Source of the DNA: a virus
Taxonomy: Duplodnaviria; Caudoviricetes
IMG/VR virus record: IMGVR_UViG_3300031088_000782
Location: 224,001 to 288,000 of that record
DNA length: 64,000 nt
Direction: 5' to 3' (one strand)
A program made the translations under genes and the position numbers. Of the stretch, positions 1-64,000 are shown in pieces (the stretch's first letter is position 1; every line of letters begins with the position of its first letter). A model generated the notes under the pieces. That model saw nothing but the letters and a program-made list of their open reading frames with translations. It had not been told where the DNA came from and made no database searches.

Positions 1-119
1 AAGTATATAATTAAATATTGATTTTATTAGTTTATGCAGCTACACAATCACAAACAAAAGATTGTGTAGCTGCATTGATATTCAACCCTATATACTTTAT
101 ATTTCCGAAGGGTTTATTG

Positions 120-1007
120 ATGAAAATATTTACACACTTTAAAGAATCTTTTTTGAAGCGACAGAGAAATGAAGATGGATTTATGGGATATACTCATGCT
201 TTGAGTGCTTTGGCTGTTGTTATGATGCTGTTAGCTTTTGTTCCTATGTTCGTCCCTAAAATCGTCGGAAATGAAAATATATGGGTTATCTGCATGTTTG
301 TATTGGGGACAATCGGAGCAAGCATGATTCCAGATTTGGATAACAGTACTTCTCGCGCAAAAAGCGATTTAGGTATTTTCGGTATAGCTATCAGCGGATT
401 CTTCCGTGTCTCATCAACAATTATTCAAACAACTATCAGAACAAAACGTGATGATCCCGACCCTAATCCTCACCGTGGATTCTGGCACACTATCCCAGCC
501 GCTCTGTTTCTTGGACTCTTAGCTTATTTAGCAACTCTTGTCAAAGGCGAAATAAACATCCCTGTATTCGGGGCTATGACTTGGGGAACAGTTTTTGCTA
601 TGTTGATTGTTGCCATTTTGATTCACCTAACCTTGTCAACACTGTTCAAAGAAGCTATGGACAAATTGAAAAAATCAGAATTTGTTGGTGAATTTATTGC
701 TTTATTGATTTCTTTAAGTATTGCTTTCACATTGTTCTTAAATATTCCAAAAAATGAAAGTTTTTGGTGGGTTGGAGTATCCGTTGCTTTAGGCATGATT
801 ATCCACGATTTTGGAGATGCGTTTACAAAAAGCGGAAACGTCCTGCTTTTTCCTTGTTCTGCATTTCTGAAAGGAAAATTTTGGTGGACAACGAGATTTA
901 CTCATATGAAAGCTGGAGGAACAGCCGAAAAAATGCTTGTTGTTCCTATTTGTGTGATACTTACCTGTGTTGCAATTGTTAAAATGAGTATAGAATATTT
1001 TAGTTGA
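120..1007 (+). CDS. Membrane-bound metal-dependent hydrolase (YdjM-like)
   Basis: Motifs GYTHALSA, GASMIPDLD, HRGFWHT and HDFGDAFT plus several hydrophobic segments. ATG at 120 preferred over 18. Confidence 0.8.
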   Translation: MKIFTHFKESFLKRQRNEDGFMGYTHALSALAVVMMLLAFVPMFVPKIVGNENIWVICMFVLGTIGASMIPDLDNSTSRAKSDLGIFGIAISGFFRVSSTIIQTTIRTKRDDPDPNPHRGFWHTIPAALFLGLLAYLATLVKGEINIPVFGAMTWGTVFAMLIVAILIHLTLSTLFKEAMDKLKKSEFVGEFIALLISLSIAFTLFLNIPKNESFWWVGVSVALGMIIHDFGDAFTKSGNVLLFPCSAFLKGKFWWTTRFTHMKAGGTAEKMLVVPICVILTCVAIVKMSIEYFS

Positions 1008-1039
1008 TTAATTATTTATTATGTCAGTGAGTAAAGAAA

Positions 1040-2428
1040 ATGAGAAAACAAAACTATCAAGAAGTGAAATTCTTAGAAAAATATTGGAATAATGAAAAGA
1101 ACAATATAGATCTTATTAATGCTAAACTTGAGAACAAATTTATGTATTGGTGGTTTTGTCAAGATTTTGATCATTCTTTTGAAAAAACTATTCGCTCAAT
1201 GGAGAAGAATCAATCTTGTATGGTTTGCATTGGAAAGCAATTATTGTCTGGATTTAATGATTTCGAAACTGCTGGTGTTGAATATATGCATGAATGGGAT
1301 TATGAGAAAACCGTTGTTCAGCCAAACGAAATTCTTAAAAGTTCTAAAACATTAATTTGGTGGAAATGTAAGCTAAATCATTCTTGGCAAGCGAATACTC
1401 AAGATAAAATAAGAAATCGTGGTGGTTGCCCATATTGTGCAAATCAAAGGTTATTAAAAGGATTTAATGATTTAGAGAGTCAATACCCAGAATTAACTGA
1501 GGAATGGGACTTTAATAAAAATTCATTAAAGCCAAGTGAGGTTAGGTATTCGAGCACTAAAAATATTAGCTGGATTTGTAAAAACAATCATCAATGGGAT
1601 ACTGCTCCTTTTAATAGAACAAACAAGAAAAGATGCTGGAGTTGTCCTTATTGCACAAATAGAAAAGTTTTAAAAGGGTATAATGATTTAGCAACTACTC
1701 ATCCTCATATGATTGAACAATGGGACTATGCGAAAAACAAGATAAATCCTACTGAACTCACTTCTGGATCAAATAAAAAAGTTTGGTGGTTATGCAGAAA
1801 ATTTAATCATTCTTGGATTGTATCTATTAATGAAAAAACAAGATATGATTGCCCCTATTGTGGTAAGCAAAAAGCACTAAAAGGATTTAATGATCTAATT
1901 ACTACTCATCCAGAAATTATTCAATATTGGGATTACGAAAAGAATATTTTAAATCCTGATGAAATTAGTGCTGGATCAGATAAAATAGTTTGGTGGAATT
2001 GTGATTGCGGAAATAATTTTAGTCAATCTATCTACAATAGAACTAAAAAACAATATAGTTGCAACCGCTGCTCTTATCAAGGTTCTTCTCAGGGTGAAAA
2101 AGATCTGTTTAATTTTATAGAATCTTTGTTAAATGATGATGAAATTATTTTGAGTAATGTTAGGTCAGTCATTACTCCTTATGAATTAGATATTTATGTT
2201 CCTCATTTAAATATTGCTTTAGAGTATAATGGAACTTATTGGCATAGTGATGAAGTCATTCAGAATAATCATGGAATGTCTTCTGACGAGTATCATTTGA
2301 TGAAAACAGAGTTGTGCAATGATTTAGGAATCAAGCTTTTGCATATTGCTGAAGAAGATTGGACTAATAACAATTCTGAGTTGAAAAATCTTGTTGAAAG
2401 TTTCGTTAATTCATCAAAGATTGTTTAA
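1040..2428 (+). CDS. Zinc-ribbon repeat protein with C-terminal Vsr/PD-(D/E)XK-like endonuclease domain (putative free-standing homing endonuclease)
   Basis: About 5 repeats of GFND..EWD..KN..WW.C..H.W..CPYC; C-terminal ELDIYVPHLNIALEYNGTYWH. Confidence 0.75.
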   Translation: MRKQNYQEVKFLEKYWNNEKNNIDLINAKLENKFMYWWFCQDFDHSFEKTIRSMEKNQSCMVCIGKQLLSGFNDFETAGVEYMHEWDYEKTVVQPNEILKSSKTLIWWKCKLNHSWQANTQDKIRNRGGCPYCANQRLLKGFNDLESQYPELTEEWDFNKNSLKPSEVRYSSTKNISWICKNNHQWDTAPFNRTNKKRCWSCPYCTNRKVLKGYNDLATTHPHMIEQWDYAKNKINPTELTSGSNKKVWWLCRKFNHSWIVSINEKTRYDCPYCGKQKALKGFNDLITTHPEIIQYWDYEKNILNPDEISAGSDKIVWWNCDCGNNFSQSIYNRTKKQYSCNRCSYQGSSQGEKDLFNFIESLLNDDEIILSNVRSVITPYELDIYVPHLNIALEYNGTYWHSDEVIQNNHGMSSDEYHLMKTELCNDLGIKLLHIAEEDWTNNNSELKNLVESFVNSSKIV

Positions 2429-2460
2429 TATTTTCAATTTTTTGTGTTAAATATATATTC

Positions 2461-2467
2461 TGATATT
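2461..2467 (+). promoter_or_regulatory. YTGATATT box upstream of RHS gene
   Basis: cTGATATT 107 nt before the ATG; shared with 7 other core-gene upstream regions. Confidence 0.45.
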
Positions 2468-2567
2468 AAATTTGCTGCTATTTTGTGTTGTTGATCACTA
2501 TTGGTTAACTTCGTATAGTTTTTATATGTTAATTCTATGGTCTCTTATACCAAAGTGAGATAATTTA

Positions 2568-5500
2568 ATGAAAAATAAATTTTTTAACAAAGTTGTTGGA
2601 ATCGTTTTATCATCTAGTGTAATTCTTACGGGAATTATTAGTTCTCCACCAGCTTTCGCAGAAGAAAGCAGTTCAAATCAAGCACAATCAAGCAATAATA
2701 ATTCTCAACAATCAGATCCTATTGTCTACCCTAAAATAACTAGTTTCTCAATAATTAAAGAAAAATCTGATACAGTGTCGTTTTCTGTAAAGATTAGTGA
2801 AGATTTACAAACAAACAACAATACTCTTTATCTTTACAAAAAAGGAGATTCTAATATTGTTCAAGAAGTTTCATCTTCTTCAAACAAAACAATAGAATTA
2901 ACAATTGACCGACCGAAAACAAATATTGTTGAATACTATGTTTCTGTAGGAGATCAAAGATCAAAAGATTTAGCTGTTTATCCTCTTGAAAATAATGATA
3001 AATGGGGACTACAAGCTACTATAGACAAAACCTCTTTTTCAACATCTGATACAGTTTTGCCTAAGATAAGCTGGACTACGAAAACATACTCTAATGGAAA
3101 AAGTATTTATCTTGTTGATCAAGACAATAATGTAATTAAAAAGAATGGTTCAGGATTTGGAACTTCAGGAGAAATTTATATCAACACATTTTTCAATGAT
3201 TCTAAAACTTTTAAACTATATATTGCAGATTATACATCTTCTTCAGGTATTAAATTATCTCAGCTAAATGGTGTTGTTGCTTCAAGTAACGAAATGACCG
3301 TATATACTCAACCTTGGAATATTACAGGAAGTGTGGATTTAGAGGAATATTCTACGAATAATCCGAAACTTACCTTCACTTCAACATTAAATCAAAAAGT
3401 CGGCGGAAATATTGGAAATTTTCTTGTTGAGGAAAATTCTGGAAATGTTGTCAAACAAGTGTCATCTTCTTCTAGTTTAACTCAAAAAACCGAAATTGCG
3501 CCTAAATACTTGAATGAGAAAAATAATTATAAATTTTATGTTGCAAAATATTCTGGAACTATTACTAATAAAAATCAGTTTGAAGAAATTAAAGCTGAGA
3601 GTAACATAATGAAAACAAAGGCTCAAGAATGGGAAATTCAATTATCATCTAATTCTTATGTTTTTTATACTGAAGATAAAACTCCGCAATTGACAGTTAA
3701 AGCGAATCAACCATTTGGTGTAGGAAATAGCGGTAAAACCTTATATCTTGTTGATATGAACACAAATAAAATTCATTACATTACTCCGGGCGGAAAAACT
3801 GATAGTCAAAATTTGAACATACGAAGATTCTACACAGGATCAGGTAAATACAAAGTCATCATGAGTGATTTTGTATTTATGGGAGGAAATGGTTTTGACA
3901 TCAATATTGAAGATTTAGAACAAGATATAATCGCAGAAAGCAATATAATCACAATTGAACGCGGACCTTGGGAAATATACACTAACAAAATAGTTACATA
4001 TGATGATAACAATAAAGATGGATACAAAAATGTACGTGTAGGGTGGACACAAAATCAACTTCAATATGACTCAAACTGGAGCACAGACTATGGAGTTGAA
4101 GGACGATATCATTTTTATTTGTATGATAAAAAAGATAATAAAGTTGTTGGATGGGAAAGTTTATCGGCAATGGGCGGATCTATATACCCTAGATTTACAG
4201 AAGGCGGTATTCATAAATACGGAGTTGTACTAGCTGAACCTAATAGTGATTATCATAACAGAACTATTTATTATGATGAGCTAAAAGACATACAAGCAGA
4301 AAGTGATACTATAACTGTCAAACCTTCTAAATGGAATGTAAGCATTTCTAGTATTGAAGAAAAAAATTACAACTCTTCACACAATCAGACGGCTATAACA
4401 TATGTTAGCAATAAAACCATATCTTCAACAGGAGATTATTCAGTTTATTTTGTTAATGGAGTAACAGGTGATGTTTTGTCTAGCACAACAAGCAGCGCTA
4501 GAACAGCCTACGTTTTAGTTCCAAAAAATTATAATGGCACATATGTTATATATGTTGCTGACAGAAATGGCGCTAAAAATGTCTCTCAAATGACAAATAT
4601 AAGAGCAGTTAGTAATAGCTCTTACGCAAACGAATTAAATGGAGATTCAGGCATTAATTACGAAAGAAACACTCGATTTACTGGTGGCGGAAATCCATCA
4701 TCTTCTGATTGTGATCAAAATTGCTACGGTGATCCTGTCAATTCTTATAATGGGGAACTGTTTGAAAATAATGAAGACTTAACTATTGATGGAACATCTC
4801 CGCTTATTTTTTCAAGAAATTATTCAACTATTAAAAAAGACAAATTAGGTGCTTTTGGTTATGGATGGGATTTCAACTACAACATGAGAATAGAGGGAGA
4901 GTCAAGTAATCTATCCGACTCTCCTTATTTATCAATAATTCAAGAAAATGGCTCAACTGTCGTATTTGCTAAAAATGATAATGAAGAATTAGGTGATGAA
5001 GAATACCTTGTTGCTCCATCAATGAAAGTCAAACTTCGTCACAACGAAGATGATAACACTTTTGAGTTCGAAAGAAAAGATGGGACTATTTTTGTTTTTG
5101 AGGAAAATACTGGATTATTGAAATCACAAAAAGATAGAAACAATAATAGAATAGAAATCGAAAGGAATTCAAGCCACAAAATAACTAAAATAAAAAATTC
5201 TGACAATAGTTTAATTAATGTTGAATGGAATTCTGATGATTTAATTTCTTCAATAACTGACGGGATTCATACTGTTGATTATTCTTATAATTCGAACAAA
5301 GAATTAATTTCTGTTGATAACTCAATAATAAATAATAATAAAGAATATACTTACTATTCCGATCATAAGATTCAAAAAATAATTCATCCTAATGAAGGAG
5401 TTTATGAAACTTTTTATGATTCAAATAATAGAGTTGTTAAACAAATTGACCCTAAAAATAAAGAAACTAAATTTGAATATTCTGGAACTTCAAGAATAAT

Positions 5501-8500
5501 TACATTACCAGATGGAACAATTAATAAAGACATTTATAGCGAAAAAGGATTGCTTACATCACGGTCATTAGCCTTTGGAACTTCTGATGTGACAACATAT
5601 AGTTATGGATATGATTCTTCAAACAATCTTACTTATATAAAGTACCCTAACGGGAAAACCATAAGTTATTCGTATGATTCTAACGGGAACCTAATGTTTT
5701 CAAAAAATTCAAATGGTGGAGTTTTCAGATTTTCTTACAATAGCAATAACCTTTTGACAAAAACTATTAATCCTTTTGGAAAAATTTCTACAAATAAATA
5801 TGATTCTAATGGAAATATTATCGAATCAACAGACTATAATGGAAAAACAACAAAATTTGATAATGATTCAAAAGGAAGATTAGCAAAAACTCAATTGCCA
5901 AACGATTTAGAGACAACTAAATTTACAACATACAATTATAATAGTAATGGATTAGTTAATAAAACTATTGATACTTTGGGCAGAGAATCTGAAGTATCTT
6001 ACAATAACGCCAAGAATATGTCTAAGATAATCGATCCTATGGATAACGAAATCAAATTTGAATATTTTAACAACAATGCGGAAATGGTCAAGAAGATCAC
6101 CTATGAAAACGGCTCTTCTGATAAAAATTATTATGATGATTCTAACCGATTGATAAAAACTATTGGAACAGACGGGAATGCTGTGGAATATACTTATGAT
6201 TTGATGGATAATGTCACATCCGTTAAAAACGTATATGGAACAACATTTTATGAATATGACTCTAACAATAGAGTTATATCTACCACTGATCCTAAAAACG
6301 AAAAAGTAGAATATGAATATAATAAGTTAGGACTATTGACTAAAACTAAATATTCTAATGGATCTCAATTTGTTAATACTTACGATAAACAGGGTCTTTT
6401 AACTGATTCTACTGATGCAAAAGGAAATAAAATTACTTATTCTTATGATGCATCAGGAAATCTTCTTTCTATAAAAGATGCGTTGGGAAATACAGAAACT
6501 TATACGTATGACATTCTCAATCAAACTCTATCTCATAAGACACCAAAAGGATCTTATACTTATTATACTTATGATGATAATGGAAGAGTTGTTTCAACAA
6601 AAGATTCTCTAAATAGAATTACAGAAAACAAATATGATGACAATGGAAATTTGATTAAAGAAATTTACCCTAATAAAACTTTTTCAAAATACGAATATAA
6701 TTCTGAAAATATTCTCAAAAAATCAATTGACAGAGTTGGTAAATACAAAGAATATACTTATGATGATAATGATCGAATTATTGAGTTAAATAAAAATGGA
6801 AAAAAATTAATCAATTACACTTATGATAAATTAGATAATGTTAAGAAAATCAAATATGATAATGAATTTAGCATTGATTATGAATATGATTTAGCTGGAA
6901 AAATTCTTTCATCTCAAAGTTCTAATGATACGAGAACAAATTATTCATATGATTCTATAGGAAATCTAACTTCGCGTGGACCTCCGAATAAAGAAACTAA
7001 TTATACCTATAACAACTATGGAGAAATCACTAGTATTGACTATCCTTCTGGAAAATCAATAAATTATGAATACAATAACTTCTCTCAATTATCTAAAGTT
7101 AAGTCAGGGAGTCGAACTTTAGCTGAATATAATTATGACAGCAATTTTAACAATAATTCTACAACTTTCGGAAATGGAAATGTAGAAACGTATTCATTTG
7201 ATTATTTGAATAGAGTCAATAACATCAATGTCAAAAATTCTGATAATGCATCTCTTTATGAAAGGCAATTGGAATTTGATAAAGACAGTTATATAACCAA
7301 TGCTAAGAGTTTATTTAAAGGTTCTAAAACTGTTGACAAAACTTACACTTACAAACTCAGCGGAACTATTGACTCTGTTAAAAATAATCTTACAAGCAAG
7401 ACAGACAACTATACCTACGACGATTTTAATAATCTGACAAATTTGGGTAGCAGTAGTTTTAATTACGAAAATAATTACAATCTCAAATCTTCTTCAATAA
7501 ATTCAACAAACAAAAATTATGAATATGATGATTTAGGGAACAGAGTTTCTTCTAAAGTGGGGAATAAAGAAAACTCTTACAGTTGGAATATTGATGGAAC
7601 ATTAAAGAATGTCAATATTGATGCTGACACTAATGATGACAACAACCCTGAAAAAGAAATAGATTATACATATGATAATTCAGGTTTACTCAGTTCTAAA
7701 AAATTGAATAATGAATTAGTTGATGAATATGTTTGGGATTCTATTTCATCTGATGTGCCTGTTCTTTTGGAGGATTCATCATACGATTATATCTATGGTT
7801 TAGATTCCACTCCTTTTGCTCAAATTGATAAAGATTCTGGTGAAATTTATTACTTAACTGGTGATGAAAGAAATAGTGTTGTTCTTGCTACTGATAATAG
7901 CGGAAACAGTGTTTTAACGCGAGAATACGATGAGTATGGAAACCTTACACAAGAATCTACTGAAAGTGTCTTAAATGACGATTCTGGGAGTTCCGGAGAA
8001 TCTCAAACCACTGAACAAGAGAATCAAAATGGTTCTGATAATGAAACAGCTGATTTTAATACCAATTTCGGATATGCAGGAGAATACTTAGATAAAGATA
8101 CTGGTTTACACAATCTTCGTTCTCGTTGGTTTGAGCCATCAACAGGATCGTTTTTAAGTGTTGATCCTGCTTTTGATTTGACGAATGATGCTTATGGATA
8201 TGCGAGTGGCAATCCTGTTTCATTTACTGATCCGCTTGGTTTGTGGTCAACTGGTGGGGCTTTGTTAACGAGCGCGGCTGCTATTGTTGATGGTTCGATT
8301 GGTTTGCCTGTTGCTTCTGGCTTGATGAACAGTATGAGTCCTGGAAGTGTTGATAATTGTTCTTCACTGTATAAGGGATTGAGTATTGCTTCTGGTGTTG
8401 GATCAATGTTCATCCCAGGTGGCGGAATAATTAAAGGTGTTGGATTAGGTGTTGCAGTCAGTGTCAAATACGGACCAAAAATCGCCAAAGGGATAAGTAA

Positions 8501-8939
8501 ATTCGTTAAGAATATAAAATTTTCCAAGAAACCATTTAGCGTTACTGCTAAAGAAGGATTAACAACAGAGCAGGCAAGAAAAAACATTTTAAAATCAATG
8601 AAAAAAGCTCCACAAAATGGATCATCATATATTTATTTAAGAACAGATCCTTTAACACAGAAAATTTATGTAGGAAAAAGTAAAAGTGAAACTTCTTACA
8701 AGCTGAGGAAGGATGCACACAATAAAAAGCTGCAAAAACAAGTAGGAGATCCTTTGCTAGAATATGACTTCATTCCAATAGCTAGACCTAATGGACATAA
8801 AGAGACTAAGAGAACTGAAGAATACTTCATTAGGGCTGGTGGCGGGCCAAGCAATAAAAATAATCCATATGGAGTTTTAGAAAACAAAATTTATGCGTCA
8901 ATTGATAAAATATATCAAGCACTAGGAGGAGATTTCTAA
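2568..8939 (+). CDS. Secreted RHS-repeat polymorphic toxin with C-terminal GIY-YIG/URI-fold nuclease
   Basis: Sec signal (MKNKFF..AFA|EE); five ~108-aa N-terminal repeats; DUF6531-like GDPVNSYNGE at 4728; YD repeats; core end GYAGEYLD..P..FTDPLGL|W (8229-8246); tip YIYLRTD..IYVGKS..R..H..EEYFI. Confidence 0.9.
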   Translation: MKNKFFNKVVGIVLSSSVILTGIISSPPAFAEESSSNQAQSSNNNSQQSDPIVYPKITSFSIIKEKSDTVSFSVKISEDLQTNNNTLYLYKKGDSNIVQEVSSSSNKTIELTIDRPKTNIVEYYVSVGDQRSKDLAVYPLENNDKWGLQATIDKTSFSTSDTVLPKISWTTKTYSNGKSIYLVDQDNNVIKKNGSGFGTSGEIYINTFFNDSKTFKLYIADYTSSSGIKLSQLNGVVASSNEMTVYTQPWNITGSVDLEEYSTNNPKLTFTSTLNQKVGGNIGNFLVEENSGNVVKQVSSSSSLTQKTEIAPKYLNEKNNYKFYVAKYSGTITNKNQFEEIKAESNIMKTKAQEWEIQLSSNSYVFYTEDKTPQLTVKANQPFGVGNSGKTLYLVDMNTNKIHYITPGGKTDSQNLNIRRFYTGSGKYKVIMSDFVFMGGNGFDINIEDLEQDIIAESNIITIERGPWEIYTNKIVTYDDNNKDGYKNVRVGWTQNQLQYDSNWSTDYGVEGRYHFYLYDKKDNKVVGWESLSAMGGSIYPRFTEGGIHKYGVVLAEPNSDYHNRTIYYDELKDIQAESDTITVKPSKWNVSISSIEEKNYNSSHNQTAITYVSNKTISSTGDYSVYFVNGVTGDVLSSTTSSARTAYVLVPKNYNGTYVIYVADRNGAKNVSQMTNIRAVSNSSYANELNGDSGINYERNTRFTGGGNPSSSDCDQNCYGDPVNSYNGELFENNEDLTIDGTSPLIFSRNYSTIKKDKLGAFGYGWDFNYNMRIEGESSNLSDSPYLSIIQENGSTVVFAKNDNEELGDEEYLVAPSMKVKLRHNEDDNTFEFERKDGTIFVFEENTGLLKSQKDRNNNRIEIERNSSHKITKIKNSDNSLINVEWNSDDLISSITDGIHTVDYSYNSNKELISVDNSIINNNKEYTYYSDHKIQKIIHPNEGVYETFYDSNNRVVKQIDPKNKETKFEYSGTSRIITLPDGTINKDIYSEKGLLTSRSLAFGTSDVTTYSYGYDSSNNLTYIKYPNGKTISYSYDSNGNLMFSKNSNGGVFRFSYNSNNLLTKTINPFGKISTNKYDSNGNIIESTDYNGKTTKFDNDSKGRLAKTQLPNDLETTKFTTYNYNSNGLVNKTIDTLGRESEVSYNNAKNMSKIIDPMDNEIKFEYFNNNAEMVKKITYENGSSDKNYYDDSNRLIKTIGTDGNAVEYTYDLMDNVTSVKNVYGTTFYEYDSNNRVISTTDPKNEKVEYEYNKLGLLTKTKYSNGSQFVNTYDKQGLLTDSTDAKGNKITYSYDASGNLLSIKDALGNTETYTYDILNQTLSHKTPKGSYTYYTYDDNGRVVSTKDSLNRITENKYDDNGNLIKEIYPNKTFSKYEYNSENILKKSIDRVGKYKEYTYDDNDRIIELNKNGKKLINYTYDKLDNVKKIKYDNEFSIDYEYDLAGKILSSQSSNDTRTNYSYDSIGNLTSRGPPNKETNYTYNNYGEITSIDYPSGKSINYEYNNFSQLSKVKSGSRTLAEYNYDSNFNNNSTTFGNGNVETYSFDYLNRVNNINVKNSDNASLYERQLEFDKDSYITNAKSLFKGSKTVDKTYTYKLSGTIDSVKNNLTSKTDNYTYDDFNNLTNLGSSSFNYENNYNLKSSSINSTNKNYEYDDLGNRVSSKVGNKENSYSWNIDGTLKNVNIDADTNDDNNPEKEIDYTYDNSGLLSSKKLNNELVDEYVWDSISSDVPVLLEDSSYDYIYGLDSTPFAQIDKDSGEIYYLTGDERNSVVLATDNSGNSVLTREYDEYGNLTQESTESVLNDDSGSSGESQTTEQENQNGSDNETADFNTNFGYAGEYLDKDTGLHNLRSRWFEPSTGSFLSVDPAFDLTNDAYGYASGNPVSFTDPLGLWSTGGALLTSAAAIVDGSIGLPVASGLMNSMSPGSVDNCSSLYKGLSIASGVGSMFIPGGGIIKGVGLGVAVSVKYGPKIAKGISKFVKNIKFSKKPFSVTAKEGLTTEQARKNILKSMKKAPQNGSSYIYLRTDPLTQKIYVGKSKSETSYKLRKDAHNKKLQKQVGDPLLEYDFIPIARPNGHKETKRTEEYFIRAGGGPSNKNNPYGVLENKIYASIDKIYQALGGDF
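3003..4620 (+). repeat. Five tandem ~108-aa beta-rich repeats in the RHS N-terminus
   Basis: Each unit starts at W, contains NQ/NK..(I/L)YLV(D/E/N)..N.V and ends I.A(E/S/V)S(N/D). Confidence 0.7.
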
Positions 8940-9592
8940 TGAAGACAAGAAGAATAAGAATGAATACTGGAGATGTATTTTTAGCACCATTTAATCAAAA
9001 AGATGCTATTTATAGTCAAGAATGGAACTGGCAATGGGAACCGCAAGAAGGAGAAGAGTGCTTCCTAATGCAGAATATTGGAATGCAAGATTACTCTTAT
9101 AGTGGAATACTCACTGCCTTGTTTAATAAGGTTTATTATTATGGTATTGATACTGATAATATTGATGTTTCTAAATTAGAAGTTATTGCTATTGTTGATG
9201 TAATTGCTCCTTCTTTTACCGCTGGCGAATTTAAAAAAATAGACAATCAATTAATACCAGAAAATATGCCTTACATGGCATACCATAGAGTGCATAAATA
9301 TATAACTCCACTACCAGATTGCGACATCATTATTCCAACTAATTACATTAAATCGAGGCATTTACCATATTCAGGATTGTCAGTAACAGGTGGTTACATG
9401 TATTGGATCGCAAATTATTTCATCAAAAAAAACAGGAACAAGTATTTACGCGAGGATATTATTGATTCAGTTAGAATTCGCCCTAAAGCTGCTATCCATA
9501 TTTTTTTTCCTGAAGCAAAGAACAATCCTAACTGGGTTATTTCTCAATACAATAATCCAAAACTACAAGATAGATCAAAACATAATATTTAA
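8939..9592 (+). CDS. Putative cognate immunity protein (Imm26-like N-terminus)
   Basis: TAATG overlap with the toxin stop; GDVFLAPF start resembles Imm26-type proteins. Confidence 0.65.
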   Translation: MKTRRIRMNTGDVFLAPFNQKDAIYSQEWNWQWEPQEGEECFLMQNIGMQDYSYSGILTALFNKVYYYGIDTDNIDVSKLEVIAIVDVIAPSFTAGEFKKIDNQLIPENMPYMAYHRVHKYITPLPDCDIIIPTNYIKSRHLPYSGLSVTGGYMYWIANYFIKKNRNKYLREDIIDSVRIRPKAAIHIFFPEAKNNPNWVISQYNNPKLQDRSKHNI

Positions 9593-9763
9593 AAAACAAA
9601 TTTTTTAAATATTAGAAATTCTTTAGATAGCAATAATCAGTTCTTGTTATAATGCTTTTGTTGAAGATATTGTCTAATTGTTTGAAAATATTTGATGAAT
9701 CTTCATATACAGTTCAAAAATTCGTTAGATAATATATTGTAAAATTTTCAGGGGGAGTTGGGC

Positions 9764-10336
9764 ATGAAATATCACATTAATGATGACTATGAAGTAAAAC
9801 CTTGTAGTGCTACTGTGGATGGTCGCTGCCCTTTTTGGGGAAAACACAATGGAGATAACCATTATAACAGTGAAAATGATGCCATAGAAGCTATCGAAAC
9901 AATTCTCTCCAAAAAACACACATTTTCGTTCAAAAAGAAACATATGCAGGATGCTCAATTCATCAAACAACGAGAAGAAACACGAAAAAACCTCATTAAT
10001 TATGCGAATGTTGATGAATCTGATTTAACTCCTGTTTCAAATGTTGATGAAATGGTTAAACAATGGTTCAGTGGAGATAGAAACAAATATGATTCTTTCC
10101 AAGAAACTGCAACAAATGAAAATCTCAAAGACAACACAAAACAAGCTGTGTCCGGTTTTCTTCAAAAAGGAATGTCTGTAAATAACACTAAAAGCGTAAA
10201 AGACATTCCTTTCGAAAATACTTCAGAAAGTTTAGATGACTTTGATTCCAGCGAGATCACCTTAATTGATGACGTTCCAGATAAACTTTCATGGGATGAT
10301 CTGCGAAGCGGAGCACTCAAAGCATTTAAGCACTGA
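9764..10336 (+). CDS. HIN-C-C-H leader protein A, unknown C-terminal cargo
   Basis: MKYHINDDYEVKPCSATVDGRCPFWGKHNGDNHYNSENDA; GGGGAG RBS before ATG 9764. Confidence 0.75.
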   Translation: MKYHINDDYEVKPCSATVDGRCPFWGKHNGDNHYNSENDAIEAIETILSKKHTFSFKKKHMQDAQFIKQREETRKNLINYANVDESDLTPVSNVDEMVKQWFSGDRNKYDSFQETATNENLKDNTKQAVSGFLQKGMSVNNTKSVKDIPFENTSESLDDFDSSEITLIDDVPDKLSWDDLRSGALKAFKH

Positions 10337-10470
10337 CATTGTTTTTAATAAACGATAATTTTGTTGAACTATTGAACAACTATCAAATTCAACTTTGTCA
10401 AGTTTAAATTGTTAAAATATTCATGAAAGATTATATTTTTGAATATTTATGAATTGTGGGTAATTATAGA

Positions 10471-11859
10471 ATGGCTAAGAATAAAACTGTTTACAAATGT
10501 TTGAGCTGCGGTAAAGAATATGTTCGTGAACCTATTGGCAAGTGCTCTTCATGTGGAGCTTTTCAAAATTTCACAGAAGTTCAGGAATCATCTGTCAATC
10601 AAAGCTCCTCACAGGCTGGATTGAAAACCTCTGGGGCTTTGAAACCAAGCACAAAAGCAAGAACAATCAATGAGTTAAAGAATAACCCTATCAGCAGAAC
10701 AAAGACAGGAATTGAAGAGTTCGACAGGGTTCTTGGTGGAGGTTTTGTTGATGCAGAAGTTGTCTTAGTTGGAGGACAAGCGGGAACAGGAAAATCTACT
10801 ATCGCCTTAGATATAGCTTCGAGATATGCAAAACTTGGAAAAACAGTGCTTTATTCGTCTGGTGAAGAATCAGAACAGCAAATCGGATTAAGAGCTTCGA
10901 GAATGGGTATTGTTAATGAAAACATTAAAATAGTCAACGAAACCAGTCTTGAAGTTCTTTTAGGTCATATTGCTGATGAAAAACCTGAATTACTTATTGT
11001 TGATTCTCTTCAAACTCTTGCTTCCAGTGAAATTTCCAGTTCTATCGGATCCATTCAACAATCCAAAGAAGCAGCGCACACCCTCACTCGTTTGGCTAAA
11101 AATGAGAAAATTACAATGATTTTAGTCAATCAGCTAGTAAAGAGCGGCGAATATGCTGGTTCAGAAAGTATCAAGCATATAGTCGATGCTGCATTAATGT
11201 TTGAAAGCGATTCTGAAACACCGTTAAAGTTCCTCAGAGCCGAGAAAAATCGTTTTGGCGACACGAGTGAGGTTGGCATATTCCAACACTCAGAAACGGG
11301 TTTAGAAGAGGTTACAGACCCGAGTGGTGTGTTTATAGACAATGACAACAACGAATCTCTTTCTGGAACGTCATTAAGCTTCATCAGTGAAGGAGTGAGA
11401 CAGATTCCAGTAGAAATTCAAGCATTGGCAAGTTCATCAAATCTTCCTACCCCAAGGAAGCAATTCAACGGAGTTAATTTCAATCGTGGTCAAATTGTTT
11501 GTGCAATTCTTGATAAATTTTGCCGAACAAGACTATATGAGAATGATGTTTTCGTCAATACAATTTCAGGTATCAAAATCAATGATCCTTTAGCTGACCT
11601 TTCAATCGCTGCTTCTCTGTTGTCCTCCCTAAAAAACAAAACCTTCAAAGACAGAACAGCTTTCATCGGTGAATTGAGTCTTACAGGCCAAGTTAGAGGA
11701 GCTTTTATGATTGAAAACAAAATTAGAGAAGCTGACAGATTAGGTTTCGACAGAATAGTTATTCCGAAAACCGCTATGAAGAATCTCAGTAGCAGAAAAT
11801 ACAAAATCAAGGTTGAAACAATTTCTTCTATTAAAGACATTGAGAAAATGCTTTCCTAA
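10471..11859 (+). CDS. radA: DNA repair protein RadA/Sms
   Basis: C4 zinc finger, Walker A GGQAGTGKST, KNRFG motif, Lon-like C-terminal GELSLTGQVR. Confidence 0.95.
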   Translation: MAKNKTVYKCLSCGKEYVREPIGKCSSCGAFQNFTEVQESSVNQSSSQAGLKTSGALKPSTKARTINELKNNPISRTKTGIEEFDRVLGGGFVDAEVVLVGGQAGTGKSTIALDIASRYAKLGKTVLYSSGEESEQQIGLRASRMGIVNENIKIVNETSLEVLLGHIADEKPELLIVDSLQTLASSEISSSIGSIQQSKEAAHTLTRLAKNEKITMILVNQLVKSGEYAGSESIKHIVDAALMFESDSETPLKFLRAEKNRFGDTSEVGIFQHSETGLEEVTDPSGVFIDNDNNESLSGTSLSFISEGVRQIPVEIQALASSSNLPTPRKQFNGVNFNRGQIVCAILDKFCRTRLYENDVFVNTISGIKINDPLADLSIAASLLSSLKNKTFKDRTAFIGELSLTGQVRGAFMIENKIREADRLGFDRIVIPKTAMKNLSSRKYKIKVETISSIKDIEKMLS

Positions 11860-11905
11860 CAATTAACGAAAACTAAATAAAAACTAACAATTTTTAGCAC
11901 GAGTT

Positions 11906-11912
11906 TGATATT
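11906..11912 (+). promoter_or_regulatory. YTGATATT box
   Basis: tTGATATT 48 nt before ATG 11954. Confidence 0.45.
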
Positions 11913-11953
11913 TTCAATAACTTGCATGAAAATTTTGACAGGAGACCTCAATT

Positions 11954-12625
11954 ATGGCAATTCCAACGAGAAAACCCCCATCTGGCGCGTCTGACAGTGG
12001 AGACAATAATGACAACAATATGATGGGAAAAACTCCTGTACAGCCCAAACAGAGGCGTACAGGCGACAGTCAGCAACCATCTCAAACTCGTCAACCTGCG
12101 AAACGTAAAAAAGCTCCAGCAAAACGAGACCCATATGCTGAGAGAGCCGTTTATGTTGAGGATAATTCTGAAAAAGATTCAACAAATTATGCTGAAATGT
12201 CAAAAAAGCAGTTAGATTCTGAAGATGATTCAAAGAAACAGAAGAAAGCTCCCGATAAGTATGAAGAAATTGACGTAAGTTCTATTAGCGTATCTGTGGA
12301 CACTGATGCTCTGAACAATCCAGACTTTGCCAAAGACCCTATTACCGGAAAAATTTATCAAAAAATTCCGAAAACAAAAATGGATTCTAATGGTATGCCT
12401 ATGATTCAGACAGATATTGATGATTTAGATCTGGAGGGAGCGGCAAATAAATTCCTTGCTCATCTTCGTGTTCCTCCTTCAAAAGAAGAAATTGAAAAGA
12501 TGCGTCAAGAAAGAATCGAAAGAGCAAAGCAAGAAAGAATTAGACAACAGCAAAGGAAGCAGAATAAAAATCGTTCCGATGCTACACAAGAAGAATTAAA
12601 AAGACTTTATGACCAAAATAAGTGA
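11954..12625 (+). CDS. Hypothetical charged, largely disordered protein
   Basis: 223-aa ORF with GGAGA RBS; no recognisable domain. Confidence 0.7.
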   Translation: MAIPTRKPPSGASDSGDNNDNNMMGKTPVQPKQRRTGDSQQPSQTRQPAKRKKAPAKRDPYAERAVYVEDNSEKDSTNYAEMSKKQLDSEDDSKKQKKAPDKYEEIDVSSISVSVDTDALNNPDFAKDPITGKIYQKIPKTKMDSNGMPMIQTDIDDLDLEGAANKFLAHLRVPPSKEEIEKMRQERIERAKQERIRQQQRKQNKNRSDATQEELKRLYDQNK

Positions 12626-12694
12626 AACATTTTGATTAGAAAAGGTTATGTAACAGTCTTAATAAAATTTAATGAATTCTAGGAGAAACATCTG

Positions 12695-12910
12695 ATGAGT
12701 GGTGGTACTAAAAAAGCTGGCGGAAAAGCAATGCAATTTTTAGGGTTATTGGTTATTGTTGGCTTTGCTGTAGCCCTATTGAGGGTTTTTGATTGGGATC
12801 CTTTTGGTGTAATTGATTGGATAATCAATTGGGTTATCACAATCATCACTGCAATCTCTGACTGGTTCGGTGGAAATCAATACTTCCAAGCATTTACTGA
12901 CAAACGGTGA
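12695..12910 (+). CDS. Small membrane protein
   Basis: AGGAG RBS; two hydrophobic stretches in 71 aa. Confidence 0.65.
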   Translation: MSGGTKKAGGKAMQFLGLLVIVGFAVALLRVFDWDPFGVIDWIINWVITIITAISDWFGGNQYFQAFTDKR

Positions 12911-12973
12911 CGGAATTTAAAAAATTAAAACCTTTTTTCTGTGAAAAATAATTTAAAAATAAATATTGAAAAC

Positions 12974-12980
12974 TGATATT
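12974..12980 (+). promoter_or_regulatory. YTGATATT box
   Basis: cTGATATT 88 nt before ATG 13062. Confidence 0.45.
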
Positions 12981-13061
12981 CGGGGCGTTTCTCTTGATAA
13001 AATAAGAGTAGAAACACCCCGAATATATTTTTGTAAGTAAGTAGATAAAAGGAGAAACAAT

Positions 13062-14045
13062 ATGGCCGAAGAAGGATTTTACACAACTGCTTTCACATCG
13101 CAGGATTTCGTTGAAGGAGATGCGATTGAAAGAGCAGAAGTGTTTGTTGTTGAAGGACAAGGCTTAGTAAATGATGTTGTTGAAAGCAGCTCAGGTAAGT
13201 CTCTGCAGGTTGTTATTGATGCCCATAAAGAATTTAAAGGGAAGCCTATGTATTCTAAAGGTTGGGCACCAGTAGATTCTGCAGTCATCAAAAAAGCACA
13301 AGAGGCACAAGAAAAAGGTATCGCTGTAGATTTCCGTATTGAGACAGTTCGTAATGCCAAAAACACCCGAACTGGCGAAAAGATAGACCGCTCCACGCCT
13401 ATTTCTGAACTTAAAAAAGGAATGGAAAATGCACGCGAAAACGTTATTCATTCTGTTGCTCGAATCAAACTTGCTGATGAAGATTCTTGGACAGACGGAA
13501 TTATGCGAACAAACCCTAAAGAAGACACAAAGAGAACTGGACGAAGCGCACTCGACCTCTCCGATGATGAAATTTCAAGCAACTCAGGAAATTCATCAAA
13601 CTCTTCCGCAAATGTTTCCACCTACACAGGTCTTGAGCCTCAGCCTTGGGCAACTCGAAACAGTGCAGGAGATGTCAATCCCGGATCGCTTGCTGTCAGT
13701 GTTCCTCTTACACTTTACAGTTTCGTAGCAGCATGGAACAAAAACAACGATTCTAATGTAGAGATTTCCGAAAAACAACGAATGGTTTTGACAAAGGCAC
13801 TTCTGTCCGTGTCAAACAAACTTCAAGTTTCAATCTATGAAGGAAAACTTGAATCACCAGATCTGTCTCTTGGAAGCCACACCAGAGCACGAGCCTTAGT
13901 GTTCAATGTTGTTGAAGTATTCTTCCCTATTACAGAGGAAGTCGCTTCAAGCAACGAAAACGTCAAAGAATGGATGAATGAAATCCATGATAAAGCTCTT
14001 GCAATGTGGAAGTGGAGTATTGGAGAGATTGACAAACTTTCCTGA
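13062..14045 (+). CDS. Hypothetical protein (two domains joined by a Ser/Asn linker)
   Basis: AAGGAG RBS, 327 aa, followed by a hairpin. Confidence 0.75.
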   Translation: MAEEGFYTTAFTSQDFVEGDAIERAEVFVVEGQGLVNDVVESSSGKSLQVVIDAHKEFKGKPMYSKGWAPVDSAVIKKAQEAQEKGIAVDFRIETVRNAKNTRTGEKIDRSTPISELKKGMENARENVIHSVARIKLADEDSWTDGIMRTNPKEDTKRTGRSALDLSDDEISSNSGNSSNSSANVSTYTGLEPQPWATRNSAGDVNPGSLAVSVPLTLYSFVAAWNKNNDSNVEISEKQRMVLTKALLSVSNKLQVSIYEGKLESPDLSLGSHTRARALVFNVVEVFFPITEEVASSNENVKEWMNEIHDKALAMWKWSIGEIDKLS

Positions 14046-14100
14046 AATTATTTTTCAAAAAAGTAAAATAAACAACAACTGAATATAAATGCTATAAACA

Positions 14101-14146
14101 AAATAACAGCAATCATTTTCTTTCTGAACTTTGATTGCTGTTATTT
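14101..14146. terminator. Hairpin terminator
   Basis: AAATAACAGCAATCA / TGATTGCTGTTATTT 15-bp stem. Confidence 0.7.
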
Positions 14147-14167
14147 TTATTGTTTAGAAACTAATGT

Positions 14168-14174
14168 TGATATT
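14168..14174 (+). promoter_or_regulatory. YTGATATT box upstream of pilin-like gene
   Basis: tTGATATT 86 nt before ATG 14254. Confidence 0.45.
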
Positions 14175-14253
14175 ATTATCGTGACTGATTCACTATGGTT
14201 GTCTCAAAGTGAGATAATCTAATTTTCAACAACTAGAACAAGGACAGGACGAA

Positions 14254-14556
14254 ATGGCATTTATCAGTAATATTAAAGCTTCATTCGCAACTGATGCTGC
14301 TGTCGAAGCAGAGCGCGACCGTGGTGACCTCGTGCAGACCCTCTTACTCGTAGCAGGGTTTGCCGTAGCCACATTACTTGCAGTAAACTGGTTAAGCACA
14401 GCTATGCTCAACAAGGCCGCAGACGCATCACAGTGCATTCAGGGTTCCAACACATATAACACAGCATCGGCATCTGACAATTGCCAAAGCGCAAACCACG
14501 CAGATAAAAAAGATTTTAAAGATGATGCGGGATATAAAGGACGTTTTAATAACTAA
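14254..14556 (+). CDS. Flp/type IV pilin-like protein (atypical)
   Basis: Charged leader ending ERDRG, then a hydrophobic helix; two Cys; directly upstream of tadC/cpaF/tadB; lacks the canonical Glu+5. Confidence 0.55.
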   Translation: MAFISNIKASFATDAAVEAERDRGDLVQTLLLVAGFAVATLLAVNWLSTAMLNKAADASQCIQGSNTYNTASASDNCQSANHADKKDFKDDAGYKGRFNN

Positions 14557-14603
14557 TAGTGAATAATTAATTTTACTGAAAAATAAAACGTTCTAATACA
14601 CAC

Positions 14604-14640
14604 AAAAAGAGAGATTAGCTTCACCGCTATCTCTCTTTTT
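14604..14640 (+). terminator. Hairpin terminator after pilin
   Basis: AAAAAGAGAGAT / ATCTCTCTTTTT. Confidence 0.7.
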
Positions 14641-14826
14641 GGTCTTTCTTTTTAAATTTTAATAAATTTATTTATCAACATATGTTGTCATTGAAAAACA
14701 TTTATTAATTCAAAGAACAAACATTAACTAAACAATTACATTCAATAAAAATTTTAGAATATTTGAAAAATTATAAAATACAAAATTTAGTTATAATGTT
14801 AAAGAATCTTGTTTTAACAATAATCT

Positions 14827-14833
14827 TGATATT
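14827..14833 (+). promoter_or_regulatory. YTGATATT box upstream of tad operon
   Basis: tTGATATT 52 nt before ATG 14879. Confidence 0.45.
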
Positions 14834-14878
14834 TCATATTGTTAAACTACCACTTAAAGAGAATGAAGAAGGAAATCT

Positions 14879-15784
14879 ATGACTGCTCCTTTTATAATTG
14901 GCGGACTTGTAGCTATAATGGCAGCTTTGGTGATGTATGCGCTGTTTATGCCAAAAGGAAATAACGGACAAGTATTCAGCTCAGAAGAAATGAAAGATTC
15001 AGGAACATTATTGAAAATCATGTCAAGTATTGGCAATGACTTCTACAATGCGCTTCCTGAAGGAATTGTCAAAACAAACAAGCGAGAAAGAGTAAATCCC
15101 CGCGTTGAATCTCTGATTGTCAGATCAGGAAATCCCTGGAATCTTAATGTCAATGAATTCGTCTTTCTCCAATATTTGGGTGCATTCTTAGGATTCATAG
15201 CCGGATGGATAGTCTGGTTTGGATTGAGCGTATTTACAAGCATCCCCTGGTTTGTTGTTGTGGGATTAGTAACCATCTTCGCATTCTTTATTCCCCGAAT
15301 CAAATACAACGACCAAGCAAAAGCAAGAGATTTAGAGTTCAAGCGTCAATTGCCTGAAGCACTCGACTTGCTTATTATTTCTTTGTCTGGTGGTAGGACA
15401 TTTACACAATCAGTTCGTGAAATAATTCCAAATATGAACGAAAGTGTTTTGAAAGAAGAATTCAAAAATATGGTGAAAGCCATCGACACAGGTAGAACAT
15501 TGAACGAAGCTCTTGATACTTTTGCATCAAAGTCACCTAATGAAAGTATCTTAACCTTTATTCGTTCCGTCCAATCAGCTACTGAAGTAAATGCTCCTCT
15601 TGTTGAAACTTTGGAAGCAAGAGCTGATGCGTCACGACAGGAATTCTTCGCTCTCATTCACGAAAAAACAGCCCAGCTTGAATCAAAAATATTCATGGCA
15701 TTGACTCCAACATTGATGCCAGCTGTTATGATCATTGCAATTGCCCCATCCGCATACTCCATGATGAGCACATTAGGAAGTTGA
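14879..15784 (+). CDS. tadC: Tad pilus platform protein TadC (T2SSF family)
   Basis: QLPEALDLLIISLSGG motif, TM segments, adjacent to cpaF. Confidence 0.85.
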   Translation: MTAPFIIGGLVAIMAALVMYALFMPKGNNGQVFSSEEMKDSGTLLKIMSSIGNDFYNALPEGIVKTNKRERVNPRVESLIVRSGNPWNLNVNEFVFLQYLGAFLGFIAGWIVWFGLSVFTSIPWFVVVGLVTIFAFFIPRIKYNDQAKARDLEFKRQLPEALDLLIISLSGGRTFTQSVREIIPNMNESVLKEEFKNMVKAIDTGRTLNEALDTFASKSPNESILTFIRSVQSATEVNAPLVETLEARADASRQEFFALIHEKTAQLESKIFMALTPTLMPAVMIIAIAPSAYSMMSTLGS

Positions 15785-15795
15785 GATAATAAAAA

Positions 15796-18700
15796 ATGGT
15801 AGAATTCACCAATCCTTTCAGCAATAAGAAAAAGAACAAAGTCAATACCGAAGATAATCTTGTCATAGATTCAAGTATAGAGTCATTAGCAGATAATCCT
15901 CCAGCAGAAAACAATAATGAAATAACACTTGAAAATGTAGCTGAAGAGGCACTTAAAGATAACACTCCCCTTTCTCAGCCTATTGTTAATCAAAGTCAAA
16001 CAAGTAATTTACCCAGGCTTCCTAAAATAGCTCCTGCCGATGACAGAGCTTTCGCTGAACTTTTCGAAGAAGGCGACAATGAAGAGAGTGAATTATATAG
16101 GGCAAAACAAGAGACCAATTTTGGTGAATCTTACAAAAAAGAAGTTGAAGATAAGATTATCGAACTTATTGAACGAAACATCAATGATTTAAAAAAGAAA
16201 TACCCAACAGGCGGTATCAAAGCTTCACGTTATATTACAACCGAAGTTCTCATTATGGCACCAGCAGGATATTTTGACAAATATTTGAATGATGTCTCAA
16301 GAGGAGTCGATTATGTGAGGAATAAACTTGCTGATGCTGACAAATCCGACATGATTAGGACAGCACAAGATAATCCTACTGATGATGCACTTCAAGACAG
16401 GGCTTTCTTTCTTGTTCACAGTTTAGCTTCAGAATTTATGAAAAATTCGATGTGGAGAGAAACCAATAGGAGCATTGTTGTTTCGTTTATCTGTAACGAA
16501 ATAGTAGGATTTGGAAGAATCGATCCTTTGTGGAGAGATAGAAGTATTGATGAAATCATGTGTAATGGACCAAAAGACATTCAAATCGAAATTCGTGGTG
16601 AAATTACTAAAGTTCCTGGATGTTACTTCAATAATCAGGCGCATTTGATGGAGTTGATCGACAGACTATATGGTGCAATCGGAAAAACAGTAAGCATGAC
16701 AACAGCAATGGTGAAAGGTAGACTTCACGACAAAAGCCGTATGTATGCTACCCACCCTGTTATCTCTCCAGACGGTCCAAATTTTTCAATTAGAAGACAC
16801 CCAGAGAAGTTTTGGGCACCAAGCGATCTTGTTCAAAGAGGTTCAGCTTCACCCGAAATGATGTCATACATTGGAAATCTCATTTATAAAGGAGCTTCGG
16901 TAGCCATTACAGGAGGCACCCATAGCGGCAAGGAGATGGTGGCTGAAACAAAAGTTCACACCCCTTCTGGAATAACAACAATGGGCGAAATCCAAATAGG
17001 TGACCAAATTTTCGATCATCATGGAAATATAGCTACAGTGACAAATAAATTTCCTCAACCACTTAGACAAGTATACGAAATTTCCTTCAGTAACGGAGAA
17101 AAAAGTTACGTTGGTGCTAACCATAACTGGTTTATCTCTACTCACGAGTCTAGAAAATCCAACAAATACCGCGAATCAAACAAAAAGAATTCCGGCTGGA
17201 CAAGAAAAACTAATTATTCACCAGAAATTATCGACAAAATTGAGAAAAAACTTATAGAAGTTTCAGAAAATGATTATGTTAGTTTTGCAGAAGGTTTTCG
17301 TAATGTTGGATTAAAAACAACAGGATCTAAACACCTTACAAAGCAATTAAAATCTTTAGCAAAAATAAACAGAAAAGTTTTAGCTAAAGATTTCTACAAA
17401 ACACTTCTGGAATACGGAAAGAAAAATAAAAATGATCAGAGGCACAGAAGGTCTCCGTTATTCTCTGTCATGACTACTGAAGAAATGATGAATGTTGGTC
17501 TTTTGCATAAATCTTCGGTTGATGGTCACAAAAGATACAATTTTCATATTCCTGTTCTTGAAAATGCTGTTGAATATGATAATGGTAAATCACCTGAAGA
17601 TCTGCCTATTCATCCTTATTTGTTCGGACTGTGGTTAGGAGACGGAAGCTCAAGCAAGGCTGTTTTGACCGGAGCAGCTGATGATGTTGAATTCTATAAC
17701 AACTATTTTAACTACGCCCCTGAAACAAAAATATTCAAAACTATAGGAAAATCAGATAGTAACTGGAAGATTACTGTCCTCAATTTCAGAAACAATCTTC
17801 TTGAACTGGGTGTTGTCCAAAAAACAACCGCTGAAGGCTCTAAAAAGCATATCCCCGATATCTACAAGTATGCTAGTGTAGAGTCCCGTAGAATGCTCAT
17901 TGCTGGTCTTATAGATAGTGATGGTTGGGCTAACACAAGATGCCCCGGATGGATTTTCACCAATACTAACGAAACTCTTGTTAAAGATTATATTCAAGTT
18001 GCATCATCTTTGGCTTACAAGGTTTCACGAAGTAAGGATAAGCAAAAATATTTTGATTATAAGGGCGAGAAAAAAGCTGGAAAAACTTCATGGGATGTTT
18101 CTATTGTTACTCATGATTCTTTAGCATATCTCCCAAGAAAAATCGAAGCACATAAGAAAATGCTTAAACAATTCCCGGAGAGTTTGGGAAGACAAGATGA
18201 CATTTCTATTGTTGACATTAAACCTGTTGAGGGCAGAATTGAAAACATGGTATGTATTACTGTTGACTCTCCTGACTCTACCTACATGATAGAGAACAGC
18301 TTTATCACCACTCACAACACTTCTTTGTTAAACGCTTTGACAGGCTTTTATAAGCCAAGAGTAAGAATTTTAACACTTGAAGATAACATTGAAATGAAAC
18401 CCAACCCTAAGAAATATTTAGCTGCTGCAATGGAATGTCGCGCTCCTGCTGTTGACAGACCAAGCGATAAAGGGGTTTCTATGAGAGATTTAGTGAAGGG
18501 ATCTTTGCAGTTAAGACCAGATGCTATTATCGTAGGTGAGGTAACTGATGATGCAGCCTTCGATCTTTGTCAAGCATTGAATACAGGTCATGCAGGAATG
18601 TCAACAATTCACGCTAACAGCTCTATAGAAGCTATCCCGCGTATTGCATCTTTGATTGCGCAGGGTGGTTTAGTCACATCAGAAGGAAGCTTAGAGCTTA

Positions 18701-19005
18701 TTTCTTCCGCTTTTGATATCGTTGTCTCTGTTAAGCACTTCCCTCTTGATGGATCCCGCCGAATTGTCTCTGTTGATGAAGTAGGATCAACACCAGTAGA
18801 AATAAACGGAAGACTCACACTACCTGTTTATCCATTGTGGAAGTTCATTGATGAAGGACTAAATGCGGAAGGAAAAGTCATCGGCCATTGGGAGCAGGTA
18901 GGCGATATTAGTAAAGAACGACAAGAACGAAAACTTCTCAACATTGAAGAAAGCTTAAATTGGGAAGATTTGAAAGAACTCAGCAGCATCCCTGGACAGG
19001 AGTAA
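15796..19005 (+). CDS. cpaF: Tad pilus ATPase CpaF/TadA containing an intein
   Basis: GFGRIDPL, DEIMCNG, SIRRH, Walker A GGTHSGK|T split by the intein, TLED, RPDAIIVGEV, NTGHAGMSTIHANS. Confidence 0.92.
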   Translation: MVEFTNPFSNKKKNKVNTEDNLVIDSSIESLADNPPAENNNEITLENVAEEALKDNTPLSQPIVNQSQTSNLPRLPKIAPADDRAFAELFEEGDNEESELYRAKQETNFGESYKKEVEDKIIELIERNINDLKKKYPTGGIKASRYITTEVLIMAPAGYFDKYLNDVSRGVDYVRNKLADADKSDMIRTAQDNPTDDALQDRAFFLVHSLASEFMKNSMWRETNRSIVVSFICNEIVGFGRIDPLWRDRSIDEIMCNGPKDIQIEIRGEITKVPGCYFNNQAHLMELIDRLYGAIGKTVSMTTAMVKGRLHDKSRMYATHPVISPDGPNFSIRRHPEKFWAPSDLVQRGSASPEMMSYIGNLIYKGASVAITGGTHSGKEMVAETKVHTPSGITTMGEIQIGDQIFDHHGNIATVTNKFPQPLRQVYEISFSNGEKSYVGANHNWFISTHESRKSNKYRESNKKNSGWTRKTNYSPEIIDKIEKKLIEVSENDYVSFAEGFRNVGLKTTGSKHLTKQLKSLAKINRKVLAKDFYKTLLEYGKKNKNDQRHRRSPLFSVMTTEEMMNVGLLHKSSVDGHKRYNFHIPVLENAVEYDNGKSPEDLPIHPYLFGLWLGDGSSSKAVLTGAADDVEFYNNYFNYAPETKIFKTIGKSDSNWKITVLNFRNNLLELGVVQKTTAEGSKKHIPDIYKYASVESRRMLIAGLIDSDGWANTRCPGWIFTNTNETLVKDYIQVASSLAYKVSRSKDKQKYFDYKGEKKAGKTSWDVSIVTHDSLAYLPRKIEAHKKMLKQFPESLGRQDDISIVDIKPVEGRIENMVCITVDSPDSTYMIENSFITTHNTSLLNALTGFYKPRVRILTLEDNIEMKPNPKKYLAAAMECRAPAVDRPSDKGVSMRDLVKGSLQLRPDAIIVGEVTDDAAFDLCQALNTGHAGMSTIHANSSIEAIPRIASLIAQGGLVTSEGSLELISSAFDIVVSVKHFPLDGSRRIVSVDEVGSTPVEINGRLTLPVYPLWKFIDEGLNAEGKVIGHWEQVGDISKERQERKLLNIEESLNWEDLKELSSIPGQE
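16933..18318 (+). mobile_element. 462-aa intein with LAGLIDADG endonuclease, class-3 (WCT) signature
   Basis: Inserted between K and T of Walker A; block B ANHNW; PYLFGLWLGDG and LIAGLIDSDG; block F MVCITV; ends ITTHN|T; first residue is Glu. Confidence 0.9.
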
Positions 19006-19012
19006 CTACCAT

Positions 19013-19963
19013 ATGATTTACAGTGATTTTTTCCCATATGTTATAGCGGGAGGGATAACAGCCCTTCTCGTGCTACTCGGAGTACTCATATTTTTTGCTG
19101 TAAAAAGTAGTTCTCAGAAAATGAACTATAACGAACAGCTTGAAGCACTTATTCAAGACGATGATGAAGATCAAGTTCAAGTAAAAATGGGGCTTGTCCA
19201 AAAATGGAATCATTATTGGACAGAATTATTCAAAACCGCAGGATTCGCCAGATATAAAGAGGAAAACAGTTCTGCAGGTAGAGATGTTCTATTCGGAATG
19301 ATTATATTTGCAGTATTAGTATCACTCCTTGCAAGAAATCCTATCATCGGTGTTGCTGTATCTGTTGCTCTCACCTTTGGTATCTCTGTTATCGTCAAAA
19401 ATGTTTCCAATAAAAAATCAGATAGTATCAATTACCAATTACCAGGATTCATTTTCGCCCTCAAAGCTAACATTCAAGCATCAGAAACAAACGAAAGAGC
19501 TATGCTTAAAGTTATTGATAGTATGCCTTCGCCATTATATGAAGATCTTGTTATTGTCAAAAACAAACTGCTTGCCAGTGCATCATTTAAAGAAGCCTTG
19601 GAAAATCTTGCTGAAAAAACCGCTTCAAAAGACCTTAGATTCTTAGCTGCATGTATGATTCAAGCCGCAAACAGCGGAGCAAACCTTGAATCGCAGCTTG
19701 ATTCTATTCAAAAAGTTCTTGAACAAAGAAGAAAAGTAGCTGACGAAATTAATAGAGCTGTCAAATCAGCCCAACCTGCAATCTGGTTAGCATCAGTTGT
19801 TATCCCCGGATTGTTTTTAGCAAGCTACTTCTTCGATGTAAGTTCACGTTCATTCTGGTTTGTTGAACCTATATCCTGGTTTGCACTTATCGCAACAGTA
19901 GCCTGCTACATCGGCGGAATGGCATTAGTGAAAAAACAAGTCGATGGAATTAAGAACCTATAA
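19013..19963 (+). CDS. tadB: Tad pilus platform protein TadB (T2SSF family)
   Basis: QLPGFIFALKANIQA, downstream of cpaF, TM segments. Confidence 0.85.
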   Translation: MIYSDFFPYVIAGGITALLVLLGVLIFFAVKSSSQKMNYNEQLEALIQDDDEDQVQVKMGLVQKWNHYWTELFKTAGFARYKEENSSAGRDVLFGMIIFAVLVSLLARNPIIGVAVSVALTFGISVIVKNVSNKKSDSINYQLPGFIFALKANIQASETNERAMLKVIDSMPSPLYEDLVIVKNKLLASASFKEALENLAEKTASKDLRFLAACMIQAANSGANLESQLDSIQKVLEQRRKVADEINRAVKSAQPAIWLASVVIPGLFLASYFFDVSSRSFWFVEPISWFALIATVACYIGGMALVKKQVDGIKNL

Positions 19964-19983
19964 AATATATTAAATACTTTTAA

Positions 19984-20039
19984 ATTATTGGATTAACTAT
20001 TAAAAATCAGCAAAATTAATTAATAGTTAATCCAATAAT
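19984..20039. terminator. Hairpin terminator
   Basis: ATTATTGGATTAACTATT / AATAGTTAATCCAATAAT 18-bp stem. Confidence 0.65.
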
Positions 20040-20128
20040 GGTTTTTGATAAAATATTAGATAACAATTATAAACAAAATTAAAACAAATTAAAAGCATTA
20101 TAAACATAAAGAAAGAATGTGAAACAAC

Positions 20129-20722
20129 ATGAGAAAAGAACAAATAGAATTTACCATCAATAAAAAATATATTCTCAACTCAAACGTTGTCAAGCATCAT
20201 TTCGAAAAAGCAAAAATTGCATCATACCTGCGAAATCTTGCCTCTGAAGAGGGAATAGAGCGACACCCTGAAAGAGATCTTGCAGACAGAAGACTCAGCG
20301 AAATAAAAGACTTCGCAGCAAAAACCTTGAACAAATCACGAGCACGCAAAAAAATGAACAAACAAGGGGCGGATGAAGAAGAGATTCTGAAAAGACTTGA
20401 CGAAATTGAACAAGAAAGCGGAGAAATCAAAACAACACAAGTTCCTTTCATGTTCACTCATTTCAAAATCACTCTCACAGCCTGTCCTCCGACGAAAAGA
20501 AGGATGGACCCACCGAATCTCTACCCCACCCTCAAAGCCCTCATAGACGGGCTTACAGACGCTTCCTGGTGGGTTGATGATCAATTTGCAAACCTTGTTG
20601 AAGTATCATTCAAATATGGTGGAATTTCTGGAGAAAAGGATTATTTTAAACTTATCCTTGACATAGAAGAAGTAGAAGACTGTTCAGGTTATGTTCTCGT
20701 TCCAGAATTTGTCAAAAGATGA
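20129..20722 (+). CDS. RusA-like Holliday junction resolvase
   Basis: RRMDPPNLYPTLKALIDGL..WWVDD pattern. Confidence 0.7.
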   Translation: MRKEQIEFTINKKYILNSNVVKHHFEKAKIASYLRNLASEEGIERHPERDLADRRLSEIKDFAAKTLNKSRARKKMNKQGADEEEILKRLDEIEQESGEIKTTQVPFMFTHFKITLTACPPTKRRMDPPNLYPTLKALIDGLTDASWWVDDQFANLVEVSFKYGGISGEKDYFKLILDIEEVEDCSGYVLVPEFVKR

Positions 20723-20725
20723 ATA

Positions 20726-21910
20726 ATGATTGAACAACTATTGTTAGAATGGAATCCCAAAAACAAATTTTCGCTCACCGAAGATAAATTAGGATCCCAT
20801 AGAAAAGCATTATGGATTTGTGGAAAAAGCCATGAATACGAATCAGCAATAAGAAATAGAGCTAATGGGTCTCAATGTCCTTATTGTAGCGGAAAACTTG
20901 CTATTGCAGGGGAAACAGACCTAAAAACAACACATCCACATTTGATTAAAGAATGGGATGTTGAGAAAAACACAATTTATCCAAACAAAGTGAAAGCAGG
21001 AAGCAACAAGAAAGTTTGGTGGAAATGCTCTCTCAATCATGAATGGGAAGCTACCCCTAACAATAGAACATCTCAAACTTCCGGTTGTCCTTATTGTAAA
21101 AATAAAAAATTATTATCAGGATACAATGATGCAAAATCTGTTTATCCTCAATATGAAGAAGAATATGATACAGATAAAAACATTGAACAATATAATAAAA
21201 TATTTTTAAACACCAAGAAGAAGTATTGGTGGATTTGCAAACTCGAACATTCTTATGAATCAGCCGGGGAGAAGAAAGTGTTAGGTGAAGGATGTCCGTA
21301 TTGCGTTAACAGAAAAATTCTCAAAGGGTTTAATGATTTGGAAAGTCAATATCCTGAACTAGCTGAACAATGGGATTATGAAAAGAACGTAAGTTTAGTG
21401 CCCTCAGAAATAATTTCAGGGTCTCATACAAGAGTTTGGTGGAAATGCAAAAATGGACATAGTTGGATTACACAAGTGGCATTTCGCGCTACTCACATAA
21501 GAAAATCGGGCTGTCCAGATTGTTCTAAACGAGTATCAAAAGGAGAACAAGAAGTAAGAAAATTTGCCGAAAATATTCTTCAAGAAAAATCCTTAAACAA
21601 CAACAGAAAAATAATAACTCCTTACGAACTTGACATATATTTCCCTGAAAAGAAAATCGCTATTGAATTTAATGGTACCTACTGGCACAGCGATATTCAA
21701 ATACGGAAATCAAGAAACATGTCAGCTGAAGATTATCACAGTCATAAAATAGACAAATGTAGAGAAAAAGACATTATTTTACTCATTGTTTGGCAAGACG
21801 ATTGGGAGAGCAATGCAGATATTGTTAAAAGAGACATTGAAAAAGCCTTGTTGAATAACAAAATTTCTTCAATGTTGAGAAAAACAATTAACGGGGAAAA
21901 AGAGGAGTAA
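20726..21910 (+). CDS. Zinc-ribbon repeat endonuclease, paralog of 1040..2428
   Basis: 4 zinc-ribbon repeats; ELDIYFPEKKIAIEFNGTYWHSD. Confidence 0.75.
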   Translation: MIEQLLLEWNPKNKFSLTEDKLGSHRKALWICGKSHEYESAIRNRANGSQCPYCSGKLAIAGETDLKTTHPHLIKEWDVEKNTIYPNKVKAGSNKKVWWKCSLNHEWEATPNNRTSQTSGCPYCKNKKLLSGYNDAKSVYPQYEEEYDTDKNIEQYNKIFLNTKKKYWWICKLEHSYESAGEKKVLGEGCPYCVNRKILKGFNDLESQYPELAEQWDYEKNVSLVPSEIISGSHTRVWWKCKNGHSWITQVAFRATHIRKSGCPDCSKRVSKGEQEVRKFAENILQEKSLNNNRKIITPYELDIYFPEKKIAIEFNGTYWHSDIQIRKSRNMSAEDYHSHKIDKCREKDIILLIVWQDDWESNADIVKRDIEKALLNNKISSMLRKTINGEKEE

Positions 21911-21911
21911 A

Positions 21912-22391
21912 ATGTCTGATAGATACGTTTATACTGCCAACATGACGAACTTCTTTTCAAGAGAATTATATATGTATAGCCTCGGTGACATTAAATTCAA
22001 AAAACCGATTTCGTTGAAAAAGGTAGCTTATACAACTGCTTTCGTAATTATTTGGACACTTCCTATTATACTTATTTTTGGAATTCAGCTTAATCCATTC
22101 TATTTTGCTATTGTGCTTTTGCCGCCTTTTGTTTTGGGTAATTTTGCTGCTAAGCCTGTATGGGGCGGTAGAGGATTAGTTGATTTTATTAAAACTTTGA
22201 GTGGATTCATTGCTGAACCTAAAGGGTGGACGGATTTGAATGCTACTAATGTATTAGATAAAGAAGTTCTATTCATTGAACAAGAAATTTGGATAAGCCG
22301 ACGAAGAGAATTGTATCTTCTTGCTCAACTGAAAGAGCAGAAAGAGCGTGAGTCTGGAAAAATCAAACCCCGAAAGAAATTGAGAAAGTGA
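21912..22391 (+). CDS. TcpE/VirB3-like conjugation membrane protein
   Basis: MTNFFSRELYMYSLGDIKFKKPIS start, two TM segments, immediately before a VirB4-like ATPase. Confidence 0.65.
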   Translation: MSDRYVYTANMTNFFSRELYMYSLGDIKFKKPISLKKVAYTTAFVIIWTLPIILIFGIQLNPFYFAIVLLPPFVLGNFAAKPVWGGRGLVDFIKTLSGFIAEPKGWTDLNATNVLDKEVLFIEQEIWISRRRELYLLAQLKEQKERESGKIKPRKKLRK

Positions 22392-22397
22392 TAAAGC

Positions 22398-23594
22398 ATG
22401 GCAAACAAGTTTAATTATTCAACAAGTATGTTTATTGGAACTACGACTAATGGTATTGAAATGCCTGTATTCTTTGATACTCATACTCCTATCTTCAACA
22501 ACAACCCGCCTGGAATACTTATTACAGGTCAACCGGGTTCTGGTAAAACATTCTTGGCTATGACTTTGACAGCTATTTGTGCAATTATTGGAAAAATCAC
22601 AGTAGTGCTTGACCCTAAAGGTGATTTTCTTGCTCTCAATGAAATTAAAGAAGATGTTGGAGATATAAGTTTCTGGAATCTGGCAGATAGGAGACAAAAG
22701 GGAATATTAGATCCTTTTTATATGGCTGATGATAAGGGTGATCAATTGGATCTTGTTCTCAGTGTTATTGACATGTTTGTGGGAGGTTTGACTGGCGATC
22801 AGTTGACTCACCTTTCTCCTGTTGTCAAAGATGTTCAAGAAATGCATGTTCCCTCTCTTTTGGCGGTTACGGATGCTTTACAGACTTCGCCTCATTCAAT
22901 AGCTAGAAATTTGGGAGCGCATTTGGATCTTGTTAGAAGATTACCTTTTGCTGATTTGTGTTTCGCACCTGGTTCAAGGAAGAGAAAAAACGTTAAGTTT
23001 GATAGTGGTGTTACTGTTATTACATTGATTGGTCTTGAACTTACTCCTGAGTCGGACAATAATAATGTCAGCCAAACTAACGCAAATAAGAAACGACTTT
23101 CTTCAGCTATTTTCTTTCTTTTGACAGACTTTATTCGAAGAATCATGTACAATGATACTTCTGATAGTCCAAAAACTTTAATTATTGACGAAGCATGGGC
23201 TGTTTTATCTACCCCTGCTGGTGCTGAATGCATTAAATCGGTTGCCCGTCTTGGTCGTTCTAAGCGCCTTGCTATGATTCTTGTTACTCAAAACAATTCA
23301 GATGTGAAAAAGATGAGTATTGAAAACACAATTACAACACGTTTTGCTTTTAAAACAGATCCAACTGAGGCTTCTGACATTGTTGAAGGTATGCAGCTTC
23401 CTATTGGGGAAAGTTTTGAGAATGCTCTTATAGGTTTGAATAATGGAGAATGCCTGTTCAAGGACTTCCAGGGGCGTTATTCTACTATACAGATCAGCGA
23501 TTGGCGTAGAAGCTGGACTGAAGCGTTTGAAACTAATCCTCTTGAAAAAATGCGAGCACAAAAGAAAAAACAAGCGTTGGCAAAGAATAAGTAG
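22398..23594 (+). CDS. Short VirB4/TcpF-like conjugation ATPase (AAA_10-like)
   Basis: Walker A GQPGSGKT, VVLDPKGD, Walker B IIDEAW, RLGRSK..LVTQN. Confidence 0.8.
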   Translation: MANKFNYSTSMFIGTTTNGIEMPVFFDTHTPIFNNNPPGILITGQPGSGKTFLAMTLTAICAIIGKITVVLDPKGDFLALNEIKEDVGDISFWNLADRRQKGILDPFYMADDKGDQLDLVLSVIDMFVGGLTGDQLTHLSPVVKDVQEMHVPSLLAVTDALQTSPHSIARNLGAHLDLVRRLPFADLCFAPGSRKRKNVKFDSGVTVITLIGLELTPESDNNNVSQTNANKKRLSSAIFFLLTDFIRRIMYNDTSDSPKTLIIDEAWAVLSTPAGAECIKSVARLGRSKRLAMILVTQNNSDVKKMSIENTITTRFAFKTDPTEASDIVEGMQLPIGESFENALIGLNNGECLFKDFQGRYSTIQISDWRRSWTEAFETNPLEKMRAQKKKQALAKNK

Positions 23595-23598
23595 ATTC

Positions 23599-23605
23599 TG
23601 ATATT
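23599..23605 (+). promoter_or_regulatory. YTGATATT box upstream of cpaB
   Basis: cTGATATT 73 nt before ATG 23672. Confidence 0.45.
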
Positions 23606-23671
23606 CCTTTATGGAACAAGAACCACAACTACCACTTTATAGCTATTTTATGTAGGAAGGAATTGCTGAGT

Positions 23672-24565
23672 ATGGCATCTAAAGGAAAGAAAGGTCTGAA
23701 AAGTAACGGACTGATTCTCATAGCAATAGGCGTAGTATCTCTTATTCTGTTTGGAGTCGTTTTCTCAGTAGCTTCGAAACTATTTCAGACAGAAACATAT
23801 TACGTTCTTAAACAAGACGTTCCGACGAGAACACAGGTAACAGAAGAAATGCTTGAACCTGTTGTTACATCTGAGGGAACAGCACCAGAAGCAGCTATCG
23901 GTTTAGCTGACGTTCAGACAGGAAATGTTTACACCCAATACCCACTTCTGTCAGGAGATATTCTTACTATGTCTAATGTTGGAGCAATGGAAGACATTTC
24001 TGTTGGTATTCCTGATACTTGGGTTATCACAAACTTCTCAGTAAACGCGGATGATGCTGTTGGCGGAAGAATCCAAAGAGGAACATATTTTGACATTATG
24101 GTCACATCCGATGATGGTTCATTCTATCCTTTTGTCAATGTTCTTGCACTTGACACAACAGTAGATCTCAGCAATGCATCCTCTTCTGAAGCTGCTGATT
24201 CCGAAGAGGCACATGAAGGACAAACCTCACAATATGTTGTTGGTATGTCTCCTGAAAATGCCGCTAAATTACAAAACATTGTCAAAAAGTACAACAATGA
24301 CATCAAACTCGTTCTTTCACCAAGACAGAATGAATACGAGAAACCACAACTTGCTTCTTACAGCGGTAACTTCAAGTTTGCATCAGGTGACGAAACTATT
24401 GCACCAGGACAAGGTGAAGATGGAGAGCAAACTGACTACACATTCACTGATGTTGAACGTGATGCATTCGGAAGACCAGTTGAGAAACTTGAAAACTGTT
24501 CATCAGGAAACTCAAAGGTTGCTGGTGAAGATTGTAAAGACAGTGAAACACAATCTGATGAGTAA
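23672..24565 (+). CDS. cpaB: Flp pilus assembly protein CpaB/RcpC (SAF domain)
   Basis: N-terminal TM, SAF-like YYVLKQDVP, AVGGRIQRGTYFDI, VLALD, VVGMSPENA. Confidence 0.8.
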   Translation: MASKGKKGLKSNGLILIAIGVVSLILFGVVFSVASKLFQTETYYVLKQDVPTRTQVTEEMLEPVVTSEGTAPEAAIGLADVQTGNVYTQYPLLSGDILTMSNVGAMEDISVGIPDTWVITNFSVNADDAVGGRIQRGTYFDIMVTSDDGSFYPFVNVLALDTTVDLSNASSSEAADSEEAHEGQTSQYVVGMSPENAAKLQNIVKKYNNDIKLVLSPRQNEYEKPQLASYSGNFKFASGDETIAPGQGEDGEQTDYTFTDVERDAFGRPVEKLENCSSGNSKVAGEDCKDSETQSDE

Positions 24566-24584
24566 TAGTTTAGATTAAGCAATA

Positions 24585-24637
24585 AAAACCATAGGGCTGT
24601 AGTAGGTTTGGAAACATTCATACAGCCCTATGGTTTT
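24585..24637. terminator. Hairpin terminator
   Basis: AAAACCATAGGGCTGTA / TACAGCCCTATGGTTTT. Confidence 0.7.
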
Positions 24638-24654
24638 GTCTGAAAATACTATTC

Positions 24655-24661
24655 TGATATT
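24655..24661 (+). promoter_or_regulatory. YTGATATT box upstream of cpaE-like gene
   Basis: cTGATATT 132 nt before ATG 24787. Confidence 0.45.
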
Positions 24662-24786
24662 AAAACATGGAAGCGTGAAAACTTCTAAATGAAAACCAAA
24701 AATAATTATTTCTTCGTCTACCACCACGAAGAAGAGGGTAAGATTATTCAGTAGATCACCCAACTTCTGAAAGAAAAGGGAAAAAC

Positions 24787-26142
24787 ATGCCAGTACGTCC
24801 AAAAGCAATATTTGTAGGGCCAGCAAAGCTTGGCGAACATTTAGAGAAATTGAGAAAAGGCTGGGACTTCGTTAGCATTGTGCCAGATATCGCAAGTCTT
24901 TGGAACGGCCTCAACAACCAGACTATTGATGACAATGTTCAGGTAATAATAACCTTAGACGGATTCTTCAAACCAGATTCGGAAGAAGATTCATCATTTG
25001 AGCAGTTAGTTGCCATGATGTCCCCCCATTGTTTCTTCTTAATTGTGTCTTATATGCCAGAATACGAAAGCCAAATGAGATCAAGAATCAGCTCAGAGTC
25101 TCATGCTGTCGGAAATGGTGGAAATGAAGAATACTTTTTCGTTGACCCAAAACGTCCCAACCTGACAATCGACAGAGCACTTGCAGAATATATTAAAAAC
25201 ACTGAAAACAAAGAAGTAGCCGCTATTCTTGATGGAAGAGAAATAGAGCAAGATCCCGCTACACAAGAACTGCAAGAAGTTCAACCAGCTCCTGTAGCCA
25301 CAGATTATAACTTTGATGACATTGAAAGTGACAAGTTGGGACAGGTTGTTGCTATCACATCAAGTAAAGGTGGATCCGGCAAGTCTACTGTTGCAACAAC
25401 CTTAGCAACATATTTAGCTCATTCTTCAATCAACTCCGTTAAAGAAGGACTAGAAGAAAAGCCACTCAAAATCTGTATTCTCGACTTGGACGTTAGGGAC
25501 GGTCAGATTGGATTCTTAACAGGAAACCTTCAGCCTACAGTTCTTCATATGAGATCGCATGGTATTGATCCTCAAACTCTCAGTGAAACAATCATTTACA
25601 GTGAAAGACTGAAAGTAGATTTGCTATTAGCACCTAAAAGACCAAGACTTTCAGATGATACTCCAGCTGAATTCTACTTAGAACTTATTCAATTTTTGAA
25701 ACGATTCTATGATTATGTCATTTTGGATACTTCTGTGAACTATCTTGATCCATTATTGGAGAAAGTTGCTTATCCGATTGCAGATCAAATTATTTTCGTT
25801 TCAGACATTGTTGTTCATTCTGTTTATTCAATGACACGATGGATTCAAGAGGTTACAAAACCTAAGAGTCAGCAGGGAATGGGAATAGACAAAAAGAAAA
25901 TCGGTATTGTTGTCAATAAATCAATGGCGAACATCAGCATGTCAGGCGAAAAAATCGCTAAAAGTGCACTTGGTCTCCCAGTTCTGACAGTTATACCAAA
26001 CAACGCTAAACTTTTGGCACACGCAGCTAACCTTCAGTCAATGGAGCAAGTTCTGAGACATGCAGATATCAAAAACTCTATCAGGCTATTAGCGCGTCGT
26101 ATCGTCGGTAAAAAATATAAACTTACTGATAACGTGTCATAA
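24787..26142 (+). CDS. CpaE/TadZ-like MinD/ParA-family ATPase with N-terminal receiver-like domain
   Basis: Deviant Walker A SSKGGSGKST, ILDLD, YVILDTS, IGIVVNKS. Confidence 0.8.
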   Translation: MPVRPKAIFVGPAKLGEHLEKLRKGWDFVSIVPDIASLWNGLNNQTIDDNVQVIITLDGFFKPDSEEDSSFEQLVAMMSPHCFFLIVSYMPEYESQMRSRISSESHAVGNGGNEEYFFVDPKRPNLTIDRALAEYIKNTENKEVAAILDGREIEQDPATQELQEVQPAPVATDYNFDDIESDKLGQVVAITSSKGGSGKSTVATTLATYLAHSSINSVKEGLEEKPLKICILDLDVRDGQIGFLTGNLQPTVLHMRSHGIDPQTLSETIIYSERLKVDLLLAPKRPRLSDDTPAEFYLELIQFLKRFYDYVILDTSVNYLDPLLEKVAYPIADQIIFVSDIVVHSVYSMTRWIQEVTKPKSQQGMGIDKKKIGIVVNKSMANISMSGEKIAKSALGLPVLTVIPNNAKLLAHAANLQSMEQVLRHADIKNSIRLLARRIVGKKYKLTDNVS

Positions 26143-26175
26143 CAGATTTTCCCTCTTAACGGGCGGAAAAACACA

Positions 26176-26224
26176 CAACACAGGTTCCTAGTGGTAGGGG
26201 AGCCTGTGTTGTTTTTTTTTATTC
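26176..26224 (+). terminator. Intrinsic terminator
   Basis: CAACACAGGTTCC / GGAGCCTGTGTTG followed by a T-run. Confidence 0.75.
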
Positions 26225-26315
26225 CCTCTTTTATCAACACCAGTAGACAAAATTTTATAAACATTATAGAAAGCACTTATAAGGCACAGAGACATTCTAC
26301 AAAAGGACAGCTGAC

Positions 26316-27524
26316 ATGGGCAAATTTCACATTAATGACAAAGATGAAGTAAAACCATGTAAAGCAACTATCAAAAAATGTAAATTTGGAGATAAGAAAC
26401 ATTTTTCAACAATTCATGAAGCAGAACAAGAATTAGTAGAAAATTTTAACAATAAAACTATAAAAACTCTATCAAAGATCAAACCTGACACTTTATCTGC
26501 AAACATCAGTAAAAACTACTCTCATTTGTCAATAATCTTCGACCACATGCACAACAGCGGCCACACAGGAAACGAACTTGAACAGTACTATTACAATTCC
26601 CCTGCTGGAAGGTTAGAACTTGAAAGAAGAACAGGAAAAGGGAATAACATAGACAAAACTTATATAAAAATAAAAGAAATAATTGACGATCCTGAATTCC
26701 AACCAATTGACACAAAAATTAACGAAAACAAACTTAATGAATCAATTCAAACAGGTTATGAAAGTTTTTCTGAAAAGTTTGGCGAAAAAGACAAAGAATT
26801 AGATTACGAATACAGCGATATTGATCCTAAAACAAATGAAATGAGACATGCTTTAGTGGAAGAATCTCACAAGTGGTATCTTAATCTTTCAACAGAACAG
26901 CAGGAAGCTATTTCCGAACTTACATCATCAGGATTTGAAAAACTTCAATATGCTCATGGAATCAAAACAAATTCACCAGCAAATTTTATTTTTGACACAG
27001 ACATAGATATAGATGAATTTTATGAAACTTATGATGGAAATGATTTTAAAGAAGAACTCAATAGAAGATTCTCATCAATAGGAGATGAATACAAGAAAAA
27101 TATTGATGAAGCTTTTAAACATACCCCCAAACTTGAAAAACCTATCATAACATACCGAGGAACAAGTTTAGAAGAAATCAAAGAAATAGCAGGATTCGAT
27201 TCAGAAACAGATGACAAACAATTCACAGAAAAAATGTTAAATGGAGAACTCGATAATCAGAATATTAGTGAAAAATCTAGATTAGCTAATTTACCTATTT
27301 CTTCAACAGTTTCAACAAACATTGCTAAAAGATTCGGTAAAGGAATATATTTAGAAATTAAACGTCACACATCAAGCAGTCCTGTATTGAACAGCGCATG
27401 GGGAAGCTACGAACAAGAATTTTTGACAAACCCGAACAGTAAATACAAAATAATCGAAGCAGTAGAAAGTCAAAATAAAAGAGACAAAGGATTGATCGTT
27501 CGAATAGAAGAAATAGCTAATTGA
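26316..27524 (+). CDS. HIN-C-C-H leader protein B: ADP-ribosyltransferase (R-S-E clade, VIP2/exotoxin-like)
   Basis: Leader MGKFHINDKDEVKPCKATIKKCKFGDKKHF; C-terminal ITYRG, ISSTVS, YEQEFL. Confidence 0.8.
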   Translation: MGKFHINDKDEVKPCKATIKKCKFGDKKHFSTIHEAEQELVENFNNKTIKTLSKIKPDTLSANISKNYSHLSIIFDHMHNSGHTGNELEQYYYNSPAGRLELERRTGKGNNIDKTYIKIKEIIDDPEFQPIDTKINENKLNESIQTGYESFSEKFGEKDKELDYEYSDIDPKTNEMRHALVEESHKWYLNLSTEQQEAISELTSSGFEKLQYAHGIKTNSPANFIFDTDIDIDEFYETYDGNDFKEELNRRFSSIGDEYKKNIDEAFKHTPKLEKPIITYRGTSLEEIKEIAGFDSETDDKQFTEKMLNGELDNQNISEKSRLANLPISSTVSTNIAKRFGKGIYLEIKRHTSSSPVLNSAWGSYEQEFLTNPNSKYKIIEAVESQNKRDKGLIVRIEEIAN

Positions 27525-27572
27525 ATAAAAACTATCCTAATTTTTAAAATTAAATAATTTTTTAGAATAATT

Positions 27573-27635
27573 AAAATAGAGCAGATAGACATTAGAAGAA
27601 TAATAATCCTTCACAACGCTCATCTGCTCTATTTT
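27573..27635. terminator. Hairpin between convergent genes
   Basis: AAAATAGAGCAGAT / ATCTGCTCTATTTT with a 35-nt loop. Confidence 0.55.
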
Positions 27636-27839
27636 TAATGGTTTTTAGGGAATTTTTAAATTCTTAAAACTCATTCTCTAACGGCATTCAAAAACGCCGC
27701 ATAAAACCTTGCTTATTTCAGGTATAAAAAGGTTATTTTTAAAGGGATTTTCTAAAAACCTTATTTTCCCTATCCCGGTACTAAAAACAGAAAAATTTCT
27801 CTCAAAATTCATTATGGAACTTTCAGCAAAATAAATTCT

Positions 27840-29474
27840 TCAATTGTCCATTTCATTTTCAAGCATCAAAGGAAGCATCAGAACAGGATTGATCTCAGCG
27901 TCAAAAAGATCACTGTCCAGAGCATTATGCCATTCTTGGAAGCTCGGGAAAGTTTCAATAGATAAAATATACATCATATTAAAAAATTCAACACATGATT
28001 TAAACCATTCATCACTGTTATCTTTAGACAAAATTTTAATAAAAATATCCAAACTATTATCAATATTGCTTGCCATGCTTCCAAAAACAACATTCTTCAT
28101 ATTTTCTTTACTCTGATAATTTAAAATAAAATCATCTTTAAAGCTCATATCTTTTCTATTAGAGTAGTTAACATAAGAAAAGCTAATAGTTTTGTCATCA
28201 TTTATCTTCTGTTTTTTAATACTGACGAAATTATAAAGAAAAACAAGATTAAATACATTATAAAGATCCTCAGCAGAAACACAGTCCTTCTTTCTATATA
28301 TCTCTTTCAGAAATCTCACAGCTAAAAAAGAATAATTCTCATCATGAAAATAATCAAGATCGTGCTTTTTAAAATATTTATTAAACTTGTTATAGATCTC
28401 TTTCAATTCAGAAATAACCTTCTCTTTATTTAAATCTGCATCAAAATACATCAAAGCCCACACAGCGTGCCTAGTCCAGTCAAAATGAGAACTGTAACTA
28501 CCGCGCTCAAAGAAATCAAACGCAAACATCTCCTTACTAGAAAGATAAATACTCGAATCAACATACATATGTTCAACCATTTCAATAAAACTATCAAACA
28601 TATTATTATCTTCTTTATTTTCGTATGCATCTACACGACTACGAAACCAAACAATCTCTTCATAAGCTTTCTCATTAAAACGAGAAACGGCTTTATCCAA
28701 ATCAATACGAGAAAGTTCAGAAAATGATTCACAAAACTTTAACAAAAAATTTCGTGAATAATTACTATCTGCAGGCTTAAACCCATAACCAATATAACGA
28801 CTCAAACGCTCAAGAGAAGAAGTAATAAAATAAAAGCCATCTGCATTTTCTTTTGAGAGATTTGGAACAAGAAGCCGATTATTCAAATGATCATAATAAT
28901 CTTTGTAATAGACACAAGAATAAGATTTTTTCGAATCTTCTACATAATCAACAGTAAAGTTTTCGCCAACAAAATCTTTGTCAATGATTCCTTTAACCAA
29001 AGCGAACTGAGTGACAGTATAATCAAAATCTGAAAGTATAGCCTCCGGAGATCCAAAATTTTTGCGCACCAAATCAATTGTCACATTATAAAAATAATCA
29101 TAGAACCCAATAGAATTTTCCGTGTCATATTTTTTCTCAAAACCAGGTCTTTCACTAAATAATTTAACAGCATCATTGAAATCCTCTTCGCTCTCAAAGA
29201 AAACATCAATATCCTTAATAGCTCTACTTGTCAAATAATCCTTAAAAACGCCTCCAGCAATAAAACCTTTATGCCCATCAAGAATGCTCTCAGCAAAAGC
29301 ACTCACAAACTTCTGCAAATCTTCTTCTTTATCATTATCTGTTGTAGCATTATCGGTGTCGGTGTTTCGTTCTACAAGAATTTCAGAGTTATCTTCAGAA
29401 ATTACTGAAGTACTGAAAGAACAATTCGCATTCACAACAACAGAATTCACTCCATAAGACAAGATAGCCTCCAC
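27840..29474 (-). CDS. Class II-like nucleotidyltransferase (CCA-adding/poly(A) polymerase head) with unknown C-terminal half
   Basis: FIAGGVFKDYL..KDIDVFF, IDLV, SDFDYTVTQFA. Confidence 0.7.
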   Translation of the reverse strand: MEAILSYGVNSVVVNANCSFSTSVISEDNSEILVERNTDTDNATTDNDKEEDLQKFVSAFAESILDGHKGFIAGGVFKDYLTSRAIKDIDVFFESEEDFNDAVKLFSERPGFEKKYDTENSIGFYDYFYNVTIDLVRKNFGSPEAILSDFDYTVTQFALVKGIIDKDFVGENFTVDYVEDSKKSYSCVYYKDYYDHLNNRLLVPNLSKENADGFYFITSSLERLSRYIGYGFKPADSNYSRNFLLKFCESFSELSRIDLDKAVSRFNEKAYEEIVWFRSRVDAYENKEDNNMFDSFIEMVEHMYVDSSIYLSSKEMFAFDFFERGSYSSHFDWTRHAVWALMYFDADLNKEKVISELKEIYNKFNKYFKKHDLDYFHDENYSFLAVRFLKEIYRKKDCVSAEDLYNVFNLVFLYNFVSIKKQKINDDKTISFSYVNYSNRKDMSFKDDFILNYQSKENMKNVVFGSMASNIDNSLDIFIKILSKDNSDEWFKSCVEFFNMMYILSIETFPSFQEWHNALDSDLFDAEINPVLMLPLMLENEMDN

Positions 29475-29624
29475 AATTTCTAAAAATATCTCACAAAAAC
29501 TTATACAAAAACAATCCTATCATAGAACACAATCAAAGTCAATGACAGTATTCCCAACTTAATCATTTATCCTTTTGATTGTATTCTTGAACAAACTATC
29601 ATTTCAACAAATAATAAAAATAGA

Positions 29625-29668
29625 AAAGTCCATAAGGTATATTATTCGTTATATACCTTATGGACTTT
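29625..29668 (-). terminator. Hairpin terminator after pilT
   Basis: AAAGTCCATAAGGTATA / TATACCTTATGGACTTT. Confidence 0.7.
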
Positions 29669-29684
29669 ATTTTTCTAAAAACAT

Positions 29685-31409
29685 TTAACCAAGTTTTTTC
29701 AACAATTCGTTAAAACGGATAATGCTTGTGGCTTGACGGCGAGCAGCGTCTACCTCACATCTATCCTCAGAAACAGCCCTCACCAGAGCATGTTCCATTG
29801 TAATCTCACGATCTATCTGATACTGTTTGATCCCCTCAATGTCAGCATGAAGGATCATTCGTGAAACTTCTTCATCAACATTAAGAATTTCACGAACAGC
29901 AAATCTTGACTCGCCATCCTTCGACTGCAATAGAACCTGATTAGCAAAACCACGAACATTCTCTGACAATGAACCAAGAATTCGAATCTGATCATCTCCC
30001 TGATACAAAGAACGAATACGGTTTACAGTAGCCGGGGCTGAATTAGTGTGCATAGTCGAAATAGCCAAATGGCCTGTCTCAGCAGCTCTCAACAATTCAT
30101 TAACCTCAGTCTGATTCCTAACCTCACCAATCATTATAATGTCTGGTGCCTGACGCATAGCACTCGTCAAAGCGCCAGCAAAGGTTCGGGTATCTCTACC
30201 AACCTCACGTTGAGTAATCAATGCCTTACCCTCTGTTCCGTACATGAACTCAACAGGTCTCTCAACCGTAATAATCTTACAAGCCCTGTCCATCTGAATC
30301 TTATGTATCAAAGAAGCCAAAGTGCTCGATTTTCCAGTTCCCGTTGGCCCATTCATCATGACCAAACCATTCGGCAAATCACACCAATCAATCAAATCTT
30401 GCTCAACACCCAAATCTTCAGGCATAGGAATGATGTTACTGATAATACGGAACACCATAGCAAAATCTCCACCATTAGCCTTCAACACAGACAAACGCAA
30501 ACGTCTCCCCTGATACTTTCCCTTCTTTACGACATAAGAAGCATCCAATTCAAGATCCGTAGCAAAATCAGATTGCGCAACATGTGAAGTAATATTTGTG
30601 AAAATTCTCTGCACAATAGTAGCAGGAATAATACCAAAATCACTCACACGTCGAATGTCACCTAAAACAGTATAAGCAATATAATCATTCGGAGAAATAT
30701 GAATATCCGAAGCCTTCAAATCAATTCCAAAACCAATAATCGCATCAATATCAAACCCAGAAAACTCATCCTCAAAATCATCCTCACTCAAATCATAAGC
30801 ACCAGAGAAAGAATCCTCACTCTCATCCCCATTAAAAGCAGCATCTAAAATAGAATCAACATCATCCGAAACGGGATCATCACTATCATGCTCATCAATA
30901 GTATTCAAAACATTCTCAAACGAATCAAACTGAGCAGTGTCCTCAATACTATCATCTTCATCAATGTCTAAATCAGTATGAGAATCATAATCAGAATTTT
31001 CATAACCTTCATCAAACTCTTCATCAACAGAATCGTAAGAGCGAGAACGGTAATGTGAATCATAATCATCCTCATTGCCATTCACATCAACATAAAAATC
31101 AGGAATACTATGAGCAGATTCTTCGTATTCTCCATGCCCCTCATCTTTGACAACATACACATCCTCAACACCAGGCAAAGCATCATCCTCGATCTCATAA
31201 CCAATAAGATCTTCATTCGGATTACCCTCAATCAAATCACGAGAATGCTCAAAAGTTCCAGTAGACAAATTGCTCACATCAACATCAAGAGACATCAGAT
31301 CAAAACTATCCTCATACTCTTCCTCCTCATCAGAATCATCTAACAAAGGATTCACAACATCATCCTCATCGTCCAATAAAGGATTCGAGTCATCATTCAG
31401 ATCATCCAT
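29685..31409 (-). CDS. pilT: PilT/PilU-family ATPase with ~210-aa acidic N-terminal extension
   Basis: ASDIHI, GPTGTGKSSTL, ITVERPVE, QREVG, RQAPDIIMIGEVR, AETGHLAISTMHT. Confidence 0.85.
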   Translation of the reverse strand: MDDLNDDSNPLLDDEDDVVNPLLDDSDEEEEYEDSFDLMSLDVDVSNLSTGTFEHSRDLIEGNPNEDLIGYEIEDDALPGVEDVYVVKDEGHGEYEESAHSIPDFYVDVNGNEDDYDSHYRSRSYDSVDEEFDEGYENSDYDSHTDLDIDEDDSIEDTAQFDSFENVLNTIDEHDSDDPVSDDVDSILDAAFNGDESEDSFSGAYDLSEDDFEDEFSGFDIDAIIGFGIDLKASDIHISPNDYIAYTVLGDIRRVSDFGIIPATIVQRIFTNITSHVAQSDFATDLELDASYVVKKGKYQGRRLRLSVLKANGGDFAMVFRIISNIIPMPEDLGVEQDLIDWCDLPNGLVMMNGPTGTGKSSTLASLIHKIQMDRACKIITVERPVEFMYGTEGKALITQREVGRDTRTFAGALTSAMRQAPDIIMIGEVRNQTEVNELLRAAETGHLAISTMHTNSAPATVNRIRSLYQGDDQIRILGSLSENVRGFANQVLLQSKDGESRFAVREILNVDEEVSRMILHADIEGIKQYQIDREITMEHALVRAVSEDRCEVDAARRQATSIIRFNELLKKLG

Positions 31410-33736
31410 AAATCTCTCTCCTTAAACACACCGTCTTCAGTAATAACAGGAACGATATCAATACGCCCCTCCTGCCATAAACCAATCTCTTTAGAAATCT
31501 GCTCCAACTTACGAGCAGGGCCAATATTTTTACACACCCAAATAACTTTCTTATACAATCTATTATCAGCACGATAAGCTCTCAAAGTTTTCTCATAAGA
31601 ACCACTCGCTTTATTGTTAATCTCAATCTCCACAGCAATACTCTCCGGTGTTCCATCCTCATTTCTTGGACGAACAACAACAAGGTCAGGAACATGGTAA
31701 GCCAAACGAATATTGAAAGGCGGCATCAAAGCCCACATGTACTCATTCCCCAAAACTTGCTCAGGGCTTGGGCCGAAATTAACACCACCAGCACGCTCCC
31801 AAGAACGAAATTGTTTCTCAATCTCAGCCAACAATTCAGGACGATACACATCAGATTTATCAAACATCTTAATCTTTCCAAAAGCAGATTGAATCTCCAG
31901 CTCACTCACAAGCTTCTCACCAAACACCATCTCCCCCTTACCATCAACACGATTACGCACAGGAAATTCAGGAAGATTAAGAACATTCACATTAGCACCC
32001 CACAAGTTAGCAGCAGTATTATTTACCGTAAACTGATGCGGAAACATACTAAAAGTCAACTTGCTTTCGGTCACACGAGGCAAATCAAAACCAGACAAAA
32101 GCAAACCAGCCTCAGTCAAAAACCAAATCGGACGAGCACCATAAATCTTCCTATCAATCACCAAACCAACACTACGCAACTTCTTCAACCTATTATAAGA
32201 AGTCTGCACACTACAAGAAAACATACGAGCCAACTGCGCATCAGTAGCATAACGGAACATAGCCAAAAACTGCAAAGTCTCACGATCCTTAGCATTGAAA
32301 GAAGAACGAGAACCACGCTTCAAACCATCAGCACCACGCAAAGCCTGCTCATACAAAACAACCCTCGCCTTACGATCAGCCTCACTCTCACCCAACCCAT
32401 CAGAGTTAGAACGTAAAGAAGAAACCAAAGAATCATCACTCAAAACAGAAGACTTACTACCGCCTAGATTTTTGAAAAACTCCAACTCCGCAACATTCAC
32501 ACGACCATCATTAGACAAATAACGATAACGCTCCCGAGAACCAGAACCACTCTTTTTCACACCCTTATCAACTGCAGACGAAGAACCTTTTGTAACAGCA
32601 TCCGAATCTTTCGCAACACTTTCAGAACCTTCAGAAACATCACTAACAGAATCAGAAATAGAATCCACAACCGAATCTGAACTACCAGAAACTATACGAC
32701 CAGAGTCATCAACAACAACCTCACGAACAGGCTTCCTCTTAAAATCAGAATCAATAGCACGAGGTCCACGCTTCCCCTGCTTCTTCTTTTTAGAAGCCGC
32801 ACCACGCTTCTTCGAACGCTCACGAGAATCAACAATAGTCTCATAAAAAGAACCCAAACGATCCGCATCCCCATCAGAAACCAAAGACTTAAACTCAGCA
32901 CCAGACACAACAGAGTCACGAACAGACTCAACAGAATCAATAGAAACTTCATCTGTATTGCCTGACTCACTATTAGACAATCTTTCAACAGCCCCAACAG
33001 AATTAACTGCACCAGACACATAATCTTCATCCTCCTCATCAACAAAAGGATTAAAAGAATCAGAAACAGAATCACTTGCCGGAATACCAGAAGACTCTTT
33101 TACACTCTTTGTAGAAACATTATCAAAACCGACAAAAGTTTCAGAATCATCATCCTCGCTACCATCAACAAAAGATTCCCTATCTTGAATCCCACGAGAA
33201 ATAGCACCTACATCAATAATAAAATCAGAAGAACCAGAACTGGAATTTAAAACAGAATCATCATCCTCCCCCACAAATTCATCAAAGAATTCATCATCAA
33301 AAGAATCAAACGAATCATCAACTCCATCAGAAAAATCTTCAACAGAATCGGTCAAATCAGAATCAGCAACAGAATTAAAGTCAACACTGGAACCCTCAGA
33401 AATTTCATCCTCCTCATCAACAAAAGGATTAAAGGAATCAGAATCAACACCTGAACTATTTGAGACAACAACATCTTTTATAGAATCACCAATAGAAGAA
33501 TCATTTACTGAAACACTTGTAGAAGACTTTTCAATAGAATCCTCAACCGGAGAAACATCATCAAATTTAATAGGACTAAACTTAAACTTCTTCACAGGAG
33601 AAACAGAACTACTATCAATAATAGAATCTTTATCATAATTCTCAACATCACTAGTATCTGAAACGACAACAGATTCATCTACTATACTATCATCACTATC
33701 AGAAGAACCAAAATTAGGTTTTTTAAACTCAACCAT
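31397..33736 (-). CDS. Replication-relaxation (Replic_Relax) family protein with long acidic N-terminal region
   Basis: wHTH RDRETLQFLAMFRYATDAQLARMF..RLKKL, HQFTV, HVPDL..AVEIE..K..Y; ATG 33736 preferred over 33802. Confidence 0.75.
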   Translation of the reverse strand: MVEFKKPNFGSSDSDDSIVDESVVVSDTSDVENYDKDSIIDSSSVSPVKKFKFSPIKFDDVSPVEDSIEKSSTSVSVNDSSIGDSIKDVVVSNSSGVDSDSFNPFVDEEDEISEGSSVDFNSVADSDLTDSVEDFSDGVDDSFDSFDDEFFDEFVGEDDDSVLNSSSGSSDFIIDVGAISRGIQDRESFVDGSEDDDSETFVGFDNVSTKSVKESSGIPASDSVSDSFNPFVDEEDEDYVSGAVNSVGAVERLSNSESGNTDEVSIDSVESVRDSVVSGAEFKSLVSDGDADRLGSFYETIVDSRERSKKRGAASKKKKQGKRGPRAIDSDFKRKPVREVVVDDSGRIVSGSSDSVVDSISDSVSDVSEGSESVAKDSDAVTKGSSSAVDKGVKKSGSGSRERYRYLSNDGRVNVAELEFFKNLGGSKSSVLSDDSLVSSLRSNSDGLGESEADRKARVVLYEQALRGADGLKRGSRSSFNAKDRETLQFLAMFRYATDAQLARMFSCSVQTSYNRLKKLRSVGLVIDRKIYGARPIWFLTEAGLLLSGFDLPRVTESKLTFSMFPHQFTVNNTAANLWGANVNVLNLPEFPVRNRVDGKGEMVFGEKLVSELEIQSAFGKIKMFDKSDVYRPELLAEIEKQFRSWERAGGVNFGPSPEQVLGNEYMWALMPPFNIRLAYHVPDLVVVRPRNEDGTPESIAVEIEINNKASGSYEKTLRAYRADNRLYKKVIWVCKNIGPARKLEQISKEIGLWQEGRIDIVPVITEDGVFKERDLWMI
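33027..33443. repeat. 39-bp direct repeat (33027-33065 and 33405-33443, 1 mismatch) encoding SDSFNPFVDEEDE
   Basis: Direct sequence comparison. Confidence 0.85.
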
Positions 33737-33821
33737 CAACAAACACCACCAAACAACATCAAAGGAACAATACATTACATATAAGCAAACATAACAAAAC
33801 ACTCATAATAAGACACAAATA

Positions 33822-33828
33822 AATATCA
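33822..33828 (-). promoter_or_regulatory. YTGATATT box upstream of Replic_Relax gene
   Basis: tTGATATT on the minus strand, 92 nt before ATG 33736. Confidence 0.45.
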
Positions 33829-34193
33829 AGGACAAGAAAAAATTAAAAATAAGACCATTTAAAGAAGCTTTAAAAACCCTTACCTAAGCACAAAAAGATA
33901 AAAACAATCCCCTTTAACATAATAAAACGCCAAGAGAAACCCGCAAATAACGAAAAAGAAGAAAAAGTAACATGAAGTTACTATTAACAACAAACCATCC
34001 TCTACTGTTATTAGCTTTATATACATAGGTATAAAGAAAGCCTTCAAAAACCCCGTAGCCTAACCATGCCATAGGAACGTGGGTCGTGGTGTCACCCTTG
34101 TCCGCTACGCGGACGCAACTATTGTTCAAGCGCAGGGCGCTTTCTCAGATAGTTGCCCGAACGCCTGGGGGCGTCCGGAGGGTGCCAGTTTGT

Positions 34194-34893
34194 CGCTGAC
34201 GCGCCAAACCTGATACGGCAATGCTGACGCATCACCGTATCAGCCACTCGGTCGGGGAGTGGAGTGTTGTTTGTGAGTGCGTTGTTACTTACGTTCACAA
34301 ACTTGCGGTTCGGGTTTGATAAATGTTGCAAAAGGGTTTGCTAAACATTTGAGAAAGGAGACAAGGTAGAAGGTCCGAGGAAAGAGAAGAGTTGAAGAAA
34401 GAACGTAGGTGTGCGCTACACTGTTAAGGTAGCGGTTCAAAAGTCAGGACAGGTCAGGGTCATGGGTGTGCGGAACACTACGCCACAACATAGGGTTAAG
34501 AAAAGGAATGGGTGTGCGCTACACAGCAAAGGCAAGGGTTGGGGGTTGTAAGTGTGCGGAACACTCCAACAGCGGTAGCGGAACGAATGGCGCGTCAGCG
34601 ACAGGCGTGACATGAACGTGCCGCGTCAGCGGGACGTTCAGCGAAAAGCGCGTCAGCGGTTTGAGTCGGCTTGGTGGGGAGGGGAAGTTGAGGAACGTGG
34701 GTGTGCGAAACACTGTGGTTAGGTCACGATGAAAACGAAACGTGAGTGGAACGGAAAGCACCGCGTCAGCGGGGATTGTAGTGGAACGTGAGTGTAGTTG
34801 GAATGGGACTTGGTTGCAGTCACCGTGAAAAGCTGGGAACGGATCATGCTCAGGTTATAGTCACCGGGAATGGTTGAGGGGTGAGCGTCAGCG
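34194..34893. repeat. GCGTCAGCG repeats
   Basis: Forward at 34592, 34623, 34650, 34763, 34885; reverse at 34194 and (8/9) 34223. Confidence 0.85.
34409..34713. repeat. GTGTGCGnnACAC quasi-palindromic repeats
   Basis: Copies at 34409, 34466, 34512, 34552, 34701. Confidence 0.85.
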
Positions 34894-35180
34894 AACTTGT
34901 GTTTGCGAAGTGTTGGTCAAGTGGTTTGTGAATGGTGGGTATGGTTAGTGTGGTGGTTGGGTTCGGGTGTTTGTTGAGTGTTCGTGTTGGGTGTGGGGAA
35001 AGTGTGAAAAAATTGTTGGGAAAATTTGTTGCTGAAATGTTAGGTTGTATTTCTTTTTTTTTATTTTTTATTTTTCTTTTTTGTCAAGGGTTTTGTGGGG
35101 TTGCTGTTTTTGGTGGTTTGGGGTAGACTGGTGTTGGTGCTTGTTTTTAGTTGGTCTATTTTTTGGAGTTGTTTGTTGTG

Positions 35181-35370
35181 ATGTTTCGTAAATATTTTGG
35201 TGAACATAATTTTGTAAATGATTCAAATGATGTTGGAGCCTGGTGAGGTTGTGTCGTTGCGTGTTGGTTCTCGTCCTTTGGATGTGGATCGTTATTATGG
35301 TGGTGAGTTTGGTTTTGAAGTTGAGGTTGAGCCTGGCAGTGAGATGACTGTTGTGCGTTTTCCTGATTAA
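35181..35370 (+). pseudogene. Frameshifted paralog of 57227..57439
   Basis: MFRKYFGEHNFVNDSND then, in another frame, MLEPGEVVSLRVGSRPLDV; consistent with a 14-nt deletion. Confidence 0.75.
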
Positions 35371-35392
35371 TTTCTTATGAGAGGTTGTTTTT

Positions 35393-35704
35393 ATGTTGAG
35401 TGATAAGTTTGAGAGTAATGTCGTTAGTGTTGGTTTGCCTGTTGAATATTGGGTTGATGTTGTGGATGAAATTTTTAGGAATTATTCGCCTACTACAACT
35501 ATTGCTGGTAAGGATGATTATAAGTTTCGGGATACTGTGTTTTATGATATGAATGATTTTTATACTTATTTATTGTTGAATTTTTTCGGTGAGGTAGATC
35601 TTTTGCATCCTGGTGAGGTTAATCTTGTTGAGTTTATCAATGGTGATTCGAGAACTTTGGGTGAGATTATTGAATATTGGGACTCTGTTAAGAGGGTTAT
35701 TTAG
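35393..35704 (+). CDS. Hypothetical protein
   Basis: GAGG RBS, 103 aa. Confidence 0.65.
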   Translation: MLSDKFESNVVSVGLPVEYWVDVVDEIFRNYSPTTTIAGKDDYKFRDTVFYDMNDFYTYLLLNFFGEVDLLHPGEVNLVEFINGDSRTLGEIIEYWDSVKRVI

Positions 35705-35832
35705 TGGTGTGAATCTTGCGTAGTGTAAATGCTTGCTGTATAGTTTGTGAGTGAATATGTTGCTCATATTTCAGGTACATTTAAGTCTCCTATGAAAAAT
35801 GTTGATGTTAAATAATTTTTATATTTTTTAAC

Positions 35833-35873
35833 AAGTGGGAGTGACATCAGTATATTTGATGTCATTCCCACTT
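35833..35873 (+). terminator. Hairpin terminator
   Basis: AAGTGGGAGTGACATC / GATGTCATTCCCACTT plus a T-run. Confidence 0.7.
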
Positions 35874-35913
35874 TTTTCATGTTGTATATTTTTATTTACT
35901 TGTTTGGCAATGG

Positions 35914-35943
35914 TTGACAAATTCTGTTTGAATAGTGTATGAT
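35914..35943 (+). promoter_or_regulatory. sigma70/SigA-type promoter
   Basis: TTGACA-18-TATGAT. Confidence 0.65.
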
Positions 35944-36004
35944 TAATAGTGTCGTAAATTTTTAATATTGTTTATTGTGTTTATCTAACTCTTGGAGGGT
36001 TATT

Positions 36005-36166
36005 GTGGCTTTGGATTATTATGATCGTGATGAGGCTCTTGCGGTGATTAATCAGTGGGTGCTGGATGGTTCTCGTATTGAGTCTTGGGGTGCTGATAAT
36101 TCTTGTGAGTGGATTAATCTTCGTGGTTCTGATGGCTGTCTTGAGGATTTTGTTATCTATTTTTGA
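36005..36166 (+). CDS. Small hypothetical protein
   Basis: GGAGG RBS before GTG 36005. Confidence 0.6.
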   Translation: MALDYYDRDEALAVINQWVLDGSRIESWGADNSCEWINLRGSDGCLEDFVIYF

Positions 36167-36287
36167 GCCAATGAACAATAGGTGTGTTGTCTGTTGTGAA
36201 TCCTGTCAGGTTGCGTTAGGTGTTGTTTAGACATTGAACCTGTTGGTTTCATAATTTTCTAGCGTTTGCGAAGCGGGGTGTGTTGTC

Positions 36288-36632
36288 TTGTTGATTCGTG
36301 ATTTGATGTTTGGGGATTTTGTTTCTTATGGCATGAATCTTGTGTGCTCTTTTTGCCGAAGGGAGTTTTATTGGGTTTGCAATGATGCTCATTCTAATTC
36401 GATTTACAACCGTCCGTCTTATTGTTCTAATAGACATAGGGAAGAGGCTCGTTTGTTGAGACGTAGAGTTGAACAAAGCGGTGGGGATGTTTGTCCGTTC
36501 CCAGGAAAGAAGAGCTTTGTTGAGCGAGATGATGCTTTGGCTGTGATTGTAGCAAATCATTATGGGGATGATGGGTTGTTCCCGTATTTGTGTGTTTGTG
36601 GTTTGTGGCACAATGGGCATAGAATCAAATAA
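36288..36632 (+). CDS. Small Cys/His-rich zinc-binding protein
   Basis: CSFC, YCSNRH, CPFPGKKSF..DAL..YLCVCGLWH; start uncertain (possibly 36333). Confidence 0.65.
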   Translation: MLIRDLMFGDFVSYGMNLVCSFCRREFYWVCNDAHSNSIYNRPSYCSNRHREEARLLRRRVEQSGGDVCPFPGKKSFVERDDALAVIVANHYGDDGLFPYLCVCGLWHNGHRIK

Positions 36633-36845
36633 TTTTTTGTGGTAGCAGTGATTTCGGCTTGGTGTTTGCAACAGTATTTTCCTATGCTATGATTAAGTGT
36701 GGCAAAAGAGTTGAGAATAAAGGTTTGAGAGTTACTTGGCTTGTCTATCTGGTTGAGAAAATTTGTGAAAGAGGTTGCGAAAGATACTGTAGTAGTGTAG
36801 GATGGACAGTAGAAACAAAGAAAACAGTAGGTATCATTAGCAAAG

Positions 36846-37052
36846 GTGAATGAAATGTTTAAAGCGGCTTGTGCGTTCTCTCGTGGAGATAAAATGGTTT
36901 CGCGCGGGATTAGTGACAAGGTTGAGATTCTGACTGTGACTCATTCGTCTTATGGTTCAGAGGAAACTCAAGATAAGGTGTGGATTGAGTTTGGCAATGA
37001 ACGTCGATTGTTTGATTATGATGCTCGACTTGAATACGTTGAGAGTGAATAA
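36846..37052 (+). CDS. Small hypothetical protein
   Basis: 68 aa followed by a hairpin. Confidence 0.55.
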   Translation: MNEMFKAACAFSRGDKMVSRGISDKVEILTVTHSSYGSEETQDKVWIEFGNERRLFDYDARLEYVESE

Positions 37053-37071
37053 GATTCTTAAATAGTTCAAT

Positions 37072-37120
37072 AACAATTAGAGCACCTATCTCCCGTTAAG
37101 AAATAGGTGCTCTAATTGTT
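37072..37120. terminator. Hairpin terminator
   Basis: AACAATTAGAGCACCTAT / ATAGGTGCTCTAATTGTT. Confidence 0.7.
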
Positions 37121-37265
37121 TCTTTTGTTGCAACGGAAATTTCTCGTTCTCACTTTCTTGACATATTGTTTAATGTAATATAATATGTATTCTACATGTT
37201 CGTTGATTTATTATTGAATGTTTGTTAATGCAGAAATGCCTATTTGAGAAAATTTTAAAAGGAGA

Positions 37266-37640
37266 TTGAAAATGGGATTGTTTACCGATAAGAGCAAAGA
37301 AGCAAATAGCAACAAAAACGCAGAAGTCTATTGTTTTGACATTACTATGATGAATGGGGATATTTTCTGTATTATTCATTCTCTTGAATTTGATCGCGGA
37401 ATATGGCTAGAAGTCAATAATCATTTTGCCTATGCTGTCGGGAACGAAGATCTTTGGGATAAGAAGAACAATGTTGTTGATCGCAATAATTTCATTAGTT
37501 ATGATAGGCAGATTAAACTGATTTGTGCTTCAGGAAAGGCAGACATTCTTATCAACCCTAAAGCTATTGCTTATGTCGGGGAAGTTTCAATTGGAGAAAC
37601 AAGTAATTCTGAACTATCCCGAGCGCGAAACAACAGGTAA
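37266..37640 (+). CDS. Hypothetical protein
   Basis: AAGGAG RBS; TTGACA at 37158 upstream. Confidence 0.65.
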   Translation: MKMGLFTDKSKEANSNKNAEVYCFDITMMNGDIFCIIHSLEFDRGIWLEVNNHFAYAVGNEDLWDKKNNVVDRNNFISYDRQIKLICASGKADILINPKAIAYVGEVSIGETSNSELSRARNNR

Positions 37641-37831
37641 GAAAAAAGGCGAAATTGTTCAACCCGATTATACTATTGGAGGATATGCTAAAAACTTTCC
37701 AATGAGTAGTGTTGGTTATGGATTATTTCTGGATTAAGTGCTTTACGTTTGAGTGCTGTTGTTGTTGAAAATTGTTTGGCTGTTTGAAAAGTAATTTAGT
37801 TTGAGAATGGTTGTATATTTGAGGGGTTGCT

Positions 37832-38148
37832 GTGAGTGCTGTTGCTGATTCTCAGTCAAGCAGTCGAATGGATCGTGACAATTTTTCTTTGGTGACTGTG
37901 TTCTATTATGTAGGGGTTCCGCTTACGACGGTGTGTGTGCTGTTTTGAGCGGGTATTTTATTGCGCTGGGGAATGTGTCAGTTGGTATAGGGTTAGTTGT
38001 TTCTGCGGCTGTTTTTGGTTCTGTGGGTGCTGTCATTGTGCGCAACATGGTTGAACAGATTTCTTTCACTGTTCCGAAAATTATGTTTCAAGTCTTAGCA
38101 CTGATTGTTGCAGTGTTGGTTATTCGTGTTGTTCATGCTGGAATTTAA
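37832..38148 (+). pseudogene. Membrane protein gene frameshifted at a (GT)4G tract
   Basis: Frame from GTG 37832 stops just after the tract at 37931-37939; removing one GT joins it to ORF 37933..38148. Confidence 0.6.
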
Positions 38149-38168
38149 AAATAATTTTGGTGAATGTA

Positions 38169-38197
38169 TTGACTTGTTTTTGTTGATGTTATATACT
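38169..38197 (+). promoter_or_regulatory. sigma70/SigA-type promoter
   Basis: TTGACT-17-TATACT. Confidence 0.7.
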
Positions 38198-38255
38198 GTG
38201 ATGAGTTTGTTCATTAATGTATTTTTAATTTTTGATTGTTAGTAAGAATTTGTAA

Positions 38256-38585
38256 ATGTATGTGAAAGGAAACAATGTTATGGCTAGTGTAAAAGATTTG
38301 GATTTTAGTGATGTTGATTTGCTTGTTCTTGTTGATCGTGTAGAGGGCGGTTGGAATGCTGAGGTGAGCGAGGGCTTTACGGGGTCTTCGACTGATGATG
38401 GCGGGGACACTTTTGGCGAGTTGTTGAATAATGTTTTCGCTTGGGCTGGGATTAGTGGCTTTGAGTTCGGGGTTGATGACTCTGTTGATGATGTTCGTAG
38501 TGCTGTTAAGCGTTGGAATGATGAAGCAAATGAGCTAGGAATTGATTTTACTGTTCGAATTTATACTGGTTTTGGAATTGTTTAA
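38256..38585 (+). CDS. Hypothetical acidic protein
   Basis: ORF behind a consensus promoter; start may be ATG 38280. Confidence 0.6.
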   Translation: MYVKGNNVMASVKDLDFSDVDLLVLVDRVEGGWNAEVSEGFTGSSTDDGGDTFGELLNNVFAWAGISGFEFGVDDSVDDVRSAVKRWNDEANELGIDFTVRIYTGFGIV

Positions 38586-38646
38586 TTAGTTCTATGATTT
38601 GACAATGTTGAGCTGGTAAAGTTGTGTAAAGTTGTTGATTAATGAT

Positions 38647-38701
38647 GAATAAAGAATGACCTCATGCATTGCACTGTTGCCCATGAGGTCATTCTTTATT
38701 C
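38647..38701. terminator. Bidirectional hairpin terminator
   Basis: 20-bp perfect stem between convergent genes. Confidence 0.75.
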
Positions 38702-38707
38702 AGTTTT

Positions 38708-38899
38708 TTAATCTTCAATAAGGTAAGTGAGTTGGGGGAGGATTATTCCGTTTGCGTTGTTGCTTGTTCGGTAGTAAGTGTAAACAAATCCTTCTGGGCT
38801 ATCTTCGTGCTTTTGGGTGCCGGTGATGATTGCGTCTGTAATCGTCATTCCGTGAGGACGAACGATTACGGGGGTTCCGGGCTTGATTGCGGTGTTCAT
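38708..38899 (-). CDS. Small hypothetical protein
   Basis: MNTAIKPGTPVIV; minus-strand TTGCGA-17-TATACT upstream. Confidence 0.6.
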   Translation of the reverse strand: MNTAIKPGTPVIVRPHGMTITDAIITGTQKHEDSPEGFVYTYYRTSNNANGIILPQLTYLIED

Positions 38900-39066
38900 T
38901 TCTCGCTTCTTTCTATGTTTCGCTGTTGCGTTTGTCTTATCTGTATTGAGTATATAACCTTTTCTCAACTTTCGCAAGGTTCTCGTGAAAATTTTTCTAG
39001 TTGATTTGGTTGAGCGATTGATGGGTTCGAACTTTGGCGAAAATTGAAAAATTGTTTGAATCGTTG

Positions 39067-39096
39067 TTGACGCGAGAGGAATTTTCGTGCTATTGT
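39067..39096 (+). promoter_or_regulatory. sigma70/SigA-type promoter
   Basis: TTGACG-18-TATTGT. Confidence 0.55.
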
Positions 39097-39148
39097 GTTT
39101 TTGTAAGGTTCGTTAATTAAAACATTGAGAACAAAAAGGTTGAATAAA

Positions 39149-39490
39149 ATGTCTACTGTCTATAATTACGATAATGTTGTCAAGGTTGCTGAATCTATTG
39201 TAAAGAATGTCAAGGCTGAGATTGCCAAAGTTGCTAATTCAATGAATCGACGTGTTGAGATGGGCGATTATTACATGTCGGACCTTGTTAGTGGATTGGT
39301 TGTTCTTGAAAGCGCTCTGTGCTATCTGGAATCTGTTAGTCGCCACTTTGAGAGGGGTTTTATTAGCCAACTTTCACCGCTGGACGCTCTTGATTCTCTT
39401 ATTGTGAATGACGATATGCTCAAAGGATATTCTCTGTATTCTCGTGAGATTATGCAAGCACTGAAGAATGCTGAAACTGTAACTGTATAA
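39149..39490 (+). CDS. Hypothetical helical protein
   Basis: AAGG RBS before ATG 39149; hairpin at 39533-39576. Confidence 0.65.
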   Translation: MSTVYNYDNVVKVAESIVKNVKAEIAKVANSMNRRVEMGDYYMSDLVSGLVVLESALCYLESVSRHFERGFISQLSPLDALDSLIVNDDMLKGYSLYSREIMQALKNAETVTV

Positions 39491-39639
39491 TTCGAATGTG
39501 TTTAGCGAATGATTGCTGAATGATTTGCAAACAAAAGTGAGTGTGTCGGGATTACTTTTCTGATATACTCACTTTTTCGTTGTTAAGTGAGGAAAGATTG
39601 AGATGAAGATGTTCAAACAGTTTTTCAAGGATATTCCGG

Positions 39640-40011
39640 GTGAGTGATATGGTAGATGTTAAGTTGTGTGTGTTGGAAGTTGTTGACGTTTTAAATTACA
39701 ATGATGCTCGCTCTTATGTTCTTCATCAACTTGTCGCTGAGAGACTAGAAGAAAAACCAGCTGGAGTTTTATTGATTGCTTTCACCAATTTGCGTTCTTG
39801 GGGCAGGAAGCCTGGGTTGGCGAGATCTCGTTTGTATATGAATGAGTGGGAAGAGACACTGGCTGATTTGTCTGCTACTTTGAATGTTCTGCGAGGCTTG
39901 GATGAGCACTCTTGTGTTCTTCGTTCTTGTTCTCCTTTTGCTGGGGTAGTCTCTGAAGCAGAGAGGGTTCAGCTCTTGAATGAGTTTAGGAAGTGTTGGT
40001 CAAATTTATGA
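39640..40011 (+). CDS. Hypothetical protein
   Basis: 123-aa ORF with GTG start. Confidence 0.55.
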   Translation: MSDMVDVKLCVLEVVDVLNYNDARSYVLHQLVAERLEEKPAGVLLIAFTNLRSWGRKPGLARSRLYMNEWEETLADLSATLNVLRGLDEHSCVLRSCSPFAGVVSEAERVQLLNEFRKCWSNL

Positions 40012-40118
40012 ATGGAGTTCGGCTGTTCTCTGTTGCGATTGTGGTTTAAGAATGGATTGTTGATGAATGTGTGAGAGAATGGCAAAAAAGAAGAATTGAG
40101 GGTTGTATTTTAAAGTTG

Positions 40119-40147
40119 TTGACGTGTGGGATTTTGTGTTGTATGAT
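40119..40147 (+). promoter_or_regulatory. sigma70/SigA-type promoter
   Basis: TTGACG-17-TATGAT. Confidence 0.65.
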
Positions 40148-40195
40148 TGAGTTAAGAGCAAGATAAACGATACATTAAATAAGAAGGAACATATA

Positions 40196-40375
40196 ATGGC
40201 TACTTATGCTGATAATTACGAGAATGCTTTTCCTTACGATTCTGATATTGTTGTTTTGGAGCACGCTGATAGCACTGCACGGAGTTCTTTTAGGGTTTGT
40301 AATCTTTGTGGGGCGTTGGTTTTGGATTCGCTTCATGTTACTCATGTGAGGAATCAGCATCCTGGAAATGAGTGA
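40196..40375 (+). CDS. 59-aa C2H2-like zinc-finger protein (below ORF-track cutoff)
   Basis: AAGGA RBS; CNLCGALV..H..H...H; terminator at 40393-40422. Confidence 0.65.
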   Translation: MATYADNYENAFPYDSDIVVLEHADSTARSSFRVCNLCGALVLDSLHVTHVRNQHPGNE

Positions 40376-40656
40376 AAGTAGTTAATAAGAGAAAGAAGCT
40401 ATCCTGTTGAGGGTGGCTTCTTTTTTCTTGTTTTACACAATTTTTATCATTTGAATAATAATGATAAAAATTGTGTAAATTATTGTAAAATAAATGAATA
40501 TGATTATTGTAAATGATAAAACTTTTGAATACTTTAATGAGATAAATAGTTCAATATTCTAAAGAATTGTTTTGATTTTCTTTAATGTTTTAAAATGTTT
40601 TGGTAAAAATATAATTAAGTATTTTACAGTGAAAGAATTGGGGTGCTACGATTGCT

Positions 40657-41187
40657 ATGAAGGCAAATGATATAGTGAATGCTATTAGGAACAAACACGG
40701 GGGCAAAGCTGCTATTGTTCCAGAATTGACCATTGAAGATAGGTATTACTATCAGAGCATGATTCGAAGAGATCCTCGTTTTGAAGATTACGCAAATGAT
40801 AGTAGCATTGTGGATGAAAATTATCAAGTAGACGAAACATATGATCTTGCTAATGGTAAGTATTCTAGACGAATTGACTTACTTATGTGTGAAGCTCAAA
40901 AATGGACTGCTATAGAAATTAAAGTATCTAGATCTGATTTTTTCCGTGACACAGAAGAGAAAAGACAAACGTGGAAAAAACATACACACAGGTTCATATA
41001 TGCGACTCCACAGGGGCTTGTTAACATTGAAGAAATACCTGAAGGGTGTGGATGGTGGGAAATAACTCCTACGGGTATGATAATCGTGAGCAAACGTGCT
41101 AAAGTTAACAAAGATAGGACTGACTTCCCTGATTCATTTATGAGGACTGTCTTTTGGCGTTTGGCAACAACAAGTCCATTGATGTGA
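40657..41187 (+). CDS. MmcB-like PD-(D/E)XK nuclease
   Basis: RRIDLL..AIEIKVSRSDF..HRFIYATP..EEIPEGCGW. Confidence 0.75.
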   Translation: MKANDIVNAIRNKHGGKAAIVPELTIEDRYYYQSMIRRDPRFEDYANDSSIVDENYQVDETYDLANGKYSRRIDLLMCEAQKWTAIEIKVSRSDFFRDTEEKRQTWKKHTHRFIYATPQGLVNIEEIPEGCGWWEITPTGMIIVSKRAKVNKDRTDFPDSFMRTVFWRLATTSPLM

Positions 41188-41318
41188 AGCACGAAATATA
41201 ATAGAATATGTTTAAGTAAACTAATTAGTTCTTAAAAAAAAATGAAAAAATTTATAAATATAAATTAAAATTCATTAAGAATTGTTTTTCTTTTATGTGG
41301 AGGTAGAGAATTAATAAT

Positions 41319-41568
41319 ATGATTGAGTATGATTCTTTTAATATGACATAGATCCTTGTGGAATGATAACTGTTTTTTTGAGAAAGAATTTTGTGGGTTT
41401 TTATCTTGGCAGGATGAGACTGTTGTACATGTTTGGGTGAAAGAGTTGTACAGAAGGAAAGGAATCGCTACTCATATGTTTGAATTAGCTCAAAGCATTT
41501 GTGTCTCTTTGAAACATTCGGCACGTTTAACAAATGATGGGTTAATATTCCGAAATAGTTTTTATTGA
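41319..41568 (+). pseudogene. GNAT acetyltransferase-like, probably frameshifted near the 5' end
   Basis: GGAGG RBS with short ORF MIEYDSFNMT*, then in the next frame VHVWVKELYRRKGIATHM..HSARLTNDG. Confidence 0.55.
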
Positions 41569-42256
41569 TCATTGTTGATTTTATAAAATTTTTTGGTTGT
41601 ATTAAAAAACAATTCAGGGTGAGAATGGTTTATCAATTTAGGGGATTTTGCTGTGGGTGAGATTAAGTTTGCTGATGTTGATTCTGAAAGTGACGATACT
41701 GCTGAGAGGGATGATGGTTTGAGTCGTTCGGATACGGTATTGATGGTTGTTGAATCTTCTTTGGTTTTTGAATTGTTGTATATCTTGGTTAATCTTGATT
41801 GGGTTTGCGAATTTTTATTTTCTGTGTGATTGCTATTTTTTCGTGGGGTAGCTGTCATGAATTGAATATTCCATGACACGATTCTTGCTGTCTTTGGAGC
41901 AGTTGATTAGATACATGCGTTTTCTGTGAGGCTGTGAGCGGCTTTTGAGAGCTGTGCGAGTATTTGAGTGTTTGTTGAGTATTGTCGGCTTTTTGGGGCT
42001 GCTCTGGCTTTCTCTATAACATGTGAATTTGTTTGTGGCTTTCACATTACGATTGACTGTGTTTTTTGCGTTAAGGATAGGGACAATTTTACGTTTGGTT
42101 GATAGGTTGAAAGATATGCTTTTATTTGAGTGTTAACACTTTTAGAGTCATGTTGATTTAAGAATGAAAAAGACTGAACAAAAACAATAAGGAGAATGTC
42201 TGTCAGCTGTTGTGTTGTGACAGACATTCTCCTTTGGGGTTTGGTCTTGTGTTTTG

Positions 42257-42544
42257 TCAAAGGCGGAAATAGTCTGCCATTCGTTGTGCTACTTCATAGG
42301 GGTCGAATCGCGGGCTATTGTATTCGCTAATAAGGGTGCGATAAGTGCGGTCTTCAAGAGCAATAAGGTTCATTGTGTATTCAAGCTGCCCTAGTGATTC
42401 TGAGAGTTTAGCTTGGTTGATAAATGTTGCGGGAGCGTAGCTTGTCCATTCATTCACATAAATTTCGGCGGATTCTCGTGCTTTGCTAAGCGCGTCGAAG
42501 AGGGCGATTCTCTGTGTCTTGTTGAGTTCGTATCGCTGTGGCAT
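42257..42544 (-). CDS. Hypothetical protein
   Basis: AAGGA RBS; minus-strand TTGACA(42626)-17-TAAGAT. Confidence 0.65.
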   Translation of the reverse strand: MPQRYELNKTQRIALFDALSKARESAEIYVNEWTSYAPATFINQAKLSESLGQLEYTMNLIALEDRTYRTLISEYNSPRFDPYEVAQRMADYFRL

Positions 42545-42829
42545 TTTTCTTATCCTTGTCTTGGATTGTTCTGTTCAATATTTTTATCTATACTCTCATC
42601 TTAATTTACTGTTGAGGCTTTGTCAATCGTTGTTGAATATTGTTCGTAAAAGGTTCTGAATATAGACTTTAAGATTAAACAAGGTTCATGTTGAGATATG
42701 CTTTATGTTGAACATGGTGATGTGGGAGACTTTTGATCTTCGTTTGGGTCGTTGACTTTGCTCATGTATAGTGTTATTCTTGTTCTGTTGTTAATTATCA
42801 GTTAGATTTCATTTATAGAAGATTTTGTA

Positions 42830-43099
42830 ATGTCTGTTTTTGGTAACAGCAAGTCAGGTAATGTTGATGATAGTGTTGTTGTGGATGCTGAATTTTTGCG
42901 GCTACACTGAGCAATGGTAATGACGATCTTATTGATGAGATTTATGGCGTTGTTTTTTATGAGGAACTATTTTATCATGATCGTCCTATTAAACTAGTAT
43001 ATCCTTCGGGGGAGTTTTTTTGATTTTGTAAATCCGTCTCATATTGTTTCTTTTTCTGGTCCTTATAGGATTACTGTGAATGTTCCTGCTGTTGACTGA
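42830..43099 (+). pseudogene. 89-codon ORF with one in-frame TGA (42908)
   Basis: MSVFGNSK..RLH*AMVMTILIDEIY.. read in a single frame. Confidence 0.45.
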
Positions 43100-43127
43100 T
43101 ACGAACTACTAAATCCTTATTTAACGA

Positions 43128-43156
43128 TTGACTTTTACCCTGTCTTGTTATACAAT
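43128..43156 (+). promoter_or_regulatory. sigma70/SigA-type promoter
   Basis: TTGACT-17-TACAAT. Confidence 0.7.
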
Positions 43157-43176
43157 GGATAATAAAAGATTAATGA

Positions 43177-43419
43177 ATGATTGTCAAACTTGATGAAGAT
43201 TGGATAAAGATTATGGAAAAGCGTAATGTTGTCGGACTTGAAAGTTTTCGTTTCGCTGTTGTCAATGCGGAAAACAACAATGTTGTGTCTCTCCATAAAT
43301 CAGCAAAAGAAGCTGAGTGGCAAGCTGAGTCAGAGAATGAATATTTTGCGCAAAATGCTATTAAAGCAAAGTTTGAGGCTGTTGAAATTTTAGACAAAAT
43401 TGGATATAAGCGTTATTGA
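43177..43419 (+). CDS. Small hypothetical protein
   Basis: ORF directly behind a promoter. Confidence 0.55.
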   Translation: MIVKLDEDWIKIMEKRNVVGLESFRFAVVNAENNNVVSLHKSAKEAEWQAESENEYFAQNAIKAKFEAVEILDKIGYKRY

Positions 43420-43486
43420 AATTGACTGTGATTGTCATGATTCTTATTTGTAAGGTAAATAAATCGTGAAGAGAAAAGAGATAAAG

Positions 43487-43759
43487 ATGAAGAATTATAT
43501 TGAATCTTTGGTGAGAAATGTTGTTTCTGAACAGATTGACAAACAATTGAACAAGAATTCTGATAGTAAACTGTCACCGGAAGAATTTGCGGAAGAAGTT
43601 TCTCTTATTGTGGGATCAAAAATTCCTGATTTCGAAGTTGAAACTTATCGAGAATTTGATGATCCTTATGACTCATTTTCTACTGAGAAAATGATCAAGT
43701 TTTCTTATGTTACTGAACAATGGTTGTGGGACAAAAAAAACAATAGATTAAATAATTAA
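43487..43759 (+). CDS. Small hypothetical protein
   Basis: ATG 43487; ends at a bidirectional hairpin. Confidence 0.55.
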   Translation: MKNYIESLVRNVVSEQIDKQLNKNSDSKLSPEEFAEEVSLIVGSKIPDFEVETYREFDDPYDSFSTEKMIKFSYVTEQWLWDKKNNRLNN

Positions 43760-43760
43760 A

Positions 43761-43812
43761 AAATTGCCGAACAGTTGACTTTTAAGAATTTAATTCAACT
43801 GTTCGGCAATTT
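43761..43812. terminator. Bidirectional hairpin terminator
   Basis: AAATTGCCGAACAGTTGA / TCAACTGTTCGGCAATTT. Confidence 0.75.
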
Positions 43813-43816
43813 CTGT

Positions 43817-44005
43817 TTAGAGAAGTCCGATCTTGGTGAGAATTTCGATTGTATCGTTGGCACAAGCGATAGTTGCGGCGATGGCTCCAGCCCATGTTGC
43901 AATCTTAATCCACATGGCCTTCTTGTCAGCCTTCTTCTCTTCTGTCTTAGTTTCCATGACCGTGTTGTTGGTGACGGGACGGATGTTGATGGTGATACGA
44001 ATCAT
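43817..44005 (-). CDS. Small membrane peptide
   Basis: Basic stretch then hydrophobic MWIKIATWAGAIAATIACA; minus-strand TTGACA(44084)-18-TATACT. Confidence 0.55.
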   Translation of the reverse strand: MIRITINIRPVTNNTVMETKTEEKKADKKAMWIKIATWAGAIAATIACANDTIEILTKIGLL

Positions 44006-44245
44006 GGGATGTCTCCTTGGTGCTCTTGTTTCCTACGTCCTTTGTAGTAACACCAGTATAGGCACAACATTTCTTGCCTGTCAACTGTTACTTACAATTC
44101 TGTTCGATAATTTTTCGAAAATGTTTGTGAGAGTAGTATACTAAAAGAATCAACTATATTCTTTCGCTTCTCTGTCACACGAAAAATGCACTCAATTTCA
44201 CATTATTTTTGGTTCAAATTTTTCTGAACGATTGAATTTAATTTA

Positions 44246-44274
44246 TTGACTTTTCCACATTTCTATGATACTAT
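44246..44274 (+). promoter_or_regulatory. sigma70/SigA-type promoter
   Basis: TTGACT-17-TACTAT. Confidence 0.6.
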
Positions 44275-44364
44275 TGAAAATTAAGGCAGCAAGGATGAAC
44301 AATAAAAAATATTGTCGAATCCTTGTTCAAGTTGAATTTATCGAATATTGAGGAATGAATTATC

Positions 44365-44790
44365 ATGTCAGAAAACATTGTTGATTTGCGTAAGACTTTG
44401 AATGACTACTACACTGAGAGCACCAAAAATGTTGTTGATGTTGATAGCGAAGGGCTGAAATTCATTCGTTATGGACTGACCATTAGTTTCGTTGGAGAAT
44501 ACTCGTCACTTGTTCTGAAAACTGTCAAGAATCCTGTTTCGGAAGGCGAACAAATTGTTGCGCTGTTCAATATTGAGTTGATGAATTTCCTTTCCGCAAG
44601 TTTCGATAAGGTGAGAGAAGCTGTTGAAATTGATGACAAGATTTCTGTCCTGAGTGAAACGCTTGTCAATCCTAAAACCCCTGCTTACGATATGATTGCG
44701 GCAACTGGGTTGAAGGTTCCGTTTGTTGAAGCTGTCAAGAGCGATTTCGCAATCATTAACGAATTCTTGATGAACGCAAATAACGAGTGA
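44365..44790 (+). CDS. Hypothetical protein
   Basis: GAGGA RBS, 141 aa. Confidence 0.65.
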   Translation: MSENIVDLRKTLNDYYTESTKNVVDVDSEGLKFIRYGLTISFVGEYSSLVLKTVKNPVSEGEQIVALFNIELMNFLSASFDKVREAVEIDDKISVLSETLVNPKTPAYDMIAATGLKVPFVEAVKSDFAIINEFLMNANNE

Positions 44791-44919
44791 GAAATGAAAG
44801 GCAATAATAGCTTAACAGTTGATTGATTGTTTAGATATTATTTTTGTAGTGATTTGTGTTATGAGGCACAAGTCTATACTATTTGTTTGTTTTTCAATCG
44901 TTATTTTCTGGGGGAAATT

Positions 44920-45273
44920 ATGTCTGTTGTTATGAATTTAAAGAAAGCTGGGGTTGGCTTTGCTTTGGCTGGGTTGTTGGCTGGCGGTAGTGCTGTTGTT
45001 ACTAGCGCGACACCTGCTGAAGCTGCAAGCTTTTCATCTTCTACTTGTAAGAGTTCTTCAAAGTTGGCTAATTACATGTATAGCAAAGTAAGAAAAGTCG
45101 GCAAAAAATACACTATGAGTAATACTTATGTTGCTTATGTTGACAAAAAGTGCAAGAACAGCAACATTAAGAGTGCCGCTAAATACGCTCACAGTAAGAG
45201 CAAGAAAGCAAAGAGTTATGCAGCTAAGAACAAGTGGGCTGTTGCTTTCACAAAATTGAAAAAGGCTTTGTGA
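44920..45273 (+). CDS. Secreted Lys-rich small protein
   Basis: GGGGA RBS; signal peptide ending TPAEA|; two Cys. Confidence 0.7.
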   Translation: MSVVMNLKKAGVGFALAGLLAGGSAVVTSATPAEAASFSSSTCKSSSKLANYMYSKVRKVGKKYTMSNTYVAYVDKKCKNSNIKSAAKYAHSKSKKAKSYAAKNKWAVAFTKLKKAL

Positions 45274-45294
45274 ATCATAACGCTTAAACACTAA

Positions 45295-45341
45295 AAGCAA
45301 GGAATCCCGATCAAAATTCACCTGATCGGGATTCCTTGCTT
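45295..45341 (+). terminator. Hairpin terminator
   Basis: AAGCAAGGAATCCCGATCA / TGATCGGGATTCCTTGCTT. Confidence 0.75.
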
Positions 45342-45460
45342 ATTATTCAGTCATTAAATTTTTCGTATTTTTTAAATACATTAGTTTCTTTCATTTTTTT
45401 GGACTGCACATAAAACATAAACATCATTGACACTAAAAACAAATAACAGCAAATCATCCC

Positions 45461-45490
45461 TTGACTTTCATTGTGCAACTGTTGTAGAAT
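45461..45490 (+). promoter_or_regulatory. sigma70/SigA-type promoter
   Basis: TTGACT-18-TAGAAT. Confidence 0.65.
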
Positions 45491-45515
45491 AGTGTCATAA
45501 GGTAGTTCAAATTTA

Positions 45516-45740
45516 TTGAAGGAGATGGAAATGCGTATTGTTAAGTCTGCTGAAGTTAAGGATCTTACGCCGGGAACTGTGCTGAATTTTGAGCGTGGTG
45601 TCGAAGGTAAGCCGGGTTATGGAAAGATGGTTTTCGTTCTTGATTCACCGGGGAATCCGAATTATGCAAAGTTCTCTATGACTGACAGAACCGTACAAGA
45701 TTACCTTCACAATCGTTGGATTCTTACCGTTGAGGACTGA
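45516..45740 (+). CDS. Small hypothetical protein
   Basis: AAGGAG RBS; hairpin at 45743-45806. Confidence 0.6.
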   Translation: MKEMEMRIVKSAEVKDLTPGTVLNFERGVEGKPGYGKMVFVLDSPGNPNYAKFSMTDRTVQDYLHNRWILTVED

Positions 45741-45875
45741 ATGAGACAGACGAACACAAAAACAGTTCAACAAAATTTGGACAAGGTTTTTGTGTTCGTC
45801 TGTCTCTTTTGAGTTAGTTTTGATTGAACACTTGTTGAATGTTATGTAATATTGTTGAAATAGTAATAAAATGGA

Positions 45876-46058
45876 TTGAGGTTGAGGTTGATGAATATTT
45901 TGGTTTTGATGGCTTTAGGTATGTTGGTTTTCGCTCTCGCCTTGTTGGGATTTGCTGTATATAAGATTGTTAAGATTTCACGCTTACAGAAGACGATTCG
46001 GGAGCGAAAGGAATCTAAGGTATATCGTAATCCTGACGTTGCTGACTCAGATGCATAG
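45876..46058 (+). CDS. Small single-pass membrane protein
   Basis: Hydrophobic N-terminus, basic tail. Confidence 0.5.
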   Translation: MRLRLMNILVLMALGMLVFALALLGFAVYKIVKISRLQKTIRERKESKVYRNPDVADSDA

Positions 46059-46083
46059 TTATGAAATTCTTTCTCTACATTTG

Positions 46084-46112
46084 TTGACTTTCTGATTTTC
46101 AAGTTGTAGAGT
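46084..46112 (+). promoter_or_regulatory. sigma70/SigA-type promoter
   Basis: TTGACT-17-TAGAGT. Confidence 0.6.
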
Positions 46113-46184
46113 GAGAGGATTTATATAATTTTGTTTAACTTTCTGAACTGAAAAACTCAATTGAACTGACAAGAGGATGACGAT

Positions 46185-46916
46185 TTGATAATTGAGAAAA
46201 GAGAATTTGACGATTGCTTTGGCAGCTATGCTTTGAGTACTGCTGCTGATTACCAGACAATCAGTGTGGATAATCGTATTCTGGGACATTTCAATATTGA
46301 AACTGTCAGCATTATCAAGCGAAATGGGAGCCATAACAGTTGTATCTATTGTTGTTTCAATTCGAACAAACAGATAAGCAAAAAATATAGGTCAGGTGAA
46401 AAATTTTCTGATTACGTCTCTGCTTCGATTGTTTTGAATGACGCTGACCCTATTGATGTTTATGAGCTTGTTGAATTTGATAACATTGACCAAATTTCGG
46501 ACTTCTTTGCTATTCATAATCTTGATTTCAGAGAGATTGTTGATTCTTACATTGAGGATTTTGTTGAGAGCGACAGAACTGATTCAGAAGGCAGATACGT
46601 AAAACTGTGGAAAGATTTGAGAAACAAATATGATGACATTGTTGATTGGCAAGAAGATTTAACGAACATTTCTGATGGGTTTGACAATATTTACGAAAAT
46701 GAATTAGAGCACATTGTCAGTAATTTTGCTGATTTGAGCTTCTGGTTGAGTGCTCTTATATGTGACAACATGAAGAAAGAATTTTTCAACTATGGTGAAT
46801 CGTCTGTCGCTGATTTGTCTGTGGTAAATGACGTTCATATTTTCAGATGGAATGTCAATTTTATGAATTTGAGTTTTGATGCTTGGGTTGATGAATTTTT
46901 CGGGAAACTGTTCTAA
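46185..46916 (+). CDS. Hypothetical acidic protein
   Basis: 243-aa ORF; GAGGA upstream. Confidence 0.65.
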   Translation: MIIEKREFDDCFGSYALSTAADYQTISVDNRILGHFNIETVSIIKRNGSHNSCIYCCFNSNKQISKKYRSGEKFSDYVSASIVLNDADPIDVYELVEFDNIDQISDFFAIHNLDFREIVDSYIEDFVESDRTDSEGRYVKLWKDLRNKYDDIVDWQEDLTNISDGFDNIYENELEHIVSNFADLSFWLSALICDNMKKEFFNYGESSVADLSVVNDVHIFRWNVNFMNLSFDAWVDEFFGKLF

Positions 46917-46958
46917 ATCCTCAACTATCCTTAATGACACTCTTAGTGAATTTAAAAT

Positions 46959-47012
46959 GCAATAGAGAACGAGTCAGATTGTTCTTAATGAATCTGACTC
47001 GTTTTCTATTGC
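46959..47012. terminator. Bidirectional hairpin terminator
   Basis: GCAATAGAGAACGAGTCAGATT / AATCTGACTCGTTTTCTATTGC. Confidence 0.7.
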
Positions 47013-47051
47013 TGATTACTGTTGTTTTGTCAATTGTTGTTTAGATTATGC

Positions 47052-47432
47052 TTACGCTGTTTCATTCCATTCGGGCTTGTCTGGATAACGGATTTCTGTG
47101 GCTCCTGCATTGGGAAGGCCGAAATCGTAGAGTGGACTGTTTGTAAAATAAGTGTCCGTATAGTTGTCATCCATTGTGAAGTATCCTGAATAGTATTTGA
47201 TTCCGTCATCATCATACATGTCAAATGCGATTCTGTGGGAACCTGGTGTTTTGACGGCTGTTGTAGCTTCGTCTGTTGCCTCACTAGGGCCGTTCGTTCC
47301 TACCTGATTATATTCGCCATCCTCAATGTAGTCATGAGTCAAAATCCAAGCATGAGCAACCTGACCATGTTCTGGAGCTGTTGTCTGACGATAGAATCCA
47401 AGATTGATTGTCTCGTTGTTGTTCTCTGCCAC
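47052..47432 (-). CDS. Hypothetical phage/plasmid-type protein
   Basis: AAAGGAG RBS; minus-strand TTGACA(47501)-18-TAGAAT; FDMYDDDGIKYYSG..PLYDFGLPNAG. Confidence 0.7.
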   Translation of the reverse strand: MAENNNETINLGFYRQTTAPEHGQVAHAWILTHDYIEDGEYNQVGTNGPSEATDEATTAVKTPGSHRIAFDMYDDDGIKYYSGYFTMDDNYTDTYFTNSPLYDFGLPNAGATEIRYPDKPEWNETA

Positions 47433-47566
47433 TTTTTCTCCTTTGCTGAATCATTGTTGTTATGTGTCAATATTCTATAACATTTCAGCACTGTTTGTCA
47501 AGATTGTTCTTATTCTGGAAGGTTCGATGATACGGAAAAACTCAATGGTTCAATGTTGGTTTCAGT

Positions 47567-47595
47567 TTGACTTTTGACATGAATTGCTCTAAACT
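47567..47595 (+). promoter_or_regulatory. sigma70/SigA-type promoter
   Basis: TTGACT-17-TAAACT. Confidence 0.5.
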
Positions 47596-48224
47596 TTCTC
47601 TTATAAGAAAAGTTCATGTTAAAAATACTTGCGAAAGAAAAGTGATTAAAGTGCTGTTTGCTATTGGTGGTCTGTTTGTTGAGTTTTTTATTTTCTGTGC
47701 TCTTGTCGGAATTTTTGTGAAGCCTGAACCTGTTATTGACTAATTGTTGAGATATTGCTCTGTTTGGCTGTTCCCGTCGCTTTATAGCGGTTTTGGCAGT
47801 CGAATAGGGACATTCTTATGTTTCAATCATTTTATCGCCTTAACGGGCGTTTTTTTTGCGATCCTCTCTTTCCGGTGATTTATTTACCGTTTCGCAACAG
47901 AGTTGTTATTTTGTTCTCATTTGATTACTTTTTGACTTTTCGGTGCTCTTTCTTCTGCTGTTTAGTTACTATTTTGTGTTCAAATTTTACTTAATTTTAG
48001 TGTGTTTAAATAGTGCGTAAACCCTCCTTCATAAGCTAGAACATACCGTGTAAGTTTTTTGTTGCCAAAATTTTATGAAATCACCAAAGAAAACAAGCTT
48101 TTAATCAATTTATATGAATGAACTTTGTTAAGGATTTTTTGCTGTCATGATATGAATAAATTAATATTCAATTATTCCATATTTTGATAATATGAATGAA
48201 ATAATGAAAAACGGAGGTTGAACT

Positions 48225-49031
48225 ATGAGTGTAAACGTGAATTACATTGCTGTAATAGACAATGATGCTGTTGGTACTGTTGTTGATAAATTGAATAATG
48301 TTCTCAACCAGAAAAATGATACTGACACGGTATTTGATTTCGTTGTTCATAAAGTCAGTTCGGAAGATTTTGGCAAAACTGTTGTTGAACTATCAAGCTT
48401 ATGTAGGTTTGTTAATACATATAATGACAATCTCTATCTTGATTTCGGACGGTTAAACGCTTTGCTTCCCGAAATCGAAAAGCTGTCAGAAGTTGTGGAA
48501 GAATTTAACAATAATCTTAATGTTTTTTACGGGAATAAAGCTATTGAATTGTTTTATTTGGACGAAAACAGCAGCTATTTCAGTGTTGAGTTTGATGATG
48601 TTTTTGAACAGATTAACGAAGAAGACCAATGGGTGTTTGTTGATCAGATGAGCAAAGATTACCCTACTGTTGATGGAAAATTCGTCAATGAGTTGAGAAA
48701 TATTTATGAAGATTTGCGAAAGCATGAAAATGAGGGCGAATATTCTGAGGTTGATGAAACTGTTGTCGAAACGTATGTCGATAGCGTGGATAAAGAGTTT
48801 GACAAGATTGTTGTTTTTGAAGTGTTCTATGTGTTTGAGGGGCGAGGAATGAAGCCTGGTAGTTTTGTTGAATCATTGATTGAAACTATTGTTAAGGCAG
48901 ATGCTGTCAACAAATCGAAACTTTATCTTGGGTTCCCTGACTATGTGAATGTCGTGTCAGCGTATCAGAATAGTGTTGAAAAATACAATGAAATGAGTGA
49001 GATAGTTAAAAAGGAATGCGATGATAGATAA
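48225..49031 (+). CDS. Hypothetical protein; C-terminal domain paralogous to 53380..53658
   Basis: GGAGG RBS; EVFYVFEGRGMKPGSF..KADAVNKSKL. Confidence 0.7.
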   Translation: MSVNVNYIAVIDNDAVGTVVDKLNNVLNQKNDTDTVFDFVVHKVSSEDFGKTVVELSSLCRFVNTYNDNLYLDFGRLNALLPEIEKLSEVVEEFNNNLNVFYGNKAIELFYLDENSSYFSVEFDDVFEQINEEDQWVFVDQMSKDYPTVDGKFVNELRNIYEDLRKHENEGEYSEVDETVVETYVDSVDKEFDKIVVFEVFYVFEGRGMKPGSFVESLIETIVKADAVNKSKLYLGFPDYVNVVSAYQNSVEKYNEMSEIVKKECDDR

Positions 49032-49104
49032 TTAATTTTGACGAGCAAAGGTTGCTATCAGAAATCACAGTTAAGATTTTTCTGATAGCAACCTTTGATT
49101 TTTA

Positions 49105-49428
49105 TTATTTGTTTTCGTATTGTGCAATAATATGATTATTCGTTTCGACAGATTTCTTGATTCTGTTTCGAAGAATTCGCCAATCCCTTTTATTTTGTTG
49201 TGGAACAGTTTGTGTGATAAGTGCATTGGCTTTCTTGAACCTTTCAACAATTTCTTCAGGTTCAAAGTCGAACACTTCTGTAACAAGTCCAAGTGCTTCC
49301 TTAGCTTGATTATCAATTTCTCTCAGTTCTGAAATTTCATTAATGTTGAGTTCATTAAAATGGTCATCAATAATGCAATGAGCTTGATCCATAATATTTT
49401 CAATTTGAATTTCGTGAATGATTGACAT
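49105..49428 (-). CDS. Hypothetical helical protein
   Basis: 107-aa ORF. Confidence 0.55.
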   Translation of the reverse strand: MSIIHEIQIENIMDQAHCIIDDHFNELNINEISELREIDNQAKEALGLVTEVFDFEPEEIVERFKKANALITQTVPQQNKRDWRILRNRIKKSVETNNHIIAQYENK

Positions 49429-49506
49429 AAGATTCTCTTTTCTGATTATTTCTTATTTAATTTAATATTATAATAATGGATTTTAATATTTAAATCAAAT
49501 ACGTTA

Positions 49507-49908
49507 TTAGATGTATTCCAAAGTTTTTTCATCCCAATTTTCAACAAAAGCCATAGGATTAAATGAAGCCCCTGTGATATTTTCTGTGTTTTCATGGCGA
49601 ACATGTTTGAAGATTCTTTCAAAACCTTCTGGGGTGTAACCCCCGCTGTGAGAGATATAATCGACATTGAAATATTCAGCGGTTTTGTTCATGATTTCAA
49701 TAGACAGCCTTTTTCCTTTATACCCGTCACGAACCTCAATGTCATGGAGAGAAAGTTTGGCAACATTGTTTTTCACATTGTAGTCAGCTTTCATATAAGC
49801 AACATTGATTCCATCGACTGTCAGCCAAAAATGGAATTCATTAATCCATTCATACATGACATTCCGATGGTCTTCTTCAACAATGAGTTCAATCTTTTCT
49901 GTCTCCAT
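49507..49908 (-). CDS. GNAT-family acetyltransferase
   Basis: VAYMKA..LHDIEVRDGYKGKRLSIEIM..HSGGYTPEG. Confidence 0.65.
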   Translation of the reverse strand: METEKIELIVEEDHRNVMYEWINEFHFWLTVDGINVAYMKADYNVKNNVAKLSLHDIEVRDGYKGKRLSIEIMNKTAEYFNVDYISHSGGYTPEGFERIFKHVRHENTENITGASFNPMAFVENWDEKTLEYI

Positions 49909-49999
49909 GTGTTCATTCTACTTGTTGTTCTGAGGTGCGTCAATAGGTTTTTCAACATTACGGAATTTTCCACTTGGTTTAAAGTTTTCAACGATTGAG

Positions 50000-50028
50000 T
50001 TGACACTATGTCTATGGCTGTGTAGGCT
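50000..50028 (+). promoter_or_regulatory. sigma70/SigA-type promoter
   Basis: TTGACA-17-TAGGCT. Confidence 0.6.
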
Positions 50029-50058
50029 GTTTATGTAAGCAAAAGTGTTGATTAAACA

Positions 50059-50400
50059 ATGATTTGGAGAATAGAACTGTCTGTAGATATGAGAAACGAT
50101 AAGGTGAAGGATTTTTCTGAGTTTGCTTATGCTTGTACTCCAAGCATTGCTTCTTTGAGTGCAGTTAGTTTTGAGGATGGCACCTTTGCCACAGTGGTTA
50201 ATCATTGGGAAAATTACTCTCCTGTTGAAGGTGATGTTTTTATTGATTCAGATGGTGATGACATTTGGACAATGATTGACGGTAACTGGGTTATATTTGA
50301 TCCGATGACATGTAAAATCAATGAAAGTGATGAAAGCTGGGAATCGCTTAATCTCAATTACGGACCAGTTCATCTGCTAACTGAATACATTATTTACTGA
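50059..50400 (+). CDS. Hypothetical protein
   Basis: 113 aa; hairpin at 50437-50484. Confidence 0.6.
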   Translation: MIWRIELSVDMRNDKVKDFSEFAYACTPSIASLSAVSFEDGTFATVVNHWENYSPVEGDVFIDSDGDDIWTMIDGNWVIFDPMTCKINESDESWESLNLNYGPVHLLTEYIIY

Positions 50401-50630
50401 TAACTGTGCTATCCATGATTCAGCAACTTTAATATTAAAGCATCTGAGACAAAAGTGATTCAGGTTATTTGTCTCAGATGCTTTTCTTGTATGTTTATTT
50501 CTCAATGATGGATTTTTTGCGCGAGCAAATCATTCTTTCATCTTAGAAAATCTTTTAAAATACTGTTCAATTTGAAAATGCGCAACTGGCAAAAATTTTA
50601 ACACCAGTTGCGCATTTTAGTTATTGATTT

Positions 50631-50972
50631 TTATTTGAGAATGGTTTTCATGTCGATGCTGGACTTAAATGCCAATTCGTCAGCCCATCCAACGGTTCCG
50701 AAATCTCCCCAACCTGAATGATTAAACATCACTTCAACCTTGATTTTTCCGCTTGGCTTGAGTTTGAAATTAGGAAACACAAAGAAGTAACCAGATTGTT
50801 CGCTGAGACTTTCGTTGGATTCGATGCGAACTTGTTCAACGATAAGTTTTTGCACCTTATTGACAAGTGCTTTCTTTTTGCGATTGATTGTTTTCGCCTC
50901 TTGCACAGTCATGTCATCAGTGACAACTAGTTCATTGATGTTCTTCACGAAAGTATTCTTATTCATTGCCAT
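50631..50972 (-). CDS. Hypothetical protein
   Basis: AAGGAG RBS; minus-strand TTGACT(51073)-17-TAGATT; hairpin at 50575-50618. Confidence 0.65.
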   Translation of the reverse strand: MAMNKNTFVKNINELVVTDDMTVQEAKTINRKKKALVNKVQKLIVEQVRIESNESLSEQSGYFFVFPNFKLKPSGKIKVEVMFNHSGWGDFGTVGWADELAFKSSIDMKTILK

Positions 50973-51106
50973 TTTCTTTTCTCCTTGTTGTTTATCCGGC
51001 GTGGAAGCTACCCGGAAAATTTACTTATTCCTTATTACATTTTTAATCTACTATACATTTTACTAAAAGTCAAGCAAATTCGTAAATATTTTTTAAAATT
51101 GACTAA

Positions 51107-51135
51107 TTGACATTTGGAATTGTTTACTGTAACAT
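51107..51135 (+). promoter_or_regulatory. sigma70/SigA-type promoter
   Basis: TTGACA-17-TAACAT. Confidence 0.6.
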
Positions 51136-51174
51136 TATTAATGAATAGACATTTATATAAGGAGACGGTTAATA

Positions 51175-51489
51175 ATGTTTAATGAAAAGTTTGATGTGAA
51201 GAAGCTCAATGAGTCGGCTAGCGGTTTTATTGAAGGCTACAATCACAACAAAGAGAATTTGTATCATGGTAGTGGCGCATCTTTTGAAGAATACTCTAAT
51301 GCCATAATTTCAGCAATCAATGATGCTGTTGATAAAGGAATGGATGAAGTCACTGTGAAGGCACCGAAAACGTTTGATGAAGCGTTCGAAAGGTTTTTTC
51401 GCGTCATGCTTCGTAGCAATGGAATTCAAATTGCGATGAATTCTCGAACTGGAAACATTTATTACTGGGGAGATAAGCTCCTGAAGTAG
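51175..51489 (+). CDS. Hypothetical protein
   Basis: AAGGAG RBS. Confidence 0.65.
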   Translation: MFNEKFDVKKLNESASGFIEGYNHNKENLYHGSGASFEEYSNAIISAINDAVDKGMDEVTVKAPKTFDEAFERFFRVMLRSNGIQIAMNSRTGNIYYWGDKLLK

Positions 51490-51577
51490 TTGATAAAAAT
51501 TGATTGAACAATTGCTTAAATTTAATTCTTATGATATACTTGAATTTGAATGCATTGTGAAAACAAACAATAAATAG

Positions 51578-51949
51578 GTGGATTTTATGATTGAAGTTTC
51601 TGAACAAGTGACTATGGTGACAGTGAATGGAAAAGAGTATCCAACTCGATTGTATAACGGTGTTCAAAGGTTTGTTCCGAATGAAGTTGTTCAATACATG
51701 AATGATACCGTTCTTGATGCTTTTATGGACAAGAAAGATACTCTGGGTGTCGATTTGAATTCTCTCGGAATCAAGTTGCTCAAAAGAGAACTTCCTTTGC
51801 AAGACTATATTGAATATTTGACAATGATTGGATATAGCGTTTCTGGGTTCTGTGACGCGGTTTATAGTATTGTTGAACTTAACGACCATATTTTCCAAGG
51901 TGATACAAAAGACTGGTTCACTATTGAAAATCCGCTGTGGAATAATTGA
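51578..51949 (+). CDS. Hypothetical phage-type protein
   Basis: QRFVPNEVV..DLNSL..MIGYSVSGF pattern. Confidence 0.6.
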   Translation: MDFMIEVSEQVTMVTVNGKEYPTRLYNGVQRFVPNEVVQYMNDTVLDAFMDKKDTLGVDLNSLGIKLLKRELPLQDYIEYLTMIGYSVSGFCDAVYSIVELNDHIFQGDTKDWFTIENPLWNN

Positions 51950-51972
51950 GAATCTGTTAAGGAGAAGAAATA

Positions 51973-52182
51973 ATGAACCCTTTTGATAAAACTCGTCCGG
52001 GTTATGACCTTCATGAATTTTTTGCTGATGAATTCGCATGTGCCCTGTTGATGCCTGCTGAGGATATTTTAAGGTGTCGAAAGCATGGCATGACACCTGT
52101 GGAATTGTCTAAGCGTTATGATGTTCCTGTTGATGCTGTCATTGCTTGGCTAGAACGTTTGGACAGGCATCCTCCTGAATAG
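51973..52182 (+). CDS. ImmA/IrrE-like C-terminal fragment
   Basis: ADEFACALLMP..ELSKRYDVP; no HEXXH segment. Confidence 0.6.
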   Translation: MNPFDKTRPGYDLHEFFADEFACALLMPAEDILRCRKHGMTPVELSKRYDVPVDAVIAWLERLDRHPPE

Positions 52183-52280
52183 TGAATAAGGAATATCTAG
52201 AAGATAATAGGTTAAGAAATATTTCAACAAACAGTAATGTTGAAATAAATTGAGAAAGTAAAGTAAAGGACGCTAAAAAT

Positions 52281-52625
52281 ATGAGTGATGACAGCAATGA
52301 ATATGTTCCGACAGAGGAAGACCTTGTTAGAGGTTTCCGTGCTCCTTGGCACTCTAAACCATCAAAAGAAGAGAATGAATCTTTTGCTGAATACATGGCT
52401 CGATTGAGTATTGATTCTTTTGAGGCTGGAATCGCTGATGAAAAAGCAGCTCGACGTGGGGTAGCGAAAATCAAGGCCGATGCACTAAGAGATTGGGCAA
52501 AGTTTCAAGAAGATGTTCTAGAACAACATTCTTATGCCGCTGACGAAGAAGATTATGAAGAAGTTCAAGCTTGGACAAACGCTGTTCGTATTTATGCTGA
52601 TGAGGTTGAAAAAGGAAACAAATGA
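52281..52625 (+). CDS. Hypothetical acidic protein
   Basis: AAAGGA RBS. Confidence 0.6.
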   Translation: MSDDSNEYVPTEEDLVRGFRAPWHSKPSKEENESFAEYMARLSIDSFEAGIADEKAARRGVAKIKADALRDWAKFQEDVLEQHSYAADEEDYEEVQAWTNAVRIYADEVEKGNK

Positions 52626-52669
52626 TTGAAACTATTGATTTATTGCTATTCTTATGTTAAGGTGATTAT

Positions 52670-53164
52670 ATGTTAGATATTGATGAAATTTTAGAGAAAC
52701 ATAGAGACCAGAAATGGGGAATCTACCCTTATTCTGTGCATCTCGAAAACGTTGCCCAATTTGCTGAATACTTCAACAACCTTTATGGGAAAAAAGAGTT
52801 CGACCCGATTGTTGTTGACCTGGCATCTTACTCTCATGATTCGGTTGAGGACACTGATGTTGTTCCTGAAGAACTTGATGAACGGATTCGGGATGCTGTT
52901 GTGCTTGTATCCCGAAATGTTTCGCAAGGGGATCTGTCTTATCAAGAATATATTCAGATGATTGCTGATAGTGGAAATCGTTTGGCTATTCTTATCAAGT
53001 TGAGTGATGCTTTAGCGAATTATCTTCTGTCAGAGAAGAACGAGAGTTCTATCATTGTTCGCTATCAGAAGAGTCTCCCCGTTCTGTTTAAGGCTTACAC
53101 TAATCAGGAGTGGGATTTCAATGGCGACTGGCGACACGACTTGTCTTTGCTTCTCCCTGAATAA
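52670..53164 (+). CDS. Stand-alone HD-domain hydrolase (Mesh1/SpoT-hydrolase-like)
   Basis: PYSVHL, HDSVEDTD, YQEYI, IKLSD..N. Confidence 0.75.
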   Translation: MLDIDEILEKHRDQKWGIYPYSVHLENVAQFAEYFNNLYGKKEFDPIVVDLASYSHDSVEDTDVVPEELDERIRDAVVLVSRNVSQGDLSYQEYIQMIADSGNRLAILIKLSDALANYLLSEKNESSIIVRYQKSLPVLFKAYTNQEWDFNGDWRHDLSLLLPE

Positions 53165-53295
53165 CAAAATTTGATTGCAAAAATATTTGACAATATTCCA
53201 TGCTCCATCTAATAAAGTCTATCGTATCTTATTCAGACATGATGGGCTTTATTGTTTTTCGTGTAGATTGTAGAAAGTCTTTTGGTAAGTTTTTA

Positions 53296-53325
53296 TTGAC
53301 AAAACAATGGCTGTTCTGCTACCAT
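53296..53325 (+). promoter_or_regulatory. sigma70/SigA-type promoter
   Basis: TTGACA-18-TACCAT. Confidence 0.55.
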
Positions 53326-53379
53326 TGAGGAAAGAAGCGATATACAAACGCAAAATGGCATGACAAGGACATTGAGAGG

Positions 53380-53658
53380 TTGAGCAATATGAATGAAAAC
53401 AAGATGATGGACAACAAGGCAATTCTTGAAGTGTTCTATGTCATGGAGGGGCGCGGGATTGAGCCGGGAAGTTTTACGCGACATCTGATTGAAACGATTG
53501 CTAAGGCTGATGCCACTAACAAGGGCAAGCTGGCTCTCGTCTACCCTGAATATGTTGAGGTTGTTTCAGCCTACCAAAACAGTGCTGAACTGTATGATGA
53601 AATGGTTGGGCAAGTGTTTGAAAACATTGCTGAAAACTATGGCCGAAACTCTGACTGA
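53380..53658 (+). CDS. Small protein paralogous to the C-terminus of 48225..49031
   Basis: EVFYVMEGRGIEPGSF..KADATNKGKL; GAGG RBS suggests ATG 53389. Confidence 0.7.
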   Translation: MSNMNENKMMDNKAILEVFYVMEGRGIEPGSFTRHLIETIAKADATNKGKLALVYPEYVEVVSAYQNSAELYDEMVGQVFENIAENYGRNSD

Positions 53659-53770
53659 CAACATGAAAGTATGAATCGTCAGAATCGTTTGTGAGAGCAA
53701 AAACCGCTTGCTTCAATACGGTGGCTCTCAAAATAGGGTTTTTCGAAAATCTTCTCCAAGACAGCCAAAT

Positions 53771-53815
53771 CGCCACCTGAAAACACGGCATAAAACCTAA
53801 TGTTTTCAGGTGGCG
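53771..53815. terminator. Hairpin
   Basis: CGCCACCTGAAAACA / TGTTTTCAGGTGGCG. Confidence 0.55.
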
Positions 53816-54005
53816 TTCTCATTTCAATTTTAAGCCTTTTTGAGAATGCCGATTTTTCTCTCATTTCGCACAGATTTTCGATGAGGAGTGTGTTACGCAA
53901 TGCCCTCATCATCTACTGAAAACAACATATTATCTCATTCTTGTTGAACTTTTGATAAGCTGAAAAGTAATATAAATTAGAAAGATTCGAGAGAATGGAA
54001 AATCA

Positions 54006-54748
54006 ATGGAAAATTACGATAACTTTATGGATTTTCTTCTTAACGCTACTTTAATTGTTGGCGCAATCTGTGGTTTTGTACTAATTGTGGCTTCCTACTT
54101 CACTTGGGGGAATAACAGAGAAATAAAGAAGATTAATTCTGCCACAAAGAAACGTCATCCTAATCCAAATGGTCTTCACGTTTATAATGACAAAATTCGA
54201 ACACTTGAAAGAAGAATAGAATTTAAACTTGAGAGAAAAGATGGAACAATTACAAATGAGATTCACGCTCTATATTCTGAAATGACTAAAAAGCTCTCTC
54301 TTGGAAAGTTGTTCACCATGATCGAATTGATTTTGAGACTATTGTTAAAAATTCAAAACCTATCAAAACCTTAGACCAAATGGCAAAAGATGCAAGAAAT
54401 AGAATGATTGTACAAAACAGTTCATTAAAGATTTCTACTCTTGCTCTTGGGGGAATCTCGAATGATAATACACCTGCAAGAAAAACCATTCCTAACCTTC
54501 AACCAAAAATTAACGAAGTTGAGAAAAAACTTGAATTAATCAACAAAGACTGGAAAGAATACGAAAAAGAGGTTGGGCACTATAACACTGACAAAGAAGT
54601 TAAAGAATTGTTCGTGAATCGTAGAGATAGTCTTTCTGAAGAGTTGTCAAATTTGAGGAAGCAAGAGCAAGATGAGCTTCAAATGATTGAGGAAGAGAAA
54701 ATTCAGGAAGCGCATTTGCGAATGTTCAACAAAATGTATAACTACTGA
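54006..54748 (+). pseudogene. Membrane-anchored coiled-coil gene split by a frameshift at a (CT)4 tract
   Basis: ORFs 54006..54374 and 54380..54748; the second frame is open from 54290 and lacks an RBS; deleting one CT at 54294-54301 joins them (KLSWKVVHHDRIDFET..). Confidence 0.6.
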
Positions 54749-54987
54749 TTTGTTTAAAATTTTTCAAACTGGTTAACTCTCTATTTCTTTTCTGCTGTTT
54801 TCGTTATTCTCCTCATAGAGCGATTTCATGCGATTAGAACGTTAATTTCTCTCTATGTTGATAATCTATTTATGAACTTTTGGCGAATTTTTTGTTTGTA
54901 AATTTTTCGTAAAGCAATCATATAGATAAGTGATAAGAGAGTTTAAAAAGTTTTGATGCAAATGTTTGACAGAATGGGAGACAGTAG

Positions 54988-55734
54988 ATGGGTGCTGTTG
55001 TGGAATGGTTCATATGGCTGACTATTGCCTTCATCGGTATTGGAGTTATACAATTTGTTGTTCAATCTCGAAGAACATTGGTAATCCCTGTGAAATTAAA
55101 AAGTCGACAAAAGTTCAACAATTTTTCCCCTGATGACTATTTGCTGAACGTCAATGAAGAACAGTTCAAAGTCATTGCCAGTATCGTTGATGAATCACAT
55201 CCGAACAAGTATCGTAGTATGACTATCACATGGAATTACACAACACCTTCAGGAAAAACCTCATACACTGATTCTAAAAAATATGATTTCTCTGAATTGA
55301 CTGATTATGTGAAAAAGATTGGGCCTACGTTCGATAAAGGAAAGAAACGAGTTAAAGCGTTGAATCGTTTCTATGATGAAAGAATTCGCAAGGGCAAAGA
55401 GGTTGATGATGGAGTTCCAAAAATTTATTGTTATATGATTTATGGTCCTGACCATAGAGGGTTGATTAAGGTAGGTTTCGCAAAGGGTAGTGCATTCAAT
55501 CGCATCAAGAATCAAGTGAAAACAGCGGCTCATTTGAAAGTTGATTATGAGGTGTTGTTTATTATGCCAGCTATCTGTGTCAATGGCAAAGAGTTCAAAG
55601 ACCATAAGGTGCATAAGATTTTGCGTAACTCTGGGGTTAGTAATCCGTTTGGGGAATGGTTCAGATGCTCCCCTGACATAGCGAAAAAAGCTGTTGAGTC
55701 AGCACAGATGAATTTTCCTAAAATTGCACTCTGA
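54988..55734 (+). CDS. Membrane-anchored T5orf172-type GIY-YIG nuclease domain protein
   Basis: N-terminal TM; KIYCYMIY..IKVGF..RI..VHKIL..GEWF. Confidence 0.7.
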   Translation: MGAVVEWFIWLTIAFIGIGVIQFVVQSRRTLVIPVKLKSRQKFNNFSPDDYLLNVNEEQFKVIASIVDESHPNKYRSMTITWNYTTPSGKTSYTDSKKYDFSELTDYVKKIGPTFDKGKKRVKALNRFYDERIRKGKEVDDGVPKIYCYMIYGPDHRGLIKVGFAKGSAFNRIKNQVKTAAHLKVDYEVLFIMPAICVNGKEFKDHKVHKILRNSGVSNPFGEWFRCSPDIAKKAVESAQMNFPKIAL

Positions 55735-55776
55735 TAATTCCGATTCAATTTTCTCAATGGTTTTTGCTGAATTGCC

Positions 55777-55806
55777 TTGACAAATTTTGTTCAACTGTTA
55801 TATAAT
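55777..55806 (+). promoter_or_regulatory. sigma70/SigA-type promoter
   Basis: TTGACA-18-TATAAT. Confidence 0.75.
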
Positions 55807-55846
55807 ATTTTTAATAGGTAATTGTGCAAAGTTTGAGAATTGAAAG

Positions 55847-56290
55847 GTGAATGGATTGAAGAAACCAAAGAGATTGAAGAACGATGATTATGTAAGTCCT
55901 GATGCTGATGATGGAACTATTGTTGAAAATCTGAATTCGTTCAATGATGCTTTGGTGGGACGTAGGGTTGTTGCTGTGGAGCGAAGCAAGTCATCTGGTC
56001 GTATTTATCATTCTGGTTCTGTTACTGCTTTCACTTTGGACGATGGTTCTCGTGTTGAGTTGAGTGATACTGATGATTGTTGCGCTTACACTCAAATGGA
56101 AGGAATCATTGAGAAGCTTCCTGACATTACTCACGCTATTACTGGTGTGGTGTCATCGGATGGTTATCAGAATTGGCATATCATGGCTGATTTTGGTGAG
56201 ATTATGGAACTGAAAGTCGGATGGTCTTCAGGTAATCCATTCTATTATGGTTATGGGTTTGACATCAATGTTCGCTCTATCAGTGATTGA
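55847..56290 (+). CDS. Hypothetical phage-type protein
   Basis: LVGRRVVAVE..TLDDG..DCCA; hairpin at 56355-56389. Confidence 0.65.
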   Translation: MNGLKKPKRLKNDDYVSPDADDGTIVENLNSFNDALVGRRVVAVERSKSSGRIYHSGSVTAFTLDDGSRVELSDTDDCCAYTQMEGIIEKLPDITHAITGVVSSDGYQNWHIMADFGEIMELKVGWSSGNPFYYGYGFDINVRSISD

Positions 56291-56421
56291 ATGCAATGTT
56301 GAAAAATTTTAAAAAGAACTGTTTTTAACAATTGTGCATAAATAGGTCAAACAGAATGCCCGGATCTTGTTTTATCAGATCCGGGCATTATTTATGTTGT
56401 CATTTGTTCATCACAATGGTG

Positions 56422-56928
56422 TTAGATTCGCTTTTTCTTGATAACTTTGACCGCGAGCTTCTTTGCGCTTGATGAGCAATTCTTCTGGTAACGCATTACA
56501 CTCTTTGGGCTTCCCATTTTCTGTGCCATGCAATCCGCGAGTGCTTCTACTCCGCCGTATCCTTTGCGCCCAAACATTTTATTGGCTTTGTTGGACAGCT
56601 TGTAGAATCCGCTGGGGCTTGCGAATTGAAGCATGTGTGAGCATTCGTGACGAGCGGCATACTTACGCATTGTCACACTCTTTGAGTTGAGTCGTTTACT
56701 GAATAGTAAAGTATTTCCCGAGGCGAGCGCGAGGACACCTGAACGAAGATTTTGATTTGACTTGAATTTGTAGCCTTTTCCGCAATATTTTTTGACATAG
56801 GACTTGTAGGTGCTTGCGCTAACGGCTTCTGCTGGTGTGGGGGCTGTGATAGCACCACCGAAAGCAATGAAGAGAGCCATAATCGCAGCAATGAGATATT
56901 TGGTGCTCTTAGATACAGTTGTTTTCAT
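56422..56928 (-). CDS. Secreted basic HEXXH zinc-metallopeptidase-like protein
   Basis: Signal peptide ending TPAEA|; ARHECSH; EALADC. Confidence 0.7.
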   Translation of the reverse strand: MKTTVSKSTKYLIAAIMALFIAFGGAITAPTPAEAVSASTYKSYVKKYCGKGYKFKSNQNLRSGVLALASGNTLLFSKRLNSKSVTMRKYAARHECSHMLQFASPSGFYKLSNKANKMFGRKGYGGVEALADCMAQKMGSPKSVMRYQKNCSSSAKKLAVKVIKKKRI

Positions 56929-57226
56929 TTGTTGTCTTCCTTAATGTTTGTGAATGATTTGTCTAAGTTTGACAGTGTTTCATCCTGTTTGAACGGGTTT
57001 CGTTGTGTTTCTATAAGGATTCTATCAGTGTTTTCAGCATATATCAAACGATTCACACAGTTTCACAAAAATTTCGGTAGTTTTTCAGTAGTTTTGAATA
57101 TGAGTCAGTAGTTGCCTGTCAGATAGGATTTTTGGTCAAAAGTTGATGAATCTGCTTGATTAATTTGTTTGAGTGTTGTATTATTATAATAATAGAGAAA
57201 TAGTTAAACAATGATTTGAGAAGGAT

Positions 57227-57439
57227 TTGATGAAAATGGCTCAGCGTTATTACGATTCGCATGATTTTACGAACAACACGAATGAGGTTTTGAGTGTGAT
57301 GCTTGAACCCGGTGAAATTGTTGAGGTTCGTAGCGGTTCACGACCTCTTGATGTTTCTCGTTATTCTGGTGAAGAGTTTGGTTATGAGGTTGAGGTTAGC
57401 CCGAATGAATCAATGAGAACGATTAAGTTTGCCGATTAA
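57227..57439 (+). CDS. Small hypothetical protein (intact paralog of 35181..35370)
   Basis: AAGGA RBS; hairpin at 57467-57509. Confidence 0.7.
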   Translation: MMKMAQRYYDSHDFTNNTNEVLSVMLEPGEIVEVRSGSRPLDVSRYSGEEFGYEVEVSPNESMRTIKFAD

Positions 57440-57585
57440 TCCACAATCATTGACTATATTTGATTGACGAAATTTCCCTAATACTTGTTGAATATTAGGG
57501 AAATTTCGTTTATGGGTAGAAAAATTGATTATTCGCTGATATAGAAAAACGTTTTAAATCCGTTTTCTTTGTAGGGGTGTTTTTC

Positions 57586-58608
57586 GTGTCATCTTCTGTT
57601 CGTTATCATATTAATCCTGAAACTGGCAATGCAAACTTGTGTCGTGCTGATTTTGGTAACTGCCCTTATGAGAAAAACAATTTTGAAGAACATTACGCAA
57701 CAAAACAAGATGCACAGAAAGCTTATGAAAAGAGAATGGAAAACCCGATTAGTGAGAATAGCCGATTAATGAAAATTCGCGGAAAAGTTCACCAAACTAT
57801 CATGAATAGATTAATGGATCATTCTGAATCTACTGCGTTTTTGTCAAAAGATAAAGAACATATTTCATCAGTTTATTTACGTAATAGAATAGATGATTTT
57901 TTGAGTTCATATTCTCCCAATGGTGTTGATGATTCGGGAAGATTGGACACTACTCCATTAACAATAAGGGCACCGAAAATTTCTTATACCGATGAAGTGA
58001 TAGTTGGATTTGAGGGAGTGTATGAAGATATACGCAAAGACTATCCTGAATTATTAAATGACATGAACACTGCTGGCGAAAAATGGATAGACAATTGCTC
58101 ATCAGATGAAGCATGGGCGGTTTACAAATATTCTTGCGATTCTACCGAATATGCTGAAACGTATTCGCAAAATGATAATGTTTTTGCTGAAAATTTGAAC
58201 AATGCTTTGACTAAGGCTCCCAAGTTTTCTGAACCTTTGACAGTGTTTTCTGGTTTATCGTACCAGGCAAGAGATTTGGTCATGGATCAGAACCCTACTG
58301 TTGGTTCGGTTATCAATATAGATAGAGTGCTTTCAACATCTGTGAATCCTGCACAAGCGAACGGTTTTATGCGCGGGGATTTTCTTTCTAATGGAGAAAT
58401 TGTTGATGGTAAAAAAGTTGCTTTGAAGATTATTGCTGATAGGGGAGGCGTAATGAGTTCTGTCAGTCGCCATCAGGATGAGCTTGAAGTTTTACTGCCA
58501 AAATCGGATTATGAAGTTGTTGAGATAGAGCAGAATAAAGAATTAATGTGGGGCGAAGGAAAAAGAGGGATGGTTGCTGACGTTATTCTCACTTTGCGCA
58601 TGAAATGA
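57586..58608 (+). CDS. HIN-C-C-H leader protein C: ADP-ribosyltransferase-like (atypical motif 1)
   Basis: Leader RYHINPETGNANLCRADFGNCPY..HY; LTVFSG (Arg to Ser), LSTSV, DELEVLL. Confidence 0.75.
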   Translation: MSSSVRYHINPETGNANLCRADFGNCPYEKNNFEEHYATKQDAQKAYEKRMENPISENSRLMKIRGKVHQTIMNRLMDHSESTAFLSKDKEHISSVYLRNRIDDFLSSYSPNGVDDSGRLDTTPLTIRAPKISYTDEVIVGFEGVYEDIRKDYPELLNDMNTAGEKWIDNCSSDEAWAVYKYSCDSTEYAETYSQNDNVFAENLNNALTKAPKFSEPLTVFSGLSYQARDLVMDQNPTVGSVINIDRVLSTSVNPAQANGFMRGDFLSNGEIVDGKKVALKIIADRGGVMSSVSRHQDELEVLLPKSDYEVVEIEQNKELMWGEGKRGMVADVILTLRMK

Positions 58609-58691
58609 ACTATCCATTGGCTAACTAATCAAACGATCTTGTTAGCGAAACGTTGTCAATCACAATGAAATTAGAGCATCATTTTTTTCTA

Positions 58692-58720
58692 TTGACAAAA
58701 TACTTATTTTCTTATACAAT
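58692..58720 (+). promoter_or_regulatory. sigma70/SigA-type promoter
   Basis: TTGACA-17-TACAAT. Confidence 0.75.
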
Positions 58721-58762
58721 TGAAGCATTATATAAGAAAGATTAAACAAAAAAGGTTATATT

Positions 58763-59056
58763 ATGGCTGAAGTTTTTCGTGTTCCCGTTCGAGTGAAGCT
58801 TCTTGATGAAAATTATGTTCGAGTTTTTGTTGATGCATATAGCCCTGATACGCCTGTTGATCTCCACATTGATTCTGCTCCTGATTTTGTTGTTTCAGCA
58901 CTTCGTGAATCTTCTGCTGATTTCATTGTTGCTACCGCAAGCGTTTCTCTTGATGCTCCTGACATTAGCGGAATGTCTATTGTCTTTGATAAAGTTGTTC
59001 CTGTTCCAGCAGATGCGGAATTCTTTTCAAACATTTCAGAAGATCTTGATTGGTGA
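58763..59056 (+). CDS. Hypothetical protein
   Basis: AAGG RBS behind a consensus promoter. Confidence 0.65.
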   Translation: MAEVFRVPVRVKLLDENYVRVFVDAYSPDTPVDLHIDSAPDFVVSALRESSADFIVATASVSLDAPDISGMSIVFDKVVPVPADAEFFSNISEDLDW

Positions 59057-59103
59057 GTCTCTTCCGAAAACTCGAACATAATAATTTTTGGAAGTGTTTC
59101 TAT

Positions 59104-59132
59104 TTGACAAATTTTACTTAATGTTATACAAT
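59104..59132 (+). promoter_or_regulatory. sigma70/SigA-type promoter
   Basis: TTGACA-17-TACAAT. Confidence 0.75.
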
Positions 59133-59180
59133 AGATTCATCAAATGATTATGAAATAATTGAGAAAGGGTAGTAACGAGT

Positions 59181-60311
59181 ATGGCTATTACAGTGAACAA
59201 GATTCAGAGTTACATGAAGAACGATTTCAATGTTCTCATTTCCGGTGAGGCTGGAACGGGTAAGACTCACATGATTCTCGGTGCCGCTAAGAATCTGGGG
59301 CTGACCGTCAAATACTACTCTGCCTCTACTCTTGACCCTTATGCTGACCTGGTGGGTATTCCGGTTCCGCAGAATGATTCGAAGAACATTGAGTTCTATC
59401 GTCCGCGTGACATTGATGAAGCTGAGGTTATTGTCTTTGACGAGTTGAACCGTGCTGATTCAAAAACTTTAAACACGGTTTTTGAGCTTGTTCAGTTCCG
59501 TAGTATCAATGGTGAAAGGTTGCCGAAGCTTCGTTGCGTCATGGCGGCTATTAACCCGAATGACGGAAACTACACTGTTGATGAACTTGACATGGCGCTT
59601 GTGGATAGGTTTGACGCTTATCTGCAGTCCGAGCCGTCTATTGATATGCCTTATTTCAAGAGCGTGTTCGGTGCTGATGTTGCGAAGGCTGTTTCAACAT
59701 TCTGGAACGATTACGAGAGGAACCGCAAGAATTCTTCACGTAATTCAAAGAACACTATGGCTTACATTTCGCCACGTCGTATGGAAAAGATTGTTTCAAC
59801 ATTCTTGAAGCTTCCATCGCAAACAACTATTGCTGAGACACTTCCTCCTGATGTGAATATTTCGCCAAGGGAACTTTACAATGTGCTGAATGGTGCTGTG
59901 AATGGGGCTTCCAAGAAAACAGCTAGCAAGGGTAAGGCTGCTAAGGGCACGACAGCGAAGAAAAAGGTTTCTAAGAATCCTTCTGCTGTTCAAGCAATCA
60001 TGGACTATGGGGCAAAGGTTCGTCACGCTCCTAAGCGTAAGGCTTTGATGAATGTTCTGGTTCATGACAAGACTATTTCTGATGCTGACAAGCAGACTCT
60101 TGTGTCGTTCGCGGTTTCTCACCTTATTTCTGGTGTCGGGGTGGATAGCCTTATCAATGAATGGTCACCTGTTTTGGAGCGTATGAACGCTAATGATACA
60201 AAAGTCTTGACTCAGACTTGGGCACGTCAGAAGAAAATTGACTTTGACTACAAGATTCGATTGAGTTCGTTGAGCAATTGGGCTGACATTTCAAAAGCAA
60301 TTGTTTTCTGA
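59181..60311 (+). CDS. MoxR/AAA_5-like AAA+ ATPase
   Basis: GEAGTGKT, DLVGIP, VFDELNRA, AAINP..Y..LD.ALVDRF, ISPRR. Confidence 0.85.
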   Translation: MAITVNKIQSYMKNDFNVLISGEAGTGKTHMILGAAKNLGLTVKYYSASTLDPYADLVGIPVPQNDSKNIEFYRPRDIDEAEVIVFDELNRADSKTLNTVFELVQFRSINGERLPKLRCVMAAINPNDGNYTVDELDMALVDRFDAYLQSEPSIDMPYFKSVFGADVAKAVSTFWNDYERNRKNSSRNSKNTMAYISPRRMEKIVSTFLKLPSQTTIAETLPPDVNISPRELYNVLNGAVNGASKKTASKGKAAKGTTAKKKVSKNPSAVQAIMDYGAKVRHAPKRKALMNVLVHDKTISDADKQTLVSFAVSHLISGVGVDSLINEWSPVLERMNANDTKVLTQTWARQKKIDFDYKIRLSSLSNWADISKAIVF

Positions 60312-60325
60312 CAGTTAGCCAATCA

Positions 60326-60378
60326 TTGACAAATCCCTGATGCCATGCTATTATTGTGAGTAGTGGCATCAGGGATTT
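60326..60378 (+). promoter_or_regulatory. Promoter overlapping a hairpin
   Basis: TTGACA-17-TATTAT; 15-bp stem 60331-60345/60364-60378 puts the -10 in the loop. Confidence 0.55.
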
Positions 60379-60450
60379 TCTGTTGTTGCGAAATTTTTGA
60401 CAAAGATAAAATCAAAGTAATACAAGAATAAACTTGGGAAAGAGAGGGTA

Positions 60451-61911
60451 GTGAGAATGACTTTCAAGCAGGATTACATGCGCGGTTTGGATGCTATCTA
60501 TGAGTATGCTCCGTATTTTTACCGTATTATGCGTTTCATCGGTATTCCGCAGGAGAACTATGACATTCCTACCGCTCAGGTGTCTTACAATCCGCACGAT
60601 AAGACGATTCTGTTTGAGGTTAACCCCGAACTGATTGAGGGTATGTCTGATGAGGAAGTAGGGTTCGTTGTTTCGCACGAAGCTTACCATGTTCTTTTGA
60701 GTCATTTGAAAGAGGTTCAGCAACGTGATGAGTATCCTGACTCTGAATCTCTGTTGCTGGCTCATGAGGCGATTATCAACGATACTGTGGGTAATGTTCT
60801 CGGACTTGACGCTCCTGATATGGATTTGGTTTTCGGTGATAGGTTCGGTGCTGATTTTTCGGGGTTCTCTACTCGTGAAGCCTATGACTGGATTCGAGAC
60901 AATGAGGATGAGAATAGCTCTAATGATGCACAGTCTGAAGATAGCGATTCTGGCTCTGATTCGAATGATGATTCTGATTCAGAGAGCAATGGTGATGAAC
61001 AGAGCGGACAGTCAAGTGGATCTCAGAACAAGAGTGGTAACGCTTCTCACGGTTGTGGTGGTGTTTTTGTGCCGGAAGGCTTTGAGGATGAATTCATTGA
61101 TGTTCTTTCGGATGTTCTGAAAGATGCTATGGATGAAATTTCTCAAAAGGGAGATTCTGTTCCAACTGATTTTGTCAATGTTTTGAATGACATTGAGCAA
61201 GATTCGGGAAATGATATCACTGGTGGTTACAGTATCGGCAACAACACTGGTTCAATGTTCGCTGGAAAAATGGATGACATGAATTTGGATTGGAAGATGC
61301 TTATTGCTGAGTTCAATCCGAAGATTCTGACTTCTGGCGGCTCAAAGTTCCGCGACAGTTGGACATCTCCTAATCGACGTATGATTAGTGTGTATCCGAA
61401 GGTTGTCATGCCTAATCGTGTCCGTAAAGACAATTCGGGTGATAATGGTGACGATGTTCCTACATTCATTCTTGCTTTGGATATGAGTTATTCGATTCCT
61501 GAAAGACTTATTGCAGGTTTGGCTAATCTTGCGGACACTGTTCCTGACAAGTTTGTGAGGGTTATGCCTGTCACTTGGGCTGATGATGTTTTGGAGTTCG
61601 ATACTAAGCAGAAGAAGATTGTATATCGTGGCGGAACTAACATTGACGCTGTGTGGGATTATTCTCAAAAGGTGAAGAAAGAAATTGGCAAAGAGCCTTA
61701 TGTTTTTGTTATTACTGATGGACAGTGTTCTTTTAACAATCGTTATTCTTATTCATATGGTTCTAAGGGTGGCCCTGTCAATGATTCTGTTGTTCGAAAG
61801 AATTGGTATTGGGGTGCAATTCAGCATCGAGATGTCAATTCTATCAAAGTCAACATGCGCAATCAGGTTGACCCTGAAAAGGTTTATCTTGTTGATGATT
61901 TCTTGGCTTGA
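60451..61911 (+). CDS. DUF2201-type HEXXH metallopeptidase plus vWA-like protein
   Basis: SHEAYH; acidic linker; MIDAS-like DMSYS, GGT, VITDG; partner of the AAA ATPase. Confidence 0.85.
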   Translation: MRMTFKQDYMRGLDAIYEYAPYFYRIMRFIGIPQENYDIPTAQVSYNPHDKTILFEVNPELIEGMSDEEVGFVVSHEAYHVLLSHLKEVQQRDEYPDSESLLLAHEAIINDTVGNVLGLDAPDMDLVFGDRFGADFSGFSTREAYDWIRDNEDENSSNDAQSEDSDSGSDSNDDSDSESNGDEQSGQSSGSQNKSGNASHGCGGVFVPEGFEDEFIDVLSDVLKDAMDEISQKGDSVPTDFVNVLNDIEQDSGNDITGGYSIGNNTGSMFAGKMDDMNLDWKMLIAEFNPKILTSGGSKFRDSWTSPNRRMISVYPKVVMPNRVRKDNSGDNGDDVPTFILALDMSYSIPERLIAGLANLADTVPDKFVRVMPVTWADDVLEFDTKQKKIVYRGGTNIDAVWDYSQKVKKEIGKEPYVFVITDGQCSFNNRYSYSYGSKGGPVNDSVVRKNWYWGAIQHRDVNSIKVNMRNQVDPEKVYLVDDFLA

Positions 61912-61951
61912 TAGTTGAGATAGACGTTTGTTGAATTGTTTGATTGGGGGC

Positions 61952-61999
61952 AAAGTGCCAAACCTGAATTTTTCTCATGTTTTTCAGGTTTGGCACTTT
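61952..61999 (+). terminator. Hairpin terminator
   Basis: AAAGTGCCAAACCTGAA / TTCAGGTTTGGCACTTT. Confidence 0.7.
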
Positions 62000-62002
62000 T
62001 CG

Positions 62003-62031
62003 TTGACAAGACATCAATTTTCATATATAAT
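62003..62031 (+). promoter_or_regulatory. sigma70/SigA-type promoter
   Basis: TTGACA-17-TATAAT (perfect). Confidence 0.8.
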
Positions 62032-62066
62032 TGTTGTATATTGAGTAATATTATGGAGGCAGAAGT

Positions 62067-63026
62067 ATGTTAATGTTGAGTATTTTCTGGACAATAGGGT
62101 TATCTGGAGTGGGCGTTTTCTCTTTCTGGGTTAATAAATCCTTGCGTGCTTCTCGTCCTTACAATCCTATGGCTTTGACTACAAGAGAAAAGTTTTCTTA
62201 TATGATTAAAGATGTTGTTGAATATTTCAGAAGAGGTTTTGGGTTGTCAGAAACTCTACCTTTGACCCACAAAAGGTATAATCTCGCACTGAGTCATTTA
62301 GAAGATAACAATGCTGATTTTGTTGTTATTAATCGGAACTATCTCTATTGTGATAAATACCGTATTGCTTTGAAAATTCTTAATGAAACAGACTATTGTG
62401 ATTCTCTTGTTCAAAAATTTCCTAAAATTCAGAAAAGCGAGTTAGGCACTGTTCTCAAAGATAAGATTGACACTTTTCATGAATCTCAATTGACTCAACC
62501 TGAATACTCTGATGCATATATTAAAACAGCAGACGATTATGATTATTCATTTTTTGATGAAGTAGAACTTTTGGAAAAACTTGATGAAATAATGGAAGAA
62601 GAAAGCGATTCACAAGAGTTAGAACAGAATTCTCTTGATAGTTCGCAAGAAAAAGATTTGTCTCTTCTGTCTGAATATGATAAACTCTATTATCACACAG
62701 AGAAGATTTACAAATCGTTTGATGGTTTTGAGCCTATTATAGTTCCTGTTGATGAAAACTGGAGAGACTTTAAAAAACATGAAGATACGCTCAAAAGCAT
62801 TTCTCAGCAAAAGGAAGACTATCTGAAAGAATTGTCAAATAGGGAATTGGCTGATGCTGAGCTGATTGACATGTTTGACAAAAGATTGAGCGAAGTGAAG
62901 ATGGATAGGCTGAGGAGTCTGTATGATTTCTTTGCTTTTGCTCAAAACACGCCTCATGAGAATTCTGTTGTTCATAAAGATAATGAAATCACTTTGAAGG
63001 CTATGAATAAGCTGATGAGAACTTGA
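62067..63026 (+). CDS. Membrane-anchored acidic hypothetical protein
   Basis: GGAGG RBS; N-terminal TM. Confidence 0.65.
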   Translation: MLMLSIFWTIGLSGVGVFSFWVNKSLRASRPYNPMALTTREKFSYMIKDVVEYFRRGFGLSETLPLTHKRYNLALSHLEDNNADFVVINRNYLYCDKYRIALKILNETDYCDSLVQKFPKIQKSELGTVLKDKIDTFHESQLTQPEYSDAYIKTADDYDYSFFDEVELLEKLDEIMEEESDSQELEQNSLDSSQEKDLSLLSEYDKLYYHTEKIYKSFDGFEPIIVPVDENWRDFKKHEDTLKSISQQKEDYLKELSNRELADAELIDMFDKRLSEVKMDRLRSLYDFFAFAQNTPHENSVVHKDNEITLKAMNKLMRT

Positions 63027-63067
63027 TTATTAAGGATATTTGTTGAATTATCGCAAAGGATTATAAA

Positions 63068-63355
63068 ATGTTTGATGAAGATTATTTGAAACTGGTTAAA
63101 CGATTGAAGATAACTGACGTTCTTAGAGCTGGCGTTAAGAGGTCGGATTATCATTTTCAGAAATTTGCTGAATCTCAAAACAAGGATTGGGATGATGTTA
63201 CTATTGACGAATTTCTTGAATGTTCAATGGGCTATGCATTGCCTGGCTCAACTGTCCCTGATGATTTGTGGGAAATTCAACAGAATGGACCGATGACAAT
63301 TGTTACAGAAGGAACGAATGAACCTATTCCACCTTATGACCGTTCTGATCTTTAA
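63068..63355 (+). CDS. Hypothetical protein
   Basis: AAGGA RBS. Confidence 0.6.
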   Translation: MFDEDYLKLVKRLKITDVLRAGVKRSDYHFQKFAESQNKDWDDVTIDEFLECSMGYALPGSTVPDDLWEIQQNGPMTIVTEGTNEPIPPYDRSDL

Positions 63356-63392
63356 CAAAATTGCTCCAATGAAAGTATATTAAGGATTCGCT

Positions 63393-63704
63393 ATGGATAA
63401 CGAAAACAGAAAAATTGCTATTGTCCCTCGTTTGGCTTCTTCACGAATTTCAGCAAGGAATCTTCTTGAAGAGGTTGATTCTGATGAGGCAATTGTTGTT
63501 GTTGATTTTAGTGAGAACGAAGCTTGTTCAATCAGTTTCATTCAGGAACTTGTGAGAATCCATCTTATTCTTAACCGTAATGCGGAATCTGTTCTTGTGT
63601 TTCGCAATGTTCGTCAATCAACTGTTGAAAAAGTTGATTATGTATTCAATTCTTTTCCTAATGTTCGTAAGCGGATTGTTGCGGAAAATATTCGTGAAGG
63701 TTGA
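63393..63704 (+). CDS. STAS-like (DUF4325-like) protein
   Basis: SRISARNL..VVVDFS..CSISFIQELV. Confidence 0.6.
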   Translation: MDNENRKIAIVPRLASSRISARNLLEEVDSDEAIVVVDFSENEACSISFIQELVRIHLILNRNAESVLVFRNVRQSTVEKVDYVFNSFPNVRKRIVAENIREG

Positions 63705-63741
63705 GACAGTGGGTTGTTTGCATTAGTTTTTCTTTAATAGG

Positions 63742-63770
63742 TTGACTCATTTGTTTTATAGAGTTAGAGT
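63742..63770 (+). promoter_or_regulatory. sigma70/SigA-type promoter
   Basis: TTGACT-17-TAGAGT. Confidence 0.55.
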
Positions 63771-63816
63771 ATGATTATAAGAATATTTCAGAAACAACAA
63801 AGAAGGATTGATTGAA

Positions 63817-64000
63817 ATGATGAACATTAAACCAGTTGAGCACAAGATGGTTGAAGTTAAGGCTACTGAGCTTGAAGCTGGGTATCCTACTGAATGCGGT
63901 TTTGTTGTCGAAGTGGTTTATGTCAGCGATGGTGAGGTTGTTGTCAATATGGTTGAAGATTTTGATGGAACTTATGATGCAACAGATGACGAAACTTTTG
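63817..64000 (+). CDS. Hypothetical protein, truncated by the window end
   Basis: AAGGA RBS; MMNIKPVEHKMVEVK.. open to the edge. Confidence 0.55.
   Translation, partial: MMNIKPVEHKMVEVKATELEAGYPTECGFVVEVVYVSDGEVVVNMVEDFDGTYDATDDETF

Follow-up and report, generated by a model that had tools for sequence, protein, structure and literature searches.

Polyvalent proteins, which are encoded by phages and conjugative elements, carry N-terminal header domains such as ArdC-N and MuF and combine 2–15 effector domains in one polypeptide, usually together with a zincin-like peptidase (Iyer, Burroughs, Anand, de Souza, Aravind, 2017, PMC5512222). It was proposed that such domains travel with the DNA, the header at the N-terminus linking them to the conjugation apparatus (PMC5512222). 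Polymorphic toxin systems comprise an N-terminal trafficking domain, a variable C-terminal toxin and an immunity gene (Zhang, de Souza, Anantharaman, Iyer, Aravind, 2012, PMC3482391).

Here we analyzed a 64,000-nucleotide stretch of DNA (hereafter the window) lying in a record of 309,534 bp (G000), which is itself part of a 681-kb contig. For this window, it had been predicted that three unlinked genes begin with the same His-Cys-Cys-His leader of ~40 residues and differ in their C-termini, the leader possibly routing enzymes into recipient cells. The results show that these genes, termed A, B and C, are members of a protein family that is uncatalogued and very large, and that has undergone a strong expansion in one lineage of giant elements (about 0.3–0.8 Mb, 35–64% GC). 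As far as sequence can tell, the leader module would mark out a new family of “address-label” proteins in giant plasmid-like elements, acting either as a delivery tag or as a binding module.

The leader module and the genes A, B and C

Reading the open frames of the window showed that the genes starting at 9764, 26316 and 57586 share the same small His-Cys-Cys-His N-terminal module; the ORFs are present, and the leader peptides quoted in the original prediction match them letter for letter. A six-frame regular-expression scan found exactly three module copies in the window, and a profile built from the three leaders detected 11 copies in the 309,534-bp genome, all at ORF starts and far beyond chance (E from 1e-34 to 1e-5). 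Thus, the predicted module is real, but it is longer than 40 residues, extending over ~55–60. The H, C, C and H and the Ala of EEA are conserved in it and are invariant in an alignment of 148 full-length relatives; in the CCA-enzyme copy of the window's genome, however, the second His is replaced by Asn, so that this residue is not universal. The ligands follow the order and spacing H-x10-C-x6-C-x10-H, with an aromatic residue beside three of the four, and the module continues via an acidic helix into a K[YH]G..SSLKKK tail. The core is slightly acidic (mean net charge −0.6), and the helix is Glu-rich. Only the first ~60 residues are common to the 148 relatives (mean column identity 5% overall). 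The same module residues are retained across elements of 35–64% GC, thus indicating a constraint at the protein level, while the paralogous leaders are merely 25–45% identical to each other and so give no sign of recent cassette recombination.

No matching entry for the module was found in Pfam, NCBIfam, PHROG or PDB, the Pfam matches to zf-CCCH and DUF2188 being faint and below significance. The leader domain is predicted to consist of a beta-hairpin, a Cys loop and an acidic helix (fold model pLDDT 75), a fold that has no solved counterpart. Known nucleic-acid-binding folds gave no significant match to it, the best VIA-align Z being 3.7 (a Kunitz domain), and its structure neighbours in the ESM Atlas include the N-termini of proteins annotated as Ada_Zn_binding. 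The four putative His/Cys ligands would hold one zinc ion. Hydrophobic signal peptides are absent from the sequences of A, B and C, in agreement with the lack of a Sec signal noted before. The leader is a small autonomous N-terminal domain, which a Lys/Ser-rich linker joins to interchangeable enzymes.

Gene A (9764..10336, plus strand; profile E=1.6e-34) starts with an ATG behind GGGGGAG and encodes 190 aa, of which residues ~1–58 form the module; the remaining cargo has no match in Pfam, NCBIfam or PHROG and is not assigned to a family. A full-length ortholog of gene A is encoded in a second giant record, G405 (BLASTP E=3e-16). Gene B (26316..27524, plus strand; 402 aa), delineated by its ORF, the leader profile and motif alignment, couples the module to a probable R-S-E ADP-ribosyltransferase, ART (YRG, SST, EQE). 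Its residues 261–399 match phrog_3895, “ADP-ribosyltransferase exoenzyme toxin” (E=4e-4), and searches of Pfam and of PDB sequences gave no match. Gene C (57586..58608, plus strand; 340 aa) starts with a GTG behind AGGGG, an earlier GTG candidate being at 57577, and comprises the module, a helical hairpin (residues ~57–107) and an ART-like C-terminus. The latter has STS and ExE, but [FY]SG where the catalytic Arg motif is expected, and all three are retained in the orthologs P0015 and P0054. In the AF2 model of gene C, residues 1–125 have pLDDT 67–85 and the ART part about 30, too low to confirm its fold. Neither B nor C reaches the curated cut-off of PF03496 (for C, E=1e-3 and 18.9 bits vs. 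23.4). A paralog at G000:167218 passes PF03496 with E=2e-12, and hhalign comparison of B and C with the alignment of this paralog was not significant. The earlier assignment of ART motifs to two of the genes is therefore secure only in part: B has the three motifs but just the PHROG match, and C lacks the Arg motif and stays below the family cut-off. No immunity gene was seen directly downstream of A, B or C, in agreement with what had been noted before: the next gene after A is RadA, the one after B is convergent, and the one after C is a 97-aa acidic ORF not conserved at the syntenic locus L040.

Family size, cargo and genetic surroundings

A profile of the 11 leaders, run against 1.84 billion representative proteins, returned 5,114 clusters (50% identity) at E≤1e-3 and 788 at E≤1e-10, and these relatives were neither mainly chromosomal nor uniform in their C-termini. 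In nearly all cases the module opens the protein at residue 1, and of the 150 best relatives, 146 have a match starting no later than residue 25. There are also proteins with two copies in tandem (P0012) or with three copies and no cargo (P0014), others with the module at the C-terminus (P0077 and P0098), and stand-alone copies of 52–79 aa. Four Actinomycetota MAGs each have one chromosomal copy; it is part of a protein that ends, as judged by eye, in a hydrophobic, TM-like tail, and its neighbours are not conserved. As to the giant elements, G405 (345 kb) carries 14 leader genes, related metagenomic contigs of 55–64% GC have 5–11 per 13–21 kb, and about 11 are packed into a dense array within 21 kb of one 828-kb contig. 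When a leader was used as a single tblastn query against 50,697 GenBank phage records, no match was obtained, and no PHROG holds the module.

The cargo of the leader genes varies widely and includes ART, ART-PolyVal (E=2e-14), 2H-SAK (1e-19 and 7e-23), T4-type RNA ligase, CCA-adding enzyme, DEDD exonuclease, HD_4, Zeta/Fic and M78 peptidase; among the Pfam names are ADPrib_exo_Tox, LPD1 (6e-6), Zeta_toxin/AAA_33, Fic, RNase_T, RNA_lig_T4_1, Peptidase_M78 and PolyA_pol. Each Pfam-annotated leader protein has a single cargo module, and a peptidase is found only in L029 (M78, E=1e-8). Some leader genes overlap called T5orf172 and GmrSD_C genes. Pfam itself names ART-PolyVal, 2H-SAK and LPD1 as polyvalent-protein domains, and the cargo as a whole looks like effectors, with a vocabulary apparently resembling that of polyvalent proteins. 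One syntenic slot (T5orf172 / leader gene / MoxR AAA / DUF2201_N) has retained the leader, at 60% identity, whereas the remainder of the protein is unrelated. This cargo swap, together with the thousands of relatives, bears out the proposed combination of a constant N-terminus with variable C-termini.

A TTAGA[AG]A motif is present upstream of 8 out of 10 leader genes in the window's genome (P about 6e-14), and at four other loci it precedes 13 of 25 leader genes vs. 3 of 74 other genes (Fisher P=3e-7). In the window, it is found on the plus strand as the variant TTAGATA 38 nt 5′ of the start of gene A (9725..9731), as ATAGAAAG 49 nt 5′ of gene B (26266..26273), and as ATAGAAAA 44 nt 5′ of gene C (57541..57548). 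Since the leader genes are mostly separate units behind this shared promoter-like motif, they look like one co-regulated class.

Gene B lies directly 3′ of a Tad-type cluster (14879..26142, plus strand), where Pfam matches reveal two T2SSF genes, a CpaF-like T2SSE with an intein-like insert, and RcpC-like and ParA/TadZ-like genes. The cluster encloses genes for TcpE (21912–22391) and an AAA_10 ATPase (22398–23594), both on the plus strand and also assigned by Pfam. AAA_10 (a 399-aa open frame) is found in G405 too, and each of the two giant records has 3–4 T2SSE ATPases, while TcpE was found in the window's record only. Of the Tad/VirB4/relaxase machinery invoked in the original prediction, AAA_10 and the Tad-type ATPases are thus present in both records, whereas the relaxase comes down to a sub-threshold Replic_Relax match (E=0.0015). 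IMG/VR lists both records as viral, and the ESM Atlas labels several module-carrying clusters Uroviricota. A search for Terminase_6N, Terminase_6C, TerL_ATPase, Terminase_3, HK97 capsid, portal and sheath gave no match in G000 or G405 (309–345 kb, G000 representing all but ~370 kb of the 681-kb contig), while the control genomes responded. The ends of G405 are inverted terminal repeats, which are unusual among tailed phages. These data support a tie between the leader module and giant elements that have AAA_10 and Tad-type ATPases, with no virion gene found in the two records searched.

Possible roles of the leader

The best explanation overall, which we put forward tentatively, is that a zinc-holding header docks diverse enzymes onto a common partner, preferably the transfer route. 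That the leader domains have a common partner of some kind is quite probable; that this partner is the DNA-transfer route of the element is rather doubtful. According to this explanation, the leader domain would serve as an address label, or “header”, bringing many different enzymes to one partner, be it the DNA strand in transfer or part of the Tcp/Tad-type apparatus. A newly entered cell would then contain enzymes for anti-defence, RNA repair and protein modification before the genes of the element are expressed, and the leader proteins would represent a one-enzyme-per-protein counterpart to the polyvalent proteins described above. The leader may act as a delivery signal. In the most far-reaching version, which we consider unlikely, the His-Cys-Cys-His module would be the recognition domain of a novel protein-delivery pathway in giant Tad/Tcp-type elements, probably of Actinomycetota, by which each element would send dozens of tagged, co-regulated enzymes, all encoded separately, into the recipient with or ahead of the DNA. 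If true, folded N-terminal domains would constitute a new class of secretion signal, with natural substrates numbering in the thousands. Type IV secretion substrates are known to bear their signals at the C-terminus, which counts against the delivery reading. Moreover, CCA-adding enzyme and T4-type RNA ligase as cargo can be useful without any export.

As an alternative, somewhat less probable than the best explanation, the leader might be an intracellular binding domain that is not exported, either a CCCH-like zinc knuckle directed to RNA or DNA ends or a module targeting a hub of the resident host cell, for instance its ribosome or RNA polymerase. The tandem, triple, C-terminal, stand-alone and membrane-anchored copies, the last in Actinomycetota chromosomes, point to an autonomous binding domain, and they would be easier to reconcile with a folded binding domain than with a signal that depends on its position. 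Nucleic acids or nucleotides are the substrates of much of the cargo (CCA-adding enzyme, T4-type RNA ligase, 2H phosphoesterase, DEDD exonuclease, HD_4), whereas ART, Fic, Zeta and M78 peptidase have no need of a nucleic-acid address. Aromatic residues flanking the ligands are a feature of RNA-binding CCCH fingers, and their position in the leader, the faint zf-CCCH and DUF2188 matches and the overlaps with called T5orf172 and GmrSD_C genes are consistent with binding inside the cell. However, the mildly acidic core and the Glu-rich helix argue against direct nucleic-acid binding by the core, the comparison with nucleic-acid-binding folds gave nothing significant, and the strong expansion in one transfer-competent lineage of giant elements is left unexplained.

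It is much less probable that the leader is a control tag, which either responds to zinc or redox state or is recognized by a protease or chaperone (e.g., the neighbouring MoxR AAA / DUF2201 pair), and which thereby times the activity or removal of a whole class of potentially toxic enzymes. The promoter-like motif common to the class suggests co-ordinated timing, the conserved K[YH]G..SSLKKK tail with the flexible linker could be a processing site, and ART, Zeta and Fic would need some other restraint, as no adjacent immunity genes were seen. MoxR-type AAA and DUF2201_N genes do adjoin leader genes in two syntenic elements, but at one slot only; besides, there is nothing specific for cleavage or degradation, and the tandem and cargo-less versions are hard to explain in this way. 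Least probable of all is that the elements are very divergent jumbo phages whose enzymes are packed in the head and injected by means of a capsid-targeting leader, as for the Alt and internal proteins of T4, a phage well known to package an ART and to use packaging signals at the N-terminus (PMC5512222): the viral labels of IMG/VR and the ESM Atlas and the phage-like content, including T5orf172 and RNA ligase, are outweighed by the lack of matches to seven virion families in either record, by the lack of a match in the single-query tblastn of GenBank phage records and of a PHROG for the leader, and by the inverted terminal repeats of G405.

Comparison with known systems

The preferred reading, a header docking enzymes onto a common partner, can be set against four groups of described systems. 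Small His/Cys zinc modules, namely CCCH RNA-binding fingers, the Ada N-terminal domain (PF02805) and the HIV Vif HCCH motif, have four His/Cys ligands within ~30 residues and aromatics beside them, as does the leader, but its ligand spacing and order differ from all three, and no significant sequence or fold match was found. With T4 Alt and internal proteins, the leader proteins share the combination of an ART and other enzymes with a common N-terminal address and, putatively, an early action in the newly entered cell. Instead of a folded Cys/His domain, the capsid-targeting signal of T4 is a short peptide, which the prohead protease cuts off, and, in contrast to T4, the two giant records yielded no virion genes.

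The likeness to polymorphic toxin systems lies in the conserved N-terminus, the exchangeable C-terminal enzymes, the many paralogs and the replacement of cargo at a fixed locus. Unlike those systems, the leader genes have no adjacent immunity genes in sight, their leader matches no known secretion-linked trafficking domain in Pfam, NCBIfam or PHROG (Sec, T5SS, T6SS, T7SS and so on), and not all of their cargo is toxic, the CCA-adding enzyme and RNA ligase being restorative. Polyvalent proteins, just as the leader proteins, reside on invading elements, and their enzyme vocabulary overlaps the leader cargo (ART-PolyVal, 2H-SAK, LPD1, metallopeptidase, RNA-end and nucleotide enzymes). The leader proteins differ from them in carrying one cargo domain instead of 2–15, in needing no processing peptidase, in having as a header a different, uncatalogued His-Cys-Cys-His domain of ~55 aa, and in being encoded by arrays of separate units with an upstream motif of their own.

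The module shared by the leader proteins

The three open reading frames named in the original prediction are indeed present in the window: gene A (9764–10336, 190 aa), gene B (26316–27524, 402 aa) and gene C (57586–58608, 340 aa), the last with a GTG start eight bases behind AGGGG and another candidate GTG upstream of it at 57577. The three proteins align over their first ~55 residues, in which H, I, N, C, A and C do not vary, and a six-frame regex scan revealed no fourth copy of this leader in the window. A profile of the three leaders found 11 copies in the whole 309,534-bp record containing the window, each opening an open frame and conforming to the pattern M-x-K-[YF]-H-[IV]-N-P-E-T-G-x4-C-x-A-x4-C-P-[FY]-G-x7-H-[YF]-x-T-K-E-E-A. 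All 148 full-length relatives keep the H, C, C, H residues and the Ala of EEA; the second His is replaced by Asn in the copy heading a CCA-type enzyme of the window's genome. An acidic helix and then a K[YH]G..SSLKKK tail still belong to the conserved stretch, and conservation ends behind the tail. The same residues are retained in elements of 35% to 64% GC, thus indicating a constraint on the protein and not on DNA or mRNA. The module probably binds a metal.

The AlphaFold2 prediction obtained from 141 leaders comprises a beta-hairpin (residues 6–9 and 16–19), a loop and a helix (40–52), with a pLDDT of 75. Foldseek gave no PDB match to this fold at E ≤ 0.001, and the highest Z that VIA-align reached among 48,161 chains was 3.7, for a Kunitz domain, so that no solved structure matches. 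Among the AFDB clusters at least one likely true UniProt member was found (A0A229VXR6, residues 2–49, 31% identity), the other matches being Kunitz-like noise. A known Pfam family was rejected as a source of the leader: even at E ≤ 5, the 141 leaders showed only faint matches to DUF2188 (15 of 141, best 0.004) and DUF5633 (11 of 141). No NCBIfam or PHROG model matched the module, and a full-text literature search with its peptide motif returned nothing relevant.

The profile of all 11 leaders, run against 1.84 billion representatives, matched 5,114 clusters at E ≤ 1e-3 and 788 at E ≤ 1e-10, the match beginning within the first 25 residues in 146 of the 150 best clusters. All cluster members looked up come from metagenome assemblies, one of them from an 828-kb contig (Ga0540622_0000002), and word-based homolog searches gave few matches, all metagenomic. 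With one leader as a tblastn query, no match was found in 50,697 GenBank phage records or in 72,556 PLSDB plasmids. Species genomes and IMG/VR were scanned with a narrower alignment, which reaches the [KR]YHINPE(T) subtype only. Within that subtype, IMG/VR holds one further record, G405 (IMGVR_UViG_3300045988_179014; 344,889 bp, inverted terminal repeats), with 14 copies, and the pattern scan of 185,579 species genomes gave four loci, all of them single copies in MAGs of uncultured Actinomycetota; 400 further genomes of this phylum, with 16 candidates scored per genome, gave no match beyond the centre genome. Several ESM Atlas clusters carry the module at the N-terminus and are labelled Uroviricota there.

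The MAG version is chromosomal and encodes a protein of 178–185 aa with the module at its N-terminus (3986–4522 in locus L014, the same place in L015–L017). Its C-terminal part is hydrophobic and TM-like by eye, and Glu or Asp stands at the family's conserved Ala after the first Cys. Neighbouring genes are not conserved; a tie to the exonuclease adjacent to one copy was ruled out, since the other three MAGs have a different neighbour. Two or three copies of the module occur in the metagenomic relatives P0012, P0014 and P0097, and P0014 (228 aa) consists of three modules and nothing else. C-terminal and stand-alone versions were also found among the relatives.

We conclude firmly that this is a new autonomous domain, shared as their head by a very large number of enzymes that giant mobile elements encode in separate genes. 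Even as a mere binding domain, it would be among the larger domain families absent from Pfam, NCBIfam, PHROGs and the PDB.

Cargo and its exchange

The proposal that two of the three proteins carry ADP-ribosyltransferase (ART) motifs is secure in part only: gene B has the full R / S-T-S / E-x-E pattern, and gene C is without the Arg motif. In gene C and its orthologs P0015 and P0054 (residues ~215–225), a conserved [FY]SG occupies the position of the catalytic Arg of R-S-E enzymes, while STS and ExE are kept; by these residues, gene C may encode either an altered or an inactive ART. Despite its residue pattern, gene B has no profile match above any curated threshold. In the window's genome, one paralog has a secure ADPrib_exo_Tox match (2e-12), and the matches of B and C are weak. 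A phmmer search for PDB relatives of the ART candidates was empty, hhalign against the secure paralog gave a probability of about 2%, and the ART part of the AF2 model of full-length gene C was too poor for a structure search. Two short relatives of gene C retain the leader and the following helical hairpin and are missing the ART part. Gene A has a full-length ortholog in G405. No immunity-like gene was found among the neighbours of the leader genes.

The further cargo in the window's genome includes the CCA-adding or poly(A) polymerase-type enzyme; seven leader proteins are without a secure family match. Behind the leaders of G405 we found ART-PolyVal (2e-14), RNase_T, RNA_lig_T4_1, Peptidase_M78, 2H-SAK (1e-19) and HD_4. 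The majority of the 148 relatives carry cargo without any Pfam family, the rest including ART (3), 2H-SAK (2), RNase_T (2), HEAT (2), Zeta_toxin/AAA_33, Fic, LPD1 and DUF7717. HD_4 and LRV cargo also occur at other loci, where leader-profile ORFs in addition overlap called T5orf172 and GmrSD_C genes.

A 79-kb contig of 64% GC (L040) has the gene order T5orf172, leader gene, MoxR-type AAA and DUF2201_N, just as in the window at 54988–61911. The leaders of the L040 gene and of gene C share 60% identity, and the rest of the protein is unrelated. This order, common to elements of 35% and 64% GC, shows one giant-element lineage whose GC content varies very widely. Within a genome, the identity between paralogous leaders is only 25–45%, so the modularity is evolutionary and does not reflect active cassette switching.

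Carrier elements and the upstream motif

The window's record has 35% GC and is listed in IMG/VR as a provirus. An exact copy of one of its leader proteins also lies on a 681,645-bp ENA contig (ERZ27247443 k141_1824489), so that the record is probably a piece of a longer sequence. Its best DNA match among public runs is a phyllosphere metagenome. The Tad-type cluster of the window comprises two T2SSF genes, a CpaF-like ATPase with an intein-like insert, and RcpC-like and ParA/TadZ-like genes; TcpE and an AAA_10 ATPase lie within it. Close by is a PilT-like ATPase, whose adjoining gene has a sub-threshold Replic_Relax match only. G405 shares the AAA_10 gene, with an open frame of 399 aa in each record, and carries 3–4 T2SSE genes. 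Neither record gave a match to Terminase_6N, Terminase_6C, TerL_ATPase, Terminase_3, HK97 capsid, portal or sheath, families to which control genomes do respond. Given transfer-type genes and no virion families, the carriers resemble giant plasmids with Gram-positive-type transfer genes, as judged from G405 and from the window's record (309 kb of a probable 681 kb); G405, although filed as a virus, may be a giant linear element of plasmid-like type. The Inocle elements of oral streptococci (PMC12340149), considered as the element type, are similar in size and GC, but the window comes from a phyllosphere metagenome. The lineage of 0.3–0.8-Mb elements appears to be absent from the searched GenBank phage and PLSDB plasmid collections.

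Several other genes of the window deserve mention. The CpaF/TadA-like secretion ATPase (15796–19005, 1069 aa) has weak Hom_end and LAGLIDADG matches at residues ~686–757, consistent with an intein inside the ATPase. Two proteins (1040–2428 and 20726–21910) are made of 4–5 DUF4379 treble-clef zinc finger repeats (E about 1e-62), and one of them sits inside the Tad/TcpE cluster. Just upstream of gene A, at 2568–9592, lies the gene for an RHS-repeat protein of 2123 aa (PF05593 2e-76, DUF6531 3e-14), and a family-less 217-aa ORF starts within its stop codon; the two are a polymorphic-toxin-like pair.

The 11 leader genes lie scattered over the window's genome; those of related elements are packed, with about 11 in 21 kb on the 828-kb contig, 9 in 21 kb on the 79-kb contig and 5 in 13 kb on another. 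Most are preceded by TTAGA[AG]A at −30 to −60 from the start codon (9725–9731, 26266–26273 and 57541–57548 in the window); the motif was seen in both giant records and at loci L037, L038, L040 and L041, in elements of 35% to 64% GC. It stands before 8 of 10 leader genes in the window's genome (binomial P about 6e-14 against the intergenic rate) and, at four loci of 55–64% GC, before 13 of 25 leader genes vs. 3 of 74 other genes (Fisher P=3e-7). Nearly all motif-free leader genes begin ≤10 nt behind another leader gene. At L038 the motif often lies 3′ of a GC-rich hairpin. Some non-leader genes are also preceded by it. A general element motif was rejected, as there are 30 sites genome-wide vs. 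about 45 expected, concentrated before leader genes. We read TTAGA[AG]A as a promoter-like element marking a class of genes that is strongly enriched in leader genes, and the tagged enzymes are apparently co-regulated.

Possible roles of the module and comparison with polyvalent proteins

The tandem, triple, C-terminal and stand-alone versions of the module, its chromosomal membrane-anchored form and its fusions to enzymes needing no export argue against a purely positional signal, and our ranking of the readings follows from this. Tentatively, we place first an address label: the module would dock diverse cargo enzymes onto one common partner, most likely the element's transfer route. Somewhat less probable, and itself doubtful, is an intracellular module binding nucleic acid or a host factor. 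A control tag is unlikely, and a capsid-targeting signal slightly more so. If the module is an address label, the >5,000 clusters, most of whose enzymes are without a known family, become a sequence-searchable list of the enzymes that giant mobile elements direct at their hosts. The 55-aa tag and the 7-nt upstream motif provide a handle for finding and testing such enzymes, and the module is a possible first functional entry point to the 0.3–0.8-Mb elements carrying Tad- and AAA_10-type ATPases.

Iyer et al. (PMC5512222) described polyvalent proteins as effectors that phages and conjugative elements deliver along with their DNA. ART-PolyVal, 2H-SAK and LPD1 are polyvalent-protein domains by Pfam naming, and the leader cargo resembles such effector sets, which invading elements deploy early. 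It is plausible that the module could serve as a loading signal for the Tad/VirB4/relaxase machinery, as originally predicted, and the “header” idea put forward for polyvalent proteins (PMC5512222) agrees with this reading.

Follow-up and report, generated by a model that had tools for sequence, protein, structure and literature searches.

The block at positions 11954 to 26142 of the window, that is, of the whole 64,000-nt stretch of DNA analysed here, probably encodes part of a Tcp/MPF-FA-type conjugation system in which a Tad pilus assists mating contact, an arrangement that parallels R64 and PAPI-1 although the type differs. Because the VirB4 ATPase half sits inside the Tad operon in many distant relatives, the pilus probably aids the mating of the element. 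The core of the apparatus would be, by its gene content, a monoderm Tcp/MPF-FA-type type IV secretion system (T4SS). Besides VirD4, TcpC, TcpE, a VirB6-like channel and a wall hydrolase, it would include PilT/TraJ-like and VirB11-like ATPases and a MobC-type relaxase-like protein helped by one resembling NikA. Three loci are likely to encode this apparatus jointly, the block being one of them. The element is giant, uncultivated, capsid-less and plasmid-like. It measures at least 309 kb, its family carries 67 tRNAs, gyrase, clamp loader and DnaG, and a profile search of six related genomes returned no match to Terminase_6C or to the HK97 capsid.

A preliminary description had listed ten genes in the order pilin, tadC, cpaF, tadB, rusA-like, endonuclease, tcpE-like, virB4-like, cpaB and cpaE, as one co-oriented block. 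Profile and structure searches placed all ten there on the plus strand, and the order proved to be conserved in 12 loci. In relatives, the block starts with a RadA/Sms recombination ATPase gene (10456-11859, plus strand; NCBIfam TIGR00416, 426.6 bits, cut-off 403), which is syntenic in L012, L013 and L030. Three plus-strand genes follow, which had been suggested as further components. The first (11954-12625, GATATT 47 nt upstream) encodes a charged, low-complexity protein of 223 aa without match in Pfam and NCBIfam searches, with weak homologues at the equivalent position in L012, L013 and L030. The second (12695-12910) encodes 71 aa with two membrane helices predicted by hydropathy scan and has syntenic homologues in L012-L014, L030-L034 and L040. 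In the case of the third (13062-14045, 327 aa), an AF2 model (pLDDT 66.8) shows an OB fold in the N-terminal part (residues 25-142), with helices forming the C-terminal domain. The protein is possibly a ssDNA binder; its matches are generic OB folds only (Foldseek to SSB and AspRS, E about 0.03; VIA Z 5-8). All three are syntenic in Tad-bearing relatives, and only the 327-aa protein adjoins TcpE/VirB4 in Tad-less relatives as well; all three are at most candidate components of the apparatus.

The Tad genes proper begin with a Flp-like prepilin (14254-14556, plus strand), identified by sequence and alignment. After the leader, which ends in DRG, come DLVQT and a hydrophobic helix; two Cys are conserved in the alignment. 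A D[KR]GD leader motif is common to the pilin and both TadE-like pseudopilins (191 and 204 aa), a point in favour of Tad-assisted conjugation. A Pfam search gave no match to the Flp model, the Glu5 usual in Flp pilins is absent, and no prepilin peptidase was found to be encoded in the element, all of which speak against it. Two TadB/TadC-type platform proteins, on the plus strand at 14879-15784 (PF00482, E 9.5e-14, four TM segments) and 19013-19963 (PF00482, E 7.3e-9), represent the only T2SSF genes of the 309-kb record. Between them lies a T2SSE ATPase of the CpaF/TadA family (15796-19005, plus strand; PF00437, Hom_end and LAGLIDADG_3 matches). This gene is interrupted by a LAGLIDADG intein of 462 aa (nt 16933-18318) that splits the Walker A motif after GGTHSGK, with bounds taken from alignment to an intein-free 591-aa orthologue. 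The best NCBIfam model is TIGR03819 (E 4.9e-42; intein-free orthologue, E 5.1e-55), with scores far below the curated cut-offs, and the nearest plasmid homologues are annotated as CpaF.

Further downstream on the plus strand, a CpaB/RcpC-like protein with an N-terminal TM helix (23663-24565) was recognised by weak matches (PF16976, E 5.6e-4; TIGR03177, E 2.5e-7, below cut-off); its gene is restricted to Tad-bearing relatives. The last gene (24787-26142, plus strand) encodes a MinD/ParA-type, TadZ/CpaE-like ATPase with a 185-aa N-terminal extension (CbiA and AAA_31 matches; MinD, E 2e-12; TIGR03815, E 1.5e-7), and is followed by a strong terminator at 26175-26220. As described before, there is no secretin, neither in the whole 309-kb record nor in two relatives. 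Judged by its predicted genes, the Tad module is a secretin-less type IVc system with a Flp-like pilin, two T2SSF proteins, CpaF, CpaB and TadE/TadF-like pseudopilins.

An upstream box shared by most units was likewise confirmed: GATATT lies 47-131 nt before six of the span's roughly eight transcription units, namely g05, g07, pilin, first T2SSF, CpaB and CpaE. Half of its 12 plus-strand copies fall in the intergenic 9.3% of the span (binomial P 3.6e-4). The exact box is absent from the RusA-TcpE-VirB4 unit.

This unit contains, again on the plus strand, a RusA-fold protein with a helical insert (20129-20722; AF2 pLDDT 84; Foldseek E 4e-5, prob 1.00), whose top seven Foldseek matches are all E. 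coli RusA and whose alignment retains the D-x2-N-x5-K-x3-D and DD motifs. In most relatives its gene keeps its position between the second T2SSF gene and TcpE. The adjacent DUF4379 zinc-finger-array endonuclease-like gene (20726-21910, plus strand; PF14311, four copies, E 1.3e-61) is probably a mobile insertion; its slot is filled in L030 and empty in L012-14, L031-33 and L040. Next come TcpE, a VirB3-like membrane protein with two TM helices (21912-22391, plus strand; PF12648, 39.5 bits, cut-off 29.9), and a VirB4 protein of 398 aa (22398-23594, plus strand; AAA_10, PF12846, E 8e-52). In every locus compared, the TcpE gene is directly upstream of this VirB4 gene.

The latter had been listed as virB4-like. 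In a profile search its product aligns only to positions 468-809 of the 813 of the TcpF model, and it is therefore half a VirB4, the C-terminal ATPase half. It is the only AAA_10 gene in the whole element genome, and its Walker A and B residues are invariant across 25 homologues. A gene of its own, 206 kb away, encodes the N-terminal half (461 aa; genome positions 39537-40922; TcpF positions 6-428, E 1.6e-17). A stand-alone N-half of 453-478 aa was found in five of five relatives examined, and the split is retained in all six genomes examined. Fused relatives of 820-835 aa match both halves (40% and 31% identity), and among the 47 best library representatives about 40 are stand-alone N-halves. 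Thus, as predicted from these alignments, the VirB4 motor is built of two separately encoded polypeptides, the N-terminal domain beside VirD4/TcpC and the ATPase domain behind TcpE.

The cluster around the N-half also holds VirD4, TcpC, a VirB6-like membrane protein of 1214 aa, a membrane-anchored lysozyme, a NikA-like protein and the TadE-like pseudopilins, so that the VirD4/TcpA and VirB6 genes which the preliminary description had proposed to look for were found as VirD4 and the VirB6-like protein. The TadE-like and 204-aa pseudopilin genes sit between the NikA-like and VirB6-like genes in G000-G002 and are absent from this slot in G003-G005. The embedding is in this sense reciprocal, with the VirB4 half in the Tad block and pseudopilins in the VirD4 cluster, which favours a joint function. 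A further locus lies 4-8 kb downstream of the block, on the minus strand. It encodes a PilT/TraJ/DotB-like ATPase (29685-31409; pilT_fam, E 1.1e-74; plasmid_TraJ, E 3.4e-42) and a putative MobC/Replic_Relax-like relaxase of 801 aa (31397-33802; PF13814, E 0.0015; NF041423, E 3.3e-6, both below cut-off). The relaxase-like/PilT-like context, together with the absence of a capsid or terminase match, counts for conjugation; that the relaxase and VirB6 assignments both fall below the curated cut-offs counts against it. The pair is retained in the Tad-less G004 and G005, and the PilT/TraJ/DotB-like ATPase is a component of the transfer system, not one specific to Tad. Beyond VirB4 and CpaF there are two further traffic ATPases, PilT/TraJ-like and VirB11-like. 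Because the N-half and the VirD4/TcpC/VirB6-like/lysozyme/NikA-like cluster are encoded elsewhere in the element, the T4SS is, by predicted gene content, complete, and the earlier notion of a reduced T4SS-like core has to be abandoned.

The interleaved Tad/TcpE/VirB4 order spans, in this locus and 11 further ones from several metagenomes, 33-100% identity of the VirB4 C-half and GC contents of 0.31-0.50. Since it is found again in 11 further loci, the order exceeds chance. All 12 Tad-bearing loci show the same interleaving, and no relative in the sample carries Tad away from TcpE-VirB4. The genes of L035 and L037 are packed like an operon, end to end or overlapping; in L035, 12 nt separate the second T2SSF gene from TcpE, which overlaps the VirB4 C-half. 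Tad genes are present all or none: two sublineages (seven loci, including the complete G003) lack every Tad gene and keep TcpE, the VirB4 C-half and, beside it, the MinD-like ATPase, with a T4SS gene set otherwise identical, both VirB4 halves included. Tad is therefore dispensable for T4SS retention. It is an accessory, probably ancestral and lost later. Of the hybrid mating apparatus originally proposed, the weaving of Tad into the T4SS stands, with pseudopilins inside the VirD4 cluster, but the T4SS is kept where Tad is absent; where Tad is present, the position of the two gene sets does not vary freely.

These losses lend some weight to a reading, on balance unlikely, in which both systems are co-located and functionally independent, Tad being cargo for host adhesion or biofilm and the block common only through genome-family history. 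It follows from the losses that the machine can do without the pilus, which could instead serve adhesion of the host cell. Of the type IV filaments, Tad systems are the commonest on plasmids and the most frequently transferred, and plasmids frequently carry Tad loci as cargo (PMC6668835). Unrelated DNA-repair genes (RadA, RusA-fold) and the OB-fold gene are interleaved too, so that co-location here does not always mean one machine, and the TcpE-VirB4 unit lacks the box found before Tad units. However, independence does not account well for an interleaving that is unchanged at such divergence, for the tight packing in L035, for pseudopilins placed in the other T4SS cluster and not beside the pilin, or for the lack of any sampled relative with Tad elsewhere.

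At the other extreme, and with a clearly smaller probability, the block could specify a single chimeric translocon of PAPI-1 type in a monoderm, in which a wall-spanning conduit or piston for the T4SS substrate is built from the Tad platform and a short (pseudo)pilus, and the VirB4 ATPase half docks on that platform via the TadZ-like ATPase. This would suit an ATPase half without its own N-terminal domain, always located between T2SSF/TcpE and the CpaB/MinD-like genes, and pseudopilins adjoining the VirB6-like gene; a T4P-VirB4/VirD4 chimera has been proposed for PAPI-1 (PMC12857230). However, Tad-less relatives keep the full T4SS set, both VirB4 halves and the MinD-like ATPase included, and therefore the T4SS has its own channel, with a VirB6-like protein, TcpC and hydrolase all encoded. 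It is very improbable that the apparatus delivers mainly protein toxins or effectors to neighbouring cells and not element DNA, for although an RHS toxin gene (2568-8939) and an ADP-ribosyltransferase-like gene (26316-27524) flank the block, the latter's product sharing an N-terminal motif with a 192-aa protein (9758-10336), neither is kept beside it in relatives, and the coupling, NikA-like and relaxase-like proteins are conserved with the system.

Under Tad-assisted conjugation, the pilus would make or stabilise contact with the recipient cell, and its retraction would perhaps pull recipients in. The T4SS would move relaxase-bound DNA while the pilus holds contact, and a host peptidase would process the prepilin. 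The MinD/TadZ-like ATPase may position or recruit the machine; because it is kept with the VirB4 ATPase half upon Tad loss, this free half is probably its target.

In the literature we found no published description of this Tad and split-VirB4 system. By description only, the element resembles in size the Inocles of oral Streptococcus (Kiguchi et al. 2025, PMC12340149), giant extrachromosomal elements of 245-395 kb and about 32% GC that encode gyrase, DNA polymerase III and tRNAs of their own, every member having VirB4 and VirD4; its family likewise has gyrase, clamp loader, DnaG, tRNAs, VirB4 and VirD4, whereas a Tad pilus and a split VirB4 are unmentioned there. The Hodor conjugative megaplasmids of Bacillota (Yuan et al. 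2026, PMC12934698) are similar in scale (>300 kb) and in VirB4, VirB6 and VirD4, but differ by Rep_3, ParABM and a MOBH-like relaxase, with Tad, pilus and TcpE unmentioned.

The Tcp system of Clostridium perfringens pCW3 and MPF-FA (e.g. Bacillus cereus pE33L466) share with the element TcpE directly before a TcpF-type VirB4, as well as TcpC, a VirB6-like polytopic protein, a wall hydrolase, a VirD4-type coupling protein and a replication-relaxation-type relaxase. In contrast to these, the element has VirB4 as two genes, distributes its genes over three loci and has, in addition, a complete Tad module and three T2SSE-family ATPases. In pE33L466 and in the closest match to a cultured plasmid (Nocardiopsis), VirB4 is fused, at about 846 aa, and Tad genes are absent from its vicinity. 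The actinobacterial 'helicase/secretion neighbourhood' Tad-like loci are alike in being secretin-less monoderm Tad types, in a CpaF matching TIGR03819 (TadA-family conjugal-transfer-associated ATPase) and in a MinD-like protein matching TIGR03815 (CpaE-like Ssd), all scores being far below the curated cut-offs. VirB4 and TcpE are not known to be among the parts of that neighbourhood as described.

In the case of R64 (IncI1; thin type IVb pilus and Dot/Icm-like T4SS), a type IV filament likewise occurs beside VirB4 and VirD4, and Pseudomonas aeruginosa PAPI-1 (type IVb pilus, VirB4, VirD4) is also a conjugative element encoding such a filament; in both, transfer is helped by type IV pili or depends on them (review PMC12857230). 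The PilT-like ATPase of the element furthermore resembles IncI TraJ. R64 and PAPI-1 differ by diderm hosts, type IVb pili, an MPF-I or ICE-type T4SS and pilus genes in a separate cluster, whereas the element would combine a secretin-less Tad (type IVc) pilus with a monoderm Tcp-type T4SS, the two gene sets being interleaved both ways.

The window covers bases 224001-288000 of a record of 309,534 bp, which is filed in IMG/VR as 'provirus'; the GC content is about 35%. The + strand carries all genes between 18 and 27,524, and Pfam and NCBIfam scans bore out gene by gene the list of the preliminary description, which runs from a pilin to CpaE. Firstly, a putative prepilin of 100 aa is encoded at 14254-14556. 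It shows a class-III-like leader that ends in ...DRG and precedes DLVQT and a hydrophobic helix; no Pfam or NCBIfam match was obtained, and Glu5 and Tyr6 of the G/XXXXEY motif are absent. Alignment of its homologues showed that the leader motif and two cysteines are kept. Deeper relatives have more typical pilins (...G/ASNSTE), and in two loci retrieved around VirB4 homologues (L035 and L037) typical Flp-like pilin genes stand before the first T2SSF gene. In the case of a third such locus, the place upstream of the first T2SSF gene where the pilin is expected holds three small ORFs in tandem, in which a C-terminal sequence is repeated (L034:2200-2970); these may be a pilin gene array in the wrong reading frame.

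The two T2SSF genes (TadB/TadC platform), with one domain each, are located at 14879-15784 and 19013-19963 (PF00482, 51.9 and 36.1 bits at a cut-off of 25.2) and are the only ones in the whole record. Between them lies the gene of a TadA/CpaF-family T2SSE ATPase (15796-19005; PF00437, 79.9 bits, above cut-off), whose best NCBIfam model is TIGR03819, a TadA-family conjugal-transfer-associated ATPase (E 4.9e-42), and whose top plasmid homologues are annotated as CpaF at 33-37% identity. A 462-aa LAGLIDADG intein (16933-18318) is located in its Walker A motif, after GGTHSGK. The 197-aa protein at 20129-20722 gave no sequence match, and a profile search of the PDB returned only RusA at E about 0.7; the RusA assignment was settled by a fold search, as the top seven Foldseek rows of its structure model (pLDDT 84) were all E. 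coli RusA (E 4e-5). Next come a DUF4379 protein with four zinc modules (20726-21910), the VirB3-like TcpE (21912-22391; PF12648, 39.5 bits, cut-off 29.9) and, after a gap of 6 nt, the VirB4-like gene (22398-23594; AAA_10, E 8e-52). The last two genes are a weakly matched CpaB/RcpC-like protein (23663-24565; TIGR03177, E 2.5e-7, under cut-off) and a MinD/CpaE (TadZ)-like ATPase with a 185-aa N-terminal extension (24787-26142; TIGR03815, E 1.5e-7, under cut-off), 3' of which a strong terminator is found at 26175-26220.

The upstream box said to be shared by most units was recovered as GATATT, 47-131 nt upstream of six units, but it is absent before the RusA-TcpE-VirB4 unit. Six of its 12 plus-strand copies fall within the intergenic 9.3% of the span (P 3.6e-4). 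An Rfam scan of the window gave no match, and megablast searches with the block gave none among PLSDB plasmids or INPHARED phages. As a separate observation, the genes flanking the transfer block, for a 192-aa protein upstream of RadA (9758-10336) and a 402-aa ADP-ribosyltransferase-like protein downstream of the MinD-like gene (26316-27524), are tagged with a common N-terminal motif, K(Y/F)HIND..EVKPC.AT.

The VirB4-like gene is indeed an AAA_10 ATPase, and the only one in the element, but it encodes only the C-terminal half of VirB4, matching positions 468-809 of the 813 in the TcpF model (E 5.5e-38). A search of the genome with the same model detected the N-terminal half (positions 6-428, E 1.6e-17) as an ORF of 461 aa at 39537-40922 of the whole record, 206 kb away. 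The N-half is also an ORF of its own, of 453-478 aa, in each of the five related records examined. In two of these (G004 and G005) only 2.8 kb separate the halves, the N-half being the downstream one; this rules out a simple in-place gene fission, unless rearrangement followed. There, TcpE, the C-half, a MinD-like gene, two small genes and the N-half form one cluster in reversed order (L016:9556-15337 and L026).

Fused full-length VirB4 proteins of 820-835 aa were found at lower identity, about 40% to the C-half and 31% to the N-half (P0131-P0134). In a 50%-identity library, stand-alone proteins of 445-492 aa make up about 40 of the 47 best matches to the N-half, and fused forms of about 820 aa come after them. 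The split is accordingly an old, derived and widespread trait, and it is a departure from the norm of the Tcp/MPF-FA family. Homologues of the C-half fill roughly 120 clusters in the protein database and those of the N-half roughly 45 clusters; the Walker A and B residues are invariant across 25 C-half homologues. Two IMG/VR scans for a fused VirB4 gave no match. Homologues of 750-850 aa (P0121-P0130) were also considered as fused forms and rejected, as each is a C-half interrupted by an intein behind GSGK (Walker A).

The preliminary description saw in the T4SS a reduced core. This did not hold; the system appears complete, as VirD4, TcpC, both VirB4 halves, a VirB6-like protein and a lysozyme are present. 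Most of them are encoded around the N-half, in a cluster with the order DnaG, a 623-aa protein, VirD4, TcpC, a 129-aa protein with two TM helices, VirB4-N, a GmrSD-like nuclease, a NikA-like protein, a TadE-like protein (191 aa), a 204-aa protein, PhoH, a 1214-aa VirB6-like protein and a membrane-anchored lysozyme. VirD4 and VirB6 had been named as components to search for. The former, with 811 aa and three N-terminal TM helices, lies above both cut-offs (TrwB_AAD_bind 31.9 bits, TraG-D_C 32.1 bits), but the VirB6-like protein, with 6-8 hydrophobic segments, stays just below (TrbL/VirB6 23.8 bits, cut-off 25.9). The VirB8-like TcpC beside VirD4 has 645 aa (PF12642, 43.6 bits, cut-off 27). The same cluster, which lies outside the window, includes the TadE-like pseudopilin (positions 42754-43329 of the record; PF07811, 30 bits, cut-off 22.9), whose 204-aa neighbor has the same leader. 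Additionally, a VirB11-like ATPase with its own intein is encoded at 61461-64274 of the record.

Within the window, a gene for a PilT/TraJ/DotB-like ATPase (29685-31409) overlaps that of a MobC/Replic_Relax-like putative relaxase (31397-33802; Replic_Relax 19.1 bits, cut-off 25.3; MobC_subf 26.6 bits, cut-off 200). A role of the PilT-like ATPase as Tad retraction motor was rejected because its pairing with the relaxase gene persists in relatives devoid of Tad. Beside the relaxase gene, a stretch of 14 kb (34000-48200) holds no ORF above 250 aa, many small + strand ORFs and no sizeable repeats. Its strand asymmetry is very strong (GC skew +0.33 to +0.40, T 36%, C 13%). An alternative genetic code was rejected here, since no single stop reassignment opens reading frames; the stretch might represent a leading region for conjugation, made up of small genes. 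Beyond the window, 67 tRNA genes form an array at 145134-160000 of the record, one of them with anticodon TTA (UAA suppressor) and one with an odd anticodon loop.

To follow the interleaving across relatives, a scan of IMG/VR with the single protein gave no match, and an alignment of C-half homologues was needed. This yielded nine IMG/VR loci and 11 metagenome loci, for which gene maps were made by BLASTP. The order T2SSF, CpaF, T2SSF, (RusA-like), TcpE, VirB4-C, CpaB, MinD-like was found in 12 loci (the present record, L012-14, L030-35, L037 and L040), with C-half identities down to 33% and GC contents of 0.31 to 0.50. Most of these also retain upstream RadA, the proteins of 223, 71 and 327 aa and the pilin. 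Packing is tight in L035, where neighboring genes abut or overlap (12 nt between the second T2SSF gene and TcpE, an overlap of 8 nt between TcpE and VirB4-C), and L037 is similarly compact.

Regarding independent variation of the two gene sets, the interleaving is conserved in 12 loci, but seven others (L015-20 and L036) keep TcpE, VirB4-C and the MinD-like gene only, amid gyrase and thymidylate synthase genes. T2SSF is absent in three related genomes (G003, G004 and G005, the first of them complete with direct terminal repeats) and TadE in G003 and G004. The two pseudopilin genes of the VirD4 cluster are present in the record and in G001 and G002, and are missing from exactly the same slot in G003-G005. 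Pilin, platform, ATPase, CpaB and pseudopilins are therefore gained or lost together, in spite of their distribution over two loci. The MinD-like gene and the PilT-relaxase pair remain with the T4SS when Tad is absent. In the VirB4-C tree, both Tad-less clades lie inside a clade (support 88/95) that also holds the Tad-bearing L034, L035 and L037. Because of this nesting, with the distant L038 as outgroup, the tree favors an ancestral Tad module that would have been lost once or twice; the root lies on a long branch, and the well-supported branches force only one change.

In the case of the three upstream ORFs, which were proposed as further components, the 223-aa protein (ORF 11954) is charged and of low complexity, and the 71-aa protein (ORF 12695) has two TM helices. 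The 327-aa protein (ORF 13062) gave no match in a profile search of the PDB; its predicted structure has an OB fold (residues 25-142) and a helical domain. Of the three, it alone also occurs near TcpE/VirB4 where relatives lack Tad. All three ORFs, along with RadA and the RusA-fold protein, may serve in DNA processing rather than as structural parts of the apparatus.

The DUF4379 gene of the block is missing at this slot in most relatives and the CpaF intein is absent from them; by this distribution, both are apparent mobile insertions. The window holds two DUF4379 zinc-array endonuclease-like paralogues (20726-21910 and 1040-2428), and the same intergenic slot is filled by DUF4379 in L030:8595-9449, a locus with 57% VirB4 identity and 50% GC. 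Such a distribution is the pattern of a homing endonuclease. Walker A inteins were seen in three ATPase families, namely CpaF (16933-18318), VirB11-like (L022:13461-16274) and the VirB4-C of relatives (P0121-P0130). The PilT-like gene reaches 1023-1028 aa in L014, L032 and L040, as against 574 aa here, and may also contain an intein there.

As claimed, a secretin is absent, with no PF00263 match in the record, G001 and G002, which fits a monoderm-type Tad system. The same three genomes gave no PF01478 match at E 0.1 or better for a prepilin peptidase (TadV/CpaA, Peptidase_A24), and we infer that a host enzyme may process the prepilins. A scan of GTDB species genomes returned only two spurious short matches, so the family was not seen in binned cellular genomes. 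An identical VirB4-C (P0001) is recorded on a contig of 681,645 bp, as against the 309,534 bp of the IMG/VR 'provirus', and the contigs of relatives measure 504-828 kb; the record may cover only a part of the element, or the element may be integrated.

Altogether, these findings are read most economically as a conjugation system of the Tcp/MPF-FA type whose motor is split and which a Tad pilus assists. Their reciprocal embedding, the leader motif common to pilin and pseudopilins, operon-like packing and deep persistence speak for a shared function of Tad and T4SS. That two lineages have lost Tad speaks for the pilus as an accessory, like the thin pilus of R64, and against its being the channel. 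An alternative, which we regard as unlikely, is a single physical apparatus made up of the Tad machine and the split-VirB4 T4SS, in which the TadZ-like ATPase would recruit VirB4-C to the Tad platform and DNA would need the (pseudo)pilus to cross the wall, and not for contact alone. If true, this would make it the first conjugation machine with a pilus among Gram-positive-type T4SSs. Finally, a phage was rejected, as none of the six genomes matched the two Pfam families checked, Terminase_6C and HK97 capsid, and this VirB4 type was not found in cultured phages.

Conjugation by Gram-positive-type T4SS is described as proceeding without a pilus, and little is understood of the way in which donors find recipients and hold on to them; the VirB4 motor is supposed to be indivisible. 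The present family of giant uncultivated elements (contigs of 0.2-0.8 Mb), which is large and widespread, keeps a Tad module within such a T4SS and encodes its VirB4 motor as two proteins. It is a natural system for asking whether type IVc pili act in mating, how VirB4 domains cooperate once separate, and what role a MinD/TadZ-type ATPase plays in a T4SS. Inocle-like giant elements, of which no more than the presence of VirB4 and VirD4 is reported, are thereby also given a concrete mechanism of transfer.

With regard to known systems, the hybrids listed in a review of T4SS (PMC12857230) involve type IVb pili (R64, PAPI-1) or a T7SS (pRAW), and Tad is not among them. The papers on Hodor (PMC12934698) and Inocle (PMC12340149) mention neither a Tad pilus nor a split VirB4, and the comparison of Inocle elements with this family covered gene content, as given in the paper. 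Phage 0305phi8-36 has an operon of relaxase and AAA_10 without a pilus module. The nearest cultured plasmids, from Nocardiopsis (34% identity) and Bacillus (pE33L466), encode VirB4 as one fused protein of about 846 aa, in ordinary Tcp-like clusters that contain no Tad genes. IncI/PAPI-1 systems combine a type IVb pilus (PilN-V) with an MPF-I or ICE-type T4SS, whereas here a CpaF/T2SSF/TadE filament is combined with a TcpC/TcpE/TcpF T4SS. Having only the PilT/TraJ-like ATPase in common with those systems, the element is their analogue and not a member.
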